Source of the DNA: a virus
Virus record (IMG/VR): IMGVR_UViG_3300016657_000126
Location: 88,885 to 152,884 of that record
DNA length: 64,000 nucleotides
Direction: 5' to 3' (one strand)
Under the pieces are notes generated by a model, which worked only from the letters and a program-made list of their open reading frames with translations, was not told where the DNA came from and searched no databases. This document shows positions 1 to 64,000 of this stretch, piece by piece (positions within the stretch are counted from its first letter, which is position 1; every line of letters starts with the position of its first letter). A program made the position numbers and the translations under genes.

Positions 1-213
1 GGTGAAGTAACCCGAATTCGTGTCCATCCTGGTCACAGCCCAGACTTCCGGAACCAGAAGCACGGACGGGTCCGCCGCCGTTTTCTTTTCGCCAAACAGC
101 AGATTGCTGTCTCCGAAAACGCACTGACACGCGCAGTCGCTGTTGCTGACCGTATAACGCCCGTCGCCGTGAAAACGCAGTGTGGCGTGCTTTAGAGAAA
201 AATTAGGAAACAC
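1..213 (-). CDS. Partial hypothetical protein running off the left edge
   Basis: Own translation from GTG at 213 (MFPNFSLKHATLRFHGDGRY...). The frame is open to position 1 and overlaps the stop of the RNAP gene. Confidence 0.4.
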   Translation of the reverse strand, partial: MFPNFSLKHATLRFHGDGRYTVSNSDCACQCVFGDSNLLFGEKKTAADPSVLLVPEVWAVTRMDTNSGYFT

Positions 214-3200
214 TAGGTTCTTTGCCGGCGATGAGATCGCGCAGCTCTTGTTTTTTGAGCCCCAGCAGCGCGCGAATTGCGCCTTCGAAAGCGGGGTTCG
301 GTAGATATTCCGGGAGGTCGACTTTGCCCCAGCGGTTGCCGCCTACGAGGCTCTCGTCGAACAGACCACCCGCCACGGGGGCGAGCGTGTAGGGGTCAAC
401 GATCTCGCCGTGCTCCACAGGCAGGGCCTTGTGCTCGTCGAGATCCCGATCGGTGAACGGCCCGAGGCGGATGCGCCCCTTGCCGAGATCGCGGGTCTGG
501 ATGCCGGCGCCGGCGAGCAGCACTCGGAACTTATCCCAAACGAACGGGCGCCCCGGAGTCTTTGGCGTCTGACCTGCGCGGATCGCGCGCCAGAACTCGT
601 CGTTGCGCTGACCGCGGAGCGTAGCGGCCTCGCGGAGATTGGCGTAGGCTCCGCTGGACAGCATGGCGGAGATCTCAAGGCCGGAAAGGCGCTTTGACTG
701 CTGGGCGTCGCCGCCGCCGCGCGCTGGCTGCTGGTCGGAATTGCCGGAGACGCACACCTTACCATTACGCCGCACCACCAACCAACCGGTGCGCGTGGTG
801 GCACAAAAAACCTCCCCGCAATAGCGCTGTTTGAACCAGCTGCCTTTATACCTGGAATCCCGATTCTTTAGCTTATCCGAAACAAGCTCAGCGGAAGTCT
901 CCTTCAGGTGCACGTAAAGTGCCCAGTTATCCACACGAGTTTCAATCTGCCTACCACGCATCATTGACTTGCTACCTACCGATTTGGCCAGCTGAAGCAC
1001 AGAACCGATCCCATGGTCAAAGAGCATGCGTTGAATATCGCTCAAAAGCCCGTGACTAGAAGAGCACAAACCCATGACCTCGTTCTGAGACACGCGTTTA
1101 GGCTTTTGGTAAATTCCACGATAGCCGTCCCCAGCGCAGAAAGCGGTTAAAAACGCCTCGAATTCGAGGGGTCCGCAGTTCTGCAAATAAGCCGGAACAC
1201 GTTTCTCGTGGCACTGCTTTCCGCACGCAGCAAACAAACGCCCGAGCCGTTTGTCGTTACAGCGCAGGCCGCGCGCGTAAAATTCCCAGGCAGCGCCGAC
1301 GACACGCGTAAGCAAAGCTTGAATGTGCGCATACTTTTCCGGATTGGCCGACTTACTCTGCCAGATCACGAAACGCCCATCTTCCTCGATACTACCCTCA
1401 GCCAGATACCAACCAAGCAAAGCATAGAAATCCACCGATGAAACTTGGAGCGCCTCCGAATACTTTCGAGTATCCGATATCCCGGGCACAGTGATGATAC
1501 CAGCGTCTGACGTAGAAACCGTGAATCCGGCAGTGGGTATCTTCCACCTCGAGCGCGTGGAAAGTTCATGCGCCGAAATAGCGCGAGCCTTCAGCTGTCC
1601 GCGTGGATCCTTAGCAGAGCGCCTGTAAGGAATACCCCAGAACTTGTGATTCTCGGTTACAGCAAAGTCGACTTTTCTGGAGCGGTAGCTTAGCAGTTCA
1701 CCGTCAAAATCGTAACGGACCAAGCGCAGCGGCAGCTCGTAGCTTAGGCGCCCGCTTGCGATGTCCGGAGTAGCGAGCGAATCTTCCCGTGTGACGTCCG
1801 CCCACTTCTTCCAACCGCTCTGGGTGAGCACCTCGGTGTCCGCATCGTAACAATCGTAGCCGCCTTGACCGCGAGACGAGGTCTTCGAAGAGGCGGTGTG
1901 ATGCAGCTTCAGGACCGCACCCTCGCCGACGGTCACCGGACGCTTGAGCGTGCGGTTCAGGACGGGATCGAAGATCTGCTCGGTGTCGTTCAGACCGACC
2001 GAGTCGAGATGCTTCCGAACGACGTCATAGAAGTATTCGCCGGGCTTTGTGTAGCTGGGGACAACGAGCGACTTTCCGAGCTTTCGCGCCACCTTTCCGA
2101 GCAGCAGCTCGTATTGCAGCGCGCTGTTCACGCGACTCGGTAGACCGAGTTCGTTGAGCAGCACATCGAGCGGGCGCCCGTCGGACGTGCGCGGCATCTG
2201 GTCGTCGGGAAGGATCTTTGAGATGACGCCTTTGTTGCCGGAGCGTAGCACGATCTTGTCGGCGGGACGCGCGGGGCGCAGGGAACGGACGATGACTTTG
2301 AATCCCTTCCCGGTCTTCACCACGTCCGTGATCTCTCCAGGCACCTCTTCCTCCCAGACCATGCTGGCGTCGGAACGCGCCTCGCGCACGGTCTTCGACA
2401 GCTTGCCGACCATGGAACTCGCGCTACTGACAACCTTCGGGCGCGTGAGCAGCATGAGTGGGTCGCCAGGCTGCACGATTTGACCCGGCTTCACCACGCC
2501 ATCCTCGTCCAACTTGTCGAGCTGATCGACTTTGAACGCGGTGGGAAAGAGAGACGTGAAGTGCTCGCGTCCACCCTTCACACCTTTCCGCAGATCGGTG
2601 TGAAAGAGGTCGGAGTGCTCGCTGGTCAGCTTCTTGGCGAAGCTCTCGCTGACGACGGTGGCGTCGTCCATCGAGTAACCCTTGAACGGGACCAGCGCGA
2701 TACGCGCGTTGGTGCCCAGCGCCAGCGTGCCGGAGGCGTCAGTGTAGTTGCTGCGGGCAAGAAGCTGACCGGGCTTGACGACGTCGCCTTTGCGCACGAC
2801 GGGCGTCTGGTGGATGCGCGTCTTGCGGTTGAAGGGAAGGCTGTCGTAGAGGTCCACCATCTTGTCGCCCTTGGGGCCGCGCAAACGGATGAGGCCGCCT
2901 TTCACGTCCACGACCTCGGCCGGCGCGTCGTCCTCGTGAAAGAGTGCGCCGGCCAGACGTCCAAGCTTCTGATCGAACGAGCGCCCGCTCTCGTCGTCGG
3001 GGTCGAGGTTCTGCACCAACGGCGCCTCCGGCTCTACGAGCGGAAGGGCTTGGTTGGCGAAGCGCGCGCCGTAGAAGAGACGCGGCATCTGCACCGCGCC
3101 CTGCAACGGGATGGTGTTGACGTTGGTGCCGAACTGGCGCGCGGGGGAACTCAGCGCGACATCGTAGTCCTCGCCTGGCTCGAGTTCCCGGAGGACGGAG

Positions 3201-3220
3201 TCTTGGATTATTGCAGGCAT
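203..3220 (-). CDS. Phage multisubunit RNA polymerase: beta C-terminal part fused to beta' N-terminal segment, intein-containing
   Basis: RpoB motifs GARFANQALPL, LALGTNARIA, GYSMDDA, DKIVLRSGNKGVISKILP, DVLLNELGLPSRVN, KLHH, QQPARGG, KRLSGLE. The C-terminal GGLFD...WGKVDL..LPNP resembles the RpoC N-terminus. Confidence 0.93.
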   Translation of the reverse strand: MPAIIQDSVLRELEPGEDYDVALSSPARQFGTNVNTIPLQGAVQMPRLFYGARFANQALPLVEPEAPLVQNLDPDDESGRSFDQKLGRLAGALFHEDDAPAEVVDVKGGLIRLRGPKGDKMVDLYDSLPFNRKTRIHQTPVVRKGDVVKPGQLLARSNYTDASGTLALGTNARIALVPFKGYSMDDATVVSESFAKKLTSEHSDLFHTDLRKGVKGGREHFTSLFPTAFKVDQLDKLDEDGVVKPGQIVQPGDPLMLLTRPKVVSSASSMVGKLSKTVREARSDASMVWEEEVPGEITDVVKTGKGFKVIVRSLRPARPADKIVLRSGNKGVISKILPDDQMPRTSDGRPLDVLLNELGLPSRVNSALQYELLLGKVARKLGKSLVVPSYTKPGEYFYDVVRKHLDSVGLNDTEQIFDPVLNRTLKRPVTVGEGAVLKLHHTASSKTSSRGQGGYDCYDADTEVLTQSGWKKWADVTREDSLATPDIASGRLSYELPLRLVRYDFDGELLSYRSRKVDFAVTENHKFWGIPYRRSAKDPRGQLKARAISAHELSTRSRWKIPTAGFTVSTSDAGIITVPGISDTRKYSEALQVSSVDFYALLGWYLAEGSIEEDGRFVIWQSKSANPEKYAHIQALLTRVVGAAWEFYARGLRCNDKRLGRLFAACGKQCHEKRVPAYLQNCGPLEFEAFLTAFCAGDGYRGIYQKPKRVSQNEVMGLCSSSHGLLSDIQRMLFDHGIGSVLQLAKSVGSKSMMRGRQIETRVDNWALYVHLKETSAELVSDKLKNRDSRYKGSWFKQRYCGEVFCATTRTGWLVVRRNGKVCVSGNSDQQPARGGGDAQQSKRLSGLEISAMLSSGAYANLREAATLRGQRNDEFWRAIRAGQTPKTPGRPFVWDKFRVLLAGAGIQTRDLGKGRIRLGPFTDRDLDEHKALPVEHGEIVDPYTLAPVAGGLFDESLVGGNRWGKVDLPEYLPNPAFEGAIRALLGLKKQELRDLIAGKEPSVS
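740..1852 (-). mobile_element. Intein with LAGLIDADG-type homing endonuclease (371 aa) in RNAP beta
   Basis: Starts CYDADTEVLTQSGWK, has block B VTENH and endonuclease blocks LLGWYLAEGS and FLTAFCAGDG, and ends VRRNGKVCVSGN followed by S+1. It is visibly more AT-rich than its flanks. Confidence 0.93.
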
Positions 3221-5751
3221 CAGCCGGTGAGAGCGGAGTGGCTAGCCTGCCCGAACAGTTGCGACTGCGCAATGCTTCCGAGCAGGCGGGCGATCTCGCC
3301 GCCGATGCCGCCGCGGTCTGAGAAGGGCAGCTCGTGGTTGATGCCGAGTTGCGGGCGCGAAAACCCGCCGCGCATGCCGAGATTCTGCATCGTGACGTCG
3401 AAGTCGGGGTTCGCGCTTGGGTATGTCGCGTTCTGGGCGAACAGCCGCCGGCCGGCGTCATCCTGCTGACCGAGCACGCGCTTCAGTCGAGGATCGTCGG
3501 AGCCGGAAATCTCGTAGGGGCGGAGCTCGTCCCATCCAGCCGGAGCCCCGACACCTTGGAGCACAGATTGACCAGCGCCGAAGCGCGCCAATCCACCCAG
3601 CAGGCCCGGGCGAGAGAGCACGGGAGCAGCCCAGCGGGTGCCGAGGCCGGTGACCAGGGAACCTCCGCCAAATGCCAGCCCGGTCACGAACGGCGAGGCG
3701 GCGCTGGCCCATGCGCCCGCGGTTCGCTTCGAGGCGTCAACGAGACCACTACCATCCCCGTCGCGGATGGCGTCGCCCATGTCCATCATACCCATACTGG
3801 TCCTGGCGATTGAGCGAAGACCGTTCTCTCCGACGCCGGCCGCCCACTTCAGGGGGTTCCAACCGCCGAGATCCGCGTTGACGGCGCGATTGATGAGGCT
3901 GCCGCTGCCGTCGACGCCGTCAGCGGTGACGTAGGTGGAGCCAGGGCGCCCATGCGCCCACTCCTTCAGCGCGTCCCACTCGAAACCCGCGGGGTCGGTG
4001 GGAGCCTGCTGCTGGAAAAATTTGCGGCGACCGAGATCGTCGACGAACACGCGATTTCCCGCGCTGTTCACACCGACGATTCCTTGGCTGGTGCGCTGCA
4101 CCGTGTAGCCGGCACCCTGAAGACGTGCGTGCTCTTTCTGCAGGTGCTCAGGGATCGCAGGAGTCGGAGCCTGCGCAGGAGCCGGAGCCTGCGCTGGTGC
4201 GGCTGGAGCTTGCGGCACGGGAGTAGGAGTGGGAGTCGCCGGAGTTTGAGGCTTGGGCGATTCGAGCGTGGAAGGGGCCCACACGGGCGTGGCGCCGGTG
4301 CCGGCGCTGGGCTTACCGTCGGCGGCGCGCTTGGAAAGCGATCCGACGACCTTCTGGGTCTGCTTGACCAGGTAGCTCATTGCGGGCGACGGCTTGGCCG
4401 GCTTCACCGGCGCGGGCGCGGCAGGCGCCGGCGTGGGAGTCGCGGCGATCTCCATCTGCTTCTGCTGAAGCTGCGCCTGCTGTTGCTGCTGCTGCATGGC
4501 CATCTCGGCCTGCTGTTGCTGCTGCATCACCTGCTGCTGTTGTTTGGCGGCATCGGACTCGGCGACCTGCTGATCCCGGGCTTGGCGGAGATCGGAAGCA
4601 TAGTTCGAAAAAGTGATCGGCTGGCCGGCGGGGCGCTCGCGGGCGGGGATGAAGCCGGCGGACTTCATGACGATATCCGCGTCCTGCACCAGCGGATGAA
4701 GGCGCCCGTCGCGGCCACGGCGATAAGTCCGGAGACGGCTCTCCTCGCGCATCTGCCGCTTGATGTCGCGCCCGAGCGCATCGGTGACCGTGTCCGGAAG
4801 ATCGACGAGCTGTTCCATCGGGAGCTCGACTTCCGTGAACGTGCCATCCGGCCGCGGGAGGCGCACGCGCACGCGCCCCTTGTCCTGGGGTTTGCGCAGA
4901 GAACGCATGCCCTTGTAAAGCAGGAGGCCGAGCGCGCCCAAACCCAACCCAGCACCGCCCGCCACGAACATGTCTTTCTTGGAGATGACGGGGGCGGGCT
5001 GGCGCTGCGCGATGTCCTTGGTCGCGGCGTCCATAAGCGGGCCGGCTTTACTGAGGGGCTCGAGAGCTTGCACAGCCAAGTCCTTCGTCGGAGCTAGCGC
5101 CACCAAACCCGCGCCCTGCAGCCAGTCACCCGCATGAATTTTTGCTCCGGCGCCGGCGCCAAGCGCCGCGTTCACCACACCCATGCCGATACGCTGCGGA
5201 GAGATGTGGTCGTAGTCCGGACCGTGGACGATGAAGTCGGTGCCGGCGGCTCCGGCCAACGCGCCAACGAGCGGAGCTGCCCAGCTGGCGGTGCTCGCTG
5301 ACTTGTGCTGCACGCGCACGCCGAGGGAGGCCGCGAGCGCCATGGAAGGTTTGTTGCTCGGAACGATGAATGCGCGCACCTCATCGACGCCGGCGGCCTT
5401 CTCGCGGATGAGAGACGCGACAGCCTTCTTCGCGATACCGCAGCAGCGATGCTCCGGCAGCACTCCGATGGCGTAGTAGCCGATTCGGCGACCCTGCTCT
5501 TCGCGCTCTTGCCAGCCGGCGAATCCGAACGCCTTCTTCGTGTGCGCGTCCCGGATCAGGTAGGCGCCTCCATCGAGCATGTCGGTGTTCACGCCGTAGG
5601 GCCAGAACTGCGGCGTCTCCTCGTAGATGCGCTGCATGATGGCCTCGCACTCGGCGCGGGGATTGGAGTCGATGGCGGGCGACGCGCCGCTGGCTTGCTT
5701 GACCAACTCGGCCCGAAAAGGGTGATAGGTAAAAAAGAAGTCCGGCAGCAT
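3220..5751 (-). CDS. Putative virion/internal head protein with N-terminal GNAT acetyltransferase domain
   Basis: GNAT motif A (AIGVLPEHRCCGIAKKAV) and motif B (NKPSMALAASLG). These are followed by Gly/Ala-rich hydrophobic segments, poly-Q and Pro-rich linkers, and several K-x-A motifs. The virion role is inferred. Confidence 0.65.
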   Translation of the reverse strand: MLPDFFFTYHPFRAELVKQASGASPAIDSNPRAECEAIMQRIYEETPQFWPYGVNTDMLDGGAYLIRDAHTKKAFGFAGWQEREEQGRRIGYYAIGVLPEHRCCGIAKKAVASLIREKAAGVDEVRAFIVPSNKPSMALAASLGVRVQHKSASTASWAAPLVGALAGAAGTDFIVHGPDYDHISPQRIGMGVVNAALGAGAGAKIHAGDWLQGAGLVALAPTKDLAVQALEPLSKAGPLMDAATKDIAQRQPAPVISKKDMFVAGGAGLGLGALGLLLYKGMRSLRKPQDKGRVRVRLPRPDGTFTEVELPMEQLVDLPDTVTDALGRDIKRQMREESRLRTYRRGRDGRLHPLVQDADIVMKSAGFIPARERPAGQPITFSNYASDLRQARDQQVAESDAAKQQQQVMQQQQQAEMAMQQQQQQAQLQQKQMEIAATPTPAPAAPAPVKPAKPSPAMSYLVKQTQKVVGSLSKRAADGKPSAGTGATPVWAPSTLESPKPQTPATPTPTPVPQAPAAPAQAPAPAQAPTPAIPEHLQKEHARLQGAGYTVQRTSQGIVGVNSAGNRVFVDDLGRRKFFQQQAPTDPAGFEWDALKEWAHGRPGSTYVTADGVDGSGSLINRAVNADLGGWNPLKWAAGVGENGLRSIARTSMGMMDMGDAIRDGDGSGLVDASKRTAGAWASAASPFVTGLAFGGGSLVTGLGTRWAAPVLSRPGLLGGLARFGAGQSVLQGVGAPAGWDELRPYEISGSDDPRLKRVLGQQDDAGRRLFAQNATYPSANPDFDVTMQNLGMRGGFSRPQLGINHELPFSDRGGIGGEIARLLGSIAQSQLFGQASHSALTG

Positions 5752-5764
5752 GGCGTATAGGTAA

Positions 5765-5792
5765 GACGGTCGCGGATTTGGCCGCGACCGTC
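5765..5792. promoter_or_regulatory. 11-bp perfect inverted repeat just upstream of the 5751 start, overlapping a minus-strand TTGACG hexamer
   Basis: gacggtcgcgg-atttgg-ccgcgaccgtc. Confidence 0.5.
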
Positions 5793-5807
5793 AACCGTTG
5801 CACTGGT

Positions 5808-6650
5808 TCAGGCGGGGACAGCCAAGTCCGCGAGCGACTTGACCACCGTCCGCTTAGCCGCCGGCGCGGGATGAGCCGACTTCGCCAGCACACTCACGTC
5901 GGGGGCCGCGGAGACCGCGATACCGGGTTGCCAGCTGAGTAGCCAGTCCGGCACCGCGACGACCTTGGCGCTGCCGGCGGATTCCTGCGCACGGCGGCGG
6001 GCGCGACTGGACATGCGCGCCAGGCGCTCCTCGGCCGCGGCGTCGAGATTGTGCGCAGCCTCGGCACGGGCGGCGGCGAGCTTGGCCTGAAGATCGCGGC
6101 GCTCCTGAGCCAAGCGAATGACGCGGGCGCGCGACTCCTCGGCTGCCATGATCGCCGCGTGCTCCTGCTCAAGCACGCGTTCGAGGCGGGCTTCGCGCTC
6201 GGCCCGGACCTTTTCAATCCACTGCGCGTGGTGGATCTTCATCATCTCCTGGTAGTCCTCCACGCTCATGTCGCGGTAGTTCGAGCACGAGATGGTGGGC
6301 GCTTCCCAGCAAAACGAAAGCCGCTCTCCGACCGAGCGAAACAGCCCGAGCTGATCGTCGTGAATGTTCTCCGCGAGCGGAGGCGGAGCGAAAGAGACAT
6401 CCGAGCCCGCTTCGGAGACGACCTCAAAGCGGGTGCCGGTGGGGCCCTGATGGATCAGCGCGATCCGGTTGTCGGGGTTGCGGCGGAGGTTGAGCGGCGC
6501 GCTGCCCGGGTAGCTGACACCGAGAAACTGCACGGCGCTGGAGTCGGGCAGAAGCTTGCCGCCGATTCGGACCAGTTGGCGAATCTGGAAGGCCACGGCG
6601 GAAACCGTGATGTTACCGAAGGAGTAACCTTGGACGTTGCGAGGAATCAT
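5808..6650 (-). CDS. Hypothetical protein with C-terminal coiled coil
   Basis: 280 aa ORF that fits the gene tiling, with an E/R/A-rich helical C-terminal half. Confidence 0.75.
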   Translation of the reverse strand: MIPRNVQGYSFGNITVSAVAFQIRQLVRIGGKLLPDSSAVQFLGVSYPGSAPLNLRRNPDNRIALIHQGPTGTRFEVVSEAGSDVSFAPPPLAENIHDDQLGLFRSVGERLSFCWEAPTISCSNYRDMSVEDYQEMMKIHHAQWIEKVRAEREARLERVLEQEHAAIMAAEESRARVIRLAQERRDLQAKLAAARAEAAHNLDAAAEERLARMSSRARRRAQESAGSAKVVAVPDWLLSWQPGIAVSAAPDVSVLAKSAHPAPAAKRTVVKSLADLAVPA

Positions 6651-6677
6651 TTGGACGGATGGTGTGGGTTAGAAAGT

Positions 6678-6715
6678 GGGAAGCCCGTCTCGCGTAATTG
6701 CGAGACGGGCTTCCC
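6678..6715 (-). terminator. 16-bp perfect hairpin (terminator or 5' leader stem)
   Basis: gggaagcccgtctcgc-gtaatt-gcgagacgggcttccc, followed on the minus strand by ACTTTCT. Confidence 0.65.
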
Positions 6716-6720
6716 GTTCA

Positions 6721-6736
6721 GATATATATAACGCAG
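6721..6736 (-). promoter_or_regulatory. Candidate promoter motif TGCGTTATATAT
   Basis: AT-rich island in GC-rich DNA, with similar motifs near 29610-29625 and 59898-59913. Confidence 0.5.
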
Positions 6737-6745
6737 CGCGTGGGT

Positions 6746-7093
6746 CTATTGCGCTGCGGTCTCGTCGAACTTGTAGGCCTTCTTCACGGGGGTGTGGACC
6801 AACAACTCGGCGATGGTGATCATCGGAGCGCGCTTCTTTATCTCGACCACGGACAGCATGAGCTTGGCCGTGTTTCGAAACATCTCGCGTTCCCCGTCGG
6901 TCAGCGCCTGCCAGGCGTGGCGCGCCTGGTGACCCTTGGGAGAGTTCAGCAGCTTGTCTGCGAGCGTGGCGTGATCAGCCACCGTGATGTCCGCGCAAGC
7001 ATCCGCAGGCATCGTCTCCGACGGCTGCGAAGTGAAAGCGAGAAACGCAAGAATCTCGATCAACACACGGTCACCCTGTTTATCGTTTGGCAT
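6746..7093 (-). CDS. Hypothetical protein
   Basis: 115 aa ORF tiling with its neighbours. Confidence 0.65.
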   Translation of the reverse strand: MPNDKQGDRVLIEILAFLAFTSQPSETMPADACADITVADHATLADKLLNSPKGHQARHAWQALTDGEREMFRNTAKLMLSVVEIKKRAPMITIAELLVHTPVKKAYKFDETAAQ

Positions 7094-7316
7094 ATTTTTG
7101 CTCAGTTAAGATTTGAAGTTTTCGACGATTCACTTCGCGCATTCGCTGCGCAATTAGAAACACGATCGTCAACGCGATTAGCCAGATCAATCCGGCCCGT
7201 CGAGGAATAGAATTCCACCAACAAGTGGCCAGCACACCAACAACGCACAATAGCACGCCCTGCTGAACTGCGCGCCAGCGCACCATGTTTATAGCGGCTT
7301 GCTGGCGATCGATCAT
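7080..7316 (-). CDS. Small membrane protein with two predicted TM segments
   Basis: Hydrophobic stretches GVLLCVVGVLATCWW and LIWLIALTIVFLIA; ATGA overlap with the upstream gene. Confidence 0.6.
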   Translation of the reverse strand: MIDRQQAAINMVRWRAVQQGVLLCVVGVLATCWWNSIPRRAGLIWLIALTIVFLIAQRMREVNRRKLQILTEQKYAKR

Positions 7317-8059
7317 ACCGAGGTCTTAGCGCGGGCGCGCGAGTAGGAGTAGGTGATGCCTTCGGCGTCCATGCGTTTGAGCGCTGCGGCGTGCTTCGAC
7401 CCGGCCGGACCTGTGCCATGGATGAGCAGTGCGAAGGTCTTACCCTGCATGGCCAGCGTATCGTTGTGATCGATCTCCAGTCCCTTTGCTTCGGCCTCCT
7501 CCGGGTGGAAGACCACGACAGCCGACGGTAGCTTGAACTTGTCGATGAGCGCGTCGTGCTTCCCCCCGCGACTGGCCACCAGCGCAAGGTTCTCGGGGAG
7601 CATCTTCAGGCGAGCCACCCAGAACGGAAGACTCTTCGTGTAGGCGTAGAACTTCGTTCCAGAGAAATCGCGCGCGGCGTTCAACCATGCGTCGAAGTAA
7701 TCCTGGTTGAAGAAGTCTCCGGCGACATGGATGCGCACGGCCTTTGTGCTGCGCGTCACGTGCTCTCCGAGCCCGTCGATGATCAGCCGCGTCATCGCTT
7801 CGGTGGACTTGGCCTCGGTCAGCAGCTTAAAGTTATGCCAGCGCGCCGCGCGGACATTTTTGAATGCGGCCTCAAGCGTAGCGGAAAAACAGCGAAATTC
7901 GGTCTTCGGCCCATCCGTGATGGTGCCTACGTCGGGGTCGGCTTTTGAGAGGCACTGCAGCGCGCCCGGGCAGCTAAAGCCTGCGGGGATCGAAAACGTG
8001 AGAACCTTCTCGCCGAGCTTTTGGTTGTCGGACGAGAATTTGAGTTTAGATTCTGACAC
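7313..8059 (-). CDS. GP88-like phage protein (Cys-rich, radical-SAM-related fold)
   Basis: N.KLG, FSIPAGFSCPGA..C, RCFSA, RIHVAGDFFNQDY and FYAYTKSL motifs typical of the Gene product 88 family. Confidence 0.8.
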   Translation of the reverse strand: MSESKLKFSSDNQKLGEKVLTFSIPAGFSCPGALQCLSKADPDVGTITDGPKTEFRCFSATLEAAFKNVRAARWHNFKLLTEAKSTEAMTRLIIDGLGEHVTRSTKAVRIHVAGDFFNQDYFDAWLNAARDFSGTKFYAYTKSLPFWVARLKMLPENLALVASRGGKHDALIDKFKLPSAVVVFHPEEAEAKGLEIDHNDTLAMQGKTFALLIHGTGPAGSKHAAALKRMDAEGITYSYSRARAKTSV

Positions 8060-8409
8060 TAAGTAATTTGGACAAACTGTTTATTTTGGTGCACGCGCCT
8101 GCGCACGGTGCACTGGCCCTTTTCTACGGTGATGTAGAGTTCCATCCCAAGCGTTACGTTCCAGTTCCACGCCTGCTTCAGTCCGATAGGAAGGCAGCAC
8201 TTTTTTCCAGCGCGGTCTGAAAACTCCACGTGGAAATCATCGCCCACAAGAATAGTCTTGGCCTTTATCCAGTCGGGCGGGGGAACGAAAGCACCGCGCC
8301 GCCGAGACTTTTTTCGCGAACTCATGCGGCCACGACCGTGGCTAGGTCGGCGTGAAGCTGGCGAAACTCGAATGCGGCGCGCGGAGACAACGCGTCTTCG
8401 TGAAACCAT
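8059..8409 (-). CDS. Hypothetical basic protein (start uncertain)
   Basis: The ORF abuts the GP88-like gene. An internal Met (MSSRKK) is an alternative start. Confidence 0.45.
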   Translation of the reverse strand: MVSRRRVVSARRIRVSPASRRPSHGRGRMSSRKKSRRRGAFVPPPDWIKAKTILVGDDFHVEFSDRAGKKCCLPIGLKQAWNWNVTLGMELYITVEKGQCTVRRRVHQNKQFVQIT

Positions 8410-8609
8410 ATCTGCACATCACGAAGATTATTTTGCCGAATCTTTATGAAGATCTCCGAACCAAAGGCTGTCCGAGCCAGAATGCGCTGCCGGCGGCGAA
8501 CGAAAGATCGGACGCGAAAGTCGCGCAGCCGCCTAAGCAGACTGCGTTTCAGCCTTTTCGAGAAATCTCCAACGAATACCGCCGCCGGATCCATACATCA
8601 GTTTCAAGC

Positions 8610-9017
8610 CTACGGAGCTGACGCTGTCAAATCTGCGACATAGAGGCGCGGCTTCATAGCAGCCACCTTAGCCTGATAGAACTCGCAACCCTTGTCCGCG
8701 CGAAACCCAGGCGCCAGCAGCCGGACCGGCTCGGTCGGGATGAGGGTGTATATGCAGCTCGGCGGGGTATTCAACGCCAGCGCGAGCTGCTTGGCATTAG
8801 ACGCCTCGAGTTTAGTCGGCATCACGCCGCCGCAGAGCTCGCTAACGAACTCCTCGAACGTGCCTACCGTCTGCGCCTCCACGATAGCGAAAGGCCCAGG
8901 AAAACCGTCTTTGTAGTTTCGCGCGGTCAGTTCGGCCTGACTGGCTGCGTCCATGACACGCGCGTGCTTACCGAGGCCGGGCGTGTCGACCTCGAGCCAG
9001 ATTAGGTTGCGAGGCAT
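8610..9017 (-). CDS. Hypothetical protein
   Basis: 135 aa ORF with start/stop overlap with tmk. Confidence 0.65.
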   Translation of the reverse strand: MPRNLIWLEVDTPGLGKHARVMDAASQAELTARNYKDGFPGPFAIVEAQTVGTFEEFVSELCGGVMPTKLEASNAKQLALALNTPPSCIYTLIPTEPVRLLAPGFRADKGCEFYQAKVAAMKPRLYVADLTASAP

Positions 9018-9658
9018 CAGCCGCGCGCACGCTGAACGCTGCGGTAGACCAACCCGGTGCGTTTCGCTGAACCCGGTTGGCGCGAGAATGGAAGCTCGAT
9101 GAACTCCACGTTCTTCAGCGAAGAGACCAAGCGGAAAACCCGCGTGACTTTGGCGTAGGCCTCGCGCTCGCGGCTCACCTTGAACATGTCCTCCACCGCG
9201 TCCTTTTCGGAGCGCGCAAGATGAGCGCTACCCTGTCCCGGCTTGCAGCAGGCCACGATCACCTTTGTGTCCGCAGGCAGCAGCTTCACGCACTTGTCGT
9301 AGAAGTGATGAGCGAACGGAATGTAGTCGCGGTTGCGGAGATGCCCTTGGTAGACGCCGGTGGAGATGAAGCCGCGGTCGACGATGACCAGCCGATCAGG
9401 AACCTCGGGGTGTGATAGCACGCGCCCGATCTCCTGATACAGCTGCACACGGGCCTCGAGAAGGAGGGCCGTCTGCGTGTCCGGCGTCAGCTTGTCGGCG
9501 TGCCCCTTGATGATGTCGCGCACCAACTCACCGAACGGCGTGCCGCCCGGCTCGCGGAAAAGAACCGCCTTCGGGAACACGTCTTTCAGCGCATCGCGCA
9601 GCGTAGTTTTTCCGGAGCCGTTGGGCCCCTCAAGGATTACCAGAATTGGAGTTGGCAT
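9017..9658 (-). CDS. tmk: Thymidylate (dTMP) kinase
   Basis: LEGPNGSGKTT P-loop, FREPGGT, IVDRGF. Confidence 0.9.
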   Translation of the reverse strand: MPTPILVILEGPNGSGKTTLRDALKDVFPKAVLFREPGGTPFGELVRDIIKGHADKLTPDTQTALLLEARVQLYQEIGRVLSHPEVPDRLVIVDRGFISTGVYQGHLRNRDYIPFAHHFYDKCVKLLPADTKVIVACCKPGQGSAHLARSEKDAVEDMFKVSREREAYAKVTRVFRLVSSLKNVEFIELPFSRQPGSAKRTGLVYRSVQRARG

Positions 9659-11564
9659 TGATGAGAGTTTCGAGCTCTTGCTCGGTCATTATCTTGGTCC
9701 CTTTTTTCTCCGCGTCGCGCAGCTTCGTCGCGCCTGGCTCGATGCCGACGACAAGGTGGGTGACTTTTTTAGTTACCGAATCCTTGGTCATCGCACCGAG
9801 ATTCTCGAGCCGCGCCAGGTAGGCCGGGCGGTCCATCGACACACCACCAGTAACGCAGATCACCATGCCGGCGAGTGGTTGTGGTCCCTTCGACTCTTCC
9901 GCTTTCAAGCAGCCGAGGCGTTCCAGTCGGTCGAGTTGCAGGCGCAGCTGTGGTAGGTTGGCGATCCACCCGTCGATGAGCGCAGGCCCGAGAATAGCCG
10001 TCAGCAGGGGAATCGGCAGCTGCGTCACCGAACGCCAGCTGCCGCCAGCGTGCGCCAAGTCACGCGAGCGAGTGCGCCCAACCCCGGCAGGCGCGAGCGC
10101 GTTGATGAAGCGCCAGAGCGGCTGCTTCTTCACCTCTTCGCGTGATCGGAAGAAGCGAGCGCGGTCGCCGTCGCCCAGCTTGGCGGACGGATCGAGCTCA
10201 AAGTAGTCGGCGACCTCGCGAAAGTCCGGAAGCAGGGTGCGGATGAGCGCCTCGCCGGCGCCATCCCAGTCGAGGCTGTCCGGTCCGAGCGCGTAAAGCA
10301 GCTGCGCAACCAACACATCCTCGCATGCGGATGGGTTGGCCAGCCGATGAGCTGCCTCACCCTCCGTTCGGGTGATCATGTGCGCGCGGCCCTTGGAGTC
10401 GAAGAACAGCGCAGGCATGCGCCACGGTCCGCTGGGGTGTGGCGAGACCACCCGGTCCACGTGGGGAATCACCTCGCCTGCGCGGATGACCATGACTTCG
10501 GATCCGATGTTCACGCCTAGACGAACTACCTCATTCTCGTTGAATAGCGTGGCCGACGTCACGACCACACCACCAACTGAAACAGGCGCGAGCTTTGCCA
10601 CAGGCGTGATCACACCCGAGCGCCCAACCTGGAGGTCGATCGCCAGGACCGTCGTGCGCGCGGGCTTCGGCGGAAATTTGAACGCCACCGCCCAGTTGGG
10701 ATGGTTGTCGTTGGAGCCCCAGCGCACACGGTCCTCCGCGAAAAGCGCCTTCACCACGACACCGTCTTGGTCGAACTCAGCGGCGTCCATGTCCGACTGA
10801 AACTTGCCGAGAATCTCCACGAGTGCGTCCAGCTCCACACGGCTTAGCAGCACCAGCTGACGAAATACATTGGAGGTGTTCCGCGGGAAGTGTCGCACGA
10901 AATCATAGTCCGTCAGCCCGGCACGGAAGTTCTCGTGGGGCACGCAGCTGAAGGCTACGAACTCCACGCCCCGCTGCCTGGCCGCCTCCGGGTTGTTCGT
11001 GGCGAACGCACCGGCCGCCGCATTCCTGCAGTTGGCGAATTCCTTCTCGCCTGCGGTAACGCGCTCTCGGTTGCAGGCGGCGAGCGCGGCGCGCGATATC
11101 GCCAGCTCGCCACGCACCTCACCCGTGAACGGCACCGGAAGCGATTGGAGCGCCGACGGGAGTTTGGTAACCGGCACCGTGATGTCAGAACCGATGGTCC
11201 CGTCGCCGCGCCCGAAGGCGGAGCTCAACTGTCCCTTGTTATACAGCAGGCTTCCCGACATACCATCGAGCTTGGCCTCAATGACGATCGGCATGAAGTT
11301 TCGCTTCTGCCACCAGGCCCATAATTCCGCCGCCACCGTGTGCTTGGCCAGCGACAGCATGGGCGTCGGAAGTTTGACGGCGTCCTTGTCCGTCGCCGCG
11401 CCTACGGGACGAGTTTCACCCAGCTCTTCCTTCAGCCTGTCGTATTCGGCATCCGACGCTATCGGCGTCCCGTTGTAGTAGGCGTCCTCGAGGCGGCGGA
11501 GTTGCGCGCGCCGCTCTTCGCGCTGTTCTGGTGTGAGTGTCACTGTATGAGAAATTCGCAGCAT
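9630..11564 (-). CDS. ligA: NAD-dependent DNA ligase
   Basis: YYNG.P..SDAEYD, PMLSL, EAKLDG, RGDG..G.D.T, EVRGE, DGVVVK, AVAFKF, QVGRSG.ITPVA, RAGEVIP and a C-terminal BRCT. Start reassigned to MLRISH because of the overlap with the upstream ORF. Confidence 0.95.
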   Translation of the reverse strand: MLRISHTVTLTPEQREERRAQLRRLEDAYYNGTPIASDAEYDRLKEELGETRPVGAATDKDAVKLPTPMLSLAKHTVAAELWAWWQKRNFMPIVIEAKLDGMSGSLLYNKGQLSSAFGRGDGTIGSDITVPVTKLPSALQSLPVPFTGEVRGELAISRAALAACNRERVTAGEKEFANCRNAAAGAFATNNPEAARQRGVEFVAFSCVPHENFRAGLTDYDFVRHFPRNTSNVFRQLVLLSRVELDALVEILGKFQSDMDAAEFDQDGVVVKALFAEDRVRWGSNDNHPNWAVAFKFPPKPARTTVLAIDLQVGRSGVITPVAKLAPVSVGGVVVTSATLFNENEVVRLGVNIGSEVMVIRAGEVIPHVDRVVSPHPSGPWRMPALFFDSKGRAHMITRTEGEAAHRLANPSACEDVLVAQLLYALGPDSLDWDGAGEALIRTLLPDFREVADYFELDPSAKLGDGDRARFFRSREEVKKQPLWRFINALAPAGVGRTRSRDLAHAGGSWRSVTQLPIPLLTAILGPALIDGWIANLPQLRLQLDRLERLGCLKAEESKGPQPLAGMVICVTGGVSMDRPAYLARLENLGAMTKDSVTKKVTHLVVGIEPGATKLRDAEKKGTKIMTEQELETLINANSNSGNP

Positions 11565-11848
11565 GCGTAATCGCTGCGCTGAACTATTAGCTGTCCGGGA
11601 AGAAGGCGGGATTTCGCGCCGAACCGAAATGGTGCGTCGTGAATCCCGCAGATCTCCAGCGCCGCTCTTAGATGCGGAGCGGCTCCTCGATGCGCGTCGA
11701 ACCACAGTTCCCAGAACGTCGAGGCGCCTGGAAGCGTGTCGATCAGCGCCTGTGCGAAGGCCGCTCTCTGCACGTCGGTAAAGCTGCCCTGGAGCTGCTC
11801 CGCCCACCACCGCGCCGCCCGTTCCACTTCTTCTTTCTTCAAAGCCAT
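11540..11848 (-). CDS. Hypothetical protein
   Basis: 102 aa ORF (AARWWAEQL...) tiling between genes. Confidence 0.65.
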   Translation of the reverse strand: MALKKEEVERAARWWAEQLQGSFTDVQRAAFAQALIDTLPGASTFWELWFDAHRGAAPHLRAALEICGIHDAPFRFGAKSRLLPGQLIVQRSDYACCEFLIQ

Positions 11849-11860
11849 AGGGTGGCTATT

Positions 11861-12631
11861 TCACACCGAGGTAGCGGGCTGGTCAAACAAGGTGCCGATG
11901 GCCGCGGCGCCGCGCTGGCGGTCATGCGCTTCGTCCTCGGCATAGTCGGGAAGGGCGGCGATCCACAGCGCGAAGTATGGCTTGTATTCACCGTCGAACA
12001 TCATCTTTCCGTAGCCGCCGTGCGTGATCTCGCGCCCATCGCGCAGCATCCAACTCTTACCCGGAAAAAAGTTTTTCCTGTCGCCGGCACAGAGAAGCTG
12101 GACGCGCCCGCTCTGCTCGGGAAATTGCGCCGCCGGTAAACGGAGCACCTTTTTGCCGACTTTGAGCGTGAGCCCTACGACAGGAAGCGAGGCGCCGGGA
12201 GAAGAGAACGCGGGAAGCAATTTCTTCAGCTCCGTGGCATCGGCAGCGCACGGCGTCTCCGCGACCAAGTCCCAGTCGCCAGCCTCAGGAATCCGCGGGT
12301 CGATGAAGGCATCGCACAGGGACGTTACGTCGCCGGCGGGGATCTCTGCGAAGTTAACCAGCGCGCGCTGCTGTGACGGGAGGTCACCGACGATCTGGCG
12401 CTCACGAAGCTTGGACGGGTCGCCCAATGTTGTCCCTGCTCCCGCGAGAAACACCGTAGGCTTTCGAGACTCTCCGAGGTAGGCGTTCTCGCCGAACACC
12501 ACGTGGGTCGGGCGTGGGGTGCGCTTGTTTATCAGATCCGCGAGCTTGCGCTGCGCGTAAGGTTCCAGCTGTTTCAGGACAGCCTCAAATGCCACTACGG
12601 GCAGGGGAGCGGAGGCGGGGGAGGAAGGCAT
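11861..12631 (-). CDS. Hypothetical protein
   Basis: Long ORF; start set at the ATG of MPSSPAS. Confidence 0.7.
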   Translation of the reverse strand: MPSSPASAPLPVVAFEAVLKQLEPYAQRKLADLINKRTPRPTHVVFGENAYLGESRKPTVFLAGAGTTLGDPSKLRERQIVGDLPSQQRALVNFAEIPAGDVTSLCDAFIDPRIPEAGDWDLVAETPCAADATELKKLLPAFSSPGASLPVVGLTLKVGKKVLRLPAAQFPEQSGRVQLLCAGDRKNFFPGKSWMLRDGREITHGGYGKMMFDGEYKPYFALWIAALPDYAEDEAHDRQRGAAAIGTLFDQPATSV

Positions 12632-12864
12632 TCTTCGGATTCTTGGGACACGGTTAAAAGTCCGTGACGCGCCAGGCGCGCCACACATCCGCCGGCGACC
12701 TGCGCCGACATGCCTTTTTCAGTCAGCCGCTCCCGATATTCGGAGGCGGTCCGACCTTGAGGGCAGTGTTGCAGAATCTCCCAAGCGCGCCGCGTTATCC
12801 GCGGCAACGACTCAGGCATGTCCAGCAACGTCTGCGCCCCTACAGGAGGACAGAATTTTTGCAT
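12595..12864 (-). CDS. Small hypothetical protein, possible winged-helix
   Basis: Pattern AWEIL...GRTASEY...VARLARHGLL. Confidence 0.45.
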   Translation of the reverse strand: MQKFCPPVGAQTLLDMPESLPRITRRAWEILQHCPQGRTASEYRERLTEKGMSAQVAGGCVARLARHGLLTVSQESEECLPPPPPLPCP

Positions 12865-13307
12865 AGGCCGCGCGGCCAGAAAACCAGAGGGTTCTCGCGG
12901 CTGCCGCCATAGATGGTCTTTTCGTTTTCGGGGAGGATCTTGTCCTCCTCAAATTTCTGAGTGCGGGCCAACACCAGCGCGTAGTCGATGTCGGTGATGC
13001 GCTCCGCCGAAGCGTTGGTCGACGCTTTCGGGAACAGGTCCCAGGGTCCGAAGTCGGGGCGCATGTGGCGCTCCCAAAGCAGCATGGCCTTGGAGGCCGC
13101 AGCGCCCGGGTTGATCGCGCGGGCGAACATCACCACGCGCGTGGGCTTCTGGCAGTTCTCCGCCACCGCATCCGGATAGTAGGCGAACTCGACGCGCCAA
13201 GGAATGAAGTCCTTGCTATTCGCCTCGATAGCGTCCTTGGCGTTGGTGAGCGCCAGCTTATTACCATGGCGCCGTGTGTGCTTCTTACCTCGAGCGAGAA
13301 TGTTCAT
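12840..13307 (-). CDS. Hypothetical protein
   Basis: 155 aa ORF with ATGA overlap with the RRM gene. Confidence 0.7.
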   Translation of the reverse strand: MNILARGKKHTRRHGNKLALTNAKDAIEANSKDFIPWRVEFAYYPDAVAENCQKPTRVVMFARAINPGAAASKAMLLWERHMRPDFGPWDLFPKASTNASAERITDIDYALVLARTQKFEEDKILPENEKTIYGGSRENPLVFWPRGLCKNSVLL

Positions 13308-13588
13308 TTCTGGGGTCCGGCGGGTTTCGGCATGGCTTCGCGGACAAGCAAACGCTTACGTCCGTGAGGCCCGTCCGAGAGATTGAGCAAAAGCGCCTGC
13401 TCGAAAGCCTCGCGTCCGAGGATCGTGATGAACGCGAATCCGCCGCTCTTCTGACCCTCCTCGCGCGGCTTCGAGAGATGCTGGACCTCGACCTGCACAC
13501 CCTTGCTCAAGAAGAACGCTTTGATGTCTTCCTGCGACGTGGCGAAGGAAAGGTTACCAAGGTAGATTCTGTGAACTTGGGGGCGCAT
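13304..13588 (-). CDS. RRM (RNP-1) RNA-binding protein
   Basis: RNP2 IYLGNL, RNP1-like SGGFAFIT, RLLVREA. Confidence 0.88.
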   Translation of the reverse strand: MRPQVHRIYLGNLSFATSQEDIKAFFLSKGVQVEVQHLSKPREEGQKSGGFAFITILGREAFEQALLLNLSDGPHGRKRLLVREAMPKPAGPQK

Positions 13589-13620
13589 GGAAGGTCGAGG
13601 TCCTGGGTTTAACCGACTAC

Positions 13621-14025
13621 TTAGACGGCGGGGGCGGGCGGCATGCCGATGCCGGCACCGGCCTTGCCGCGGGACTTGCGCGCGGGCTTCTCGCCGGCGG
13701 CCTTGGCGGCGCGCTTGGCGCGGGGGGCCTTGGGAGCGGAGGCGGTATCGCCGGCGGCGTCGGCCTTGCGGCGGCGACCGGCGCCGCGCTTTTTCTTGGC
13801 GCGGAGGGCCACGGCGAGCGACAGCGCGAAGCTGAGGAGCTCCTCGGCCGGGACGGCGGTGAGGCTCGGCGTGAGGGGCACGTTGGCCTTGATGTGCTCG
13901 AGCTTGGAGGAAACTTCGGCACGAAGATCCTGTTCTTGGATATACGCCTTAACGTCGGCGCGGGAGTTGAAGTCCTTGCCGTCGAAGGTGAAGATGCGAC
14001 GGGAGGCGATTTTGGGAGCGGGCAT
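13621..14025 (-). CDS. Basic Lys/Ala/Arg-rich, histone-tail-like nucleic-acid-binding protein
   Basis: C-terminal KKKRGAGRRRK...KAPRAKRAAKAAGEKPARKSRGK. Confidence 0.65.
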   Translation of the reverse strand: MPAPKIASRRIFTFDGKDFNSRADVKAYIQEQDLRAEVSSKLEHIKANVPLTPSLTAVPAEELLSFALSLAVALRAKKKRGAGRRRKADAAGDTASAPKAPRAKRAAKAAGEKPARKSRGKAGAGIGMPPAPAV

Positions 14026-14062
14026 GATGGTGGATGGTGGGTTGATGTTGATGTTGGATCTA

Positions 14063-14677
14063 TCAAGCGAGGTAGCGCTTGAAAAATTCGGAGGCGGGTT
14101 GCCAGGGTTGTCCGTCGGAAATCACCACGGCGTCGCCGTGGGTGCGCGCGAGCTCGAGCGCGTCGCCGACTGTGCGCGCGTCCTGCGGGCCGGCAGGCGC
14201 TTTTTCCACGCCCTTGATATAGGCGTAGACCTTGCTTCGAGCCTTGCCCTTGGGGAGCTTTTCCGGAAGCGGATGCGCGGTAGGCGGGGCAGGCGGCGCC
14301 GGCGGCGGAACCGGCGCGGGAGCTGCGGCAGGAGGCGCCTCCGGAGAAACGGTCTTGGCGGGCGGCGCGGGGTCCTGCGCGGCAGGGGCGGCGGCGACCT
14401 GTGGAGCAGGCGTGACGGCGACCTGCGGTGCGGGCGCTGGGGACGCGGCTACCGGGACGATGGACTTCGCGCCGACTTCGGTGGGAGACGGAGCCATGCG
14501 AAGATATTCATGGTTCACCGGCAAATCCTGCGGGACCGGATCGGCGAGATCCGCGATGGAGACGACGACCTGGAGACCGTTATCGAGATGCGCGATAACA
14601 TGCGAACGGCGCTCTCCCAAAAATGCACTGACCGTAAGCGGCGTGCCGACTGCGGCAGTCTTAGTCTTGAACGACAT
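14063..14677 (-). CDS. Two-domain protein with Pro/Ala linker and C-terminal GYF_2-like domain
   Basis: PAPA-rich linker. The C-terminal VYAY.KG...TVGDALELART..DAVV.SDGQPW matches a segment of the 35310-37445 protein. Confidence 0.65.
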   Translation of the reverse strand: MSFKTKTAAVGTPLTVSAFLGERRSHVIAHLDNGLQVVVSIADLADPVPQDLPVNHEYLRMAPSPTEVGAKSIVPVAASPAPAPQVAVTPAPQVAAAPAAQDPAPPAKTVSPEAPPAAAPAPVPPPAPPAPPTAHPLPEKLPKGKARSKVYAYIKGVEKAPAGPQDARTVGDALELARTHGDAVVISDGQPWQPASEFFKRYLA

Positions 14678-14963
14678 GAGAAGTAGAAGAATGAAATGAC
14701 GACTTTTGAATCAGATTAACGAAGAACCAAAACCACAAGATATTTCTGGCGTTCTCGCGATCCGCGTTAGAACGAAATCGCGCCAAGAAATTCGGTTCGT
14801 TACTCAACAACCAGCGCCAGGCTTTTCCTGTCGCTACATCCGCTCCCACCTCAGGAGCATCGTTTGTTTCCGTCACCAACTGCTGCGCGCATGCGAGCGC
14901 CGCGCCAAATAAAAAGACCGGAGGTTCGAACCCCCGGTCTTGTGAAGAGCTATCGCTCGGCAT
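14661..14963 (-). CDS. Hypothetical protein
   Basis: The ORF fills a gap, but its 5' end overlaps a terminator-like hairpin. Confidence 0.4.
   Translation of the reverse strand: MPSDSSSQDRGFEPPVFLFGAALACAQQLVTETNDAPEVGADVATGKAWRWLLSNEPNFLARFRSNADRENARNILWFWFFVNLIQKSSFHSSTSHVVQD
14911..14941 (-). terminator. Intrinsic terminator
   Basis: Minus strand AAGACCGGGGGTTCGAACCTCCGGTC followed by TTTTTATTT, right after the 14963 stop. Confidence 0.75.
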
Positions 14964-15304
14964 TACTCGCCGGTGATCTTGAGATAAGCGTTGAGCGCCG
15001 CGGCGTCGATGGGAGCGCCGGTGACGTTGGTCGCGTAGAAGCGCGCCGTTCCATTGGTCAACACCGATACGCCGGACGGGATGAGTCCGCTGGGAAGCGC
15101 GACGCGGTAGGTGGCCGCGACACAGTCGGTGGTCTTGACGCCTGAGACCGCGACATCGACGAAGCCGGTGGCGGCTGCGGCGATGGACGGAAAGTTGACA
15201 GACACCGCGACGACGCGGGTCTTGATGACGCCCGTGAGAGAGCGGAACTTAACGATCTCGGCAGGGAGACCGCGCTGAATGGCAAGAAGGATGGAACGGA
15301 GCAT
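14963..15304 (-). CDS. Small beta-rich putative virion structural (decoration/fibre-like) protein
   Basis: NFPSIAAA...VAVSGV..TD.V...LPSGL...V..NGT...N.TGAPIDAA pattern seen in small phage structural proteins; has its own terminator. Confidence 0.55.
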   Translation of the reverse strand: MLRSILLAIQRGLPAEIVKFRSLTGVIKTRVVAVSVNFPSIAAAATGFVDVAVSGVKTTDCVAATYRVALPSGLIPSGVSVLTNGTARFYATNVTGAPIDAAALNAYLKITGE

Positions 15305-15521
15305 GGGAGTATGACGGTTGGTGTTTGGTGCTGGCGGAGTGCCAGAACCAAATCCTGCGCCGAAGCATGCGAGCTCGCAACGGTGCGCAAACTCGCTGTT
15401 TCATCACAACAATTTTACGAACAGAGAAATTTCGAGTATCGCAAGCTGTTCATTATCAGTAGCGAAAAATGATAACCTGTAAACGCTACTGTAAATTATA
15501 GCTTTCAAAATGCGTGAAGTG

Positions 15522-15839
15522 TTAGCTCGATTCCTTCAACGACCACACCAGGTATCCGACCACCCACAGGTGCATCAGGTCACTGCGCGCGATGGCGCAG
15601 CCCCACATGAGCGCGACACTCAGCACGCGCATCAGCTGAAACGTCTGCGAGAAAACCCATCCGCGCTCTAGCGCCGGATCCAGCAGCTTAGACCAGCACA
15701 GCACCGCCACGCACGCGCAGGTGGCGACACGTGAAGACGAGACGCCGACCACGAGACTGAGCACCGTGATCAGCGCGAAAGCGAAGTAGGCTGTGGACCA
15801 GATGATGAACCAACGCTGGTCAGCAGTAGAACGGCGCAT
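15522..15839 (-). CDS. Small multi-pass membrane protein
   Basis: Three to four hydrophobic segments in 105 aa. Confidence 0.6.
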   Translation of the reverse strand: MRRSTADQRWFIIWSTAYFAFALITVLSLVVGVSSSRVATCACVAVLCWSKLLDPALERGWVFSQTFQLMRVLSVALMWGCAIARSDLMHLWVVGYLVWSLKESS

Positions 15840-16233
15840 CAGGCCTGTCTCTGAACTGATTCAGCTTTCTCAACACTTCCGTGCGCGCCATTTCGCGCCG
15901 CAATTTCTCACTCTGCACAACGTGGTCCTCGCTCTCCATCTGCTCGGCAATAAGCCTATCCAGAGAGTAGAGCACGGCGGACGACGCGCGATCGGACGCG
16001 GGCGGGGTCCAGATAACGAGCCCTTCTACGGCCGCGTTCATGCCCGGAATCATCGGCAAAGCGCCGCGCCGGACAGAGGCCCAGAAAGCCGCTATCCGCA
16101 CGCTGGGGCCGCTGGCCACAACGGCCAGAGATCCGCTCAGAAAAGCAGCGACCTGCTCAACGCTTTCGAGGCGCTGGCAGGTCGCTAGCCCATCAGGAGC
16201 GAACGGGTTCAGGAAGGCGCTCCGAATTTGCAT
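15820..16233 (-). CDS. Hypothetical protein
   Basis: 137 aa ORF tiling with its neighbours. Confidence 0.6.
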   Translation of the reverse strand: MQIRSAFLNPFAPDGLATCQRLESVEQVAAFLSGSLAVVASGPSVRIAAFWASVRRGALPMIPGMNAAVEGLVIWTPPASDRASSAVLYSLDRLIAEQMESEDHVVQSEKLRREMARTEVLRKLNQFRDRPDAPFYC

Positions 16234-17416
16234 GCGACAGCATTTTGAGTTCCTCCGCCAGGCTGCGGCAGAAAGCCGACGTAGAGCTGAAGCGGCGGCG
16301 GTAGCGCACCATCAGCTTGCGTGCATTGCGCCCACGCACTTCGCCCGGGTCGCCGGACAGCGAACGGATGAGCGAGAAAATGTCCAGGCACAGACCCGTC
16401 CACGCCTCGCGAGTCAGCGTGAGCTCCTCCTGTAGGGCCGTCGGCGTGGCGTTCGCTGTGTAGAACGCGTAGCGCTTGAACTGGCCGGCGAACTTACGGC
16501 AGGAGCCCTGAAGGAGCTTGGCGAAGCGAGCGACCTCGCGCGGACTCGTGAGGTCGAACTTCTGGACGGGGCAGCGCTCGGACGCCTCGATGACATCGGC
16601 GAACTCGGGCGCAGCGATCTGGAGAAGGACCGAATACCAGAAGAAGTCTCCGCCTTCCTCGAGGAGATTGACCGTGTTGATGTCGTCGCCGGACTCAAGC
16701 GCCTGAAGGATCTCGTCGACCTCAGTGATGACACCGACCAGCGCATGCATCATGCGCCCGAACTTTTCGGCGGAGTGGAATCCGATAACCTCACGAATCG
16801 GGGCTTCGGTGCGAAGCGCAAACGGCACATACTCCTCGCGCGCGAGCGTTGCCGGAATGACGCGCTTGACGGTGTCGCTCAGCGGAACGAGCTCCACCTT
16901 GGTGGAGGCGTCGATCTTGATCTGGAAGACGTGCGGATGCCCGTGGTCCAGGAAGCGGTGCGTAATGAGCTGCTTCACCGACATCTCACCGTCGCAGGTT
17001 GGCGTCAGTGCCTTCTTCTGCACCTGGCGGATGGCGCGGATGTAGACGAACTCGGCGGTCTCGGGCTTCGCGCCTTCGCGCAGGAAGATGTGCGCAGACT
17101 GCGGTCCTTCGACCAGCGCCTGGATGTAGACGGGCCCGCGATTGACGCCGGGTTTCTGGCCGGACCACTTCTCGAGCAAAGCCGCGCGCGGCTCGACCCA
17201 TCCTTCGGGGATTTCGGAGCACGCGCGAAGGGCGTCGGCCGCCTCCGCCTCGCGTTTGCGGAGATCCTCCAGCGTCTCGCGCTCGAGGATGAGATCAAAT
17301 ACTTCGTTCGGGCTTTCGGAGCTACGATACTCGGGAAGGCGAATTTCCAGACCCTTGGCGAGATGCTCGGCGATGGTCAGAGCTAGGGCGAACGCGGGAG
17401 AGACAAGTTGAGACAT
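16193..17416 (-). CDS. Protein with C-terminal MazG-like NTP pyrophosphohydrolase domain
   Basis: HALVGVITEVDEIL, NLLEEGGDFFWY, NARKLMVRY..RFS; start at MSQLVS. Confidence 0.75.
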   Translation of the reverse strand: MSQLVSPAFALALTIAEHLAKGLEIRLPEYRSSESPNEVFDLILERETLEDLRKREAEAADALRACSEIPEGWVEPRAALLEKWSGQKPGVNRGPVYIQALVEGPQSAHIFLREGAKPETAEFVYIRAIRQVQKKALTPTCDGEMSVKQLITHRFLDHGHPHVFQIKIDASTKVELVPLSDTVKRVIPATLAREEYVPFALRTEAPIREVIGFHSAEKFGRMMHALVGVITEVDEILQALESGDDINTVNLLEEGGDFFWYSVLLQIAAPEFADVIEASERCPVQKFDLTSPREVARFAKLLQGSCRKFAGQFKRYAFYTANATPTALQEELTLTREAWTGLCLDIFSLIRSLSGDPGEVRGRNARKLMVRYRRRFSSTSAFCRSLAEELKMLSHANSERLPEPVRS

Positions 17417-17930
17417 GAGTGTTGATGAGGTTGATGAGTTTAGATTGATCGAACTTCCGGAACACCTCGATGAGAGGAGCCCCATGCACATGCTGAAAAA
17501 TCTTCTTCTTCAGCTTGAAGTGCTGCGTGCGACATCCCTTGAAATCCAGAATCAGAAAATCCGCCAGAGGCATCCCGACCGGAACGGGGTCGGGTAAATT
17601 GTGAACGCCGACTCCAACGACGAAGTCGGACTTGTAGCGCATCTCCTGCTGCGTGTATTGCCCGGAGAATGGGTCGTTAATTTCTACACGCGGGAGAATG
17701 TCGAATGTAAGCTGCAGCCGGAATAGGTCGGGGGACACGTGGCGCATCAGCCAGTCGTAGAGGCGGGCTTCCCCGACCGAGGCGAATATGATGTCGCCGC
17801 GCGTGCGCCGCGCGGGATCCTTGCTGACCCCGAACTTTGAGCGCGACGTAGAAAGGCCCAGCTCGGCAGCGCGGGCTGGGCCAATGGCAGCGGCTAGTTG
17901 TTTTGCGCTGATACGACTAGAGCGAGGCAT
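17322..17930 (-). CDS. PD-(D/E)xK nuclease, DUF1064-like
   Basis: SKFG, FASVGEARLY, Q..F.I, YKSDFVV, ILDFKG, FKLKKK. Confidence 0.75.
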   Translation of the reverse strand: MPRSSRISAKQLAAAIGPARAAELGLSTSRSKFGVSKDPARRTRGDIIFASVGEARLYDWLMRHVSPDLFRLQLTFDILPRVEINDPFSGQYTQQEMRYKSDFVVGVGVHNLPDPVPVGMPLADFLILDFKGCRTQHFKLKKKIFQHVHGAPLIEVFRKFDQSKLINLINTHVSTCLSRVRPSSDHRRASRQGSGNSPSRVS

Positions 17931-19098
17931 GACGCAGGAGTTCACGCCAAGTCTCGGCACGCGCCGGACTCATGTCCACTCCTTGTTCGAGCGCTGCCTG
18001 CGAGTCGGCGCGCGCCATGGCGCCGAACAAGGCGGTGGCGGCGACGAGCGACTCGCGCGCACCGGATTCATCACCCGCGGCGAAGTGCGCGGCCTTGGCC
18101 ATCAGCGCCGGATAGGCGTCGACGAGCTCGGCGTGCGCGAGGAGGCGGACGGTTTCGCCGATCATGGAATCGTTGGTGGCGGCAGACAGCGCAAGACCGA
18201 CCAGCGGCTCCGGGCAGTCGGCGAGCGCGGCGGAGGCGCCCTTCACCAGGTCGAGCGCGGCGTCCACGCCGACGGTCGCGATGTTGTGACGAAGCTCGTC
18301 AAGGCGCCCGTCGGTGATCGCGCCGATGATGTTGTGGTAGTCGCTTCCGTCGGGCGCGGCGGCGAACGCCATGCGCGCGGCGGTCTCGAAGCCGAGATCG
18401 GTGGGTAGGGAGGCCTCCTTCTCGACGGGCTTGCCGTCGGCACCGTCCGTCTCGTAGGCGAACCGCACGTGCTTCGGTGCCGGGCTGCGCGGCTTGGTCT
18501 TGTCGGAAAATTGCTTGTCGAGCGCGGAGTAGGCGAGCGTTCCAGACCCGGCGGCCAGGAGCAGTGCGAGCGCCACGGGCGAGGAAAGGAGCGCTTCGGA
18601 GAAGGCCATGGGCTTGCCGCCGGCGGCCGCCGCCTCTTTGACGCCGGCATCGTCTTGCGCGGGTTTCGGATCCTCGGACTTCGGTGCGGTTTCCTTCGGC
18701 GCCTTCTCTTTGGGCATGGGCGCCTGCTTCGGCTTGGGCGTTAGACGCGACAGCCAGATCTGCTGCGCCGAATCCAGTTGGCTCTGCAGGTCACGGCGCT
18801 TGAGCTCCTGGATCAACTTGCGCGTGAGCATCGCGCCTCCGATCGTCCCGAGCGCGCCACCGGCGATGGCAATGCCAGGCCCGAGGCCCGCCTGCTTGAC
18901 CGAAGAGGGCACGCGGACGACCAGCGTATCATCGTCCTTGCTCGTGTCCTTGGCGGCGTCCTGCTTCATGTCGCGCAGCTGTCCGAGCAGAGCCAGCATC
19001 AACGCGCCAGACACGCCGGCACCAATACCGGCGCCGGTGAACTTGGTGATGAGACGCTTGTCGCGACCGTCGAGGCTAGCGAATGAGAGCTTGTTCAT
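17917..19098 (-). CDS. Putative virion protein with Gly-rich hydrophobic segments
   Basis: Three GAGIGAG / IAGGALG / LALLLAAGSG segments and repeated K-x-A; lies downstream of the portal. Confidence 0.6.
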   Translation of the reverse strand: MNKLSFASLDGRDKRLITKFTGAGIGAGVSGALMLALLGQLRDMKQDAAKDTSKDDDTLVVRVPSSVKQAGLGPGIAIAGGALGTIGGAMLTRKLIQELKRRDLQSQLDSAQQIWLSRLTPKPKQAPMPKEKAPKETAPKSEDPKPAQDDAGVKEAAAAGGKPMAFSEALLSSPVALALLLAAGSGTLAYSALDKQFSDKTKPRSPAPKHVRFAYETDGADGKPVEKEASLPTDLGFETAARMAFAAAPDGSDYHNIIGAITDGRLDELRHNIATVGVDAALDLVKGASAALADCPEPLVGLALSAATNDSMIGETVRLLAHAELVDAYPALMAKAAHFAAGDESGARESLVAATALFGAMARADSQAALEQGVDMSPARAETWRELLRHASL

Positions 19099-19107
19099 GT
19101 CTGGAAA

Positions 19108-19518
19108 TTACGGCGCTTTTGGTTTCGGGGGCAACGAAGGCGTTGGCGCGATCTGCATATACTGCAGACGGACGTAGCGAAGAACCACCATCAGCCCGTT
19201 CGGCATGGGCTGCTCGGTTCGCCCCTTCAGCATGATTTTAGGCGCGTCGGCCGGGTGCGCCTGCTGGAGGAAATCGTTGAGCGCGTTGAGCTGCTCTGGG
19301 ATCGTGAACGTGGCGTATTGCTCGGCCGAACTGAAGCGCCAGGTGTTGGGGAACTCGGTCATCTGATGCGCGACAGACGGCGCATCACCCCACGGTCCCT
19401 CGAAGTGCTTTGGCGTAGGCGGAGGCACGTCCGACACGCCGGAGCAGCGGAACGCCTCGTTGAACTGCCCGCCTGTCGTGCCTTGCTTTGGCACGCCAGT
19501 GCCGTGGAAAGAACGCAT
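19108..19518 (-). CDS. Hypothetical protein in the portal cluster
   Basis: 136 aa ORF with tight tiling. Confidence 0.65.
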   Translation of the reverse strand: MRSFHGTGVPKQGTTGGQFNEAFRCSGVSDVPPPTPKHFEGPWGDAPSVAHQMTEFPNTWRFSSAEQYATFTIPEQLNALNDFLQQAHPADAPKIMLKGRTEQPMPNGLMVVLRYVRLQYMQIAPTPSLPPKPKAP

Positions 19519-19519
19519 G

Positions 19520-20053
19520 TCAGGAGGCTACTTCACTGGAAGCCATGCGCGCTTTCAGCTCGTCGGAGATCTGGCGATAATAAGCCACGCGCGCCTTCAG
19601 TTCCTCGTTCTTTTCGTCGTCTCGATTGACCGATCGATTCGCCATGAAGGCGAGACTGCCAAGCGCGCCACCGGCCAGAGCGCTGCCACCGAGGAGCACC
19701 TTCAGGATGTCCGGGGTGAATGCCACCGAGCGGGTGACGAGCGGGAGCGTGATGTTGCGTCCGACGTTGGTGATTCCGGCGCTCTTTACCACGTCCTGCG
19801 CGATGCGCCCGAGCCGCACGACGAGCGGATTCTCGGGCGACTCGAGGGCGGCTTTCTTGAGGAGGTGCGCTTCCTTGGAGGTGCCCTCGCCGGCCCCCTC
19901 CATGCACGCGTAGCCGAGCGCGCAGAAGAACGGCGTGTGCATGTCGCCGAACACCTCGCCGGCGCCCTTGATGATGCCGGCGTCGTCGGGCGAGGCTCCG
20001 TGTTCGAGACACGCGATTAGATTGCCTAGCGTAGTGGCGGTGGGAGAGTGCAT
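19520..20053 (-). CDS. Putative virion protein with one Gly-rich hydrophobic segment
   Basis: VLLGGSALAGGALGSLAF followed by a charged helix; IKGAG, LKKAA, VKSAG. Confidence 0.6.
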   Translation of the reverse strand: MHSPTATTLGNLIACLEHGASPDDAGIIKGAGEVFGDMHTPFFCALGYACMEGAGEGTSKEAHLLKKAALESPENPLVVRLGRIAQDVVKSAGITNVGRNITLPLVTRSVAFTPDILKVLLGGSALAGGALGSLAFMANRSVNRDDEKNEELKARVAYYRQISDELKARMASSEVAS

Positions 20054-20062
20054 GGAGAACTT

Positions 20063-20797
20063 CTAGCCAAAGAAACTGCGCGCGCCAAGAGAGCGCTGAC
20101 CGAGCGCGTTCCGCGGAGTGGAAAAGTGGGAACCGAGCATGGCGCCTGCGGCGGCGCCCAGCGCGAGAGGAAGCAGGCCCTTGCCCATCAGGAAACGGAG
20201 CACGAGAGCTCCGATCGTGGCGCCGCCGGCGGTAGAGAGGAACTGCACCAGCTGCTTCAGTTCACCGCTGGACAGGGACTGGACGGCTGAGGCGGCGGCT
20301 GCGCGCTGCGCAAAGTCGATAGAGCTGTCCTGTGCGAGAGCCGCGATCACGGTCTGCTCGATGTCCGCCGGACTCATGGAGCGCAGCGTGCTGGCGCGCT
20401 TCTGTACGCTGCCGAGGTAGGCGCCGGCACCGGCGCCGAGGAGTGCGCCGAGAGCGCCGACGCGGTCGGGGGACAAAGAGCCGCCGCGCACCATGTTTAC
20501 GAGCGAGGCGCCGCCGTATCCAAGCAGACCGCCGAGCGCGCCGGTGGAGAGCGCGCCAAACAGCGCACCATTACCCCACAGTTTGTTACCCACGCCCTGC
20601 ATCCAAGGGAGCGCGCGGCGGCCGGCGCGCCCGATCCCGGCCCCGAGAGAATCGTCAGGTCCGCCAGGCACCTTCGGCGCCAGCGCCCCGGCCGCATCAT
20701 TGCGACCCGCGAACGCGCCGAAGTCGCCCGCGGGCATCGGCGCCAGGCGCGAAGAGAAGAGAGATGCGACAGAGGGCGGCGCGAATGTGGTGCTCAT
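20063..20797 (-). CDS. Glycine-zipper putative virion/membrane protein
   Basis: GALGGLLGYGG, GALGALLGAGAGAYLG, LALGAAAGAMLG. Confidence 0.6.
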   Translation of the reverse strand: MSTTFAPPSVASLFSSRLAPMPAGDFGAFAGRNDAAGALAPKVPGGPDDSLGAGIGRAGRRALPWMQGVGNKLWGNGALFGALSTGALGGLLGYGGASLVNMVRGGSLSPDRVGALGALLGAGAGAYLGSVQKRASTLRSMSPADIEQTVIAALAQDSSIDFAQRAAAASAVQSLSSGELKQLVQFLSTAGGATIGALVLRFLMGKGLLPLALGAAAGAMLGSHFSTPRNALGQRSLGARSFFG

Positions 20798-21018
20798 CAG
20801 GGTGCGGGGCGCGACTCGCCCAAGGAGCTTCCATGCCCGGTCCCCGCCACGTTACCCTGGTTCGCCTCCCACACCGGCGGTGGCGTGCCGGTGTCCGCCG
20901 GATCATCGTCATTCACGCCCGCGGCCTGGTTGGAGACGGGATGCGTGACATCGGCCTGCGGCGGCTTGATTCCGCTGATGGTCGTGTAAACGCGCTCGAA
21001 ATGGATCTTCGGCTTCAC
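20797..21018 (-). CDS. Small hypothetical protein
   Basis: 73 aa; the stop overlaps the next start. Confidence 0.5.
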   Translation of the reverse strand: MKPKIHFERVYTTISGIKPPQADVTHPVSNQAAGVNDDDPADTGTPPPVWEANQGNVAGTGHGSSLGESRPAP

Positions 21019-21026
21019 GGGCTAAT

Positions 21027-23750
21027 TCACGCCGCCTGCTGACCCTGCGTCAACTGCTGCACCGCCTGCGAACCTGTCTGGCGGCGGAGACGCTCGGCCT
21101 TCTCCTTGACCAAGGCATGCAGCTGCGGATCGGAGCCGCGGAGGTAGTCGTAGAGGCGCTGCTGAGTGCCGGCGTCGGACTGAACGACCTGCTGCGCGTA
21201 TTGGTCGGCCTTGGCCATGATGTCCTGCGGAGATATGCCTGCGCCGCTTCCGCCGTCGGCCGGAGTGGCACCGGCGCCGCTGGGCGCGCCGAGAGTCCCT
21301 TGGGAGAACTCCTTTTCCAAACGCGCCTGCATCTCGGCCTTCGCCCGCTCGATCTCCATGTCCTCCTCGAGGCGACGGCGAACCTCTTCAACCGGGTCCT
21401 CGATGTTAAGAAACTGGAAGGCGCGCGTGCGGGAGACTTCGCCGCTGGCGGCCATCTGCACGATGATCGACCTGGCATCGAGGTCGTCGGCGGTGGACGG
21501 CGTTTTTAGTGAAACGTCGAGCTGCTCACGGTCGAGGAAGCGGGAAACCTCTCCGTTAACCCAGCGAGTGATGCGGGAGAAGTTTCTGAAAATGTGGAAG
21601 AAGTGATTCTCGAAAAGACGGAGCGAAATCGGCATCGCCTGCACGTTCATCGATCCGTTCCAAAGCTCGATCGGGTAGCCGGCGGCCTCGTTTACCTCGT
21701 TCTTCTGGAACATGAGACTGTCCTTCGGAGCGAGGACGCGGCCAGCGACATCGGTCTCCTGCAGCTGGACTGGGAACGGGAGAGAGTGCAGCGCGAACGG
21801 GTCGGAACGACGACGCTCGATCATCTGCCCGACGAAGCTGGTCCAGATGGGCGCCAGCATCTCGACGTCAGCGCCTGCCTGCCCGCCGGTGGCACCCGGG
21901 GTGATCATGCGCAGCGGGAGCATGTAGTCGAGGGCGACGGCCTCGTCGATCTTCCGAAGCACCTGCATCTGGAAGAGGGAACGGTAGTTCGCGATCGGAC
22001 CAGGCAGGCCCCAGCCGGAATTGGAAATGCCGCTGATGGTCGGCCCCTTCATGTGGAAGACGGCGCGCTCGTTGAACAGGTAATCCTGGTCGGCGCGCAC
22101 AGCCTCAAGCATGGAACGCGGGGTGAAATTCACCTCGTGCAGCACACCCTGCTTCACGTTACGGAGGAAGTCGGGCGGGAAGCGGTAGCACACCCGCGCG
22201 GTGCCTGCCATGGTGCTCGGAATCAGCGTGACGTAGCGCGGATCCAGGAGGCGGAGGCGAATTCGCGACGGGTCGCGAACGATGCGATCGACGAACGGCA
22301 GCTCGACACGGGCACGCTTGTGCATCGGGCGCTCGACCTCGCGGGGGTCCGGCACCGAGTATTTCATGCGCCCCAGATTGAACTGGGCCAGGTCGCCGAA
22401 CTGCGCGAGGTTCCATTCGATCTGGCGACCGCCGCGGAGGTCAACCAACACACGGTCGAAAGGAAAGTAAATCCAGGGGAAACTGTTACCGTAGCACTGC
22501 TTTGTGAGGATGGCGTTACCTACCACCATCGTGTGCGTGACCATCTCCACACAACAGAACACCTCTTCCACGCGCTCCGTCTCTCGCACCGCTTTAACGG
22601 CGATGAGCTTTCCGTAATTGCACGCTGGGTCGAAGTTCCTCTCGAAGTTCAGACGGTGCTCCGGAATCAGGAAATCTTCCGGGCGCATAAAGCGCTTCAG
22701 GAGAGTGAGGAGGTGAAGCTCGTGATCTTCGTAGGCGCGCCCGAGAATTTCGGTATCACGCACCTGCGAGTGAATTTTACCAGCCGCCATACCGATGCGC
22801 GGCAGCTGGTCGTAGATAGCCTCCAGCACAGAGCGATCAACTTGAGCCAGAATCACACTACCGTCGCGACGGAAGCAATGCCCGTCCGCGGCGAGGAATC
22901 CACTGACGAAACCATACCAGAATGAGGGGCTGGCATCGGCGCGGGGCATTTCGCTCATCCACTTGGGTAGCCCATGGACTACCACGCAGCCGTCCCGGTG
23001 CTTGTCGGGAACCGGCGCGCATCCGACTCCTTCGAAGAAAGGCAGCATGGCGGCGTCTTTGTCTCCAAAGAATCGCGCGATCGAACGAGTGCGGCGGGCT
23101 GAGCCGTCACCGAAAACAAACCCATTCCGGACGCCGTCAAGGTAGTCGGCATTCTTTGGCGGGCGCGGGGCGACCGTGCGCGCGATGCGGTGCCCGGGGA
23201 GCAAGTCGCGCGTAGTCACGACGCGCTCTGCACCGCTCATGTTGCGGATCTCCCACTGATGCTCGGGTGTGGCCGCCATGCGTTGACCATCACTGAACTC
23301 GACTTCCATGAGGCGCTGCACGCCGTAGGATTTGAAGTCGGCCGGGCGGAAGACGCCGCCCTTAGACAGCACCTCCACGCGCCGCCCCGTCAGCTCACGA
23401 ATAGGGAACACGCCCTCCCGGGTGGTCACCTTGGTCTCTCCGGCAAAGCACGCGTGCTCGTTTCCCGCGGTGAGAAGGAACTCGAGCATACCAAGCTCAT
23501 CCTTCATGTAGGTGAGCCAGTCGCCGCGCTCCTTCACGCCGCCCTTCTTGGAGTCGAACTTGAAGTCGGTGACGAAGTAGCTGCTCGTGCGTTCCGCCGC
23601 CTTGGCATAGGCGGGATTCATGTAATAAAGGAACAGCGCGAAATCCATGACCGACTGGTGGTCGGTCGGCATAACCGAGCTACTGGGCAGCAGGAACGGG
23701 TCGTTAAAGCGACGCGCGCTCTGGCCGAATGCAGAAGTTCCCAGGATCAT
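21027..23750 (-). CDS. Portal-like protein, intein-containing
   Basis: About 590 aa after intein removal. Has the YGNSF motif, a VFHMK...GWGLP segment and a C-terminal acidic coiled coil (EEVRRRLEEDMEIER), and heads a structural-type cluster. Confidence 0.75.
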   Translation of the reverse strand: MILGTSAFGQSARRFNDPFLLPSSSVMPTDHQSVMDFALFLYYMNPAYAKAAERTSSYFVTDFKFDSKKGGVKERGDWLTYMKDELGMLEFLLTAGNEHACFAGETKVTTREGVFPIRELTGRRVEVLSKGGVFRPADFKSYGVQRLMEVEFSDGQRMAATPEHQWEIRNMSGAERVVTTRDLLPGHRIARTVAPRPPKNADYLDGVRNGFVFGDGSARRTRSIARFFGDKDAAMLPFFEGVGCAPVPDKHRDGCVVVHGLPKWMSEMPRADASPSFWYGFVSGFLAADGHCFRRDGSVILAQVDRSVLEAIYDQLPRIGMAAGKIHSQVRDTEILGRAYEDHELHLLTLLKRFMRPEDFLIPEHRLNFERNFDPACNYGKLIAVKAVRETERVEEVFCCVEMVTHTMVVGNAILTKQCYGNSFPWIYFPFDRVLVDLRGGRQIEWNLAQFGDLAQFNLGRMKYSVPDPREVERPMHKRARVELPFVDRIVRDPSRIRLRLLDPRYVTLIPSTMAGTARVCYRFPPDFLRNVKQGVLHEVNFTPRSMLEAVRADQDYLFNERAVFHMKGPTISGISNSGWGLPGPIANYRSLFQMQVLRKIDEAVALDYMLPLRMITPGATGGQAGADVEMLAPIWTSFVGQMIERRRSDPFALHSLPFPVQLQETDVAGRVLAPKDSLMFQKNEVNEAAGYPIELWNGSMNVQAMPISLRLFENHFFHIFRNFSRITRWVNGEVSRFLDREQLDVSLKTPSTADDLDARSIIVQMAASGEVSRTRAFQFLNIEDPVEEVRRRLEEDMEIERAKAEMQARLEKEFSQGTLGAPSGAGATPADGGSGAGISPQDIMAKADQYAQQVVQSDAGTQQRLYDYLRGSDPQLHALVKEKAERLRRQTGSQAVQQLTQGQQAA
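22497..23450 (-). mobile_element. Gln-terminated intein with LAGLIDADG endonuclease (318 aa)
   Basis: Starts CFAGETKVTTREG, has block B ATPEHQW, NGFVFGDGS and SGFLAADGH, block F EEVFCCVE, and ends ILTKQ followed by C+1. Confidence 0.9.
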
Positions 23751-23914
23751 TTGCGCTCGATCTTGGGCTCAACCGGCACCTCAGGCAACCGCAGGTTCGC
23801 GTCTTCCACGACCGCGGCCGATTTGACGGGCTCGCCGTCAACGGTTTTAGCCGCCCGCTTCCCCGTCAGCACGCAAGGGGTGTTCTTCGACACTCGGGAG
23901 TCTTTTTCCATCAT
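23747..23914 (-). CDS. Small 55 aa protein not in the ORF track
   Basis: Own translation MMEKDSRVSKNTPCVLTGKRAAKTVDGEPVKSAAVVEDANLRLPEVPVEPKIERK*. Its TGA overlaps the portal ATG (ATGA). Confidence 0.6.
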   Translation of the reverse strand: MMEKDSRVSKNTPCVLTGKRAAKTVDGEPVKSAAVVEDANLRLPEVPVEPKIERK

Positions 23915-24458
23915 CTCCGGATAGTCGCAGAAACGAAATTACCGAGCAAGGAAAGACCCCGGACTTACCAGCTTGCGTAACCGCCATCACGATGTGTTGA
24001 ACGCCTTGGTAGCGCATCGTGAACTCGGTGGACTGCTTCGGCGCCAACGCGCTGTCGCCGGAAATGGGAAGCAGAAGCGTGATCAGCTGCGGAGTGATGA
24101 TAACGTCCAACGCCATCACCGTGATGTCCGCGATCGGATGTTCAAGCACGACAGGGCGCAGCTCGAACACAGGAGCAACCGGAGATTGCTTTTGAGCCTG
24201 CGCGACGGCCGGGAGTGCGGGCTCGGCGACCTGCTGCGTCTCGTTTGCCTGCGGGGTTTGCTCGGACGCCGGCTCCGGCTCCTCCATATCGTCTACGGGT
24301 TCGACGTCCGGTAGGGGGACGCGCGCGTGTGAAAGGTCGACCGGCTTGGACGGGCCGCTACTGGCGCTCGCCTTCGCGCGTTCGAAAGCGGATCGACGCG
24401 CGGCCTCGAGGGCCGGAGGAAGGCGCTGGGTGGGATACGCGTCGTGAGTTGAACTCAT
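23847..24458 (-). CDS. Hypothetical protein
   Basis: Disordered N-half and beta-rich C-half; ATGA overlap with the upstream gene. Confidence 0.65.
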   Translation of the reverse strand: MSSTHDAYPTQRLPPALEAARRSAFERAKASASSGPSKPVDLSHARVPLPDVEPVDDMEEPEPASEQTPQANETQQVAEPALPAVAQAQKQSPVAPVFELRPVVLEHPIADITVMALDVIITPQLITLLLPISGDSALAPKQSTEFTMRYQGVQHIVMAVTQAGKSGVFPCSVISFLRLSGDDGKRLPSVEEHPLRADGEAGG

Positions 24459-25138
24459 ATTGGCGGCGGAGGGGTTCTAAGTTGAGCGATGACTGCGGAA
24501 TCGAACCGCTCCGCTGTTTTTATGCGGAGCGATTTGTTATTACGAAAGTTTTTTAGCGTGCTCAGCACGTTGACGTAAAGGTCGGGTTGTAGCGCGTGCG
24601 AGGCTATCAACTGCGCGGGATCCCTTCGGTGATCGGCGATAACGACGGAAGGTGTCGGATTTCTCCCAGAGCCGGGATCGTAGTGGATCTGGAACACCGT
24701 GGATTTGTCCACGGCCACGGCCAGCAGCGGGCGGGTTTCGCGCGCGGTCGATAGGGCGAGCTCTGTGTCGAAGCCGGCTATACCCAGCTGCTCCATGAGC
24801 TCGAACATCAGACGACGGCACGAGCGTTCTGAGATTTGCGCCTGGCCCGCCAGGAGAGCGCACATCAGCTGGAACTGCTCGACCTGCTTTTCGCGCGCGG
24901 TGGCGTTAACTTTGGCACGGACAGCGTTCGCGTAGGATGAACCTAACCCACGAAACCAGCCGCGCACCTCGCCCGGTTTTCGTGTCAGTGGTATCGCCTG
25001 GTGCTTTTTATACTTATACCAAGTGGGACGGCTGATACCGGCGCGCCTGCAAAACTCGGAGACGGAGAACTTGTCGCACAGACGAGACAGTGCCGCGAAA
25101 ATTGCGGCACTGTCTTCCTTGCTGATGAGCTCCCGCAT
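24455..25138 (-). CDS. HTH (XRE-like) DNA-binding protein
   Basis: FSVSEFCRRAGISRPTWYKY; start reassigned to MRELISKE just after the 25140 stop. Confidence 0.7.
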   Translation of the reverse strand: MRELISKEDSAAIFAALSRLCDKFSVSEFCRRAGISRPTWYKYKKHQAIPLTRKPGEVRGWFRGLGSSYANAVRAKVNATAREKQVEQFQLMCALLAGQAQISERSCRRLMFELMEQLGIAGFDTELALSTARETRPLLAVAVDKSTVFQIHYDPGSGRNPTPSVVIADHRRDPAQLIASHALQPDLYVNVLSTLKNFRNNKSLRIKTAERFDSAVIAQLRTPPPPI

Positions 25139-25139
25139 C

Positions 25140-25349
25140 TCAGGCGGCGGGAGCAGAAGCACCCGCCTTCTTTTGATTGAGGACCTCTTGGCGAATGCCG
25201 CTGAGGCGTTGATCACGCTCCTGGTAATCGGAGCGGTAGCTGTCGAGGGTGCTGTCGATCTTGTCGGCGGGGACGCCGCTGATAGCGGCGTGCGACACGA
25301 AGCCAAGTTCGCGCGCGGATTGGATTTCTTGCTCGGTGGGTTCGTCCAT
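25140..25349 (-). CDS. Small hypothetical protein
   Basis: 69 aa, tiles exactly between the RNAP fragment and the HTH gene. Confidence 0.65.
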   Translation of the reverse strand: MDEPTEQEIQSARELGFVSHAAISGVPADKIDSTLDSYRSDYQERDQRLSGIRQEVLNQKKAGASAPAA

Positions 25350-25350
25350 T

Positions 25351-26091
25351 TTAGTCGGGGAGTTTCACCGAGAGATCTTGTGTGTCCTCCGGTGAAAGCC
25401 AAATAAAATCCCCGTCGCGATTCACGAAGCGCTGATAGATTTTATTGTCGCTGCCGAGTTTTGTCCCGGTCGCGGCGCGAACATCAACACCGGCGAGTTC
25501 ACTTTCCGGACCCTCGGTCGCGGAAACGAACCCGAACTGCGAGGCATCGACTGCCTGCATCTCTGGTGTGATCGCATCTGAAGAACCGATACCGCCAGGA
25601 CCCATGTGCGTGAGCCGGCGCGCCTGTTCAACGAGGTGCAGCGGGTTGATCTCCTCGAGCGGAAGCGCGAGAGGATTTCCGTTTATCATACCGTCAACGT
25701 AGCTGTCGAAAGCGCCGGGCTGAAGGGCGGACAATGAACGCTTGCGCGCTACGAGCGCGGCGATCTGGCGTCGCGCTCGGTCGGCGTCCAGTCGAATGCG
25801 CTCTTTCAGGAAAGCCGCCGGCGTCATCACGCGTTTGTAGGCGTAGTGGTCCCGGTTATCCGGCGTCGCCACGCCGCGGTTAACGTCGAGCAGCTTGGAG
25901 GACGCTTCGACGATGGCCCCGACGCCGACCGGAACGTAGGGCTCGGGATCGTCTTTGTCCAAGACGATCATCGGCGCGTTGAGTGCCGGCGCTTTTTGTT
26001 TCGGAGCTTCAGCAGGCGCGGCAGGCGCGGAGAGAGGAGACACCATGCGCCGCAGCATCGCCGCAGCCTTTTCACGCGAGAAGCCGTTCAT
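25351..26091 (-). CDS. RNA polymerase beta subunit, middle (fork-loop) fragment
   Basis: DNRDHYAYKRV, EEINPL, RRLTHMGPGG, VDASQFG, EGPESELAGV correspond to RpoB DDIDHL.NRR, NPL, RR.SALGPGG, VHPTHYG, ETPEG. Confidence 0.88.
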   Translation of the reverse strand: MNGFSREKAAAMLRRMVSPLSAPAAPAEAPKQKAPALNAPMIVLDKDDPEPYVPVGVGAIVEASSKLLDVNRGVATPDNRDHYAYKRVMTPAAFLKERIRLDADRARRQIAALVARKRSLSALQPGAFDSYVDGMINGNPLALPLEEINPLHLVEQARRLTHMGPGGIGSSDAITPEMQAVDASQFGFVSATEGPESELAGVDVRAATGTKLGSDNKIYQRFVNRDGDFIWLSPEDTQDLSVKLPD

Positions 26092-27701
26092 TGAAAATCC
26101 CCCAGAGCCAGAGTTTTGTGCTTACGATGACAGTCGCTGAAAAGGACGGATCGCCCGACCACGACGGAGCCAGTCAGCGCGCAGGTTCCGACAAGCTCGC
26201 GAAGAGCGCCAGGCTTTATGTAGGCCAGCGTCAGGTGCGGCGTGTAGTTGGGGAAAGTGGAAATGAGTTTGTCGCCGAAAAACTTCCTGAGGAAGCGATA
26301 CAACTCACGCAGATCGCGCGACTCCACCGAGAGCTTCAGCACATCTTTGCTGGCGCCTTCAAAGAAAGAAATATCGCCGATTCGCGCAGCAATACGGTCT
26401 CCGCCCCAGGCGTCGAGCGCATCACGAATATCTTCGGGCGTCACACTCTGATCAAATCCCCACGCTACAGTGATGTGCGGATCACGCTCATCCTCGACGC
26501 GTTGTTCGCGCGGGACATTGCGGTCTGTCCACTCGACGATGTCGGCGGCAGCCTGCAGGGGAAGGCGTAGCATGAGGCAGCCGCGATCCCCGGGCTCGGC
26601 GGCCTTTTGCTTGGCCTCCTTCGGTAGCTCGAGGGTGGTTGGAGCGAGCTCGGTCTTCGGCGGTTCCTGCGTGGGTTTGCCGGCGGCAGCCAGAAAGGCC
26701 TTCTCATCCACAGACGGATCTTTCTGCAGAAAAGCGATGATCGCGTCTTCGAGCGCTTCCTTCGGGAGATCCAGGTCGATGCCCGCCTGGTGTTGCTCGT
26801 TCAGAAACACCGCCACCATGCGAAGGCTGTCGGCCTCGACGTTAGCGACTTTTGCCGAGTGCGACGAAACCAGCGGAGGCAATGCCTGCGGGATCACGCG
26901 CGCCTGCTTCATGGTCCCGCCATAGAAGCCAGGCAGGTGACGCTTGGCTACGCGTTCGTGCACCTGCGACTGCCCAAGCGCGTCTTTGACGGCCGCGATT
27001 TTGTCATCGCGCGCCGCCTCGGGTTTTCTCGCCCAGCGCGGCACCAGGCGCTCGTAAGCCTTGTCGACGACACGCGAGTCGTAGCGCTGGCTGTTGGCGG
27101 CGAACACCGCGTCACCCCAACGCTTCTTCAGCTCTTCATCCCCTACCCCGAGATCTTTGAGCAGGCTGTAAAGGTGCAGCTCGGATTGCTGAACGCTGAG
27201 GCGATACTGCGAGTCCTCCGGGCGGAAGAGCACACGGAAATTTGTTCCGCTACCTGGGCGCACATTGAACTGGGTCTCGAGTTCGCCGTTCTGCTTGCGA
27301 CGCGTGTAGGGGCCTGGAAGCAGCCGCAGCTGCTTGACGTGCACGTATTCGTTTCCGTCGCGGATGAAGGTTCCGCGCTCGGTGAGATGCGGGACGCGCA
27401 TGAGCGTCATGCGCTTTCGCTCGAGCTCCTGACCTGACTTCTCGTCAGATAGCACGACGGTTCCGCGGAGGCGTCGAACGAGGCGCGTGTCATGGAGTAG
27501 CGCTTTCTTTTGTTCGGCTTTACCGCGGTGGTCGGGATCTTCATAGTCCACATCCTCGACGTGCAGACGGAACCCGCCGTAGCTGAGCGGGAATGCCTGG
27601 GTCATGGCGGCCTTTGCGCCGGAGAAAATTTCACGGCGCTCCGAATCGAAATCCTCGAAATCTCGAAGCGCTACATTGGGCGGTAAAATCTCCTTTGGCA
27701 T
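26088..27701 (-). CDS. RNA polymerase beta N-terminal fragment fused to a C-terminal 2H phosphoesterase (Acb1/gp57B-like)
   Basis: RpoB-like VPHLTERGTFIRDGNEY...QLRLLPGPY. The C-terminal ~165 aa has two HxT motifs, DPHITVAWG and YTPHLTLAY. Confidence 0.88.
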   Translation of the reverse strand: MPKEILPPNVALRDFEDFDSERREIFSGAKAAMTQAFPLSYGGFRLHVEDVDYEDPDHRGKAEQKKALLHDTRLVRRLRGTVVLSDEKSGQELERKRMTLMRVPHLTERGTFIRDGNEYVHVKQLRLLPGPYTRRKQNGELETQFNVRPGSGTNFRVLFRPEDSQYRLSVQQSELHLYSLLKDLGVGDEELKKRWGDAVFAANSQRYDSRVVDKAYERLVPRWARKPEAARDDKIAAVKDALGQSQVHERVAKRHLPGFYGGTMKQARVIPQALPPLVSSHSAKVANVEADSLRMVAVFLNEQHQAGIDLDLPKEALEDAIIAFLQKDPSVDEKAFLAAAGKPTQEPPKTELAPTTLELPKEAKQKAAEPGDRGCLMLRLPLQAAADIVEWTDRNVPREQRVEDERDPHITVAWGFDQSVTPEDIRDALDAWGGDRIAARIGDISFFEGASKDVLKLSVESRDLRELYRFLRKFFGDKLISTFPNYTPHLTLAYIKPGALRELVGTCALTGSVVVGRSVLFSDCHRKHKTLALGDFQ

Positions 27702-27754
27702 CTGGCTAGGCTGGCATGAAGGCCGCGACGCGACAAGCGCGGGCGATAGCTAAC

Positions 27755-27793
27755 AAAAAAGCGCGAAGCGGCCCGAAGGCCACCTCGCGCTTT
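27755..27793 (-). terminator. Intrinsic terminator
   Basis: aaagcgcga..ggcc-cgaa-ggcc..tcgcgcttt stem with a minus-strand T6 tail. Confidence 0.75.
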
Positions 27794-27805
27794 GCTATGC
27801 GAATC

Positions 27806-29386
27806 TTAGACCGCGGCGACGGGAGCCGGGGCCAGTGCGCTGACATCCGGAGCCTCGCCGGTGAGCGAGAGCGCCGTGTCCCAGTCGCGGAAATCTTCGC
27901 CCCACACCGGCACACCACTGAGGTTCACCGGGCGGAACTTGATCTTCGACTCGCCCTTGAGCGCCGTGACCTGCGCCAAGCGCTCTTGCAGCGCCACGGC
28001 CAGCTGCGTGAAGTCGCCGCCGACTACGATCGGAACCGCGCTGGGGAAGGCCTCCTCGCCCCAGCTACCCACGAACTTCATCTCCATGGCGTGAGCCACG
28101 GGGATGACGTCCTTGAACGCCGCGTGCCCAGCCGCCACGAGGAGCGGCACCGGCGGAGCGGACGGATCGGCGGCGACGCCGTCGATGTCGGCGATCTTCG
28201 CGCGGAAGTCATCCGGCACGAGGAACCCGACTGACCCGTCCGACATCGCGGCCCACACGCCGGCCGGCTTTACCACCGGCGGAGGCGTGGGAACCGGAGC
28301 CGGCGCCGGCGTCGCGCGCAGCAGCTTGCTGCGGCGGAGCTGATCCAACTTTCCTACGTCGAGGCGGACCATGCCGCTGTTGTCGCGCTTGGCGGTGTAG
28401 CGGGCGGTGGTCGCGTTGATGCCGTTGATGAGGATGCGCAGGTTGTTGATCGAGTGAGCGTCGAACCCGCGCTTGGCGAGGTTCGACAGAACATCCGAGC
28501 AATGGAACCAGGACATGTAGGCCTCCTCGGCGACCTCAGTGGGATCGTCGTGCTTGTCCAGCAGCCGGCGGTCGGGACCGACCGAGTTCTCGCCGACCGG
28601 GTCAGTGATGTGACCGAAGTAGAGCAAGTCACCCGGCTTGCCGCCGGCGCGACGGATGATCGCGTCGGTGAACCGAGCGATCGCTGCCTTGCCTTCGACA
28701 CGACCGCGCCCGAGCGCTTGGGCGAACGCTGGCTCCTTCTGCATCGCCTCCACAAAGTAACCGTGGACGGCGGTGAGCAGGGGGAGCGGAATCAGCCCGG
28801 AGATCTCTTCCTGCTTGAACGGATCCCAGCCGATCTTGCCGTCGGCGCGCGGCGTGGACGTCTTCAGGAACCAGCCCTGGTTCACCCCGAACGGCTGCTC
28901 GATATTCGGACCGCGGCGCTTCGCAGCGCGGGCGGCCTCGAGCTCCTTGGTCTCGTGACGCAGCCGGTCGAGATGGTCGACCTTCGGCATCAGCGAGATG
29001 ACGTCCTCCCAGTCGACCGTCACGCGCTCGGACTCGCCGACGAAGCCCGCGAAGGAGCCACCAGCCACCATCGTCGCGCGACGAGCGATGGTCTCGTTGT
29101 GGGGAATCTCGGCGATCGCCGAGCGGTTCGCCAAATCTTCGAACGTGACCACGCCGCCCTCACGGGTGGCGAAAGCGTCGCAGTCGGCGACCAGCGCGAT
29201 TTGGGCCGCGCAGATGGCCACTCTCGGGAGCTCTGCAGCGGCCCCCGAGTATACGTTCTCGCCAACCACATGGGCAGGCACCGCCTGACCGAAACCAAGC
29301 GCGATCCATTTGGACCCCGCGTTCTTAACGAAAACCGCGCGAGCGGTGATACCTTCAACTTTCGAGGAGACGGACTCGATTTGCAT
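27806..29386 (-). CDS. Hypothetical protein (526 aa)
   Basis: Long ORF between a candidate promoter and a terminator; no motif recognised. Confidence 0.8.
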   Translation of the reverse strand: MQIESVSSKVEGITARAVFVKNAGSKWIALGFGQAVPAHVVGENVYSGAAAELPRVAICAAQIALVADCDAFATREGGVVTFEDLANRSAIAEIPHNETIARRATMVAGGSFAGFVGESERVTVDWEDVISLMPKVDHLDRLRHETKELEAARAAKRRGPNIEQPFGVNQGWFLKTSTPRADGKIGWDPFKQEEISGLIPLPLLTAVHGYFVEAMQKEPAFAQALGRGRVEGKAAIARFTDAIIRRAGGKPGDLLYFGHITDPVGENSVGPDRRLLDKHDDPTEVAEEAYMSWFHCSDVLSNLAKRGFDAHSINNLRILINGINATTARYTAKRDNSGMVRLDVGKLDQLRRSKLLRATPAPAPVPTPPPVVKPAGVWAAMSDGSVGFLVPDDFRAKIADIDGVAADPSAPPVPLLVAAGHAAFKDVIPVAHAMEMKFVGSWGEEAFPSAVPIVVGGDFTQLAVALQERLAQVTALKGESKIKFRPVNLSGVPVWGEDFRDWDTALSLTGEAPDVSALAPAPVAAV

Positions 29387-29403
29387 GATGTTACCTTTTC
29401 TTT

Positions 29404-29604
29404 TTACTTTTCGTTTTCTGAACCTCCTGCCCGGGAGCGGAGCAGGAAAAAACCGACTGCCACTAAACCCAGCGCCAGCACGATAGGCGCGCCGACGCCA
29501 ATGAGTTCAGCGACTAGTCTCACCAACTCTAGGAACGGCTTAAAGACCCAGAACAGAATCCAGGTGATGAAGCCGCCTAAGAGGATAAATATAATGGTGG
29601 GCAT
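29404..29604 (-). CDS. Small two-TM membrane protein
   Basis: 66 aa with two hydrophobic segments. Confidence 0.65.
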   Translation of the reverse strand: MPTIIFILLGGFITWILFWVFKPFLELVRLVAELIGVGAPIVLALGLVAVGFFLLRSRAGGSENEK

Positions 29605-29609
29605 CCAGA

Positions 29610-29625
29610 GATATATGACGCAAAA
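29610..29625 (-). promoter_or_regulatory. Candidate promoter motif TTTTGCGTCATATAT
   Basis: Matches the 6721-6736 and 59898-59913 motifs; lies just upstream of the 29604 start. Confidence 0.5.
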
Positions 29626-29649
29626 AGGCCCGCCGTTGCAGGCGGGCCT
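29622..29649 (-). terminator. Intrinsic terminator
   Basis: aggcccgcc-gttgca-ggcgggcct with a minus-strand T tail. Confidence 0.75.
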
Positions 29650-29676
29650 CGGAGAGGGATGGACTGTGTTTTTCGC

Positions 29677-30276
29677 TTAACGCTGGCTGGCGCTGACGCC
29701 GGCTCCGGTCGTGGCGCGCACGCCCCCGCGGGGCCAGCTGAGCTCGATGTTGCCGTCTGCGTCGATACCACGCACGGTGTAGCCAGGCAGGATGGCTTGG
29801 TCCTTCTTGATCTGCTTGAGGGCACCGAGCTTGATGACCAAGTTCATGAGCGCCGCGCCGCGTACGCCGTTTGGCACCTCGCGGAGGTAGACGTCGCCCG
29901 TGTCGGTCTCGATGTCCACGACGATCGGAGGAGTGGGCTTGTCGGGCTCGGGAGAGTTTCGCTGCGGAAGCGAGACTAGGCGCATGTTGATGCGGTCGAC
30001 GGAAAGCGCGGTGTCACCATCAACCCAAACCACGAAGTTGTGGTCGCGAAGATTGTCGTAGCCGGTGTGCGGGCCATCCTCCACCGGCGCGCCGTTAACG
30101 CGCTCGTAAAGCTCTGCCGAACACTTGAGATGGGTGAGTTTTCCGGAACGACCGAACGCGAGCAGGAGCGTCGGATTGGGTCCGGACTCTCCGCGAATTT
30201 GAGGCGGCAGACAGGCGTCGAACAGGACCGGAGTCCCCTTCTTCACAGGTTTGGATGTAGAACTTTTGCTAGGCAT
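29677..30276 (-). CDS. Hypothetical protein
   Basis: 199 aa ORF ending before a terminator. Confidence 0.7.
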   Translation of the reverse strand: MPSKSSTSKPVKKGTPVLFDACLPPQIRGESGPNPTLLLAFGRSGKLTHLKCSAELYERVNGAPVEDGPHTGYDNLRDHNFVVWVDGDTALSVDRINMRLVSLPQRNSPEPDKPTPPIVVDIETDTGDVYLREVPNGVRGAALMNLVIKLGALKQIKKDQAILPGYTVRGIDADGNIELSWPRGGVRATTGAGVSASQR

Positions 30277-30686
30277 GTTCGTGCGAGGGTAGGGTTGGTG
30301 ACGTATAGAACTTCGAAAATTTTAGATTCAAACTCAACAACTTTATTGGGATCTGCGTTTGAGTTCAGAGCTTTTGTAACTGCTAAACGCACTTGCTCGC
30401 TACAATTCGGACAGCCGAGCGCGTGATAGATTCCACCCGCGCGGAATTTGAGTTTTGTCTCCTTGTTCTCGCTGGCCGGGATATTAGCCAGCAGGGATCC
30501 ACACCCAACACACACGAGGCGCGCCGTGCTCTGGTCGTAACGGGCGTGCTCGGCTTTGCACGGACAGTCCTTGCAAACATCAGTGTCGATGCGCTTAACG
30601 AGCGGCGAGCGCGTCACCACCATGTCGGTGACGCGCTTTCTTTTCTGACAACGGCACACTACGTCGGGGATCCTCAGCTGCGCCAT
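30243..30686 (-). CDS. Cys-rich putative zinc-binding protein
   Basis: CRC, CKDC, CVGC, CPNC. Confidence 0.65.
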   Translation of the reverse strand: MAQLRIPDVVCRCQKRKRVTDMVVTRSPLVKRIDTDVCKDCPCKAEHARYDQSTARLVCVGCGSLLANIPASENKETKLKFRAGGIYHALGCPNCSEQVRLAVTKALNSNADPNKVVEFESKIFEVLYVTNPTLARTCLAKVLHPNL

Positions 30687-30756
30687 GTCCACTTCGCGCG
30701 GGCGCGGCAACGCACGCAGAGCAAGAACCAGCGAACCTAGCGCGCGTGGGTCGAGA

Positions 30757-32445
30757 TCAGTGCCCGAAGCATTTCTCGATGAAGGCATGCCTCTCGCTAT
30801 CCGGCACGTCCTTGTATTGCAACACCTGATCAAGCTTCTGCTCCGCCTGCTCACGACGTTGCGCCAGGCGTTTGAAGTCTATCTGGCCTAGATCTCCGGT
30901 GACGCGGAGCGGAGTGTAACGCGGCGGGGGCGAGTAAGAGAGCAGCCCGCGCGAGGCGATGTCTTTGAGATGCCGGACGGCCGTGGCCTCGGTGAGCAAG
31001 ACCTGGTCGGCCAGGTTCGCCAGATCGACCTCGAATGATCCGTCGCTCTTGGCCTGCCCGGCCGCCAGCACCGCATTATAGTATTTGTGGAACTGCTCGT
31101 CCTCACCACGCCCAAGGAATTTAACTGTGGCGATGCGCTGCTCCACCGGACTTGTAGCCAACACATTCGCGCCCAGCAGAACACTGCGGATGGCGCGATG
31201 CGAGAATGTCGATACCCCGCTGTGCTTCTCGATGACCTCGGCAGATGCGCAAGCCAGCCCGGTCTTTCGGTCGGTGAGCGAGCAGACCGCGTTGTAGAAC
31301 GCTGCGATATCCGCGCGGCTCGGATGCCCGTTGTCCAGAAACCGACGCTGGGTTGATATGGAGTCCCGGGAATAGAGCGTGACGCCGCGGCTTGGTTTGC
31401 CGTCGCGCCCGCCTCGACCGAGCTCCTGAGCCAGCGCCTCGATGTTCGGCGGAATATCGCGGTGCACAACCAGACGAACGTCCGGTTTGTCGACACCCAT
31501 GCCGAACGCATTAGTGGCTACCACGACGTCGGCCTTACCCGTCATGAATAGGTCCATGTTCGCTTCCTTCTTCTTCGGGTCCATCTGGCCGTGGTAGATG
31601 GTCGTCGACAGCCCCACCGCGCCGAGCGCTCGCTGGAGATGCGAGGCAGTCTCCTCGAGGCGAGTGATCGTGGAGCAGTAGACGATGGACGGACCATTCG
31701 CCTCTTGGATCAGATCCACCATCTGATTGATGTCGCGATAGTCGTCCGCAGTGAACGCCAGGTTATCGCGGCGCAGATAGTGCGACAACTTTCGGGCGCG
31801 CGACATGCAGAGGACACGTCGGATATCGTCTTCCACCTCGGGTGGGCATGTGGCGGTGAAAGCCGAAACAACCTTGGGAACCGAGGCGGTGATGTAGTCT
31901 CCGATCTTGCAGTAGAACGGGCGAAAAGTATCCGACCACTGCGACAAACAGTGCGCCTCGTCGATGGTCACCATGTCCGGCTTCACCGTGTTCAGCGCCG
32001 CCATGAATGCATCGTTTCCGAGGCGCTCCGGAGAGACGTAGAGCATCTGTAGCTGCCCAGACATCCACTGGCGCATCGTGAACTCGTTCTCGCCGGCGGT
32101 GCGGTTACCATTAACGGTTCCGGCCGCCACTCCCATCAACGTGAGCTTATTCACCTGGTCCTTCATCAGCGCCAGCAGCGGGCTGAACACCACGGTCTTC
32201 CAGTTGAGGGCGAGCGTTGGAATGATGAAGCAGGCTGATTTTCCGCCTGACGTATTGATGACACAGAGCAGGTCCTGCCCGCCGAGGATCGTCGCAATCG
32301 CGCTGTCCTGACCTGAACGAAGAGCTGAGAATCCAAGGTCGCGAATAACGCGCGGAAGGGCGCGCATGCCGGCGGAAAGCCACTCGACGTTGACGACGTT
32401 GTTTCTGATCGCGTAGCGATCGTGACCTACCTGGGCGGTTGACAT
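30757..32445 (-). CDS. recQ: RecQ-family DNA helicase
   Basis: LRSGQ, TSGGKS, SPLLALMKDQV, YVSPERL, DEAHCLSQW..FRP, TAT, YHGQM, ATNAFGMGVDKPDVR, QELGRGGRDG; start reassigned to MSTAQV. Confidence 0.92.
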   Translation of the reverse strand: MSTAQVGHDRYAIRNNVVNVEWLSAGMRALPRVIRDLGFSALRSGQDSAIATILGGQDLLCVINTSGGKSACFIIPTLALNWKTVVFSPLLALMKDQVNKLTLMGVAAGTVNGNRTAGENEFTMRQWMSGQLQMLYVSPERLGNDAFMAALNTVKPDMVTIDEAHCLSQWSDTFRPFYCKIGDYITASVPKVVSAFTATCPPEVEDDIRRVLCMSRARKLSHYLRRDNLAFTADDYRDINQMVDLIQEANGPSIVYCSTITRLEETASHLQRALGAVGLSTTIYHGQMDPKKKEANMDLFMTGKADVVVATNAFGMGVDKPDVRLVVHRDIPPNIEALAQELGRGGRDGKPSRGVTLYSRDSISTQRRFLDNGHPSRADIAAFYNAVCSLTDRKTGLACASAEVIEKHSGVSTFSHRAIRSVLLGANVLATSPVEQRIATVKFLGRGEDEQFHKYYNAVLAAGQAKSDGSFEVDLANLADQVLLTEATAVRHLKDIASRGLLSYSPPPRYTPLRVTGDLGQIDFKRLAQRREQAEQKLDQVLQYKDVPDSERHAFIEKCFGH

Positions 32446-32945
32446 TTGAGATCGAGAAATTTTTGAACGACTCCAGCGTAAGACATGAGCGTCCTGACTT
32501 CGTTTTCTAGGCGAAGGGAGGCGACGTGGTTGCAGTAATTTGTGGTTCCGTCGAAGAGCAGTTCCAACGCTTGCGGCGTGACCGCGAGACGTCGGGTAAC
32601 ATCCCACGGCGTGGTCGCGCATAGGTCATCGATCACGCTCCGAATAGCCGTGCGCCAGAAATCGCCATAACCACGGCGAGCGAGTGACAGGCGAAGAGGC
32701 GCAGCCAGCGGCTCCGGGTGGATGGTCCACACGCGCGAGTTCACCGCATCAGGAAACAGTTCGACCCACTTATCGACGGCCGCAAACAGCTCGCCAAGAT
32801 TCAGGCACGGCACGGTCAGGTCCCGGATGAACCAGGGCTCGGTGCCGCCCGTGAAGTGCCCGACCATGAAAGTGCCGTCGCACTGATCAAGCCGGTGCGG
32901 AACCGATCCATCGGGGCGCACCCAGAGAAGCAACGCGTTACCCAT
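32427..32945 (-). CDS. Hypothetical protein
   Basis: Start reassigned to MGNALLL; tiles with its neighbours. Confidence 0.6.
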   Translation of the reverse strand: MGNALLLWVRPDGSVPHRLDQCDGTFMVGHFTGGTEPWFIRDLTVPCLNLGELFAAVDKWVELFPDAVNSRVWTIHPEPLAAPLRLSLARRGYGDFWRTAIRSVIDDLCATTPWDVTRRLAVTPQALELLFDGTTNYCNHVASLRLENEVRTLMSYAGVVQKFLDLKCQPPR

Positions 32946-33339
32946 TGATGGAAACCAGCGCGTGCTTGAGCGCTTGAAACACAAAAACCTGCGGCTTGAT
33001 TGCCTCGTGCGCAGCCAGCTCAGCGACCTGCGCAAGAGGGACCACCGCGAGGAAGTTGCTCGGTAGCACCGGTTCGATGAATTGGACCTCGAACACATCC
33101 AACGCGCGCACTGGGCGGTCGAAGGCCACGCTGCTGGAGAACCGCGAGACGCTCATGAAGAAAGGAATGATGAGCGCCGGCGTGGTAAATTCCTTCAGCG
33201 GAAAAACGTCCCGCATCAGATGATAGTCTTCGGACAACGGACGAATGTCTCCGAGCCTGGCGAGCGCGCGCGTAGGCGCGTGGACGCGCATTCGCACGCG
33301 CACCAAAGCTCTGTCAGTCTTGTTCTTTTGGTCAGGCAA
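32938..33339 (-). CDS. Hypothetical protein
   Basis: 133 aa tiling ORF. Confidence 0.6.
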   Translation of the reverse strand: MPDQKNKTDRALVRVRMRVHAPTRALARLGDIRPLSEDYHLMRDVFPLKEFTTPALIIPFFMSVSRFSSSVAFDRPVRALDVFEVQFIEPVLPSNFLAVVPLAQVAELAAHEAIKPQVFVFQALKHALVSING

Positions 33340-33763
33340 CGATGGAAGTAAGTTTAACGGCTACAAATACACGGCTCTCGAATCCAGCCATCATCAAAGC
33401 GCACTCGCGCTGAGAAGCCGAAATGTTCCGGCAAAACGAGCCGGCATCGTCCGTGTCTACGAACTCGCGAACCACGAAAGCTCCGTCGGCGCCGGGTATG
33501 GCGGCGTCGAAGAATATCATCGGAGTTCCGATCTCCATCTCCTCGGCAAAGAACCGAATGGCTTTTTGCTCGCTGCGTTTCGCTAGCGCGAACGCGGGGA
33601 TGACGTAGACCTTGTCGAGAATTACCCGGCAGTTGCTGGGTTCGAAGCCTAGCTTCCAACGTGCCTGGCTGAGGATCTCCGTCACCGAGTCGGAACGCGG
33701 GACGCGGAACGCCGAAGCCAGAGATATGGCCGCGGCGGTTTCGGATAATTTGGGACGCTTCAT
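33332..33763 (-). CDS. Hypothetical protein
   Basis: 143 aa, ATGA overlap with the RecA-like gene. Confidence 0.6.
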   Translation of the reverse strand: MKRPKLSETAAAISLASAFRVPRSDSVTEILSQARWKLGFEPSNCRVILDKVYVIPAFALAKRSEQKAIRFFAEEMEIGTPMIFFDAAIPGADGAFVVREFVDTDDAGSFCRNISASQRECALMMAGFESRVFVAVKLTSIVA

Positions 33764-35229
33764 TCGAGAGCGCTGGGGTCTGCGGCGGCGACGAGCGCCG
33801 GCTGAATTCGTAGTCCGGCGGTCTGTACCGCCTCCGCCTTCTTGATGTCTTCTGGAAAATACTCCGCGTAACCTTCGATACGCAGAAACTTTCCAGTCGA
33901 TATGACCGCTTCGCGATTGTTATGAAATGCAACGGCTATGTCGTGCGCGGATCCGCTGAACACGCCGAGCTCCTTCGAAGTGTAGCGCCGATTTTCCACA
34001 ACAAGACCGAGCAGTTTGTTGTCGAGCAGCAGATCGCAGAGAGCGAAGTCGAAGTCCATGGCGCTCTCTTGAAAGACGTCGGTGTCTCCGGTCATCTCGC
34101 TGCGCAGCACGGCTTGGATACGGCGACCTTCCGGGCCAAAGGACTGCTTGGCGGCCCGCATGATGATCTTATTTCCGATGACCGTCTCACCCACCTTGTA
34201 TTGGCCGGCGCGCACCATCGTGAGCTGCCAAGCTGCGAGTTGATTGAACGCGCGCCCTCCGCGGGTGGTTTTGTTGTAGAGCGCGGACGATTCGGCGTCC
34301 ATCGGTTTGCCGCGCCCGGACATGTCGATCTTCTCCGTCTGATGATTGCAGCAGATCAAAATGACATTGTTAGTGGACAGGAACGCCGGCAGGCGGCGCG
34401 CAAAGGCGTGCGCCCACTTGGCGTGCAGCAAATTCGACCCCTCGCCCGTAGCGGTGTAGTCTTCCTTTGCCAGCGATTCGGCGCTCTTGCCGTAGCCGTA
34501 GAAGCCTTCGGCCTCGGCATCCGACATCAGGCGACTCCAGACGTCGCACACGATGACGATGGGCGTGTCGATGGGAACGCAGATACCTGTCTTGTCCTTC
34601 TTGTTGTTCAGGCGTCCGCGGTAGGCGTCGACAGCATCGATCATGACCTGCTCGAATTCACGCAGAGAGAAGGCCTGCGTCCAGAGAACTTGGTCGGCCA
34701 GTTTCTCGCTGACTTCGCGATTGTTGGAGAGACAGCGCCGCGCGCGCTCGACCGGCATGGGCTTGTTTTCGGTCTCGATGTAGACTCCGGGGCAGCCTTG
34801 GCGCATCGCAGCGCCCATGATCTCGAAGCACGTGGTCGTCTTGCCCGTGGCCTCCTGCGCCGTGAGCGTGCCCATGGTGGCTTTCGGCATGCCGATCGTG
34901 CCGTAGAGATACTGCAGGGCGAAGTGGTGAAACGGCAGGAACGACGTGCGCACTTCACTGAGTGTTCGGAAATTGCTCGGGCGATTTTTCCGACGCTCGC
35001 CCAGGGCGCGAAGCACGCGAACCGCCGCGCCGGCACCATCCGCTTTTTCCTTGTCGGCTATCTGAAACGAGAACTGCGGGTCGAAGATGGGCGTCAACCC
35101 GGTGGCCTTGATGAGCGTCTCGATAGGCTGAAGGGCGGGATCGTTTGGCATCCCGGCGACCGGCGCCTCCGCGGTCGCAGCCGACTTCGTCGAGGTCTTT
35201 TTTGTGGGGGACTTTTTGGCTTTGGCCAT
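33760..35229 (-). CDS. Divergent RecA/UvsX-like recombinase
   Basis: GMPKAT, Walker A AQEATGKTT, YIETE, Walker B IVIVCD, CNHQTEKI, TRGGRAF. Confidence 0.85.
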   Translation of the reverse strand: MAKAKKSPTKKTSTKSAATAEAPVAGMPNDPALQPIETLIKATGLTPIFDPQFSFQIADKEKADGAGAAVRVLRALGERRKNRPSNFRTLSEVRTSFLPFHHFALQYLYGTIGMPKATMGTLTAQEATGKTTTCFEIMGAAMRQGCPGVYIETENKPMPVERARRCLSNNREVSEKLADQVLWTQAFSLREFEQVMIDAVDAYRGRLNNKKDKTGICVPIDTPIVIVCDVWSRLMSDAEAEGFYGYGKSAESLAKEDYTATGEGSNLLHAKWAHAFARRLPAFLSTNNVILICCNHQTEKIDMSGRGKPMDAESSALYNKTTRGGRAFNQLAAWQLTMVRAGQYKVGETVIGNKIIMRAAKQSFGPEGRRIQAVLRSEMTGDTDVFQESAMDFDFALCDLLLDNKLLGLVVENRRYTSKELGVFSGSAHDIAVAFHNNREAVISTGKFLRIEGYAEYFPEDIKKAEAVQTAGLRIQPALVAAADPSALE

Positions 35230-35232
35230 AGT

Positions 35233-35266
35233 GAAAGAAGAAGGGGTGAGGTTACCCTCACCCCTT
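35233..35266 (-). terminator. Intrinsic terminator
   Basis: aaggggtgagg-ttac-cctcacccctt with a minus-strand CTTCTTTC tail. Confidence 0.7.
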
Positions 35267-35309
35267 GAGTGTGTCCAACGATTACGTCCTACTCAAACGC
35301 GCTGATTTA

Positions 35310-37445
35310 TCAGCGATTTCCCGCGCGCTTGAGCAATTCGCCCATGCGGTGGATCTGGTTGGTATCCAGAGACTGGCCAGTCTTCGCGGCCTGGTCATTG
35401 AACGCGAGCAGCTGCTGGAGTTCGCTGTTCTCCTCGGGGCTCAACGGAGCGCCAGTCGCGCCGGGAGCGATGGTGGCGTTCTGCTGGATGGGCGGCTGCT
35501 GTTGGGGCGCCTGCTGCACAGCGGGCTGGATGGTCTGCTGCTGGGCGCCCTGAGCTACCGCGGCGTAGCCGGGCATCGCGGTGATGGCGCTCCACGGGAG
35601 GCTGTTGTCGCTGGGGGCGAACACCGCCGCGGGGTTAGTGCGCGCGAAGTTAACCGCATCGGCGATGGTCATGGGCGTTTGCATGACCGCCCCGTTGACC
35701 GCGGCGTAGATCATCACCGCGGGCGGCTGCTGCACGGGCGGCTGCTGCACGGGCGGCTGCTGCACGGGCGGCTGGTAGGCCTGCTGGACCGGCGCCTGTT
35801 GGATGGGGGCCTGCTGCGCGGGGGCGCCGAAGCCAGCGGGAGCGCCGCCACCGAAGCCCGCGGGAGCTCCGCCACCGAAACCGGCAGGAGCACCGGCAGG
35901 AGCACCGAAGCCAGCGGGAGCACCGGCAGGAGCACCGCCGAAGCCGCCAGCGGGAGCGCCGCCACCGAAGCCCGCGGGAGCACCGGCAGGAGCACCGAAG
36001 CCAGCGGGAGCACCGGCAGGAGCACCGCCGAAGCCAGCAGGCGCGCCAGCGGGAGCGCCGCCGAAGCCGCCCGCGGGAGCTCCGCCACCGAAACCGGCAG
36101 GGGCACCGCCGCCGAAGCCAGCGGGAGCACCGGCAGGAGCACCGAAGCCAGCGGGAGCACCGCCACCGAAGCCCGCGGGAGCTCCGCCACCGAAACCGGC
36201 AGGGGCACCGCCGCCGAAGCCAGCAGGCGCGCCAGCGGGAGCGCCGCCGAAGCCGCCAGCGGGAGCGCCGCCACCGAAGCCCGCGGGAGCTCCGCCACCG
36301 AAGCCAGCGGGAGCGCCGGTGGGGGCACCACCGAAGCCGCCAGCGGGCGCACCGCCGAAGCCACCGACAGGAGCGGCGCCCGCGGGGGCACCAAAACCGG
36401 CGGGAGTGTTGCCAAAGCCGCCCGCGGCAGCGCCGACAGCGGCACCAGGAATAGCGCCAGGCGCGCCGGTCATGCCGGTGCCTCCGCGCACATTGGCGCG
36501 GTGGCCGCAGGCGATGTGGATCAGCTCAAGCGGAAAGGCGCCGTCGCCGACCAACATGTCGACGATTTCCTGATACGACGGGATGCGCCAGATATCGAGC
36601 GAGCCGAGGTCGTAGCGATTGGCAAGCGCCTCCGGACCGACGGGAAACACGCGCTCGGTGCCGAGACAATTCTCGCGCTCGGTGAAGTGGAAGCCGAGGT
36701 AGGGAAATCCTCCGCTGTTGGGCGCGGGCGGAACGATTTTGATGCAGGTGAGCAAGCCGGTGTTCGGGTGCGTCACGTCGCCGAGCAGGAACTGTTGGAA
36801 GTTCGGGTCGCGCGGCTGCTGACCGTAGGAGGTGGGCCAGCTGAGCGTCTCCTTCAGCGCACCGAGCGACTGCGCCGAAGTCACCAACAGACCCTGCGTG
36901 AGTTGACCCTTGATTTGGGCGACTGCGTTCATCGCCGCCTTGACCTTGGGACGGCCGGGAAGCGGAACGATCTCCTTACCCGGACGGCGGGGATCCGCCT
37001 GCTTTTTGGTGAGACCGGCGAAGCGCGCATCGAGGCGAGCGGTGCGGGCGAGGTCCATGACCGGGCAAGGAGCCTGATCGGCGGTGATGCCGGCGAGGGT
37101 GAGCTGCTTGGGCGAGGTGAAGCTCATGCCGGAACGGCCGAGCCACTGATAGACGTAGCCGAGCACGAACCAGGAGGTAAAGGCCGGCGTGCCACCTTTG
37201 ACCTCGTTGTCCACGCGCCCGCTGTGCATGTCGCGGTAGGGGGCGAACGAGGTTTTGCGCGCCGCGTCGTGCGGGCTCATGTTGTCGTCCAGCGCCGGAA
37301 GGATGCGCGCCCACATGGGCTCCTTCTCGGTGGGGAAGATGGCGCGAACACCATCCTTGAAATACCGACCGGACGAATCGAATTCGTCGTCGACGACAGC
37401 AGCGGAACCAGCGGCAATGCGGTTGTTATTGGGAGCAGTAGACAT
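35310..37445 (-). CDS. Folded N-terminal domain plus long GFG/APAG low-complexity region and GYF_2-like domain (possible SSB/recombination mediator)
   Basis: 711 aa ORF between DNA polymerase and the RecA-like gene. The function is inferred from position only. Confidence 0.75.
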   Translation of the reverse strand: MSTAPNNNRIAAGSAAVVDDEFDSSGRYFKDGVRAIFPTEKEPMWARILPALDDNMSPHDAARKTSFAPYRDMHSGRVDNEVKGGTPAFTSWFVLGYVYQWLGRSGMSFTSPKQLTLAGITADQAPCPVMDLARTARLDARFAGLTKKQADPRRPGKEIVPLPGRPKVKAAMNAVAQIKGQLTQGLLVTSAQSLGALKETLSWPTSYGQQPRDPNFQQFLLGDVTHPNTGLLTCIKIVPPAPNSGGFPYLGFHFTERENCLGTERVFPVGPEALANRYDLGSLDIWRIPSYQEIVDMLVGDGAFPLELIHIACGHRANVRGGTGMTGAPGAIPGAAVGAAAGGFGNTPAGFGAPAGAAPVGGFGGAPAGGFGGAPTGAPAGFGGGAPAGFGGGAPAGGFGGAPAGAPAGFGGGAPAGFGGGAPAGFGGGAPAGFGAPAGAPAGFGGGAPAGFGGGAPAGGFGGAPAGAPAGFGGAPAGAPAGFGAPAGAPAGFGGGAPAGGFGGAPAGAPAGFGAPAGAPAGFGGGAPAGFGGGAPAGFGAPAQQAPIQQAPVQQAYQPPVQQPPVQQPPVQQPPAVMIYAAVNGAVMQTPMTIADAVNFARTNPAAVFAPSDNSLPWSAITAMPGYAAVAQGAQQQTIQPAVQQAPQQQPPIQQNATIAPGATGAPLSPEENSELQQLLAFNDQAAKTGQSLDTNQIHRMGELLKRAGNR
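35719..36430 (-). repeat. Coding tandem repeats: about 22 (A)PAG(G)FG(GG) units plus QQPPV units
   Basis: Plus strand shows repeated ccgaagccagcgggagc / gcaccggcaggagc and ggcggctgctgcacg units. Confidence 0.9.
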
Positions 37446-37462
37446 GATGAGAAATTAAGATT

Positions 37463-37687
37463 TTAAGTGGGATTCTGACTTTTGCGTTCGGACAAAACCT
37501 GGCGCGCTTTTGTTAGGTTGGCGCGACCGGCCGTGATTTTTGCCTGCGAGCGAGAACGCCCGCCTTTGGCTCCGCTGAGACTCAGGAAATTGCGAGTTTC
37601 TTGGGACAGCTTTGGACCTGCCGACTTTTTCCCTGAACGAGAACGGTCGGCGGCGCTCTCGCGTTTACGGGTTTGAAGTTTAGCCAC
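37463..37687 (-). CDS. Small basic protein
   Basis: 74 aa, K/R-rich, GAKGGRSRS.AK..A.RAN motif. Confidence 0.6.
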   Translation of the reverse strand: MAKLQTRKRESAADRSRSGKKSAGPKLSQETRNFLSLSGAKGGRSRSQAKITAGRANLTKARQVLSERKSQNPT

Positions 37688-37700
37688 GCTGACGAGTTCA

Positions 37701-37731
37701 ACAAGCCGCTTGTTATAGTCAAGCGGCTTGT
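37701..37731. promoter_or_regulatory. 12-bp inverted repeat over the polymerase stop codon
   Basis: acaagccgcttg-ttatagt-caagcggcttgt; contains minus-strand TTGACT. Confidence 0.5.
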
Positions 37732-40700
37732 CGGAATTCTTCCTTCAACCAGACCGGATCGTTCGCCCAAGTCGGGTCGTCGAGCAGCTTGAGCTGGTCC
37801 TTCGATGGGCGCGACGACCAGGCGAGATTGAACTCGCCGGACGCCGGATAGAACCAGACGCGCCCATGGTCGAACCACGTGTTCTTCTCCGTCATGTAGA
37901 TCTCGTGCAGCCTAGAGACAAGGAAGCGCTCCTCCACCGGGCAGATGGACACACACGAGTCGTAGAGGATGGTCATCAGCCTGGCGTGCATACCGCGCCG
38001 ACGATACTCGTCCACGAGGTTGATGCCGGCGCGCGCTGAAGTCGCAGCTACGGACTCTTGGCACGGGAAGTTGCGCGCCACGCGTCCCATCGCCGACAGC
38101 TGGGCGCGGCGATCGCGCCCGCTGATGGAACCACCGAGCATACCGTAACCGGCGAAGTGGCGCCGGCGACCAGACTGCGCGACGAGGAAACCCGGATGCT
38201 CAGGCGCGCGCTGCAGATCCTCTTCCAGCCATCGAGTAGCCACCGGCTCGCGCTTTGCGATCGCGCCGAGGATCTTCGAGCCGGTGCCCTCCGGCGGCTT
38301 GAATCCGGCGTCGGACTCGATCTTGCGCTCAAGGGTGGAGTCTACCGCGCCATAGGCGGTGTTGGAGACCAGCACGCCGTTCGCGGTGAAGCGATGCCGC
38401 GGACCGGCGTTCACCAGATCGTAGACCGGCTCCAACGTGAGCTCGAACCCACGGGCACGGAGCTCCGCGATCAGGACATCGCGGGGACGACCTCGGTAGC
38501 CGTTGACGCCGAGTATCGCCGCAGGATTTCCTCCAGCGGCGTTCCCTTGTCGAACAACGCCCTTGCATGCGACGCCGAGCACTGGATTTCCGGGTGGGTG
38601 GCCATGAACTCGCGAACTATTTTGGAGACGTTCGGGCGCGATGCCTTGGTCCTCGCGATTTCGGCGATTTCCGCCGCAGTCTTTCCCTGCTTCAGGAGCT
38701 TGACCAGATAGTTGAACGAGAGAGCCGAGTGCGCAGCGTGCAGACGCCTGGCCTCCGCGTAAGTGTTCTCGGCTTCCGGATTCGCCGACGACTTCTTCCA
38801 CTGAGCCAGGATTTGAGCTTCGGTCCAGCCCCTCCAGACAAGCTTGCGCACCTGAGCCCGAGCGAACCCCACCTCCGGATGCGCCGCCAAGAATGCGTCC
38901 GCCTTCGCGAAATCCGAATTCGCCCGTAGCTGCTCCTTGGTGCGATACTCCCCGGCATTCCACTTCTCCACCAGCTGCTCCTCCGTCAGACCGGAGAAGA
39001 GCAGATTGCGGACTGTCCTGAACGCCAGCTTCACCTCCGGATGCGCCGCAACGAACGCTCGCGTCTTCGCTCCAAATGATCGGATCGAAAGACGCGTGTT
39101 CTCGAGATTGGTCCGACGGTCCACCAGGCGAAGATTGTCCGGCGAGTAAGGGCCGTCGTTGTCGATCCGATCGAAATCCTTCCCCTTGAAGGTCTCGCCC
39201 GGCCACTTGCTGAGCGCCCACGAGATGAAGTGCTCCTTGTCCTGAAACAGCACCTGGATTCCCCGCCCCTTGTAGTTGTAGGAGCTGGCGTGCGTCCACG
39301 TGTTGCAACGCTGCTTCATGGACTGAAACCGCGTGCGAAGCCGATAGCGAATTTCGTCCTTCTTCGGCGCCTGACACGCACAACGAATGCCTTTGCCAGA
39401 TTCCAGATGGTGTAGCCATTTCTGACGCACCACCTCGCAGCGCGGGCAAAATGTCTGCACCGCCAGATTGCCTTTGCTGTTTCGAAACAGCGCCGGCCTC
39501 AGTTGCAAACCCTGCAAGCCGAGCTTGGCCAGCCTCGCTGCCAGTTCGGGCGAGATCGAGACCTGCCAAAGCAGCTTCTCCGAAGAAGACCTCTCTTCCG
39601 TCCATAAGCCAGACACCGTGGTCGACGGTGGCACGGAGTCCTTGGTATTCGATGATGTGCTGTTCACCTTTGCAGATAAGCCCTTCGTGGCGGACCCAGT
39701 CAACTCCGTCCCACAAAAGATCGAAATCTTTAGATACTTCCTTGATTTTCTTTACACCATTGTTTGTTAATACTCCCACATCAGCCGGCAAGCAACTGAA
39801 GTTTCCCACCTTTCCAATGCCGTCGCGGTCCTTCTTCTTGTTGAGATACTCGCGGGGCTTTTCCTGCACCCATTCCGCCAGCGACCAGTGAAGGTCGTGC
39901 TTGGGGTGGCGCAGCTTTCCGTCTTTGCGCAAGAGCTCGTGTTCCTCGACTTTGCGGATCACCTTGCCCTCCTTCATGAGGTGCATGATGGCCTGCGGGT
40001 TTCGATTACCCTCGGGGATGCCGCAGTCAGCGTCGTAACGCAGGCGAACCGGCATCGTCTCCGTCCCTTCCTTAACGAGACCAAACTGAGTGTCCGGCTC
40101 GGTCATGAGCCGGATCAGATTCTCGTCGCCGCTCATGAACGCCTTACCGCGGATCTCGGCCGTGTCATAGTCATACTCGACGATGCACCAGCCCTTCGAT
40201 CCGGGCACTGGAGGAAGGCTGCTGATGTCGACGCACCCGCGGATGGACGGGATGTTCTTACCCACCTTCTCCACGCGGTCGTCGAGTTTCGGATACTGCA
40301 TCGCGCCGACCAGATATTTCTCGAACTTCTCGGGCAGACGGTTGGCTTCCTTCAGTTCGAGCAGCAGCTTTCCGACGCCCTCCGATATGCGCTTGTTGAC
40401 GTAGCTCGGCCAGTTAAGCGTATTCGGTTTCCAGCTACGAGGACGCCCGGTGTCGGTCGTGCTATACTGACAGTGCACGCGTTGATCGCTGCACAGCCAG
40501 AAGTGAAGACCGTTCTCCTTGGTCACCTCGCCTGTCTCTTCGTCGATTTCGGGCTCCTTCAGGAACGCCTTGCTCAGGTTACCGACGGCATTGAGGTTCA
40601 GCAGCTCTCCGATCGTCTCGTGCTTGTCCGCGAGAATCTGCAGCGTCTGCTTGTCGGTGGACGGCGTGAACTCCTTCTGCCTAGCCGGGGTCATGGCCAT

Positions 40701-42452
40701 GACCTTCTCCCACGAAGTTGTCGGCAGGCCCTTCTCTTTGTTGTTGGTCGATTTCACCGGAGTGAGGCCGATCACGTCAAAGAGCCAGCGCCGCATCATC
40801 GGAGCGCTTCGGATGTTGAACCCCGGTGCCTCGCGCATGTGGTGGAAGAACGCCAGCGCCTGGTCCTTCTTTTCAGGCCCGACCAGGTCCAGCAACTTCC
40901 GCTCGGCCTCACCGTGCTTCAGCGCCTCAGGGCTGGTCAGCAGCTGGAGACACTCCAGACCGACGGTGAGCCCACGCATGCCGAACGCCCCCTGCAGGAA
41001 GCGGAGAAACAGCGTGCGCGCCTCGTTCGCCACCCGCTGCTTAAATCGGATGTTCAGCTCCTGCGTGGCGAACGTAAACAGATCACGCAGCTCGTCCATG
41101 CGCTGCACGTTCATCGGAAGTCCGACGATCGCGAAGTTGGTGAACACGTCGCTCACGAACGGGAGGAACGTGTTCATGAAGTAGGCCGCGGTGCCTTCGG
41201 CGACCATCCTGCGCAGCAAATACGGCCATGCGCGGTAAGGCGTCAGCACGTCGTAGCAGCCGTAGGGCTCAATCAGTTTGTCGGGCACGTAACCGAAGCC
41301 GTCGTCCTCGCTCTGGCGGTTAGCCTTATACCAGAGCATCAGCTCGATGTCGTAGCGACCAAACGGCGTGTAGCGGATAGACAACTCTTCCAAACCGCCG
41401 CCGACGTCTTCGTCGACTACCTGCTGACCGAACTCAGTGTCGAACTCCGTGCGTTGATACCACTCCAGATCCAGGAATTTATCCATCCACGGGTAGTCCG
41501 CGGAGATGTGATGACCTAGATAGCGCGTCTGCTTTTTATTCAACACGCGGCCGAGAATTTGTCCGCAAGTCTTGTAAGGCGCGTTCATCACATACTCCGC
41601 GCGCTCATTCATGAACTGAAAGAAGAACGCGCGCGTCGGTGTAGGCGCGGCTTGGAAACTCCTCAGAAGACCATCCACGTGACTGCGGCCTTTCCACTCA
41701 CAGTCCACGGAGAACAGGCTGTATTTCTTTTCCTCCCACTCACGCACAACATTCTCCATCTGCTCCGTGTTGCGCACGAAGGTCATCTCGGAGGGAATCA
41801 CGTCAACGACCACGCCGTTGATTTGATCCCACATCCGTTTCACCTGCTTCATGTCCACATTGAAGCGCTCGATATACTCCGGCTTGAACACCGGCAGCAT
41901 GATGTCGGGCATCAGGTAGACGCGCGCGTTGACTAGCGCCGAGTGAAACCAACCACCCTGCAAATCGCTGATCGACCCCTTCACATCCACCAACACATCG
42001 AACGCCGGCTTTCCAAGGCAGACGATGATCTTCGGCTGGACGCGCTTTATCTCGGCGAGCAACGCCGGGGTTGCCATAGCGATGGCGTCGCGGTCGGGCT
42101 TCTTGCGCTCTTCCTTTGGGAGGAGCCACTTCACCAGGGCCGTGAAGTAGCAGTCGTCCATGTCGATCGCCGCGTTGCGCGCGCAGTCGGTGAGAATGAC
42201 GCCAGACCCACTCTTCAGATAGCGCGGCTTGTCCTCGATGGAAGCTCCGGTGAACGTGCGCTCCCGGTCCATCGCCTCGTCCTCCTGCAGCGACGTCTGG
42301 ATGAACATCACGTCGCTCGGCGTCTTTCCCGCCCCGGCGACAAACAAGACGTCCGACCAGCGGCGCGTGGTCTTTACGTCATGCGGATGTTCCGTGGGTC
42401 TCGGTGTAGCCAAAGCCACCCGAGGTTTGAATGAGCGGCGTTCTTCAAACAT
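37719..42452 (-). CDS. Family A DNA polymerase with N-terminal UDG-like domain and 3'-5' exonuclease, intein-containing
   Basis: UDG-like EIKRVQPKIIVCLGKPAF; Exo SVDCEW, GHHISAD, YGCYD; TDTGRPRSWKPN; motif A YDYDTAEIR; motif B K.GNFS/TAYG split by the intein; RNFPCQ; motif C ILYDS. Confidence 0.93.
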   Translation of the reverse strand: MFEERRSFKPRVALATPRPTEHPHDVKTTRRWSDVLFVAGAGKTPSDVMFIQTSLQEDEAMDRERTFTGASIEDKPRYLKSGSGVILTDCARNAAIDMDDCYFTALVKWLLPKEERKKPDRDAIAMATPALLAEIKRVQPKIIVCLGKPAFDVLVDVKGSISDLQGGWFHSALVNARVYLMPDIMLPVFKPEYIERFNVDMKQVKRMWDQINGVVVDVIPSEMTFVRNTEQMENVVREWEEKKYSLFSVDCEWKGRSHVDGLLRSFQAAPTPTRAFFFQFMNERAEYVMNAPYKTCGQILGRVLNKKQTRYLGHHISADYPWMDKFLDLEWYQRTEFDTEFGQQVVDEDVGGGLEELSIRYTPFGRYDIELMLWYKANRQSEDDGFGYVPDKLIEPYGCYDVLTPYRAWPYLLRRMVAEGTAAYFMNTFLPFVSDVFTNFAIVGLPMNVQRMDELRDLFTFATQELNIRFKQRVANEARTLFLRFLQGAFGMRGLTVGLECLQLLTSPEALKHGEAERKLLDLVGPEKKDQALAFFHHMREAPGFNIRSAPMMRRWLFDVIGLTPVKSTNNKEKGLPTTSWEKVMAMTPARQKEFTPSTDKQTLQILADKHETIGELLNLNAVGNLSKAFLKEPEIDEETGEVTKENGLHFWLCSDQRVHCQYSTTDTGRPRSWKPNTLNWPSYVNKRISEGVGKLLLELKEANRLPEKFEKYLVGAMQYPKLDDRVEKVGKNIPSIRGCVDISSLPPVPGSKGWCIVEYDYDTAEIRGKAFMSGDENLIRLMTEPDTQFGLVKEGTETMPVRLRYDADCGIPEGNRNPQAIMHLMKEGKVIRKVEEHELLRKDGKLRHPKHDLHWSLAEWVQEKPREYLNKKKDRDGIGKVGNFSCLPADVGVLTNNGVKKIKEVSKDFDLLWDGVDWVRHEGLICKGEQHIIEYQGLRATVDHGVWLMDGREVFFGEAALAGLDLARTGSEAGQARLAGFATEAGAVSKQQRQSGGADILPALRGGASEMATPSGIWQRHSLCVSGAEEGRNSLSASHAVSVHEAALQHVDARQLLQLQGAGNPGAVSGQGALHLVGAQQVAGRDLQGEGFRSDRQRRPLLAGQSSPGGPSDQSREHASFDPIIWSEDASVRCGASGGEAGVQDSPQSALLRSDGGAAGGEVECRGVSHQGAATGEFGFREGGRILGGASGGGVRSGSGAQACLEGLDRSSNPGSVEEVVGESGSREHLRGGQASARCALGSLVQLSGQAPEAGKDCGGNRRNREDQGIAPERLQNSSRVHGHPPGNPVLGVACKGVVRQGNAAGGNPAAILGVNGYRGRPRDVLIAELRARGFELTLEPVYDLVNAGPRHRFTANGVLVSNTAYGAVDSTLERKIESDAGFKPPEGTGSKILGAIAKREPVATRWLEEDLQRAPEHPGFLVAQSGRRRHFAGYGMLGGSISGRDRRAQLSAMGRVARNFPCQESVAATSARAGINLVDEYRRRGMHARLMTILYDSCVSICPVEERFLVSRLHEIYMTEKNTWFDHGRVWFYPASGEFNLAWSSRPSKDQLKLLDDPTWANDPVWLKEEFRQAA
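38361..39794 (-). mobile_element. Intein (478 aa) in polymerase motif B
   Basis: Starts CLPADVGVLTNNG, has block B ATVDHGVW and block F VYDLVNAGPRHRFTANG, and ends LVSN followed by T+1. Confidence 0.92.
38471..39703 (-). CDS. HNH-type homing endonuclease nested in the +1 frame inside the intein (start uncertain)
   Basis: CPRC...CAC zinc motif, SMKQRCN, NYKGRGIQV, DRIDNDGPYSPDNLRL...N, then four ~40 aa helical repeats. Confidence 0.85.
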   Translation of the reverse strand: MTGSATKGLSAKVNSTSSNTKDSVPPSTTVSGLWTEERSSSEKLLWQVSISPELAARLAKLGLQGLQLRPALFRNSKGNLAVQTFCPRCEVVRQKWLHHLESGKGIRCACQAPKKDEIRYRLRTRFQSMKQRCNTWTHASSYNYKGRGIQVLFQDKEHFISWALSKWPGETFKGKDFDRIDNDGPYSPDNLRLVDRRTNLENTRLSIRSFGAKTRAFVAAHPEVKLAFRTVRNLLFSGLTEEQLVEKWNAGEYRTKEQLRANSDFAKADAFLAAHPEVGFARAQVRKLVWRGWTEAQILAQWKKSSANPEAENTYAEARRLHAAHSALSFNYLVKLLKQGKTAAEIAEIARTKASRPNVSKIVREFMATHPEIQCSASHARALFDKGTPLEEILRRYSASTATEVVPAMS

Positions 42453-42669
42453 CGGAGGAAGTGCACTTGCTTATGACTTCGGCGAGAAAGTCGTTCGCCG
42501 CAGAAATGTCCGCCGCCATCTTTACTTTCCCAGCTTCGTTGGCGGCCTTTATCAGCGCAGCGTTCGATGCACGGTCGGCGTCCCATTTCTCTCGCAAGCG
42601 CTGACGCGCATCCGGCGGGAGGCTTTTGAACTTGTTGACGATGTCTTCGACCGAAATTTTTGAGGCCAT
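42445..42669 (-). CDS. Small hypothetical protein
   Basis: Start at MASKIS immediately after the primase stop. Confidence 0.6.
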   Translation of the reverse strand: MASKISVEDIVNKFKSLPPDARQRLREKWDADRASNAALIKAANEAGKVKMAADISAANDFLAEVISKCTSSDV

Positions 42670-42670
42670 T

Positions 42671-43897
42671 TTATTGGATACCGAGGGCAAGATAACGAAG
42701 ATAGGCGATCTCGTTTTTGTCGCACTCGCCCAAGTCCTTTCGATGGGCGGGAGGACGCAGAGAGCGTGTTGCGATGAAGGTGACTGTCTGGCGGAAGTAG
42801 TCTTCGGCGTCGGCACCGCCGGCGTCGTTGTCCATGATCGATACGGCTTCTTGAGCACCCGCCGCTATCAGGCGCGCCTGCTCCGGGCTGACGAACTTAC
42901 CAGTGGCGCCGACCGCCGGCGGTCCGAATTTGGCGGCGTCTAGCGGACCTTCGGTGAGGACAATGCGCCGCACCCAACCAGGGTGACGCGCCGCCATCAT
43001 GTCGTTCCAGCGGAGCGCGGCGTCGTAGCAGAACAGCACTTCGTTGCGCGACATGGCGTCGGCCGAGCGATAGCGGGTTATCCGCTTCCAATCATCTCCA
43101 TAGTCGGGGCGGATTACTTTCGTTTTGTCGGGCCCGGCGTATTCGACAGGCACCCATTCGTGGCGGTAAGGATGCAGGAAGTAGGTGTAGCCCTGGTGCG
43201 CCTGTTGGAGAATACGCGCCTGCCATCCGATGCAGCTACCATGCTGACGCCCGAAAAGAATGAGGCGATTCTGAGGCGTGTCTTTCCATCCATCGGGTCC
43301 CTTGCGGTAGTAGCGCTTCAGCGTGCCCTCGGGTAGTTCGACGTGGCAAAACGAGGCCTCGAGCATGTCGTGCAGGACCGCCAGATCGTAGCCACGATCG
43401 ACAACATACCGGACAGCCGGATGGTCGGCGGGGAGGTCCTTCAAGAAGGTGCACTGTCCGGGCTCGCCGGGAACGCGGCGACCGAGGTGATCGGTGACCA
43501 GCTTCAGCTCGTTGTCGACGGCCGTCACCGACACGACGGACTGCGCGTCCGGAATGCCGCGGCTCTGAATCGGTGGGTAATCCAGGATATCGAGCATCGA
43601 GATCTTTTTACCCGACTTCATACACATGGCGCAGTCGTCGTTATCGTAACTTCCGAGGCGCCCCTCCCACTTGCCGGTGCCGAAATACTTGTCCAAGTTC
43701 ACAGCCCCGTGCATGGAGATGAGTTCCTTGCGCCCGTCCAGCTGCAGACGAAGCGGACTCGGGAAGTAGGCGTGGAGACCGCCAGTTTCCTGGCGTATGC
43801 TCACAGGTCCGTGAATGCGTGAAAGCGCTTCAACGAAACGCAACACCTTTGGGTCGAGCGCAGAGACGCCGGATCCGTATTTGATCGAGACGCTCAT
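42671..43897 (-). CDS. DnaG-like DNA primase (TOPRIM)
   Basis: YVVDRG, NRLIL, IGWQAR, LTEGPLDA, MDNDAGG, KDLGE. Confidence 0.85.
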   Translation of the reverse strand: MSVSIKYGSGVSALDPKVLRFVEALSRIHGPVSIRQETGGLHAYFPSPLRLQLDGRKELISMHGAVNLDKYFGTGKWEGRLGSYDNDDCAMCMKSGKKISMLDILDYPPIQSRGIPDAQSVVSVTAVDNELKLVTDHLGRRVPGEPGQCTFLKDLPADHPAVRYVVDRGYDLAVLHDMLEASFCHVELPEGTLKRYYRKGPDGWKDTPQNRLILFGRQHGSCIGWQARILQQAHQGYTYFLHPYRHEWVPVEYAGPDKTKVIRPDYGDDWKRITRYRSADAMSRNEVLFCYDAALRWNDMMAARHPGWVRRIVLTEGPLDAAKFGPPAVGATGKFVSPEQARLIAAGAQEAVSIMDNDAGGADAEDYFRQTVTFIATRSLRPPAHRKDLGECDKNEIAYLRYLALGIQ

Positions 43898-50828: not shown

Positions 50829-53489
50829 TCAAGTCTGCGCAGGCGGTTCCGCTTCCTTGGTCTCCACCTGACGCTTAGGTGCGTTCGGCGGGCGAATGAT
50901 CTGGCGCAGCACCACGCGCTTCTTCAGTGCGTTGATGACCTCCGGAGAGTGGTCGCACACGACGAGCTGGGAGTCCTGCTCGTTGAGGCGCGTCGACAGG
51001 GTCGACAACATCTCCGACAAGCTCTCCTTTCCGGCGTCATCCAGGTGCATCGAAGGCTCGTCCAAGATCAACAGGCCGACATCAGGAATCACGAGCTGAG
51101 AGATCGCGAGAAGGCACGCCACCGACAAACGCACGCGCTGCCCGCCGGACAGTTTGTCTTGGCTCAGCCAAGCGTCCGAAGCCGAGCTCATCTGAGCGAA
51201 CTGAAACGCCATGGCGCGGTTGGGATCCGGGCGCACGACGAAGTCGCTGTCGAGCTGGGCCAGGAAGAACCCGGTTAGATCGACAATTTCTCCGAAGCGC
51301 TGCCGCATGTAGTAGATCGGCAGACCGTCGCGATGGAACAGACGCATCAGCTGGCGGAGGTCGTCCACCAGATTCTGCAGTCGATCATTCCGCGCGATAG
51401 CCTCGTCCACGGCGGCCTGGCGGCGCTCCGCCTCACCGACGACGCGTTCCTGCTGGCTGAGCCGGGCGCGATGCTCGGCGCAGGCGCGCTGGTAGCGATC
51501 GACCGCGTCACGCGCGCGTTGCACGTAGGCGGTGAGATCGTCGACAACCGAGCCCAGCTGACTCAGCACACTGGCGAGCAGCGGGAAGTTGTTCACCGTG
51601 CCTGTCGCCTCGCGCTGACGGATCTCCTCCAGGTTCTTCATCGCCACCGCGGATTTCGCGGCGTTCTCGGCCTGCTCGAAGGCGGCATGCGCGCGCACCC
51701 ACGCCTCGCGGCGCTGACGCAACGCATCGAGAGTGCGCATGTCGGCCGTGGTGTCGGCTACCTCCGCGCGGTCGAGGCCGGAGGCAGCCTGCTCGGCGGC
51801 GCGCAGGGCCTGGGTTGCGTCTTCCGCCGCCCGGCGGGCACTGTCGCGGCGGGCGCGCGCCGATACTACAGCGTTCTCCAGGAGCGATAGCTCGGATTTG
51901 GCCTGCCGCTTCTTGGAGACGATGCCGCTGATCTCGGCCGCGCGCGCCGCGTCGATAATACGGGCAGACAGCTGTTGGATATCGCTCACACCGTGCTTGC
52001 GCAGAAGCTCGGTGCGACGTGCCCCAATTTCGCTCAGCTGCGTGTTAACCTGGGCGAGACCGCGGTCCAGCTCGGTGTATTTGTTGCGGGCCTCGAGGTA
52101 GGCGGTGTTCACCTTCTGCGTCTCGGCGACGGCCGCGTCTAGCGCGGCTTTGGCCTCGGCCAGCTTCTTGGGACCCAGCCCGTCGGCGTCCAACTTCGAG
52201 TCGCACACCGGACAGCACTGCCCCACAGTTCCGCTGATGCGCGAAAGCAGGTCGTGCTTCATCCGGGGGAGAGCTTCGGCCAGCTGTGCCGTCTTCAGGT
52301 CCTGCGCAAGCTGCAGGCCTTTAGTCTGCAACTCGGCGAGTTCTTTCTGGAGGCGCGCCTGCTCGAGGGGAAGCGGGGTCAACCGCTGCGTCAGCTGGTT
52401 GAACTCCGCTACCGCAGTCGCCGCCGCCGTGGAGCTCTGCAGCTGCACCTCGAGCGTTTCGAGCGGGATACCTTCTTGGAGGATCCGCTGCGACTCGGCC
52501 AAGCGACCCTCGCTTTGCTGGACCTCTGCCTCGGCGACGGAGATGGCTCCAGTCGCGTTCTTGGCGTTGAGGGCCGCGCGGTCGCGCGCGTCGAGAAGCG
52601 CGACCTTCGCCGCGTTCACTTTTATGCGCTGGTCGAGCGCGGCGATGTGCGCGTCCGCCGCTTCCGTGTCGCTCACTCCTATCGTGGAAACGTAGGTGGC
52701 GGCGGCCTCGCTCCGCCGCACGCTGGCGAGGTTCAGGGCCTGCTGGGTTGTCGCCACCGCGCGCCCGGTGCTGACCAGCTGCTCGGACTCGGTGGCCCAG
52801 CTGTTGAACGCCTGGATGGCCGTGGCGTCGATTTCGGGATGTGCGTTGGACTCGCCGATGAGACGGTGCAGCTCCTGCCGGGCGGCCGAAACGGCGCCGA
52901 CCGCCTCGTCCCGCGTAGTGGTGAGATCCTTCAGATTGGTGCTCAGCGCGGTGACGCGCGCAGACAGTTGCTCATGGATCTGCCCGCAGAAGGAAACCAG
53001 CAGCATGCGCGCGAACAGTTTCTCGCGCGCGGCGTCTTCGCCGAACAGCATGGACTGCAGGTCGCCCTGCGCCACGAATACCGCGTTGTCCAGCGCCTGA
53101 TGATCGGCGCTCAAAATGCTCGCGAGCGTAGAACGGATCTCGGCGGCGCTCTTGATGGCATTCTTCCCGGTGCGGTCGCCCCACTCCATGTATTGGCGCG
53201 GGCTCTTGCCTACCTGGCGGAATATTTTTCCCACCTGCCCGCCTTTGGAGAAGCGGACGGTGACATGCCCGTTGGACGGCGTGTTCGGCGCAGGCGGGTC
53301 CGAGAAGTCGCGAACGTAGGTTTCTGCCGGGTCGTCGAGCAGGCCGGTAAACGCGAACCGGAGCGCGCGGAGAAGCGTGCTCTTTCCCGTGCCATTGGGA
53401 CCGAGGATGCCGACTACCGGAGCATCCAGGTCGGCGTTGAGGTTGCTGTGGGGTCCGAAGTCGACCAGAGAGGCTTCAAGAATGCGCAT
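50829..53489 (-). CDS. sbcC: SbcC/Rad50-like SMC ATPase
   Basis: GPNGTGKST, Q-loop VAQG, coiled coil with CPVC hook, LSGGQ, LILDEP, VCDH; start at MRILEASL. Confidence 0.93.
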   Translation of the reverse strand: MRILEASLVDFGPHSNLNADLDAPVVGILGPNGTGKSTLLRALRFAFTGLLDDPAETYVRDFSDPPAPNTPSNGHVTVRFSKGGQVGKIFRQVGKSPRQYMEWGDRTGKNAIKSAAEIRSTLASILSADHQALDNAVFVAQGDLQSMLFGEDAAREKLFARMLLVSFCGQIHEQLSARVTALSTNLKDLTTTRDEAVGAVSAARQELHRLIGESNAHPEIDATAIQAFNSWATESEQLVSTGRAVATTQQALNLASVRRSEAAATYVSTIGVSDTEAADAHIAALDQRIKVNAAKVALLDARDRAALNAKNATGAISVAEAEVQQSEGRLAESQRILQEGIPLETLEVQLQSSTAAATAVAEFNQLTQRLTPLPLEQARLQKELAELQTKGLQLAQDLKTAQLAEALPRMKHDLLSRISGTVGQCCPVCDSKLDADGLGPKKLAEAKAALDAAVAETQKVNTAYLEARNKYTELDRGLAQVNTQLSEIGARRTELLRKHGVSDIQQLSARIIDAARAAEISGIVSKKRQAKSELSLLENAVVSARARRDSARRAAEDATQALRAAEQAASGLDRAEVADTTADMRTLDALRQRREAWVRAHAAFEQAENAAKSAVAMKNLEEIRQREATGTVNNFPLLASVLSQLGSVVDDLTAYVQRARDAVDRYQRACAEHRARLSQQERVVGEAERRQAAVDEAIARNDRLQNLVDDLRQLMRLFHRDGLPIYYMRQRFGEIVDLTGFFLAQLDSDFVVRPDPNRAMAFQFAQMSSASDAWLSQDKLSGGQRVRLSVACLLAISQLVIPDVGLLILDEPSMHLDDAGKESLSEMLSTLSTRLNEQDSQLVVCDHSPEVINALKKRVVLRQIIRPPNAPKRQVETKEAEPPAQT

Positions 53490-54645
53490 CGGCGGGAGGG
53501 GGAGGAAGGAGGGCGGCTGACGCAGTGCTCTTCTCGATGTAGGCATCGATTAGGCGCGCGGAGTCCGCGGGATTTGTGAGTAGGTCCATGGCCAGCGCAT
53601 AGGGACGCGCCGTCGTAGGCATCAGCACCGAGGCGGCTTCACGCAGCGAGGCCGCCTTGTTGAACGTGGGGATCACGCGACCAGGCTCGGGGGCGCGCTT
53701 ATCCGTGTCATAGCCGGCGGCGCGAATGATCGCGTTTGACCCGGCCAGCACGGCGTTGATGCGCCCGCGGACATCGCTCACGTCCGGATTGAACCGGATG
53801 TAGACGATCGGGTCGCGATCAGCGGCCGCCCGCAGACGAGCGATGGCGGATTCCATGTCCGACTCTGCCGCGATGTGGATAGGAATCACGGGCCGCGACG
53901 ACGTGACGGGGATGGTTTTCACCTCCTTCACCGTCGAGCGGAAGTTCCCATCGCGCTGGAGCGTTACCAGGAAAAACGACTTGCTCAGCGGCTCGCCGCT
54001 CTGAGTGATCTCCGTCGAGCCAGGCATGGCGACGGTGGTTGGTCCGAGCGGCGTCTGGACGGTCTCGATGGCCGGAATGTGGATGTCTCCGCAGGCGACG
54101 TAGGAGAAGCGCTCAAGCGGCATGGCAGCCGCCTGCATGCTCGAGTCAGAACTGGCGCCGGAAGAAACGATGTCGACCGCGGCGTGGATAACCAGCACAT
54201 CGGCGGGCGCGCAGTTACCGAGCTTCTGCTTCATCTCCTCGATGCCGGTGTGGTCGATTCCGCAGATGGTGAAACCGTTTTTCGTCTTCACCTGACTGAC
54301 TTTGCCCAGCGGGATGATGTGGCAGTTTTCCGGATTGCTCTTGGAGTATTCCTGGAACCAGTGCGGGTCACCTCCGTCGTGATTTCCTGTCACGACGAGC
54401 AGTCGGATATTGCGGTCCTTCAGCCGCTGGTGGATCCGATTTAATACGCTGAACAAGCCGGCCGACATGACCGGGCGATTGAGCGTGTCGCCGCCGAGAA
54501 CCAGCATCTCGGCTCCGGCGTCGGCCGCCTTGTCGATTACGTCAAGCGCGGCGGAGCAGAAATCTTCCGCCCGGTCGCGACGCCCATATTGAATTTCCAA
54601 CAAGTGCCAGTCGGCGCTGTGAGCGAAACAAAATTCAGAGTGCAA
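53476..54645 (-). CDS. sbcD: SbcD/Mre11-like metallophosphoesterase nuclease
   Basis: HSADWH, LGGD, GNHD, GDIH, MPGS. Confidence 0.92.
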   Translation of the reverse strand: MHSEFCFAHSADWHLLEIQYGRRDRAEDFCSAALDVIDKAADAGAEMLVLGGDTLNRPVMSAGLFSVLNRIHQRLKDRNIRLLVVTGNHDGGDPHWFQEYSKSNPENCHIIPLGKVSQVKTKNGFTICGIDHTGIEEMKQKLGNCAPADVLVIHAAVDIVSSGASSDSSMQAAAMPLERFSYVACGDIHIPAIETVQTPLGPTTVAMPGSTEITQSGEPLSKSFFLVTLQRDGNFRSTVKEVKTIPVTSSRPVIPIHIAAESDMESAIARLRAAADRDPIVYIRFNPDVSDVRGRINAVLAGSNAIIRAAGYDTDKRAPEPGRVIPTFNKAASLREAASVLMPTTARPYALAMDLLTNPADSARLIDAYIEKSTASAALLPPPPADAHS

Positions 54646-55210
54646 AGTGTGATAGATAAAAATTCTTCAAGGTCTGGCGAGCATCGCTCGCCAGCGTATC
54701 CGCGACTTTCATTTCAGGTGTAGAGCAGCGATCTTCGAAGAGCGCGTGGACATCGAGGAACTTCTCGAAAAACTCGAAGCTCGCCCAAAGGTCTGGAGTG
54801 GACCGCCGAGAATAGAACGGGACGCCTGCGTCGTTTCTTGCGACGGCCAGTGCCAGAGACTCGCGGTCGGTTATCCATTTTACCGGCCACTTTCCCAGAT
54901 ACGGCGCGTCCGATATCTGCCGAGGCGTCCACTCCATCACGTCGGTGAGTATGGCCAGCCCGCGCAGCAGGCCCGAGAACTCTCCGCGCTCCGTCGAGCT
55001 GTGTGTCTCCGCGGAGCAGGCGTATATCGGGGTTCTGTCCGGGATGAAGATCGCGCAGCTTCCACCGGCGAAACCATCCGCGTGACCTGAGCCATCCGTC
55101 ACTATCTGAGCCACGAACTGGTTCGCCGGAATCTGAAGCATTCGACGCCGGATGGTGGCGTGGCATTCAGCCTGGGAGAAGGCGTTCGCTGGAGGTTGAG
55201 GCGTTTGCAA
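54635..55210 (-). CDS. Ribonuclease HI-like protein
   Basis: Catalytic DEDD set in IVTDGSG, TERGEF, WITDRE, VADTLA. Confidence 0.85.
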   Translation of the reverse strand: MQTPQPPANAFSQAECHATIRRRMLQIPANQFVAQIVTDGSGHADGFAGGSCAIFIPDRTPIYACSAETHSSTERGEFSGLLRGLAILTDVMEWTPRQISDAPYLGKWPVKWITDRESLALAVARNDAGVPFYSRRSTPDLWASFEFFEKFLDVHALFEDRCSTPEMKVADTLASDARQTLKNFYLSHFAL

Positions 55211-55727
55211 ATTTGCGTTCGATGATTGCTGAAATCTCGTTCTGAATCGGACCCGTGATCACCATTTTGACCATCGCGGCGGCGATCTCCGGAGCTGCCG
55301 GAGACTGACCTTGCGCGAGGATGTTCGGTATCACCTGCTTCAGGTCGACGACGTCGGAGCGCTGGCCGTCGTGCCAGATCTCGATCTTCGCCGCCATCCA
55401 CACATCGGTGGGTTTGTTGGTAGGCGCCGACCACCCCGGAAACAGCATGCTCTTGTCGGGGGCCTGGAGATAAAGAGCCTCGCGCAGCAAGCACAGGAGA
55501 CTCGTCATCTGAGGCTCCAGGGCGATGAATTTCTGAAGCTCCTTTAGCAAAGCCGCACGCTGCTCGGCGGCGGTGGGAGGGGGCGGTGGTTTTGGCGCCT
55601 CAGCCGGCGGCGCCACCATCAGATCCGGTGTTGAAGAAGTCACGGAGTTCGCTGTTTCCGGCGGTGTTTCCGCCTGCGGTTTCTGCGACTCCGGAGTTGA
55701 GTTCTGTTGACTGCTTGAGTTGGACAT
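55167..55727 (-). CDS. Hypothetical protein
   Basis: 186 aa with a disordered N-terminus; first gene of the leftward unit, divergent from the terminase. Confidence 0.7.
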   Translation of the reverse strand: MSNSSSQQNSTPESQKPQAETPPETANSVTSSTPDLMVAPPAEAPKPPPPPTAAEQRAALLKELQKFIALEPQMTSLLCLLREALYLQAPDKSMLFPGWSAPTNKPTDVWMAAKIEIWHDGQRSDVVDLKQVIPNILAQGQSPAAPEIAAAMVKMVITGPIQNEISAIIERKFANASTSSERLLPG

Positions 55728-55828
55728 TCGGGACTACACTTTTAATCGGGGAGTATCCCTTGGTGCGAGCGCGAAAAAACCTGCTCGTCTTGAGCTTAGT
55801 AACCGAGCAAGGTGAAGTGCTCTTAGCC

Positions 55829-57688
55829 ATGCTTGATTTATACCGGACCCTACAGGAGTCGGTCGAGCTTACGTCTCGACTAGAGAGCTTGGTGGGCGAG
55901 TTGGAGACGGCGGAACGCGCTGGAAACAAAACCATAGCGGCTTCGCGCATGCAGCAGATCATCTCCGTCTGTGACGGAAACTTCAGTCTGCTCACGCCGT
56001 TCTTCTTCCCCCGCTTCACCCGCGATTCGTCCGGAGAGAAGTGGGTCCCGCTGAGTTTGCTCAGCCGCCCGTTTCTGTTGGACCTCATGCGCCTGGCGCC
56101 GGGCGAGTCTCTGGTCATCCGCGGGTCGCGCCAGCTCGGTAAGACCGTTGCCATCGTCGCGCGTGCGCGGATGACGCAACAGCTGATGCCGGGCCACCGG
56201 ACGATGTATATCGCCCCTATGACTGAGCACATTAAAACATTTGCGCAGAAGTATCGCGAAATGGAGCGGTCTTTTCGCTATCCGGTGGTCGACCGAACGC
56301 TTAAACAGAATCTGTATTTCAAGGAGTATCCCGGAAACGGATCGCTCCAGATTCTTCGAATTCTCACGTCGGCCGGTGACGCGCGCGGTAAAACTGTCGA
56401 CGACCTGATATTCGACGAGTTTCAAGACTTCGACGCCGGGCTTCTCGGTGACGTGGAGCAGGTGCAGCGCGCATCTAAGTTCCGCACGACTATCTACAGC
56501 GGCACGTCCAAGACCATAGACACCGCGCTCGAGGTCGCATTCCAGGACTCCAGCCAAGGCTTCTACTTCGTTCGGTCTGGCGACGGAAAGACATACCTCA
56601 ACTGCGGCGATCCGGAGACGGTCGTAGCGATGGTGCAGAAGGACGGCCCCACATGTCCCATCACCGGCAAGATCCTCAACATGCTCGATGGATTTTTCGA
56701 GCATGCCTACCCGAGTCGCATCAAGGATGGGCGCAAGGGTCTCCACATTCCACAGATCATCGTAAACGACTTCGTCCACGATCCGCTGGAGTGGCAGTTC
56801 ATCTACGACACGCTCCGCAAGCGCGGCGTTAACAAGCTGCTGCAGGAGGTGATGGGCATTCCCATCGTCGAGGGTCTGCGCGAAATCACACTCCAGCATC
56901 TCCAGTCGATTTGTGTTCTAGGTGACCCGGCCGAACTTCGGAAACGCGCCAAAGCAGGCTTCTACCGCTTTATCGCTTCGGGAGTGGACTGGGGCGGCTC
57001 CGACTACAACCCGGCGGCGCGCACGAAACTCTCCTACACCGCGCACTGCATCATCGGTCAGCCGACCGAAGGGCCTCCGCACATCTTGTTCATGCGTAAG
57101 CACGCCGGCGTCGACTATCCCACGATAGCCGGGATGATTGCGAAGGACCATCGCGACTACTGCGCCACGGCCATGGCATCCGACTTCGGCGGCGGTGAGC
57201 TCTACCGCTACATCATGGGCCAGCAGGGCCAGATCAACCCAGCGCGCCACCTGGTCTTCCAGTATCAGGGCCCTGAGCAACCGATGGTATCCAAGCTGAA
57301 CACGGCGCTGCTCAACACATTCGGCCTCAACCGCACGGAGAGCATCACGCGCCTGTTCAGCTCGGTGCGCGACTATCCGCAGGATCTGCTCTGCTACGAC
57401 TGGGACAAGGCATCGGACGATCTGAAGGACTTCCTCAACCTTTACCGCATTCCTTCCGACTCGATCGGTGGAAAAGATTTCTTCACCTATCGACGTCACG
57501 GCGCTTTTCCGGACGACATGCTGCACGCCACCAACTTCGCCTACACGCTCATCCGTCTGATGCGCGGCGAGCCGATGGCGCGCGACCCGATGGTCCAACG
57601 CATGCTGATCGACGCCGCTGGCACCGGCGCGCCGATCATCTCTCCGATCCCTGGAATGATCCGCGGCGCGCGGCCGATGTCCGGCTAA
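55829..57688 (+). CDS. Terminase large subunit
   Basis: RGSRQLGKT Walker A, RGKTVDDLIFDEFQD Walker B, GTSKT coupling motif, GVDWGG and PDDMLHA nuclease motifs; start reassigned to MLDLYR. Confidence 0.9.
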   Translation: MLDLYRTLQESVELTSRLESLVGELETAERAGNKTIAASRMQQIISVCDGNFSLLTPFFFPRFTRDSSGEKWVPLSLLSRPFLLDLMRLAPGESLVIRGSRQLGKTVAIVARARMTQQLMPGHRTMYIAPMTEHIKTFAQKYREMERSFRYPVVDRTLKQNLYFKEYPGNGSLQILRILTSAGDARGKTVDDLIFDEFQDFDAGLLGDVEQVQRASKFRTTIYSGTSKTIDTALEVAFQDSSQGFYFVRSGDGKTYLNCGDPETVVAMVQKDGPTCPITGKILNMLDGFFEHAYPSRIKDGRKGLHIPQIIVNDFVHDPLEWQFIYDTLRKRGVNKLLQEVMGIPIVEGLREITLQHLQSICVLGDPAELRKRAKAGFYRFIASGVDWGGSDYNPAARTKLSYTAHCIIGQPTEGPPHILFMRKHAGVDYPTIAGMIAKDHRDYCATAMASDFGGGELYRYIMGQQGQINPARHLVFQYQGPEQPMVSKLNTALLNTFGLNRTESITRLFSSVRDYPQDLLCYDWDKASDDLKDFLNLYRIPSDSIGGKDFFTYRRHGAFPDDMLHATNFAYTLIRLMRGEPMARDPMVQRMLIDAAGTGAPIISPIPGMIRGARPMSG

Positions 57689-57972
57689 AACCTGGAACGC
57701 TTCATCGCGCGGTTGTAGGCGTGATAGAGCACGCCATGCACGCGCTCGTTCAGCCGCACGAGGTCCACCTGGCCGATTAGCGCCGTGTGGAGCATGTCGT
57801 TCGGAGCCTCCATCAACCGGCGCGCGGCCTCGGCCAGCACGTTGCCGGTCACCGGCGCTGTCGTCGCGGGTATCGTAACCTGCACCTGCGCACCGGGCGG
57901 AAGGTCCAGCGTCACGCGCTGCGAGAAATCCAGCACCGTCTGTCCCGGCGCATCGGTCCGCTTACGTGGCAT
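57685..57972 (-). CDS. Hypothetical protein
   Basis: 95 aa, convergent with the terminase. Confidence 0.6.
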   Translation of the reverse strand: MPRKRTDAPGQTVLDFSQRVTLDLPPGAQVQVTIPATTAPVTGNVLAEAARRLMEAPNDMLHTALIGQVDLVRLNERVHGVLYHAYNRAMKRSRF

Positions 57973-58159
57973 GTTGCTTCCGGAGCGCAGCCACGAACTG
58001 GCTCATGCTCGGGTCGCGGTGGACTTCAGCCACCTTTGCCAACTCTCTGTCCAGCTTGACGTCTTTTGGCGATCTGGCGCCGGTCACGTCCAGAATGTCC
58101 ATCTGAGCATCGATACGATGCAAATCACGGCGAGGTGCGCCGCGCTTAGGTTTCGACAC
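57962..58159 (-). CDS. Small hypothetical protein
   Basis: Likely GTG start (VSKPKRG...) within the listed 57962-58423 frame. Confidence 0.5.
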   Translation of the reverse strand: MSKPKRGAPRRDLHRIDAQMDILDVTGARSPKDVKLDRELAKVAEVHRDPSMSQFVAALRKQHAT

Positions 58160-58745
58160 GCTTAAACTCTTTTTGAATTTCGCTGCGGGGAACTCCCAAC
58201 AGCATGAGATCTTTTTCCAGCTGAGCGCGCTGATCGCGCATGAACAACTTGAGGTCGTTGGCGGCCTCAATACCCATGCCGCTCTCTTTGTAGGCGAGAA
58301 TGATCTCTCGCATGACACGCTCGTCAAAGTCCGCTTCTTCGTCTTCCTCGCGCAGCAACGCCGCGCAAAAAATTGCCCACTGAATCTCTTCCCAAGAGGC
58401 CCGGTCCACGGACAGATCTGCACCGAAATCAGGCATACCCTGCGTGAGGGTGATGGCAGTTGCGTGCAGGGCGTGGGGGACCTCGAAAAATGCGTCGGTG
58501 CCGACGAGTGTCACCATAGCCTGTAGCTTGGCCTCGGTGTCCTCCGGCAATTTCAGACCAAACTTTTCCTCGAGCAGCGCGTAGACCTCGAGCATCTCGG
58601 CTTCTTCGCCATGCAGCGCCTCTGCGCCCAGCGCATGAATCGCCAGGACGTATATCGCCACCGCCTCGGAGTCCGGGTCGCTGAGAATTTTGCGCGCGTC
58701 CGCCGAAGTGTAGCGCAGCTCGAAGAGCTCGCTTTCGGCGGTCAT
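58146..58745 (-). CDS. Acidic hypothetical protein
   Basis: 199 aa, ATGA overlap with the upstream gene. Confidence 0.7.
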   Translation of the reverse strand: MTAESELFELRYTSADARKILSDPDSEAVAIYVLAIHALGAEALHGEEAEMLEVYALLEEKFGLKLPEDTEAKLQAMVTLVGTDAFFEVPHALHATAITLTQGMPDFGADLSVDRASWEEIQWAIFCAALLREEDEEADFDERVMREIILAYKESGMGIEAANDLKLFMRDQRAQLEKDLMLLGVPRSEIQKEFKRVET

Positions 58746-59794
58746 TGCGTGAGAGCGAGCACCGTGCGGAGCAAGCGCTGCTGCGTCTCGAACGGCTGGG
58801 CGATGAGCGTGATGTTCGGATCTTGGTCGGCGCTGGCCGCGGCCTTGATGACCGTCTCGAGGATGGCGGCGTCACCGGCGCGAAGCTGCTGCTTTGCGCG
58901 GTTCACGTCGATGGAGCCTACTACTGCGCGCGGGACCAGCGTATGCGAGCCGAGCTTGTCGAACAGCACGAACTCACGCGCGGCCTTCACGACAAGCTCG
59001 CGAGGCGCGCCGCCGAAAAGAACCCCGTAGGGTGTGCCATGATCGCGCGGACGCTGAGCATTGAGCGTGGCGTCGAGCTGATCCCAGGCGGCTACGAGCA
59101 GGTCGCGCTCGGCCAGCGAAGCGTGAGGGGCTGCGTCGATGAGGCTCGCGTAGGCCGTCTTCAGCTCGGGGCTGGCATTTGCCGGAATGTGGATGCGCGC
59201 GTTGTCCGCGTCGCACTCCCGGACGACGCCGGCCTCGTAAATGGCTTTCGGCAGGTTTTCCACGCCGTGCTCGGCCGCGGCCTTGACGATCTCCCGGGCC
59301 GCCTGGCCGAAGAGGGGGACCGGCAGTGCGCCGCTGAAAAAGTCCGACGCGCAGCAGGCAGCCGCAAACGAGATGTCCTCGCGGCAGGTGATCGGATAGG
59401 CTTCGATGTCGGGACCCGACGCGCTCTTCACCAGCAATGCCACGCGGGGGCGGGCAGGCTCGGCGGCCGCGCTCTTCACCTGCGCCTTCGCGAAGAGCGG
59501 CTCGTAATGCGCGAGCTCCGCGGTGAGGTCGTGGGCGGCGGCCGCTTTGTTAAAGCGCTCGAGGACCTCCGGATCCTTTCCGCCGCGACCGCGATAATGA
59601 AGTGAGCCGAAGAACACGAGCTCGCGGCTGGTGAGCGGATACTCTCGATTCTGCACGTCGGCAAAAGCGGAGCTGTGCGTCCCGGCGAACTTCTCGACAC
59701 CCGGAATTTCGAACGCCCCGAGTTCGTCCGACCACGGGCGGAAGGCAAAGGCTTCCCCCAGCACCACGGGGTGATTGTCGCGTAGAATGTCCAT
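58742..59794 (-). CDS. Putative head-assembly/virion protein rich in K-x-A motifs
   Basis: Two YP(L/I)T repeats; EKFAG, VKSAA, VKSAS, VKAAA, VKAAR, IKAAA. Confidence 0.6.
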   Translation of the reverse strand: MDILRDNHPVVLGEAFAFRPWSDELGAFEIPGVEKFAGTHSSAFADVQNREYPLTSRELVFFGSLHYRGRGGKDPEVLERFNKAAAAHDLTAELAHYEPLFAKAQVKSAAAEPARPRVALLVKSASGPDIEAYPITCREDISFAAACCASDFFSGALPVPLFGQAAREIVKAAAEHGVENLPKAIYEAGVVRECDADNARIHIPANASPELKTAYASLIDAAPHASLAERDLLVAAWDQLDATLNAQRPRDHGTPYGVLFGGAPRELVVKAAREFVLFDKLGSHTLVPRAVVGSIDVNRAKQQLRAGDAAILETVIKAAASADQDPNITLIAQPFETQQRLLRTVLALTQ

Positions 59795-59897
59795 TGCCTA
59801 AAAGAACCAAGCCAGCTTACCTCGGTCAAGGTTCGGCACACCCACACCCTGATGGCTAAAAAGAAGAAATCCTCGAACAGCCCTTTGGCTGCTCATT

Positions 59898-59913
59898 AAA
59901 ATATACCACAAAA
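59898..59913 (-). promoter_or_regulatory. Candidate promoter motif TTTTGTGGTATATTT
   Basis: Divergent intergenic region; resembles an extended -10 and the two related motifs. Confidence 0.5.
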
Positions 59914-59936
59914 CGGGGTTCCGTTGCACGGGGTCT

Positions 59937-62402
59937 ATGTCGCGCCTTTCAGTAATAACTCAGCACAATCTGTCGCCTGCGGCCATGGTCGGGGCCCTGG
60001 GTATGTCATGTCGCCGGGTCGAAGGGCGCCTGATGACATCGTGCCCGGCTTGCGAATCTCCGATGGAGGTAGGCGCCAGGGGGTTCGTTTGCTCCGGCAC
60101 CAAGTGCCTGTTCTGGACCGGTGACAGTCTCGACCTGGCGGCTCACGTTCTCGGTTCTTATGAGCAGGCGTTGGACGTCGCGCGCACGCTGATACCAAAT
60201 TGGGTCACTGCCCAGGAACAGGGACGTGCTTGGCAAGACATCCGTCGCGAACAAGCCGAGGATCTGCGGCGCCTGCGCGCGGTGACCGATTTCCTTATCC
60301 AGCGCGCGGACCAGCCGGTGACCATGGCACGCAATCACGCGCGGATGATGTGCCGCAAACACATGATGGATCCTCAGTCGATGCCGCGCGCGATATACGC
60401 GCTGACGGCATCCGAGGCCCGCGAGCTTTACTTGCTGTTCGGAAAAGTGGTTCCCCAACCCGAGGCGCCTGGCGAATACAATTACGCCGCGCTGGTTTTC
60501 TTCCGCGACCCGTATCGAATCTGTAAGGTGCAACTATTTCCGCTCGTAGGCGGAACACGCCCGATTCGGTTCATCACGTTTTCACTTTTCCCGAGCCGCT
60601 TTTCTTTCCTCGGGCTGCATGATCTGGTGCAGCGCGATCGCGCTATTCTTTACCAGAACTACCTGCTGGCTGTGCGGGAGAATTTCAGCCACGTGCTCGG
60701 ATGCAAGGGCAACCGACTGGGTGTTAGTTTGGACACCACGTGCAGCAACAAGGTCGAGTGGCCTAAGGCGCATGCAATGGTGGTGGATGCCGACTCGGAG
60801 CCGCTGATAACCGCGCTCGGCATAGCGCAGCGCGAATGCGCGATGGGCGTCATTGTCCGGGATGAAGGGACGGAGCTTCCGTTCATGTCCTGGGATCAGT
60901 TCATCGTGCGTTGGCTGCTGGACAAGATCGCGGCGGCTCCAGACCCGGCAGTGTGGATGGGGTGGTTGGACTCAGCATGCCTGACGCCGGACATGCGCGC
61001 TAAAGTTCTGCTGCGCGCTCGGAACGAGCTCAGTCTTTCGCTCTTCCATCGAATCACAGACCTCTTCGGAAACCGCGCTATTCACCAGGAAGACCGCGTG
61101 ACGCTGATGGAGGCGAACGACGTCTACTTCGCAAAGCGGCGCGCCGGCGCCACGGAAGACCAGCGGATCGAAGTAGCGAACTTCACGATCACGCTCACGC
61201 GCAACATCCACTTCCGCGACTCCGGCGATACCTACCACGAAGGGGAGATTCGCTGCGCCGGCGAGACCTACTTGGCTCGGATTTCTGCGCAGGCGTCGGA
61301 CAATCTATCGCAGCTTGAGTCCGAGATCCGGACCGCTGTGATGCGCGGCGCGTCGCCGCACTCGCAGAAGATCCTGCCCGTCATTCGAGAGAAGAATCTG
61401 GCGAAGATGATCCTCACCGTGCTGAGGAACCAGATGGCCTCTCTTCCGTCGATCGAGGGCATCAGCCGCCTTGGCTGGTCCGTCCGCGTCGGCGACAAGC
61501 TGCGCCAGCAATTCTTCCAGGCCCCCGACTGGGTGGTGACCGCGGACGGCGTGACCGACCACGACGCCATCCTTCACCCGGACACCATTCCAGCCGTTTT
61601 CGGTTCTTCGAGTGTAGAGGACGCAGAAGCACTTCAGGCGGTGCCGAGCGATCTCTGCTCGCTGACCGCGCGCATCGTGGCAACCATCGCCCGCGGCGGC
61701 CTGAACGAACCGCTGCGCCCGCTGCTTTATTCCGACGGTATGACCACGCGCGCGGCCCTGCTCAAGGCCTTCTCGGTCCTCGGGCAGCGCGAGGTGTTCG
61801 ACCTATCGTTCGGAGGGCAGGGCGGGCGCCAACTGGAGTTTCTCCGTGCCTTCCCTGTCGTGATCTCCGGGCTGAATGTCAGCCAGGTGTCGCGCGTCAC
61901 TCAGCCAATTTTCGTGATCGGTGATGGGCCTGCGATTACGTCCGAAGTGCCCGCTGGCTACGTCGGATTTCTTCGTGAAGCGGTGCGGTCAACGGTGCTC
62001 TGGGTGATGTCTGGCGCCGAGGGTTACCAACGCGCGCCGGCCGTCCTCTACGAGGAGCAACTGGAACGGGAAGGGGAGTTCATCATCCGGAAGGTGATGG
62101 GGCGCACCGGTTGGCCTGGCAGCTCGCGCAGTTTCCAGAACCTCGAGCGCTGGCTGTCCGGCGCAACTGCCGATCAGCTCGAGCAGATCCTCATGCTCGA
62201 CGCGCAGACACATATGGTCGCGCTACCGCCGGCGGCCTCTACCCCGGAGATCGAGATCGAGTGCCGCGCCCGCGCCAATCACGTCGAACGCCGCGGAGAC
62301 TCGCTGCACGTCGACGCGGCTTCCCTGCAGGGATGGTTGCTGATGTTCTACGGCCGCGACCTGAAAGTCCGCGTGACTAACCTGCCGGTTATTCCGCAGT
62401 GA
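59937..62402 (+). CDS. Large hypothetical protein with N-terminal zinc ribbon
   Basis: CPAC...C....C then GDSLDL, resembling a primase zinc-binding N-terminus; no catalytic motif recognised. Confidence 0.75.
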   Translation: MSRLSVITQHNLSPAAMVGALGMSCRRVEGRLMTSCPACESPMEVGARGFVCSGTKCLFWTGDSLDLAAHVLGSYEQALDVARTLIPNWVTAQEQGRAWQDIRREQAEDLRRLRAVTDFLIQRADQPVTMARNHARMMCRKHMMDPQSMPRAIYALTASEARELYLLFGKVVPQPEAPGEYNYAALVFFRDPYRICKVQLFPLVGGTRPIRFITFSLFPSRFSFLGLHDLVQRDRAILYQNYLLAVRENFSHVLGCKGNRLGVSLDTTCSNKVEWPKAHAMVVDADSEPLITALGIAQRECAMGVIVRDEGTELPFMSWDQFIVRWLLDKIAAAPDPAVWMGWLDSACLTPDMRAKVLLRARNELSLSLFHRITDLFGNRAIHQEDRVTLMEANDVYFAKRRAGATEDQRIEVANFTITLTRNIHFRDSGDTYHEGEIRCAGETYLARISAQASDNLSQLESEIRTAVMRGASPHSQKILPVIREKNLAKMILTVLRNQMASLPSIEGISRLGWSVRVGDKLRQQFFQAPDWVVTADGVTDHDAILHPDTIPAVFGSSSVEDAEALQAVPSDLCSLTARIVATIARGGLNEPLRPLLYSDGMTTRAALLKAFSVLGQREVFDLSFGGQGGRQLEFLRAFPVVISGLNVSQVSRVTQPIFVIGDGPAITSEVPAGYVGFLREAVRSTVLWVMSGAEGYQRAPAVLYEEQLEREGEFIIRKVMGRTGWPGSSRSFQNLERWLSGATADQLEQILMLDAQTHMVALPPAASTPEIEIECRARANHVERRGDSLHVDAASLQGWLLMFYGRDLKVRVTNLPVIPQ

Positions 62403-62742
62403 CGTCCACCGTCTGCCGGATGACGCGCTCGAAAACGCGGCGCTCCGGTGTGGTGATTCGAATGCGCATGTCTCCGCGAATCGCCTTCGTGGCGATGACG
62501 TCGGCGTAGCCGCGCACACGGAGCTTATCGCCCGAGCGGTCGAGGAAATTCTCGATGAGCGGAACAACCACGATGAAGTCGACGGAACCCCCGATACCGA
62601 CGCGCTGCAACGACTCAATGCGCGCATCAGGAGCCATATCCAAGTCGAACACCCACGAGCCGTCGCTCTGAGCGAGGATGACCTTGTCAGCGTTCGGTGT
62701 GTCGTGGTTTCCGAATCCGGGAAGAACGAATGGAGTGTTCAC
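62389..62742 (-). CDS. Hypothetical protein
   Basis: 117 aa, ATGA overlap. Confidence 0.65.
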   Translation of the reverse strand: MNTPFVLPGFGNHDTPNADKVILAQSDGSWVFDLDMAPDARIESLQRVGIGGSVDFIVVVPLIENFLDRSGDKLRVRGYADVIATKAIRGDMRIRITTPERRVFERVIRQTVDVTAE

Positions 62743-63119
62743 TGAAAAACATGGGAGGTTATGGAACCTCCGGCAGCCAGCTGCGCGCGGGCGTTATCCA
62801 CCAGGTCCTGCACGTCGTCGGCGATCGCCGTCCATACATCCATCGCCTCCTGCTCGCTCCGCAGCAGGAGCGTGACGCTGGGTTGGCGGTAGAACGGGCG
62901 CTCGACCTGCGCGGCGAGCCCCAGCTCGTCGATCTGGCTCAGACTGCACACGGCGCTGAATAGGTCGTTGTGTGATCCGTCGGCGGCCGTCGGACCGGCG
63001 TTCGCGTGAAAGACGAAAATCGAATTGCTCCACCCGGCGGGCGCGACCGTGCAGTCCAGCTTCAGCTGAACCATGTTCTGCGCCGGTAGGGGAGTGATCT
63101 GTTTTGAGACGGTGATCAT
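62739..63119 (-). CDS. Hypothetical protein, possibly structural
   Basis: 126 aa, tight overlaps with its neighbours. Confidence 0.65.
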   Translation of the reverse strand: MITVSKQITPLPAQNMVQLKLDCTVAPAGWSNSIFVFHANAGPTAADGSHNDLFSAVCSLSQIDELGLAAQVERPFYRQPSVTLLLRSEQEAMDVWTAIADDVQDLVDNARAQLAAGGSITSHVFQ

Positions 63120-63970
63120 CAGACGTCCGTTGAGAAATTAACCGTCATTCCGTGGTGTGAGTGCAACTTTGCCGCGCGCTTAATCTTCTCGCGCCGCTCA
63201 TCGCCGAGTCCGCGGTCCACCACCACGCACAGCTTCGATCCGTGCCCGAGGTTGCGCAGCCAGAACTCGAACCCTGGGCGGTAGTAGGTGTTGCCTGCGG
63301 TCATCCCAGCCAACGTCGACCAGTAACGCCCCGTGCTCACCTGCAGCGCGTCGGCCCAGGACCAGAACGCCTCGGTGGCAGCGCCGAAGTCGGCGCGTAG
63401 CTTCGCCGCCGGCGCCGGCCAGGAAGGGGCCGACGCGGTGAACTTCAGCGTGGCGTGCCCGAACTCTGCGGCTACAGATCGAAGAGGGCGAATGGGGTCC
63501 ATCATACCCAGTGGCTGCCACCAAGCGCCGGACGACGGAAACACGACCTCCGCCACACCCTCCACGCACTGTGTGGCTGCGACATCCCCTAGAGTAGGCG
63601 TCGTCGCGGGAATCACGCGCCCGTCCTCCAGAACGGCCAGCCAGCCTTGGCGCGTCTCGAATTTGTCGACCACGCGCACGGGCCCCGGAGTAAGGCCGGC
63701 GGCGACAAGAAGGGCGCGCGCAAAGTCGCTGCGCTCGCCGGTGTGCTGCCATCGGGCTCCGGCCGCCCCAGCCGGCCCCCACACCTGCGAAAGAAGGTTT
63801 GCCGCCTTCCGACGAACACGCTCGACGATGATGCAGGAGTTCGGGAATAGGGCGCGCGGCGATTTACGGAACGCCAGCGCCCCGTCGAGAACCCAAAATT
63901 CCTGCTGGTTGACCAGCGCGCGCGACCCGGAGAACAACACATCGGGAGCCGGCCCTTCCCAAGGAACCAT
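63119..63970 (-). CDS. Hypothetical protein, possibly the 3' part of a longer structural gene
   Basis: 283 aa ORF near the right edge; the true start may lie outside the window. Confidence 0.55.
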   Translation of the reverse strand: MVPWEGPAPDVLFSGSRALVNQQEFWVLDGALAFRKSPRALFPNSCIIVERVRRKAANLLSQVWGPAGAAGARWQHTGERSDFARALLVAAGLTPGPVRVVDKFETRQGWLAVLEDGRVIPATTPTLGDVAATQCVEGVAEVVFPSSGAWWQPLGMMDPIRPLRSVAAEFGHATLKFTASAPSWPAPAAKLRADFGAATEAFWSWADALQVSTGRYWSTLAGMTAGNTYYRPGFEFWLRNLGHGSKLCVVVDRGLGDERREKIKRAAKLHSHHGMTVNFSTDV

Positions 63971-64000
63971 CCAAAAGCCCCCGTGACGCAGACCGTCCGG

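Follow-up and report, generated by a model that had tools for sequence, protein, structure and literature searches.

Five scattered genes encode the large subunits of a bacterial-type RNA polymerase in a 197-kb uncultured phage

RESULTS

One bacterial-type polymerase is encoded by five dispersed genes

Three ORFs in a 64-kb window (the whole stretch of DNA analyzed here) of an uncultured phage genome resemble parts of RpoB. This raises the questions of which enzyme they belong to, where the remainder of it is encoded, and how its genes came to be in pieces. We found that the bacterial-type RNA polymerase beta and beta-prime subunits of this 197-kb phage are encoded by five scattered genes, three of which lie inside the window. 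The polymerase genes are dispersed over ~115 kb, and beta plus the front half of beta-prime occupy four separate ORFs. The features are as follows, in window coordinates unless marked as genome coordinates.

26088..27701, minus strand: beta N-terminal piece, 537 aa; polymerase core in residues 1 to ~330, then a linker and a 2H phosphoesterase
26214..26561, minus strand: 2H phosphoesterase domain (residues 381-496), a C-terminal fusion on the beta N-terminal piece
25351..26091, minus strand: beta middle piece, 246 aa; fork and Rif-cluster region
203-3220, minus strand: beta C-terminal piece, whole ORF, 1005 aa; Pfam Rpb2_6 E 6.6e-48
1853..3220, minus strand: N-extein of the C-terminal piece, residues 1-456; second double-psi beta-barrel, GNKGVISKI
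740..1852, minus strand: predicted intein, 371 aa, residues 457-827; LAGLIDADG type
479..739, minus strand: C-extein, residues 828 to ~914, with the GEME-like and C-terminal clamp region that ends beta
206..478, minus strand: probable relic beta-prime N terminus, residues ~915-1005; GGLFD...RWG...PNPAFE...LIAGKE
Genome 85879-88461: middle beta-prime piece, with NADHDGD; ends 424 nt before the window start, next gene but one
Genome 1316-4762: beta-prime back half, a separate gene ~81 kb beyond the NADHDGD piece
Genome 74701-76101: sigma-70, with regions 1.2, 2, 3, and 4

The original prediction had called the three window ORFs parts of RpoB; all three exist with these ends, and tblastn, hhalign, and Pfam agree that they are RpoB-like. 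We carried out the alignment to RpoB and RpoC that it had proposed. Residues ~1-196 of the N-terminal piece correspond to E. coli beta 29-223 (tblastn, 29-195; hhalign, 48-223), and residues 58-235 of the middle piece correspond to 423-609, the fork and GPGG region (Pfam Rpb2_3; hhalign probability 96%). The intein-free homologue profile of the C-terminal piece matches 645-1325 (hhalign E 2.6e-37) and is followed by the beta-prime tail. When the pieces were mapped one by one onto E. coli RpoB/RpoC and onto gp206 (1525 aa) and gp216 (606 aa) of Salmonella phage Arash (OQ632216; sigma, gp10; PMC10585845), both subunits were covered once, with no overlap or loss.

The catalytic motifs are intact: the beta C-terminal piece has GNKGVISKI, and the middle beta-prime piece has NADHDGD. 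It had also been reported that no DxDGD occurs within the 64-kb window, and this is so; the search of the rest of the genome located NADHDGD just outside it. Serine occupies the position of beta His1237 throughout the family. Without the intein, the pieces are 246-640 aa long. They contain no internal stops, and the gene starts are translationally coupled: the middle-piece start overlaps the stop of the N-terminal-piece gene (ATGA), and the C-terminal-piece start overlaps the stop of an upstream GNAT gene (TGATG).

Searches with tblastn and PF00623 found a single polymerase set in the genome; a second paralogous set is absent. Alpha (PF01000) and omega (PF01192) gave no Pfam match at E <= 1, and the controls matched in 14/14 genomes. 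Profiles match bacterial beta at E 1e-78 and bacterial beta-prime at E 1e-89, in agreement with the proposal that the enzyme is of bacterial type and distinct from that of phiKZ and AR9. The three genes of the window and the two outside it encode the large subunits of the phage's one bacterial-type RNA polymerase.

The C-terminal piece contains a predicted intein and the probable start of beta-prime

The insert in the C-terminal piece has the intein termini C457 and N827, followed by S828, together with block B TENH and two LAGLIDADG motifs (LLGWYLAEGS and FLTAFCAGDGY). It is inserted at GQGGYD/SDQQP, the equivalent of the E. coli GSYS/LVTQQP site at beta ~1252, and the C-extein corresponds to E. 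coli beta 1256-1334 (tblastn). The insert matches intein-bearing PHROG families, Pfam LAGLIDADG_3, and mycobacteriophage inteins at 25-28% identity, and orthologues of the C-terminal piece (635-645 aa) lack it. Judged by these features, it is best classified as a class 1 intein with a LAGLIDADG homing endonuclease. The lone feature that it lacks is the penultimate His: it ends in ...VSGN, with Gly at that position. Active inteins with a penultimate residue other than His exist. Other inteins in this lineage are found in the beta-prime back half (two) and in the DNA polymerase (one). The 371-aa intein in the C-terminal piece and the 2H domain on the N-terminal piece had both been overlooked by the original prediction.

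The same ORF had been described as continuing into an RpoC-like start, and we found a tail of ~90 residues there. Profile positions 7-48, which represent the tail, match beta-prime 37-78 (profile against PDB beta-prime, domain 1). Direct hhalign of the tail to E. coli beta-prime 32-138 was weak (probability 3%). The tail lines up with the junction region in 15 fused relatives, whose single ORF comprises beta plus the front half of beta-prime; there, the gap between tail and beta-prime core is 5-15 aa, and the region after the tail matches bacterial beta-prime chains at E 8e-89. The tail has no zinc ribbon and stops where the fused relatives run on into the remaining beta-prime. This transitive profile evidence identifies the final ~90 residues as the probable start of beta-prime.

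The N-terminal piece ends in a 2H domain, and the appended domain varies among relatives

The 2H domain is intact, with both HxT motifs (PHITV and PHLTL), and matches Pfam 2_5_RNA_ligase2 (PF13563) at E 5.8e-9 (36.6 bits versus a cut-off of 27) and Acb1 at E 3e-4. The nearest relatives, P0226 and P0227, have the same 2H fusion on the N-terminal piece. Elsewhere, N-terminal beta pieces terminate in 2H, NUDIX, GH108 lysozyme, InPase, DUF6624, or Acb1-like domains. The domain type differs from phage to phage, and about half of the N-terminal pieces have no appended domain, the bare forms being ~360-375 aa. The appended modules also shift among the ends of different pieces.

The split forms are nested within a family of fused phage polymerases

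In Arash gp206 and about 30 IMG/VR relatives, beta is normally found in one chain with the front half of beta-prime. Each piece of the 197-kb phage matches Arash gp206/gp216 by BLAST at E 1e-10 to 1e-60. In a maximum-likelihood tree, one clade (SH-aLRT 100) comprises the split forms and branches from within the fused phage forms; a wider clade (support 100) takes in every phage form and is set off by a long branch from the bacteria, of which only five sequences were included. Since the split clade lies inside the fused phage forms, the cutting is best placed within phage evolution, where it appears to have taken place once. The five-gene form is then to be read as the most fragmented variant of the fused Arash-type family, which ranges from a single chain of ~2600 aa through the two genes of Arash to five genes. 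The beta/beta-prime junction likewise predates fragmentation and is best explained as what remains of a chain in which beta had been completely joined to the front half of beta-prime.

The layout recurs widely. The piece boundaries are repeated at 42-84% identity in homologues from independent assemblies: 104 of the middle piece, all stand-alone, 296 of the C-terminal piece, and 314 of the N-terminal piece. The exact breakpoints are common to >100 relatives. All 25 of the aligned middle pieces end in ...KLPD or a near variant. These recurrent identical breakpoints argue that the layout is old and selected. Judging from the homologue counts, it is common to hundreds of uncultured phages. In five complete relatives (184-212 kb), the beta middle, beta C-terminal, and middle beta-prime pieces are separate and dispersed. 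One relative, G003, has all five pieces and is collinear with the 197-kb phage genome. Conservation of sigma among the five is lower: the large sigma has a close homologue in one, only small, weakly similar sigma-like ORFs occur in three, and in one none was detected. We found no published description of the fused or the five-piece layout in the literature.

DISCUSSION

Proposed history and working of the enzyme

The explanation that we consider likely for the data as a whole is that an Arash-type ancestor was cut thrice, giving a five-chain noncovalent enzyme; its carriage in the virion is less certain. The ancestor would have been an Arash-type phage with an ORF of ~1470 aa, comprising all of beta and the front catalytic half of beta-prime, with the back half in a separate gene. 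Three cuts would then have arisen in the ancestor of a large uncultured clade. Cut 1 would be in the beta lobe, somewhere between the equivalents of E. coli beta 225 and 420; this region contains the E. coli insertion at 225-343. Cut 2 would lie behind the fork domain (E. coli beta ~620-645), and cut 3 near beta-prime residue 165, where the Thermus subunit has a large insertion. Cuts 2 and 3 would thus leave the third gene with the beta C terminus joined to the first ~90 beta-prime residues. We propose that the five chains associate noncovalently as one core enzyme, which would pair with the phage's own sigma-70-family factor without alpha or omega. The retained junction may link the beta and beta-prime halves of the clamp. 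The intein interrupts a catalytic-center motif and would have to splice out of the beta C-terminal piece before assembly.

Three other accounts of the pieces need to be weighed. The original prediction favored separate capture, in which this phage lineage itself took a bacterial rpoBC that then broke up, the junction arising by rpoB-rpoC read-through or fusion. The sequences are far closer to bacterial beta/beta-prime than to archaeal or eukaryotic ones, and Helicobacter and Wolinella possess fused rpoBC (PMC1557499). A capture of this kind is nevertheless very unlikely given the nesting of the split clade, the long branch shared by all phage forms, and a junction older than the cuts. Arash and about 30 fused relatives share both the zinc-ribbon loss and the junction position, and the phage forms score 135-192 bits against Pfam Rpb2_6, versus 415-448 bits for bacterial RpoB from the same MAGs. 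The tree that the original prediction proposed, which we built with split and fused phage forms and five bacteria, did not support independent capture; the bacterial-like character of the sequence is upheld by the profile matches. With five bacteria in the tree, the phage family as a whole may have a deep bacterial origin. Split inteins could instead rejoin the pieces covalently after translation, making the mature enzyme a fused chain, and the lineage is rich in inteins. We think this even less probable than capture: a Hint/intein domain is absent from every fragment end, the end of the middle piece and the start of the C-terminal piece are homologous to the fused chain and leave no space for intein halves, and the end residues lack Cys/Ser after Asn. 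The least credible account is that the fragments are decaying remnants or an assembly artifact and that the phage uses host RNA polymerase through its sigma. Many large phages encode sigma factors alone (PMC7598289), but identical boundaries and conserved motifs across hundreds of proteins from independent assemblies, coupled starts, uninterrupted frames, and the recurrence of three pieces in five complete genomes and of all five in G003 weigh heavily against it.

The role of the appended domains is a separate matter. If the five-chain enzyme resembles that of Arash, it may be carried in the virion and injected, and the free ends created by the cuts may bear effector domains like those of polyvalent proteins, here the 2H phosphoesterase. 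For the 197-kb phage, this view of injection and cargo is drawn by analogy and is less certain. A serious competitor, although one that we would not call probable, is that the 2H domain, like the NUDIX, InPase, and other domains of relatives, has a function within the polymerase itself, acting on RNA ends or pyrophosphate as transcription proceeds, and is not injected cargo that is cleaved off. In the fused relatives L058 and L060, 2H-SAK and LNS2 (in L060 also SET) lie in frame inside the uncut chain at the same beta-lobe site, which favors a built-in accessory over detachable cargo. In L033, the N-terminal beta piece carries an inorganic pyrophosphatase (E 5.5e-51), which would clear a product of polymerization, and AR9-type virion RNA polymerases have an HD phosphohydrolase (PMC7598289). 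On the other hand, the variability of the domains, the many bare N-terminal pieces, and the mobility of the modules are more like conflict effectors (PMC5512222). Cleavage is weakly suggested by a KQ(K)A-like motif found at three junctions (9 observed versus 3.5 +/- 1.9 expected, for a pattern picked post hoc). Returning to the thrice-cut enzyme, we offer as a speculation, and a rather doubtful one, that the cuts were nonneutral. They would have turned a fused, alpha-less, sigma-dependent virion polymerase into five modules, with the junction replacing the alpha dimer as tether and the new ends, begun at an internal beta-lobe insertion, docking interchangeable injected enzymes (2H, NUDIX, pyrophosphatase, or lysozyme). 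If true, the enzyme would be the multisubunit equivalent of the polyvalent virion polymerase of the N4 type.

Comparison with known systems

Understanding of phage multisubunit RNA polymerases has so far come from the phiKZ/AR9 type, which is sigma-less and very divergent. The Arash-type family is a second type, large and easy to align, which keeps sigma-70 and has no alpha or omega. Its single-chain, two-gene, and five-gene forms amount to a natural experiment on where cuts are tolerated, how the enzyme coheres without alpha, and which sites accept foreign domains. Arash is a cultured member, and these questions are therefore testable.

Arash and Vibrio phages D69, D148, and D181 have homologues of all pieces of the 197-kb phage at 26-35% identity. 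As in Arash, the beta C terminus runs into a beta-prime N terminus that has no zinc ribbon, a separate gene encodes the back half of beta-prime, and a sigma-70-family gene is present. The one ORF of Arash is cut three times in the 197-kb phage, which belongs to a derived split subclade; in D181, a homing-endonuclease gene makes a single cut elsewhere, at Arash position 517/518. Unlike in Arash, the pieces are spread over the genome, one has an intein, and two have extra enzyme domains. The Arash paper goes no further than annotating the genes as beta and beta-prime and reporting their products from virions, where the RNA polymerase and sigma are among the most abundant proteins (PMC10585845). 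Virion packaging is known for this fused relative only.

Natural and engineered cuts and fusions in cellular enzymes indicate that beta and beta-prime tolerate joining and cutting at surface sites. Cyanobacteria split gamma from beta-prime, and archaea have split B and A subunits. We know of no cellular enzyme with a retained beta/beta-prime junction and cuts on either side of it.

The phiKZ/AR9 jumbo phages also make beta and beta-prime as four to five chains without alpha or omega, with beta-prime cut behind the catalytic barrel, and Bacillus phages have a phosphohydrolase fused to one piece (PMC7598289, PMC7824862). However, they have two sets (virion and nonvirion), no sigma-70 homologue, and very divergent sequences, and gp68 or gp226 serves in promoter recognition (PMC7598289, PMC7824862). 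The single set, sigma-70, and clear Pfam matches set the 197-kb phage apart.

The multimeric-RNA-polymerase-encoding Caudovirales (mReC) of Weinheimer and Aylward (2020) are, like this phage, uncultured tailed phages of up to >200 kb with bacterial-like beta/beta-prime in a deep clade of their own (PMC7481178). They have a whole beta (~900-1520 aa) and a whole beta-prime (~890-1390 aa), often in two sets per genome, and the main text of that study mentions no fusion, cuts, inteins, or sigma in them (PMC7481178). The 197-kb phage differs in gene layout: NADHDGD is present, but the subunits are in pieces. The five-piece form explains omission from surveys that require long beta/beta-prime proteins; the pieces would fail the mReC threshold of >= 800 aa (PMC7481178).

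The polyvalent phage proteins, including the N4 virion RNA polymerase, define a set of injected early-effector domains (Iyer et al. 2017, PMC5512222). The 197-kb phage and its relatives likewise join an RNA polymerase module to 2H phosphoesterase, InPase, lysozyme, and similar early-acting domains. In polyvalent proteins, a single-subunit T7/N4-type enzyme is delivered with the DNA in one giant chain (PMC5512222), whereas in the 197-kb phage the pieces of a multisubunit enzyme are the putative carriers.

A beta subunit in three dispersed genes

The source record, of which the window covers bases 88885-152884, is a 196,897-bp IMG/VR virus (IMGVR_UViG_3300016657_000126), rated complete. The G+C content is about 61%, and the minus strand carries nearly all of the genes discussed here.

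RNA polymerase genes and associated features (window positions, or positions in the whole record where marked genome)
26088-27701, minus: beta N-terminal piece, 537 aa; tblastn match to E. coli RpoB 29-195
N-terminal piece, residues 381-496, minus: 2H phosphoesterase at its end, two HxT motifs; Pfam 36.6 bits against a cut-off of 27
25351-26091, minus: beta middle piece, 246 aa; Pfam Rpb2_3
203-3220, minus: beta C-terminal piece, 1005 aa; Pfam Rpb2_6, E 6.6e-48
C-terminal piece, residues 457-827, minus: intein; starts CYDAD, TENH block B, two LAGLIDADG motifs, ends VSGN, then Ser
downstream of the C-terminal piece, before the 860-aa ORF: RuvA_C-like ORF, 198 aa
genome 85879-88461, 424 nt before the window: middle beta-prime piece, 860-aa ORF
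genome 74701-76101: sigma-70, 466 aa; regions 1.2, 2, 3, and 4
genome 1316-4762, minus: back half of beta-prime (E. coli 728-1285)

The original prediction of a beta subunit in three parts was borne out for these three ORFs by Pfam, tblastn, and profile alignments, and alignment to RpoB/RpoC mapped the breakpoints. A profile of N-terminal-piece homologues aligned with E. coli beta 48-223, the middle piece matched 423-609 (96% probability), and an intein-free homologue profile of the C-terminal piece matched 645-1325 (E 2.6e-37). A gap of 22.1 kb separates the middle piece from the C-terminal one. Within the middle-piece stretch lie the fork region with GPGG and the equivalent of rifampicin cluster I (window 25504-25965). 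In this cluster, several drug-contact positions are changed from those of E. coli, e.g., His526 to Gln, a difference that points to an enzyme probably insensitive to rifampicin.

The rest of the enzyme and its neighbors

No DxDGD motif had been seen in the window. A search outside it located NADHDGD in the 860-aa ORF at genome 85879-88461, whose last ~380 residues correspond to beta-prime 178-511. A NUDIX domain lies in the N-terminal extension of ~480 residues that precedes them, of which the initial ~120 residues gave no Pfam match. Alpha and omega had no Pfam model match in the phage at E <= 1, and the same models matched 14 of 14 control genomes. The phage has only one enzyme set.

Several neighboring genes were also identified. 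Immediately upstream of the C-terminal beta gene, window 3220-5751 (minus) encodes an 843-aa protein with an N-terminal GNAT acetyltransferase domain, and the two genes overlap at TGATG, with the stop codon of the first and the start codon of the second. G003, a complete relative with a split enzyme, has the same gene pair, and GNAT homologues lie close to RNA polymerase pieces in four loci of relatives (L033, L039, L043, and L045). The 22 kb between the polymerase pieces contain genes for an NAD-dependent DNA ligase with a BRCT domain, a thymidylate kinase, and a GP88-family protein (9630-11810, 9017-9658, and 7313-8059, all minus); other genes in this stretch had no family match. Genes for a C5 cytosine DNA methylase and an HNH endonuclease (L003; genome 81273-83093 and 79128-79913) lie between the middle beta-prime piece and sigma. 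The ORF at 27806-29386, upstream of the N-terminal beta piece, was compared with the Arash portal; no similarity to it was detected, and hence we do not claim that this ORF belongs to the structural module.

Fused relatives identify the beta/beta-prime junction

We found relatives in which beta and the front half of beta-prime form one ORF. Arash, a Salmonella phage, has Rpb2_3, Rpb2_6, Rpb1_1, and Rpb1_2 on the single protein gp206 (1525 aa), and its gp216 (606 aa) supplies the back half of beta-prime. In Vibrio phage D181, which otherwise shares this layout, a free-standing homing-endonuclease gene interrupts the ORF once, at Arash position 517/518. The fused ORF occurs in about 30 IMG/VR loci with lengths of 1466 to 3031 aa, the longer ones having inserts. 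Two of these loci (L009:8513-16345 and L016) also join the back half of beta-prime; their 2611-aa frame encodes beta, the complete beta-prime, and an insert, putting the entire enzyme in one chain.

These relatives bear on the last ~90 residues of the C-terminal piece (GGLFDESLVGGNRWGKVDLPEYLPNPAFE...LIAGKE). This tail aligns column for column with the post-beta region of 15 fused relatives, in which the chain continues directly to PVxPPxxRP, NRAPxLHR, and NADFDGD. A profile of that region matched bacterial beta-prime chains with an E value of 8e-89; the tail part corresponds to beta-prime 37-78, and the remainder begins at E. coli beta-prime 160. The 94-aa tail by itself gave chance cytochrome c matches only in a single-sequence search of the PDB, and its direct hhalign match to E. 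coli beta-prime was weak. It is the profile of the fused relatives that decides the assignment of the tail as the predicted start of beta-prime. Thus, the claim that the last ORF runs on into an RpoC-like start held, through both the alignment to the 15 relatives and the profile match to 37-78. The four-cysteine zinc ribbon of beta-prime is absent throughout the phage family.

The position of the cut after the tail (cut 3), about beta-prime 165, coincides with a lineage-specific insertion in Thermus, whose chain skips from ~160 to 451. In fused ORFs, only 5 to 15 residues separate the end of the tail from the start of the next beta-prime piece. Therefore, nothing was lost at this cut.

The split form is widespread and derived

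A second IMG/VR group of 30-odd loci has the N-terminal piece followed by a stand-alone middle piece, with no C-terminal piece within 10 kb. In a large protein database, we found 314 N-terminal pieces, 104 stand-alone middle pieces (42 to 76% identity), and 296 C-terminal pieces with the tail. The middle piece ends in ...KLPD or a near variant in 25 of 25 aligned. The C-terminal pieces are mostly 633 to 647 aa; some have inteins, and a few extend into beta-prime. In five complete relatives of 184 to 212 kb, the middle, C-terminal, and middle beta-prime pieces are separate and dispersed, with 13 to 32 kb between the middle and C-terminal pieces in four and ~68 kb in the fifth if read as circular. 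One of these, G003, is collinear with the present genome and carries the full set of five pieces. Only in the present genome (one of six) does the middle beta-prime piece still stand beside the junction piece.

A scan of GTDB genomes for the phage RNA polymerase found it on four MAG contigs only; isolates and prophages gave none. These contigs (L078 to L081, up to 203 kb; assigned to Bacteroidales, a proteobacterium, Cytophagia, and Thermoanaerobaculaceae) are probably phage contigs binned with bacteria.

The original prediction had proposed a separate capture and fragmentation of a bacterial rpoBC. For the C-terminal beta region, we computed a maximum-likelihood tree from 59 sequences and 627 columns under LG+C20, leaving out duplicate loci (L061, L065, L016, L018, L014, and L017) and the truncated L087. 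All phage forms fell into one clade (support 100), distinct from the five RpoB sequences of bacteria. The split forms make up a single clade (support 100) whose sister is a sub-clade of fused forms (support 99); the fused forms as a whole are paraphyletic. This placement of the split clade within the fused forms argues that the cuts are derived and were made once, in a phage; with its five bacterial sequences, the tree bears on the cuts and not on the deep origin of the family. The enzyme is of bacterial type, as had been proposed, but the separate capture and fragmentation was not supported, as the tree has the cuts arising in a phage.

Inteins and added domains

The original prediction had overlooked the intein in the C-terminal piece and the 2H phosphoesterase. 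The intein has matches in PHROG families that carry inteins and among the inteins of mycobacteriophages, and orthologues of 635 to 645 aa are without it. It is inserted at GQGGYD|SDQQP, which corresponds to GSYS|LVTQQP of E. coli beta (about residue 1252). At 1148 aa, the back half of beta-prime (L007:1316-4762) is longer than in relatives (~600 to 650 aa). It appears to contain two inteins, a mini-intein at ~195-343 (ending ...IVSN|S) and a LAGLIDADG intein at ~473-845, which would account for the length. Between the polymerase pieces, a 907-aa ORF of unknown function (21027-23750, minus) has ~300 extra N-terminal residues with a weak LAGLIDADG match, probably another intein; the G003 orthologue is 618 aa.

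The 2H phosphoesterase is intact. Among the N-terminal pieces listed, about half are bare (~360 to 375 aa), and others end in 2H/Acb1-like, NUDIX, GH108 lysozyme (one relative only), DUF6624, or unnamed domains. One (L033:3320-5143) ends in an inorganic pyrophosphatase domain (E 5.5e-51). NUDIX and an unnamed ~120-aa module, found on the N-terminal beta piece in relatives, here stand at the N-terminal side of the middle beta-prime piece.

Cut 1 maps to the beta lobe, in the segment from E. coli residue 223 to 423. Two fused loci, L058 (8876-10018) and L060 (8567-10000), have an in-frame insert of 380 to 480 aa at this same position, with 2H-SAK phosphoesterase and LNS2-like domains and, in L060, also SET. 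Therefore, accessory domains were already tolerated at the site of cut 1. Common descent is not claimed for the present 2H domain and the 2H-SAK insert of L058, as they have the HxT motifs alone in common.

The domain set (2H, lysozyme, pyrophosphatase, etc.) is that of injected polyvalent proteins, including the N4 virion polymerase (PMC5512222), and in Arash virions, RNA polymerase and sigma rank with the most abundant proteins (PMC10585845). Together, these parallels make it reasonable to infer that the enzyme may be delivered in the virion. A KQ(K)A-like motif is found at three core/extension junctions (AKQKAAEP, window 26600-26615; APKQKAPA, window 25990-26005; SEKQAAAM, genome ~87000). 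It occurs 9 times in the proteome against 3.5 +/- 1.9 expected, for a pattern picked post hoc, after the data were seen, and is a weak hint of a candidate processing site.

Comparison with known phage RNA polymerases

Reviews of jumbo-phage RNA polymerases cover only the sigma-less phiKZ/AR9 type and YonO-like enzymes (PMC7824862, PMC7598289, and PMC13282480). Moraphages were set aside as a comparison, being without RNA polymerase. The Arash paper only annotated the genes (PMC10585845), and our literature search found no description of the fused or five-piece layout. The mReC phages differ in having whole beta and beta-prime genes, from a survey with a threshold of >= 800 aa per protein; the main text of that study does not mention fusion, cuts, inteins, or sigma in these phages (PMC7481178). 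The present enzyme belongs to a large and still undescribed family of phage RNA polymerases, in which it is a derived variant that is encoded by five genes and bears inteins.

Follow-up and report, generated by a model that had tools for sequence, protein, structure and literature searches.

A probable single-stranded DNA-binding protein of the T4 gp32 structural class with a long FG-repeat linker in an uncultured phage

Introduction

What could be the function of a phage protein that carries, behind a folded N-terminal part, a long charge-free tract with regularly spaced GFG motifs? The question is raised by a gene in a 64,000 nucleotide window (the whole stretch of DNA analyzed here, positions 88,885 to 152,884 of IMG/VR record IMGVR_UViG_3300016657_000126) from a 197-kb uncultured phage with a genome GC content of 61–65%. 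The original prediction placed this gene between a polymerase and a recombinase, considered the N-terminal ~320 aa a possible SSB (a protein that binds single-stranded DNA), judging from gene position only, and proposed that the repeat forms either a condensate-like replication/recombination hub or a selective barrier. Here we argue that the gene probably encodes the main ssDNA-binding protein of the phage, assigned by its predicted fold to the structural class of T4 gp32, and that its FG tail represents, in extreme and rapidly evolving form, the kind of disordered linker that SSBs are already known to possess.

The Gene, Its Neighborhood, and Its Family

The gene is a single open frame on the minus strand (35310..37445) that encodes 711 aa plus the stop, with no internal stop codon; its start agrees with the conserved N-terminus of the family, and the product is predicted to consist of a gp32-type SSB core and a long modular tail. 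A plus-strand ORF of 733 aa (35265–37466) was rejected as a shadow frame because the homologues conserve only the minus-strand product. All features described below are on the minus strand. Upstream lies a gene for a UDG–3'-5' exonuclease–family A DNA polymerase (37719..42452; Pfam UDG, DNA_pol_A_exo1, and DNA_pol_A), and directly downstream is a gene for a UvsX/RecA-like recombinase (33760..35229; phrog_97 at 5e-23 and Pfam RecA), so that the originally proposed location between polymerase and recombinase is borne out. A terminator-like hairpin with an 11-bp stem, a candidate from a consensus scan only, lies between the SSB-like and UvsX-like genes (35241..35266). The UvsX-like gene is found directly downstream of the family gene in all four loci examined, the same gene order being present in L002, L005, and L007, and the polymerase is upstream of the family gene in L002 too. 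Both this protein and T4 gp32 occur alongside a UvsX-type recombinase.

A phmmer search identified 234 homologous representative clusters, which belong to a previously unannotated family whose members, where recorded, reside on contigs of 188–212 kb. The sole source label seen for the family is "hypothetical protein." A tblastn search against 50,697 GenBank phage records came back empty, also when the threshold was relaxed to E <= 1 and either just the core or a lower-GC relative served as the query. The 131-sequence family alignment contains no segment of sufficient conservation to serve as a query for a metagenome scan, and such a scan with a 5-sequence alignment retrieved only four short loci.

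A Predicted gp32-Like Core

The AlphaFold2 model of residues 1–325, built on a 131-sequence alignment, has a pLDDT of 89.9 and a pTM of 0.87, and among known structures it matches the T4 and RB69 gp32 cores only. The best six Foldseek matches in the PDB are all gp32 chains, led by RB69 gp32 (2a1k_B, E 8e-4, probability 1.00) and T4 gp32 (8gme_A, E 9e-4, probability 1.00). VIA-align yields a Z score of 11.5 to T4 gp32 (1gpc, 195/218 residues) and 11.3 to RB69 gp32 (2a1k), whereas the best unrelated match after the gp32 cores reaches only 2.9; in a structure search of BFVD, phage SSBs are among the top matches (E 4e-8 to 1e-4). The modeled residues 30–320 (36486..37358) display the OB fold with the elaborations characteristic of the gp32 core. 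An SSB assignment that had been derived from gene position is therefore supported by predicted structure.

At the sequence level, the connection is far less apparent. The gp32 profile (PF08804) matches neither this protein nor any other product of the genome, and searches of Pfam, PHROGs, and PDB profiles return nothing meaningful for the protein and no profile link to gp32, the Pfam lines being compositional only (Extensin_1, 17 bits vs. a cut-off of 105). An hhalign comparison of the family profile with T4 gp32 gives E 0.021 with a probability of only 2%, and the invariant family motif G-D-V-T-x-P-x-x-G aligns, weakly, to D-V-T-C-P-W-E-G of gp32. The His/Cys3 zinc site of gp32 is not kept: among the 131 sequences, there is no conserved His/Cys set, and only a single Cys column (C313) is conserved. 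A bacterial-type core is not suggested either, given that PF00436, the OB domain of bacterial SSBs, has no match in the 711-aa ORF and that the structural Z scores against bacterial SSB OB domains are only 2.0–2.6 (VIA-align). Conserved aromatic (Y70, F89, W92, F93, Y99, W101, F216, and F219) and basic (R47, R71, and R277) residues of the core are compatible with an ssDNA cleft.

The core is preceded by a disordered peptide (residues 1–29, 37359..37445; pLDDT below 50 for residues 1–22) with the family motif [RK]-L-x-G-G-S, in which the column conservation is 44% for L10, 64% for G12, 80% for G13, and 63% for S14. The respective motif of gp32 is a basic Lys/Arg cluster, unlike the one found here. 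By its position, the peptide appears to take the place of the N-terminal cooperativity segment of gp32, and the two proteins would then share a three-part plan, namely, a short N-terminal peptide, a core, and a C-terminal partner-binding part.

The lack of a sequence-level gp32 match and of the zinc site leaves room for a different use of this fold: the protein might regulate by binding RNA or act as a decoy to SSB-sensing host defenses, with a small OB protein serving as the replicative SSB. The genome does encode such a candidate, a second SSB-like protein of 113 aa, which is the only PF00436 match in this genome (24.8 bits, just below the cut-off of 26). However, this small protein has no tail, is encoded away from the replication module next to a DNA methyltransferase, and is without a counterpart in a related complete 212-kb phage, where no PF00436 SSB was detected, whereas the family gene holds a fixed place between the polymerase and the recombinase. 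We consider this alternative improbable and, in what follows, treat the 711-aa protein as the probable main SSB.

The FG Array and the Q/P Repeat

The original description of about 200 essentially uncharged residues with roughly 22 regularly spaced GFG motifs, followed by Q/P repeats, proved accurate. Residues 326–545 (35811..36470) comprise 89 G, 67 A, 33 P, 22 F, and 9 other residues, none of which is D, E, K, R, or H, and there is no acidic residue among residues 326–597. The tract contains exactly 22 FG dipeptides, every one within a GFG, located between residues 343 and 540 at a spacing of 7–12 residues, where the repeat number comes from a short-read metagenome assembly and may be wrong. 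In 20,000 shuffles of these 220 residues, the number of GFG motifs averaged 3.6 and never exceeded 11, and the Phe residues were spaced far less evenly (coefficient of variation 0.89, minimum 0.45, vs. 0.15 in the actual tract). The adjacent Q/P repeat (residues 546–575, 35721..35810; PVQQP units) was delineated by tandem repeat detection, with a 15-nt unit present in 3.7 copies at a 100% match (Tandem Repeats Finder). In the AlphaFold model, the FG array is disordered, with pLDDT values of 36–52; together with the absence of charge and the even spacing of Phe, this fits the earlier view of the tract as a disordered sticker-and-spacer region.

The most common units of the array are FGGGAPAG (7 copies), FGGAPAGAPAG (4), FGGGAPAGG (3), and FGAPAGAPAG (3), and Tandem Repeats Finder detects, in the underlying DNA, periods of 24 nt along with higher-order units of 84–108 nt that are 81–94% alike. 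Such a pattern is also what would be expected if the array of this phage SSB were simply prone to slippage and served only to tether the C-terminal interaction modules, with no sticker function and no condensate, GC bias and the recent amplification of one founder unit accounting for both the composition and the regular Phe spacing. That the array is made of a few near-identical units is in line with this possibility, as is its GC3 of 0.59 vs. 0.81 in the core, a difference expected of a young amplification. Yet Phe is kept in every unit and is encoded by an AT-rich codon although the genome is 61–65% GC: the G/A/P spacers follow the GC content, and the Phe residues do not. Further evidence on this passive role, which we consider possible but doubtful overall, comes from the comparison of the tails across the family.

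C-Terminal Modules

Downstream of the Q/P repeat, the models show a small folded beta/alpha module (residues 576–634, 35544..35720), with strands at 578–583 and 608–611, a helix at 594–603, and a pLDDT of ~90. Among the nearest structure clusters in ESM-Atlas, GYF_2 (PF14237) appears in five of eight, aligned to residues ~572–640, at TM scores of only 0.28–0.42 over 52–85 residues. GYF_2 is accordingly the nearest predicted fold, but without a profile match: the GYF_2 HMM detects none of 10 family members at E <= 1 and nothing genome-wide at E <= 10. A module of this type is present in many relatives and is duplicated in P0013 and P0018. Eukaryotic GYF domains bind proline-rich peptides, and the module here is flanked by proline-rich stretches.

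A second disordered linker, rich in Q, P, and A (residues 635–666, 35448..35543; pLDDT below 50 for 636–661), leads to a helical hairpin at the very C-terminus (residues 667–711, 35313..35447; helices 670–689 and 695–709, pLDDT ~90). The hairpin carries the family motif P-L-[ST]-x-x-E ... L ... R, with P667, L668, E672, L704, and R707 invariant in a 5-sequence alignment and L704 nearly invariant among 89 sequences, and is a probable partner-binding module. Structure prediction thus demonstrates a layout consisting of the core, a disordered linker, a small folded module, another linker, and a conserved C-terminal helical hairpin.

Evolution of the Tail

All relatives with an intact C-terminal end have a low-complexity tail and the C-terminal helical hairpin, usually together with the GYF_2-like module. 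Most of the 149 relatives examined have A/P-rich low-complexity tails of 90–412 aa, and in the few whose tail is shorter or absent, the cause is mostly a truncation or wrong delimitation of the protein. As for the FG array, it is missing from the nearest relatives and from most relatives in general. Moreover, an otherwise identical 591-aa protein (P0003) encoded on a sister contig has 10 motifs instead of 22, with 115 aa of the array absent and one Q/P unit fewer, the indel having been compared at the protein level. Because the array is absent in the nearest relatives and under half as long in an identical protein, the array as such appears to be dispensable. The original prediction tied its case in part to the presence of the repeat in close homologues; this does not hold for the FG array but does hold for the low-complexity tail, which is universal. 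The repeat length variation that it had proposed to look for among relatives is evident from three pairs of otherwise identical proteins that differ solely by in-frame repeat units.

FG-rich tails are found in 14 of 137 representatives and require at least eight changes on the family tree, and FG-, Met-, or Tyr-rich linkers arise several times across that tree. The 711-aa protein is the extreme of the family, with 273 residues devoid of charge and 22 GFG motifs, and it is also the most GC-rich member. Across the family, tail properties correlate with a GC proxy (G/A/P content, rho 0.52; charge, -0.55; length, 0.60). Taken together with the exceptional GC content of this protein, this trend implies that much of the composition may be due to mutational drift, which, like the halving or absence of the array in close relatives, is compatible with a purely tethering tail. 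What argues against such a passive tail is the recurrence, on many separate branches, of hydrophobic or aromatic stickers embedded in uncharged spacers but built from unrelated repeat units (FG, PFG, GFAPQ, QGYG, VYQQP, PQPM, and PGMGM), which looks like selection on a property rather than one accident. That all length changes are in frame points in the same direction.

The tails of 44 of the 149 relatives contain, in an internal rather than C-terminal position, an acidic motif, D-[IV]-P-[MFYG], that resembles the bacterial SSB tip; it is absent from P0001 and P0003. The 711-aa protein has neither this motif nor a C-terminal acidic tip of the D-D-D-I-P-F type.

Possible Function of the FG Tail

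The closest known counterparts of the protein are T4 and RB69 gp32 (PF08804; PDB 1gpc, 2a1k, and 8gme), with which it shares the core fold, and bacterial SSBs, with which it shares the modular plan. The tail of gp32 is acidic and short, at roughly 50 residues, whereas the tail here spans 390 residues that hold the FG array, the folded module, and the helical hairpin. Bacterial SSBs of the Escherichia coli type likewise combine a DNA-binding core, a compositionally biased disordered G/Q/P linker conserved in neither length nor sequence, and a conserved C-terminal interaction element, although their core belongs to a different class and their tail is far shorter. In these SSBs, both cooperativity and phase separation are driven by the linker (PMC7584906, PMC12143593), E. 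coli SSB phase-separating via this disordered region (PMC7584906), and T4 gp32 and UvsX form condensates in vitro, purified gp32 making droplets (PMC11951158).

By analogy with these systems, we propose that residues 30–320 coat ssDNA, that the short N-terminal peptide aids cooperative binding of neighboring molecules as in gp32, and that the C-terminal hairpin recruits replication or recombination partners much as the acidic tail of gp32 and the tip of bacterial SSBs do; the SSB would act together with the adjoining DNA polymerase and UvsX-like recombinase and with a helicase and a primase. The 220-residue charge-free array would then be a greatly enlarged SSB linker. With many copies aligned on ssDNA, evenly spaced Phe "stickers" joined by flexible G/A/P "spacers," the latter presumably a product of GC-rich codon bias, could provide weak multivalent cohesion between tails, which would increase cooperativity and could, at forks and recombination intermediates, bring the protein together with its partners in a layer resembling a condensate. 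Units of the array seem to be gained and lost quickly, so its length would be tunable and non-essential. In short, the reading that we favor, with somewhat better than even confidence, is a gp32-type SSB in which the enlarged sticker-and-spacer linker adjusts how cooperatively the protein self-associates on ssDNA, possibly in the form of condensates.

Charge-depleted FG domains are cohesive, the more strongly the shorter the spacers (PMC4283134, PMC9918544). Among engineered Nup98-type repeats, however, no phase separation occurred at 10 uM when the motif was the less hydrophobic GAFG (PMC9918544), an observation that also fits the passive tether. Counting against the favored reading, the motif in this protein is GFG, in only 22 copies, and no other protein of the phage has FG repeats with which it could co-partition. 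An array that the nearest relatives lack, and of which an identical variant keeps about half, cannot be essential either.

Like Nup98-type FG domains, the tract is disordered, depleted of charge, and studded with FG motifs at regular intervals, but this resemblance is only a compositional analogy and not homology. Nup98 has GLFG motifs, some 50 of them, in polar N/Q/S/T spacers, as opposed to 22 GFG motifs in G/A/P spacers, and the spacing in regularized Nup98 repeats is 12, compared with ~9 here (PMC9918544). Furthermore, Nup98 domains are anchored to the pore scaffold, whereas the FG array is part of a predicted DNA-binding protein, and bacteria lack transport receptors.

The strongest form of this analogy would have the array enclose replicating phage DNA in a selective, nucleoporin-like phase that keeps host nucleases and defense proteins out and lets phage proteins in, a membrane-less counterpart of the phage nucleus. 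The charge-free tract with FG motifs ~9 residues apart does resemble cohesive Nup98-type domains, which form selective phases unaided (PMC4283134, PMC8245513). Nevertheless, the genome encodes no recognizable "FG-philic" carrier and no other FG-rich protein that could co-partition. Searches of the genome with the phiKZ nuclear-shell protein (as a single sequence) and a tubulin profile, a weak test, gave no match. The array is lacking in most relatives although they share the replication module, and GFG is less hydrophobic than GLFG and occurs in only 22 copies (PMC9918544). The selective barrier suggested originally thus finds no support, and we regard such a barrier as very unlikely. The idea that FG tails are common to other proteins of this phage was rejected as well, the array being unique in the genome. 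That the ssDNA-bound protein condenses into a true FG phase, a selectively permeable, membrane-less compartment for replication and recombination that would protect phage DNA intermediates against host nucleases or defense sensors yet let phage enzymes enter, appears equally unlikely; if true, a virus of prokaryotes would possess an analogue of the material that forms the nuclear-pore barrier.

Implications

The preferred reading, a gp32-type SSB with a greatly expanded sticker-and-spacer linker, gives a probable function to an unannotated family, as the SSB of a group of uncultured phages with genomes of ~190–210 kb. It would also mean that SSBs with the gp32 fold have independently acquired the bacterial SSB plan, in which a core is followed by a long disordered linker and a conserved interaction end. 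With stickers based on Phe, Tyr, or Met and with varied length and charge, the family constitutes a natural series of linkers on one conserved core and may offer ready material for testing how cooperativity and condensation depend on the linker of an SSB.

Structural relationship of the core to gp32

The minus-strand gene at 35310-37445, in a viral genome of 196,897 bp rated complete by CheckV, encodes a protein of 711 aa whose folded N-terminal part is not recognized by any sequence library. A 733-aa plus-strand ORF over the same locus was rejected as a shadow frame. With residues 1-325 as query, phmmer retrieved 234 clusters (E ≤ 0.001; 1.8 billion representatives searched), and in all 150 of these that were listed the domain is N-terminal, within proteins of 240-834 aa. 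The AlphaFold2 model of this core (131 homologues as alignment; pLDDT 89.9, pTM 0.87) has RB69/T4 gp32 chains as its best six Foldseek matches in the PDB, the top two with probability 1.00. VIA-align gives Z 11.5 against 1gpc (195/218 residues, rmsd 4.5) and 11.3 against 2a1k, with the first unrelated chain at only 2.9. When predicted viral structures were searched, phage proteins annotated as ssDNA-binding (those of Vibrio, Bacillus, Lactobacillus and Agrobacterium phages and others) ranked among the top hits (E 4e-8 to 1e-4).

The invariant family motif G-D-V-T-x-P-x-x-G falls on D-V-T-C-P-W-E-G of gp32 in a weak profile alignment, and many aromatic residues and three Arg are conserved in the core; no zinc-ligand set is conserved there. 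Thus, the core shares the gp32 fold but falls outside the gp32 family by both sequence and zinc ligands, so that the protein is best described as a distant structural relative. Judging from the predicted structure, the folded part is a gp32-type SSB core, which supports the original guess, made from gene position, that the N-terminal ~320 aa are an SSB; that the whole protein acts as a gp32-type SSB appears highly probable.

Genomic context

Upstream of this gene lies a 1577-aa fusion of UDG, 3'-5' exonuclease and family A polymerase, with a primase beyond it; downstream are a UvsX/RecA-like recombinase and then a DEAD-box helicase. The order primase, polymerase, SSB-candidate homologue, recombinase, helicase is found in L002, a related complete 212-kb phage in which no bacterial-type SSB was detected, and in two metagenome loci a UvsX-like gene again directly follows the homologue. 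This gene order supports the SSB role.

GC-rich hairpins (minus strand) directly follow the stops of the polymerase (37700-37730) and the SSB candidate (35241-35266), and, given their position on both sides, the gene may be a separate transcription or attenuation unit. The very basic, Lys/Arg/Ser-rich 74-aa ORF between the two genes (37463-37687, minus), if real, is particular to this phage, since the corresponding gap in L002 is just 14 nt. Small ORFs without family match between the UvsX-like gene and the helicase (33354-33932 and 32427-33098, minus; L005:3310-3753 and L007:2645-3094 in related metagenome loci) could include a recombination mediator.

A second, tail-less OB-fold ORF of 113 aa (G000:C1:68614-68853 = L003:1441-1782, minus, outside the window) scores 24.8 bits against PF00436, just below the SSB cut-off of 26 bits. 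It lies outside the replication module, and the 394-aa ORF immediately downstream of it looks, judging by its translation, like a DNA methyltransferase.

The FG array and other tail modules

The predicted FG-repeat low-complexity tract was confirmed. Residues 326-545 consist of G, A, P, F and nine other residues, all uncharged, and all 22 Phe sit in G-F-G at a spacing of 7-12 residues. In 20,000 shuffles of the tract, the GFG count averaged 3.6 and peaked at 11, and the coefficient of variation of Phe spacing was 0.89 versus 0.15 observed, i.e., the real spacing is far more regular. The underlying DNA is a tandem repeat of 24-nt units within higher-order units of 84-108 nt (81-94% alike), and a PVQQP repeat directly follows the array.

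In the full-length model (89-sequence alignment), the core (pLDDT above 90) is followed by a disordered region (residues 322-563, pLDDT 36-52), a small beta/alpha module (576-634, pLDDT about 90), a second disordered stretch and a C-terminal helical hairpin (670-709, pLDDT about 90) whose motif P-L-[ST]-x-x-E ... L ... R is kept across the family. The closest ESM Atlas structure clusters of the small module are GYF_2 proteins, and the GYF_2 profile does not match it; a GYF_2-like identity is a lead only. Two relatives, P0013 and P0018, each carry two GYF_2-like modules, every copy flanked by proline-rich repeats, suggestive of an interaction network of modules and proline peptides.

Evolution of the tail

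In the majority of 149 relatives, the core is followed by 90-412 aa of A/P-rich low-complexity sequence; the few exceptions, with a shorter tail or none, are for the most part truncated proteins or proteins whose limits were wrongly set. The 711-aa protein is the family extreme, with 3.6% charged residues and a 273-residue run without charge. Of 137 representatives, 14 have FG-type motifs (GFG, PFG, AFG, GFAPQ); in some others, the stickers are Met (PQPM, PGMGM) or Tyr (QGYG, VYQQP). On a FastTree of the cores, weakly supported in places, the FG-rich state requires at least 8 changes, and the closest relatives of the 711-aa protein are not FG-rich. In three cases, two proteins are identical except for in-frame gain or loss of repeat units. 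The pair that includes the 711-aa protein differs by 115 aa and one PVQQP unit (22 versus 10 GFG), the second pair by a single GGAPA unit and the third by a PGM block of 20 aa. Such differences may reflect true polymorphism or a collapse of repeats during assembly. Variation in repeat length, a check named in the original prediction, is apparent in these pairs, and a low-complexity tail is present in most relatives, but the FG array itself is absent from the nearest ones.

The GARP index of the core, a GC proxy that is highest in the 711-aa protein, rises with the G+A+P content of the tail (rho 0.52) and with tail length (0.60) and falls with tail charge (-0.55), these coefficients being uncorrected for kinship. 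Accordingly, GC bias (GC of the window is 58-67%) can be the source of the spacers; Phe codons are AT-rich, so it cannot be the source of the Phe.

In 44 of the 149 relatives (e.g., P0007, P0049, P0035, P0125, P0119, and L002:7911-9209), the disordered tail has in its interior an acidic motif, D-[IV]-P-[M/F/Y/G] (such as D-D-D-I-P-M), which the 711-aa protein lacks. This motif is very similar to the C-terminal tip with which bacterial SSB recruits host DNA-metabolism proteins, and it may let those phage SSBs borrow host partners.

Possible role of the array

These facts fit an SSB bearing an expanded linker, which, by analogy, would add weak multivalent tail-tail cohesion on ssDNA. In E. coli SSB, both phase separation and long-range cooperativity are driven by the linker (PMC7584906; bioRxiv 10.1101/2022.01.17.476650; PMC12143593), T4 gp32 and UvsX condense in vitro when a crowding agent is present (PMC11951158), and charge-depleted FG domains are cohesive, the more so with shorter spacers (PMC4283134, PMC8245513, PMC9918544). 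A strong effect is, however, disfavored by the failure of a GAFG variant to phase separate at 10 µM (PMC9918544), by the number of motifs, just 22, and by the dispensability of the array in relatives. Functional cohesion or condensation by the array is thus a tentative proposal with slightly less than an even chance; the joint reading, a gp32-type SSB with such an array, we consider moderately likely. Nothing was found in support of the selective barrier also proposed originally: the array is the sole FG-rich sequence in the genome, and searches of the genome for phiKZ shell protein and tubulin, a weak test based on single sequences, gave no match.

That SSBs can have disordered linkers and form condensates is already known; what is new is an unannotated gp32-fold family with no relative in cultured-phage records, together with its multi-module tail and extreme FG array. 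Relatives P0008, P0005, P0065 and P0160, as well as L002, are on contigs of 188-212 kb, which suggests that large uncultured phages with a common replication module form a coherent group.

Follow-up and report, generated by a model that had tools for sequence, protein, structure and literature searches.

A motif B intein in a phage family A DNA polymerase gene that very probably shelters an HNH-like homing endonuclease gene in its +1 reading frame

Introduction

In canonical full-length inteins, a group that includes inteins with in-frame HNH endonucleases (for which Dalgaard et al. 1997 is the work cited), the endonuclease forms one domain of the intein that is excised. Other arrangements have been described. 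The cyanobacterial DnaX intein, the subject of a study by Phillips, DeSimone and Gogarten (bioRxiv 10.64898/2026.09.14.751524), has an out-of-frame LAGLIDADG endonuclease, an observation credited to Gorbalenya (1998). Gosselin, Arsenault and Gogarten (bioRxiv 10.1101/2025.01.02.630785) reported actinobacteriophage inteins with the endonuclease in a separate frame; their set comprises an endonuclease VII-like protein in frame 3, an antisense LAGLIDADG endonuclease and an antisense VSR-like endonuclease, the HNH endonucleases of their survey lay only in frame, and they proposed that a free-standing endonuclease gene had invaded the intein. ShiLan-type insertions, finally, place an out-of-frame HNH gene within phage DNA methylase genes (Arsenault, Gosselin and Gogarten 2025, PMC11855218). 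These insertions have no splicing domain and are therefore not inteins; the proposed start of their HNH gene is non-ATG (GTG), and its mode of translation was left as an open question in that study.

Here we analyze an insertion in the DNA polymerase gene of a virus sequence of 64,000 nucleotides (hereafter the window; positions 88,885 to 152,884 of IMG/VR record IMGVR_UViG_3300016657_000126). A first-pass annotation had singled out its layout, an endonuclease hidden in a second reading frame of an intein, as unusual. The layout is real at this locus, but it is less novel than was implied, because intein endonucleases in a different frame have been published before. The locus shares with canonical inteins a predicted class-1 chemistry, the placement of the endonuclease between blocks B and F, and a conserved site in a replication gene; it differs from them in that the endonuclease would be a separate polypeptide from another frame. 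As in the actinobacteriophage inteins, an intact splicing domain surrounds an out-of-frame endonuclease open reading frame (ORF), and the in-frame read-through of that ORF has no recognizable structure. Unlike in those inteins, the nested protein is HNH-like (PHROG families 3377 and 374), with a zinc ribbon and helical repeats, rather than endonuclease VII-like, the frame is +1, the host is motif B of a family A polymerase, and the family is large and deep and extends across many phage groups. The DnaX intein likewise has two overlapping frames with a low dN/dS in the endonuclease frame and a raised one in the extein frame, coexisting mini-intein and empty alleles, and a patchy distribution; there, however, the +2 ORF encodes a LAGLIDADG endonuclease and the host is a cellular gene for Pol III gamma/tau, whereas here an HNH-like protein is nested in a Pol I-type gene of a phage. 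ShiLan-type insertions resemble our locus in holding an HNH gene in the shifted frame of an insertion whose host frame is kept stop-free, but their read-through is retained as a loop of the methylase, whereas a complete HINT domain would remove the insert described here.

Results

The host gene, which like all features below lies on the minus strand (-), spans 37719..42452 and encodes 1577 aa with the intein and an extein of 1099 aa; intein-free polymerase homologues measure 1109-1113 aa. It matches the Pfam models DNA_pol_A, UDG and DNA_pol_A_exo1 and the PHROG family phrog_17 (DNA polymerase), with a UDG-like domain at the N-terminus and a 3'-5' exonuclease domain. The insert occupies 38361..39794, within polymerase motif B (polymerase codons 887-1364), and the polymerase frame is open across all 478 of its codons, as the first-pass annotation had stated. 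We placed the junctions at GKVGNFS^C ... VLVSN^TAYGA from the translation and from the empty alleles P0004, P0005 and P0009, which read GKVGNFS|T[TA]YGA at the insertion site; P0007, a mini-intein allele, has the identical insertion site.

The ends of the insert carry what is expected of an intein. The N-terminal splicing domain (residues 1-85, 39540..39794, blocks A and B, in the polymerase frame) begins with a Cys1 nucleophile directly after GKVGNFS, contains the conserved motifs LWDGV.WV and ATVDHGVW, and has the TxxH motif of block B as T56-V-D-H59. The C-terminal splicing domain (residues 435-478, 38361..38492, blocks F and G) has a motif that is conserved family-wide, VYDLVNAGPRHRF..G.LVSN, and ends with the terminal Asn followed by a +1 Thr (VLVSN|T); family members have T, S or C as their +1 extein residue. 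Residues C1, T56, H59, D459 and N478 were invariant among 16 homologues. The penultimate residue is Ser (SN) rather than the usual His, and relatives have S, H or A there; a penultimate His is common in inteins but not obligatory. When the polymerase-frame translation was modeled with AF2, residues 1-85 (pLDDT 93-98) and 435-478 (pLDDT 93-97) were the only ordered parts. The resulting split HINT domain matched solved inteins closely (gp41-1, Z 15.6, rmsd 2.4 over 113 aa; VidaL, Z 15.5; Mtu RecA, Z 15.3), and all 31 chains matched at Z >= 8 were inteins or HINT domains. The Pfam and NCBIfam sequence models did not flag an intein. We rejected a group I intron on account of the uninterrupted host frame and the HINT domain built from the two ends. 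By its sequence motifs and modeled fold, the 478-codon insert is a class-1 intein that would be removed by protein splicing.

Between the two splicing domains, the polymerase frame encodes a linker (residues 86-434, 38493..39539) that is a stop-free, disordered read-through of a nested gene. Its residues 86-431 (~346 residues) were predicted at pLDDT 31-49 and had no secondary structure, bearing out the earlier reading of the central part as out-of-frame text. The insert thus differs from a canonical in-frame HNH intein, with a disordered in-frame translation and an HNH-like region shifted to the +1 frame.

The +1 frame is open from 38474 to 39751 with its stop at 38471-38473, which gives a nested ORF of 426 codons stop-to-stop plus the stop (38471..39751); the ORF as listed, from a TTG start, covers 38471..39703 and encodes 410 aa. 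The assignment of this frame to an HNH-type endonuclease agreed with PHROG matches to two HNH endonuclease families (phrog_3377, E 7.9e-21; phrog_374, E 5.7e-20). A protein search returned 9865 relatives, of which 21 matched at E<1e-30, and residues 3-403 aligned to the 411-aa protein P0025. In the AF2 model, the nested protein (P0002) is ordered from residue ~43 (window ~39577), with residues 45-400 at pLDDT 80-95.

Three parts can be distinguished. A zinc-ribbon-like CxxC...CxC module (39374..39448), modeled as beta strands at pLDDT >80, has cysteines C86, C89, C108 and C110, which were invariant in 11 homologues. It is followed by a predicted HNH-like (beta-beta-alpha-metal) core, residues 116-205 (39089..39358), assigned from the PHROG families and a fold match to PacI. 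The core was folded within the whole protein, and PacI (3m7k_A) was its best solved match at a modest Z of 6.1 (rmsd 2.9 over 76 aa); Foldseek returned PacI at probability 0.38 and, weakly, the ZRANB3 HNH domain. Invariant core residues among the 11 homologues were R125, M129, Q131-C133, H138, Y144, R147-I149, D178, R179, N182, N190, N199 and N202. Of the positions that bear on a His / Asn / His-or-Asn catalytic triad, N190, N199 and N202 are thus invariant, whereas the position expected to be Asp-His is D178-R179 in all members, with the invariant H138 and Y144 upstream; HNH_3-type proteins have Asp-His where this family reads Asp-Arg. The remainder consists of four tandem three-helix repeats of ~45-50 aa each (38504..39085; helices within residues 210-397, AF2 pLDDT 80-93), which are probable DNA-binding modules, given a weak HTH_7 match and structural matches to small three-helix bundles. 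No Pfam HNH model matched the nested protein of the window (HNH_3 matched one of 11 members, at E 0.16), nor did any NCBIfam model. A Foldseek search of the whole 410-aa model against the PDB gave nothing significant, and a profile search against the sequences of solved structures found no more than a trivial match to the helical repeats. We call the protein HNH-like, following the PHROG family names and the modest PacI fold match.

To evaluate the openness of both frames, we shuffled synonymous codons in the nuclease frame. The shuffles produced a mean of 14.0 polymerase-frame stops over the nested gene, with a minimum of 5, compared to 0 observed; none of 20,000 shuffles was stop-free (P < 5e-5). 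The third frame had 9 stops against 9.9 expected, i.e., it was at expectation. In the other genes of the window (15,114 codons), off-frame stop density was 0.022-0.029 per codon, and the longest other off-frame open run was 264 codons. The same purge was seen in relatives: all 12 of the +1-nested loci tested had 0 host-frame stops (5-22 expected, P <= 0.0005), so that the proposed check for homologues with both frames open came out positive. In contrast, none of 11 free-standing nuclease relatives showed a purge, and their equivalent frame held 11-55 stops, as expected. The simultaneous opening of both frames is not due to chance, and the concern that high GC3 might have kept the second frame open can be set aside.

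The start of the nested gene was sought in the same region. There is no ATG in the nested frame ahead of the M in SMKQRC, as had been noted before. The candidate start codons (39614..39703) are TTG 39703, GTG 39667, GTG 39634 and GTG 39616, all four within the region coding for the N-terminal splicing domain. Their Shine-Dalgarno motifs are weak or badly spaced; GTG 39634 has AAGGA 4 nt upstream. Since most genes of this phage have no Shine-Dalgarno motif, the start cannot be chosen by that criterion, and we abandoned it. GTG 39634 and TTG 39703 are the likeliest starts. In five relatives, the 5' end of the nested ORF has an ATG with GAGGT or AGGAG 8-9 nt upstream: L009, L013 and L020 have a stop one or two codons ahead of the ATG and GAGGT 8 nt upstream of it, and L015 and L017 have (A)AGGAG at 9 nt. 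The nested ATG of these relatives is at or near block B. These signals suggest that the nested endonuclease is translated separately from the polymerase.

Relatives were found only by large protein searches and an alignment-based scan; a blastn search of cultured phages with the polymerase gene gave no match, and peptide-pattern scans of viral contigs, using a single HNH protein or the N-extein, gave no close relative. The +1 nesting was present in 15 other PolA loci of varied architecture, from independent assemblies, with the intein in motif B in all of them. The nested layout is also present in cultured phages, namely a Jerseyvirus, Streptococcus Javan113 and Shewanella SFCi1; in Salmonella Jerseyviruses the nested endonuclease is in the +2 frame. 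A tree of the HNH proteins and one of the splicing domains recovered the same groups, which indicates that both parts evolve as a unit.

Selection was measured on the close pair L007/L019, because the nearest intein-bearing relative of the window is too diverged. In the intein core of this pair, the +1 frame was under purifying selection (pS 0.41, pN 0.06, omega 0.11), whereas the host frame showed the opposite pattern (pS 0.06, pN 0.16, omega 2.9); in the C-terminal splicing domain, the host-frame omega was 0.14. For the window itself, core identity to L003 was 38.6% in the HNH frame vs. 20.1% in the host frame.

The distribution of the intein is patchy. The closest polymerases (56-63% extein identity) are without it, whereas distant polymerases (37-43% extein identity) carry it with splicing domains that are 58-73% identical. 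Within the L007/L019 pair, intein DNA identity is 87.6% compared to 81-83% for the exteins, and identity rises in the upstream flank. Two variants were also found: L005, a mini-intein that has no nuclease and is the closest splicing-domain relative of the window, and L034, a deletion variant in which the HNH core shares the frame of the N-intein. The distribution across polymerases is suggestive of mobility.

Discussion

We consider it very probable that this locus is a motif B class-1 intein sheltering a complete +1-frame gene for an HNH-like homing endonuclease, made by internal initiation. The first-pass annotation had already proposed that the intein shelters an endonuclease encoded in a second frame as a separate product, and all of the evidence that could be brought to bear fits this proposal. 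In such a scheme, a complete endonuclease gene on the same strand fills the space that separates the splicing halves. During polymerase translation, ribosomes would read the nested DNA in frame 0 as the disordered linker, and the split HINT domain would then fold and splice out the whole insert, restoring motif B. A second, probably low-level initiation at a GTG or TTG within the N-terminal splicing region would yield the free endonuclease, which may cut intein-free polymerase alleles of co-infecting phages; repair of the cut allele would copy the intein in, i.e., homing. Selection accordingly differs by frame and region: it maintains frame 0 within the splicing halves and frame +1 across the middle, and it removes frame-0 stops over the whole insert.

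The most mundane alternative, which the first-pass annotation had itself raised, is an artifact or recent lesion in which two compensating indels have shifted what is really an in-frame endonuclease domain. In-frame HNH inteins do exist (Dalgaard et al. 1997, as cited), the window comes from an uncultured metagenomic virus record, and in L034 the HNH core has come into frame after a deletion. A domain knocked out of frame would, however, leave ~14 stops in the polymerase frame where there are 0, the same layout and stop purge recur in the 12 tested loci from independent assemblies, and the frame-specific dN/dS values reveal long-term selection in the shifted frame. Repetition of the nesting in 15 polymerase loci and in Jerseyviruses, and hence in cultured phage genomes, rules out sequencing indels, and we regard this explanation as effectively refuted. 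The nested ORF might instead be a silent passenger or decaying relic in a late state of the homing cycle, with an intein that still splices and an endonuclease that is unmade or inactive. The non-ATG start would agree with this, as would the broken variant L034 and the mini-intein L005, whose close relationship to the window shows that nuclease loss does occur. Yet the ORF of the window is full length, 426 codons in which no stop or frameshift has accumulated, it retains the columns found invariant in the alignment of 11 homologues, and its fold is predicted with high confidence, so we find a relic quite improbable.

How the nested protein might be made is a separate matter. Programmed frameshifting or polymerase-coupled re-initiation could replace independent initiation, in which case its amount would be a fixed fraction of the polymerase and a fusion of N-extein, N-intein and HNH protein, later cleaved, could be formed. 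The window has neither an ATG nor a good Shine-Dalgarno motif for the nested gene, a product begun at the TTG would have a disordered N-terminal stretch of 40 residues, and in many members the +1 frame extends without a stop for ~60 codons ahead of the structured part and so reaches into the N-terminal splicing domain, all of which would be compatible with such coupling. On the other hand, the ATG and Shine-Dalgarno signals of L009, L013, L020, L015 and L017 are classic independent starts, inspection of the junction revealed no conserved slippery or stall site, a fusion product would have no C-terminal splicing domain, and the +2 frame of the Jerseyviruses would need a different shift. Coupled synthesis therefore seems to us a poor prospect. 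A broader version, which we think unlikely, is that the overlap, rather than being a passing accident, is an old, stable design of one clade of family A polymerase motif B inteins in which ribosome traffic on the essential polymerase gene sets endonuclease synthesis; this may operate via weak internal non-ATG initiation or via frameshifting or re-initiation coupled to polymerase translation. If it were true, the nuclease dose would be tuned independently of splicing and the host frame would serve as a stop-free disordered tether, and if the coupling were a programmed +1 event, it would represent a new class of recoding associated with a selfish element.

Internal initiation of a sheltered gene remains our preferred reading. 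For the window itself, its consequence is mainly an annotation correction. More broadly, the locus is a clean example, unusual in its length of ~1.25 kb, of a single strand that encodes two proteins in different frames under separate selection regimes. It supports the view that inteins gain their endonucleases through invasion by free-standing homing genes. The nested gene escapes gene callers and lacks an annotation even in cultured representatives, namely Salmonella Jerseyviruses, Streptococcus Javan prophages and Shewanella phage SFCi1. Those cultured phages are tractable systems in which to study both homing and the translation of a hidden gene within an essential one.

Dual-frame organisation of the polymerase intein

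The family A polymerase ORF (37719..42452, minus strand; 1577 aa) combines UDG-like, 3'-5' exonuclease and family A polymerase domains and belongs to a source virus record of 196,897 bp that is rated complete. Its motif B is split after GKVGNFS by an intein occupying codons 887-1364 (38361..39794, minus strand), which begins with Cys (CLPADVG...) and ends in VLVSN, with TAYGA following directly. We take these ends as the insertion boundaries because polymerase homologues of 1109-1113 aa run uninterrupted through GKVGNFS/T(T/A)YGA. As the first-pass annotation had noted, the polymerase frame is open across all 478 intein codons, with 0 stops in the intein. A stop-free run of 426 codons occupies the +1 frame relative to the polymerase (38474..39751, minus strand; stop at 38471-38473), and the third frame has stops all along the intein. 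When the 410-aa product of the +1 ORF, counted from its first TTG (P0002), was compared with PHROG, it matched two families named HNH endonuclease (phrog_3377, E 7.9e-21; phrog_374, E 5.7e-20), in line with the earlier assignment of this frame to an HNH-type endonuclease; no Pfam or NCBIfam model recognised the protein. Among 1.84 billion cluster representatives, 9865 relatives were found at E <= 1e-3 (21 at E < 1e-30).

Two polymerase homologues (P0008 and P0012) carry a different intein, whose start in motif B is shifted by one residue towards the N terminus (GNF^CIAEDE), and a LAGLIDADG_2 Pfam match is present in homologues P0012 and P0010; several intein lineages seem to use motif B as a hotspot. 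Adjoining the polymerase gene are overlapping ORFs on opposite strands, each >700 codons (35265-37466, plus strand; 35310-37445, minus strand), where G+C is 70-80% and the AT skew extreme.

Relatives with a nested nuclease gene

The nearest intein-bearing polymerase (P0003, metagenome contig L003) has exteins just 37% identical to the window's and an intein at the identical site. Its +1 frame contains a 412-codon ORF with an ATG start, encoding an HNH protein 39% identical to that of the window; a second locus, L004, shares the +1 layout, and its nested gene is shorter, at 268 codons. Scanning viral contigs by alignment gave 28 loci. At the 16 closest, the midpoint of the HNH frame is enclosed by a 794-2149-aa ORF open in the frame one base upstream, and at the 12 more distant the nuclease gene is free-standing. 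The host ORFs scanned with Pfam (n=5) are all family A polymerases, of differing architectures, and all nested loci have the intein in motif B, with junctions NFS^C...SN^(T/S)AYGA, NFGL^C...SN^CYGM and similar. Two of the 16 (L014 and L018) were set aside, their HNH frame being open for only 26 codons at the midpoint; their HNH match (5001-6632) spans 1.6 kb, the host ORF is 1861 aa long, and the nested gene could be interrupted or duplicated.

Cultured phages also have the nested layout: Salmonella Jerseyviruses, with an ATG start, in the +2 frame, unlike the rest of the nested HNH-like family, which uses +1, and Streptococcus phage Javan113 and Shewanella phage SFCi1 in the +1 frame. By tblastn, the nested HNH matches Javan113 (L035:1305-4187) and SFCi1 (L036:528-3830) in the frame shifted by +1 from the DNA polymerase CDS annotated there, and these genomes, cultured or prophage, therefore carry the hidden HNH gene as well. 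The polymerase CDS is the only annotation over the nested stretch in the cultured-phage records opened. For Salmonella phage vB-SeS-01 (OP494211.1), that CDS (L001:1439-4537) is a Jerseyvirus 'intein-containing DNA polymerase precursor', and the intein's +2 frame holds the nested HNH ORF (L001:2872-3615), 247 codons long with an ATG start; ~37 Salmonella phage records match.

Metagenome contig L034 (2197-5948; P0033) holds a variant whose nested gene is missing its zinc-ribbon segment. Here the HNH core is in frame with the N-extein and N-intein and terminates at the HNH stop, and the C-splicing domain and C-extein run on in another frame (5055-5948). It may represent an allele that is broken or decaying, an error of assembly, or an intermediate on the way to a split arrangement.

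Openness of both frames

Synonymous codons were shuffled in 20,000 trials, with the sequence of the HNH protein and the codon usage held fixed. The polymerase frame, which has 0 observed stops, acquired a mean of 14.0 in the shuffles and a minimum of 5, which runs counter to the first-pass caveat that high GC3 might keep a frame open by chance. The third frame has 9 stops versus 9.9 expected in the same shuffle and therefore provides an internal control. In other genes of the window (15,114 codons), off-frame stop density is 0.022-0.029 per codon, and the longest open off-frame run is 264 codons. The two frames are not open by chance.

It had also been cautioned that two compensating indels could mimic this arrangement. 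Judging from the shuffle and the off-frame densities, an in-frame domain freshly frameshifted by mutation or sequencing error should present many polymerase-frame stops; none is found, and we reject a recent frameshift or compensating indels in an in-frame endonuclease. The first-pass annotation had proposed homologues with both frames open as a check, and such homologues exist, L003 and L004 among them: in 12 of the 12 +1-nested loci tested, 0 host-frame stops were observed against 5-22 expected (P <= 0.0005). Free-standing relatives (n=11) gave ordinary counts of 11-55. We consider the two-frame observation on the window confirmed; the reading that the nested endonuclease would be a separate product, sheltered by the intein, is supported.

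Selection and predicted structure

Loci L007 and L019 can be aligned over 4404 nt with no gap. Their exteins have a dS of about 1.5 and an omega of 0.03-0.05. In the intein core, where the nested gene overlaps the host frame, differences at host codon positions rank 1 > 2 >> 3, equivalent to nested-frame positions 3 > 1 > 2. By the Nei-Gojobori method, the core has pS 0.41, pN 0.06 and omega 0.11 in the +1 frame, and pS 0.06, pN 0.16 and omega 2.9 in the host frame; host-frame constraint is seen again in the C-terminal splicing domain (omega 0.14). Between the window and its nearest relatives synonymous sites are saturated, and protein identity was compared per frame over the same aligned DNA. 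Identity in the HNH and polymerase frames was 38.6% and 20.1%, respectively, with L003, and 43.5% and 21.1% with L004.

The AlphaFold2 model of the nested protein (11 homologues in the input) has pLDDT 80-95 from residue ~45 to 400, with the first 40 residues counted from the TTG disordered. It comprises a beta-rich module with an invariant CxxC...CxC, a core (residues 116-205) and four three-helix repeats. Among solved structures, the core is matched best by PacI, an HNH restriction enzyme (Z 6.1, rmsd 2.9 over 76 aa), which is consistent with, but not proof of, a beta-beta-alpha-metal nuclease. When the polymerase-frame intein was modelled (16 homologues), residues 1-85 and 435-478 reached pLDDT 93-98, and residues 86-431 remained at 31-49 with no predicted secondary structure, in keeping with the earlier description of this central part as out-of-frame text. 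The ordered part matches gp41-1 (Z 15.6), VidaL (15.5) and Mtu RecA (15.3), and all 31 chains with Z of at least 8 are inteins or other HINT domains. Residues C1, T56, H59, D459 and N478 are invariant, and the penultimate residue is Ser, not His.

Mobility and history

The window's closest polymerases (56-63% extein identity) lack the intein, and more distant polymerases (37-43%) are intein-bearing, their splicing domains being 58-73% identical. L007 and L019 are more alike in the intein (87.6%) than in the exteins (81-83%), and identity in the upstream flank climbs towards the junction, from 84% over 300 nt to 89% over 150 nt and 92% over 60 nt. The pattern resembles that of a recent homing event in which co-conversion affected one side and a recombination breakpoint fell within the intein. 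Across L007:2165-6568 and L019:2129-6532, the exteins differ by 17-19% and the 5' half of the intein is near-identical (N-splicing pS 0.11).

A 146-aa mini-intein without a nuclease gene (P0007, L005:5515-5952) sits exactly at the window's insertion site and is its nearest splicing-domain relative (73% identical), and therefore probably arose through deletion of the nested ORF. The distribution, the identity gradient and the mini-intein are what a homing element should leave behind as it is gained, spreads and loses its nuclease. All 16 nested genes fall on one side of a branch of the HNH tree (SH-aLRT 98), the Jerseyvirus +2 form being sister to the 15 +1 forms, and the splicing-domain tree has identical groups. 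These trees would fit one old nuclease capture followed by co-divergence, a reading that is not firm because the free-standing sample is small and distant.

Expression of the nested gene

Expression is the weakest link of the account. The window's nested frame has no ATG upstream of M129, a residue past the invariant zinc ribbon, so the first-pass statement that none precedes SMKQRC holds. Usable start codons on the minus strand are TTG 39703, GTG 39667, GTG 39634 (AAGGA 4 nt upstream) and GTG 39616; each of the four precedes the first structured residue (~39577). Three relatives (L009, L013 and L020) have an ATG around intein block B, with GAGGT 8 nt before it and a stop just upstream; in L015 and L017 an ATG is preceded by (A)AGGAG at a distance of 9 nt, and L003 has an ATG at block B. 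These relatives point to initiation around block B.

Most long ORFs in the window, including that of the polymerase, lack a Shine-Dalgarno-like motif before the likely start (for example, upstream of 37719-42452, 42671-43897 and 33760-35229), and SD-independent initiation is probably the rule in the phage and its host. Because most of the phage's genes lack such motifs, Shine-Dalgarno strength is not decisive for the nested start. We favour GTG 39634, if only loosely, because it is closest in position to the relatives' ATGs; expression through frameshifting would be a less economical explanation.

Comparison with known systems

For the Synechocystis DnaX intein, an endonuclease in another frame or strand was proposed by Gorbalenya in 1998. 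Other-frame intein endonucleases have been re-examined with dN/dS and the arrangement called a rarity (bioRxiv 10.64898/2026.09.14.751524). A catalogue of actinobacteriophage inteins includes antisense LAGLIDADG, antisense VSR-like and frame-3 endonuclease VII-like cases (bioRxiv 10.1101/2025.01.02.630785); its HNH domains occur in frame only, whereas that of the window is out of frame. Insertions in phage methylases contain out-of-frame HNH genes, as in the window, but have no splicing domain (PMC11855218). A text search of the literature found no paper on a family of inteins that sit in motif B of family A polymerases and contain a nested HNH-like gene. The concept of a nested-frame intein endonuclease is no longer new, and the window is a further case of it; the biology of the nested layout is elegant and can be tested in cultured relatives.
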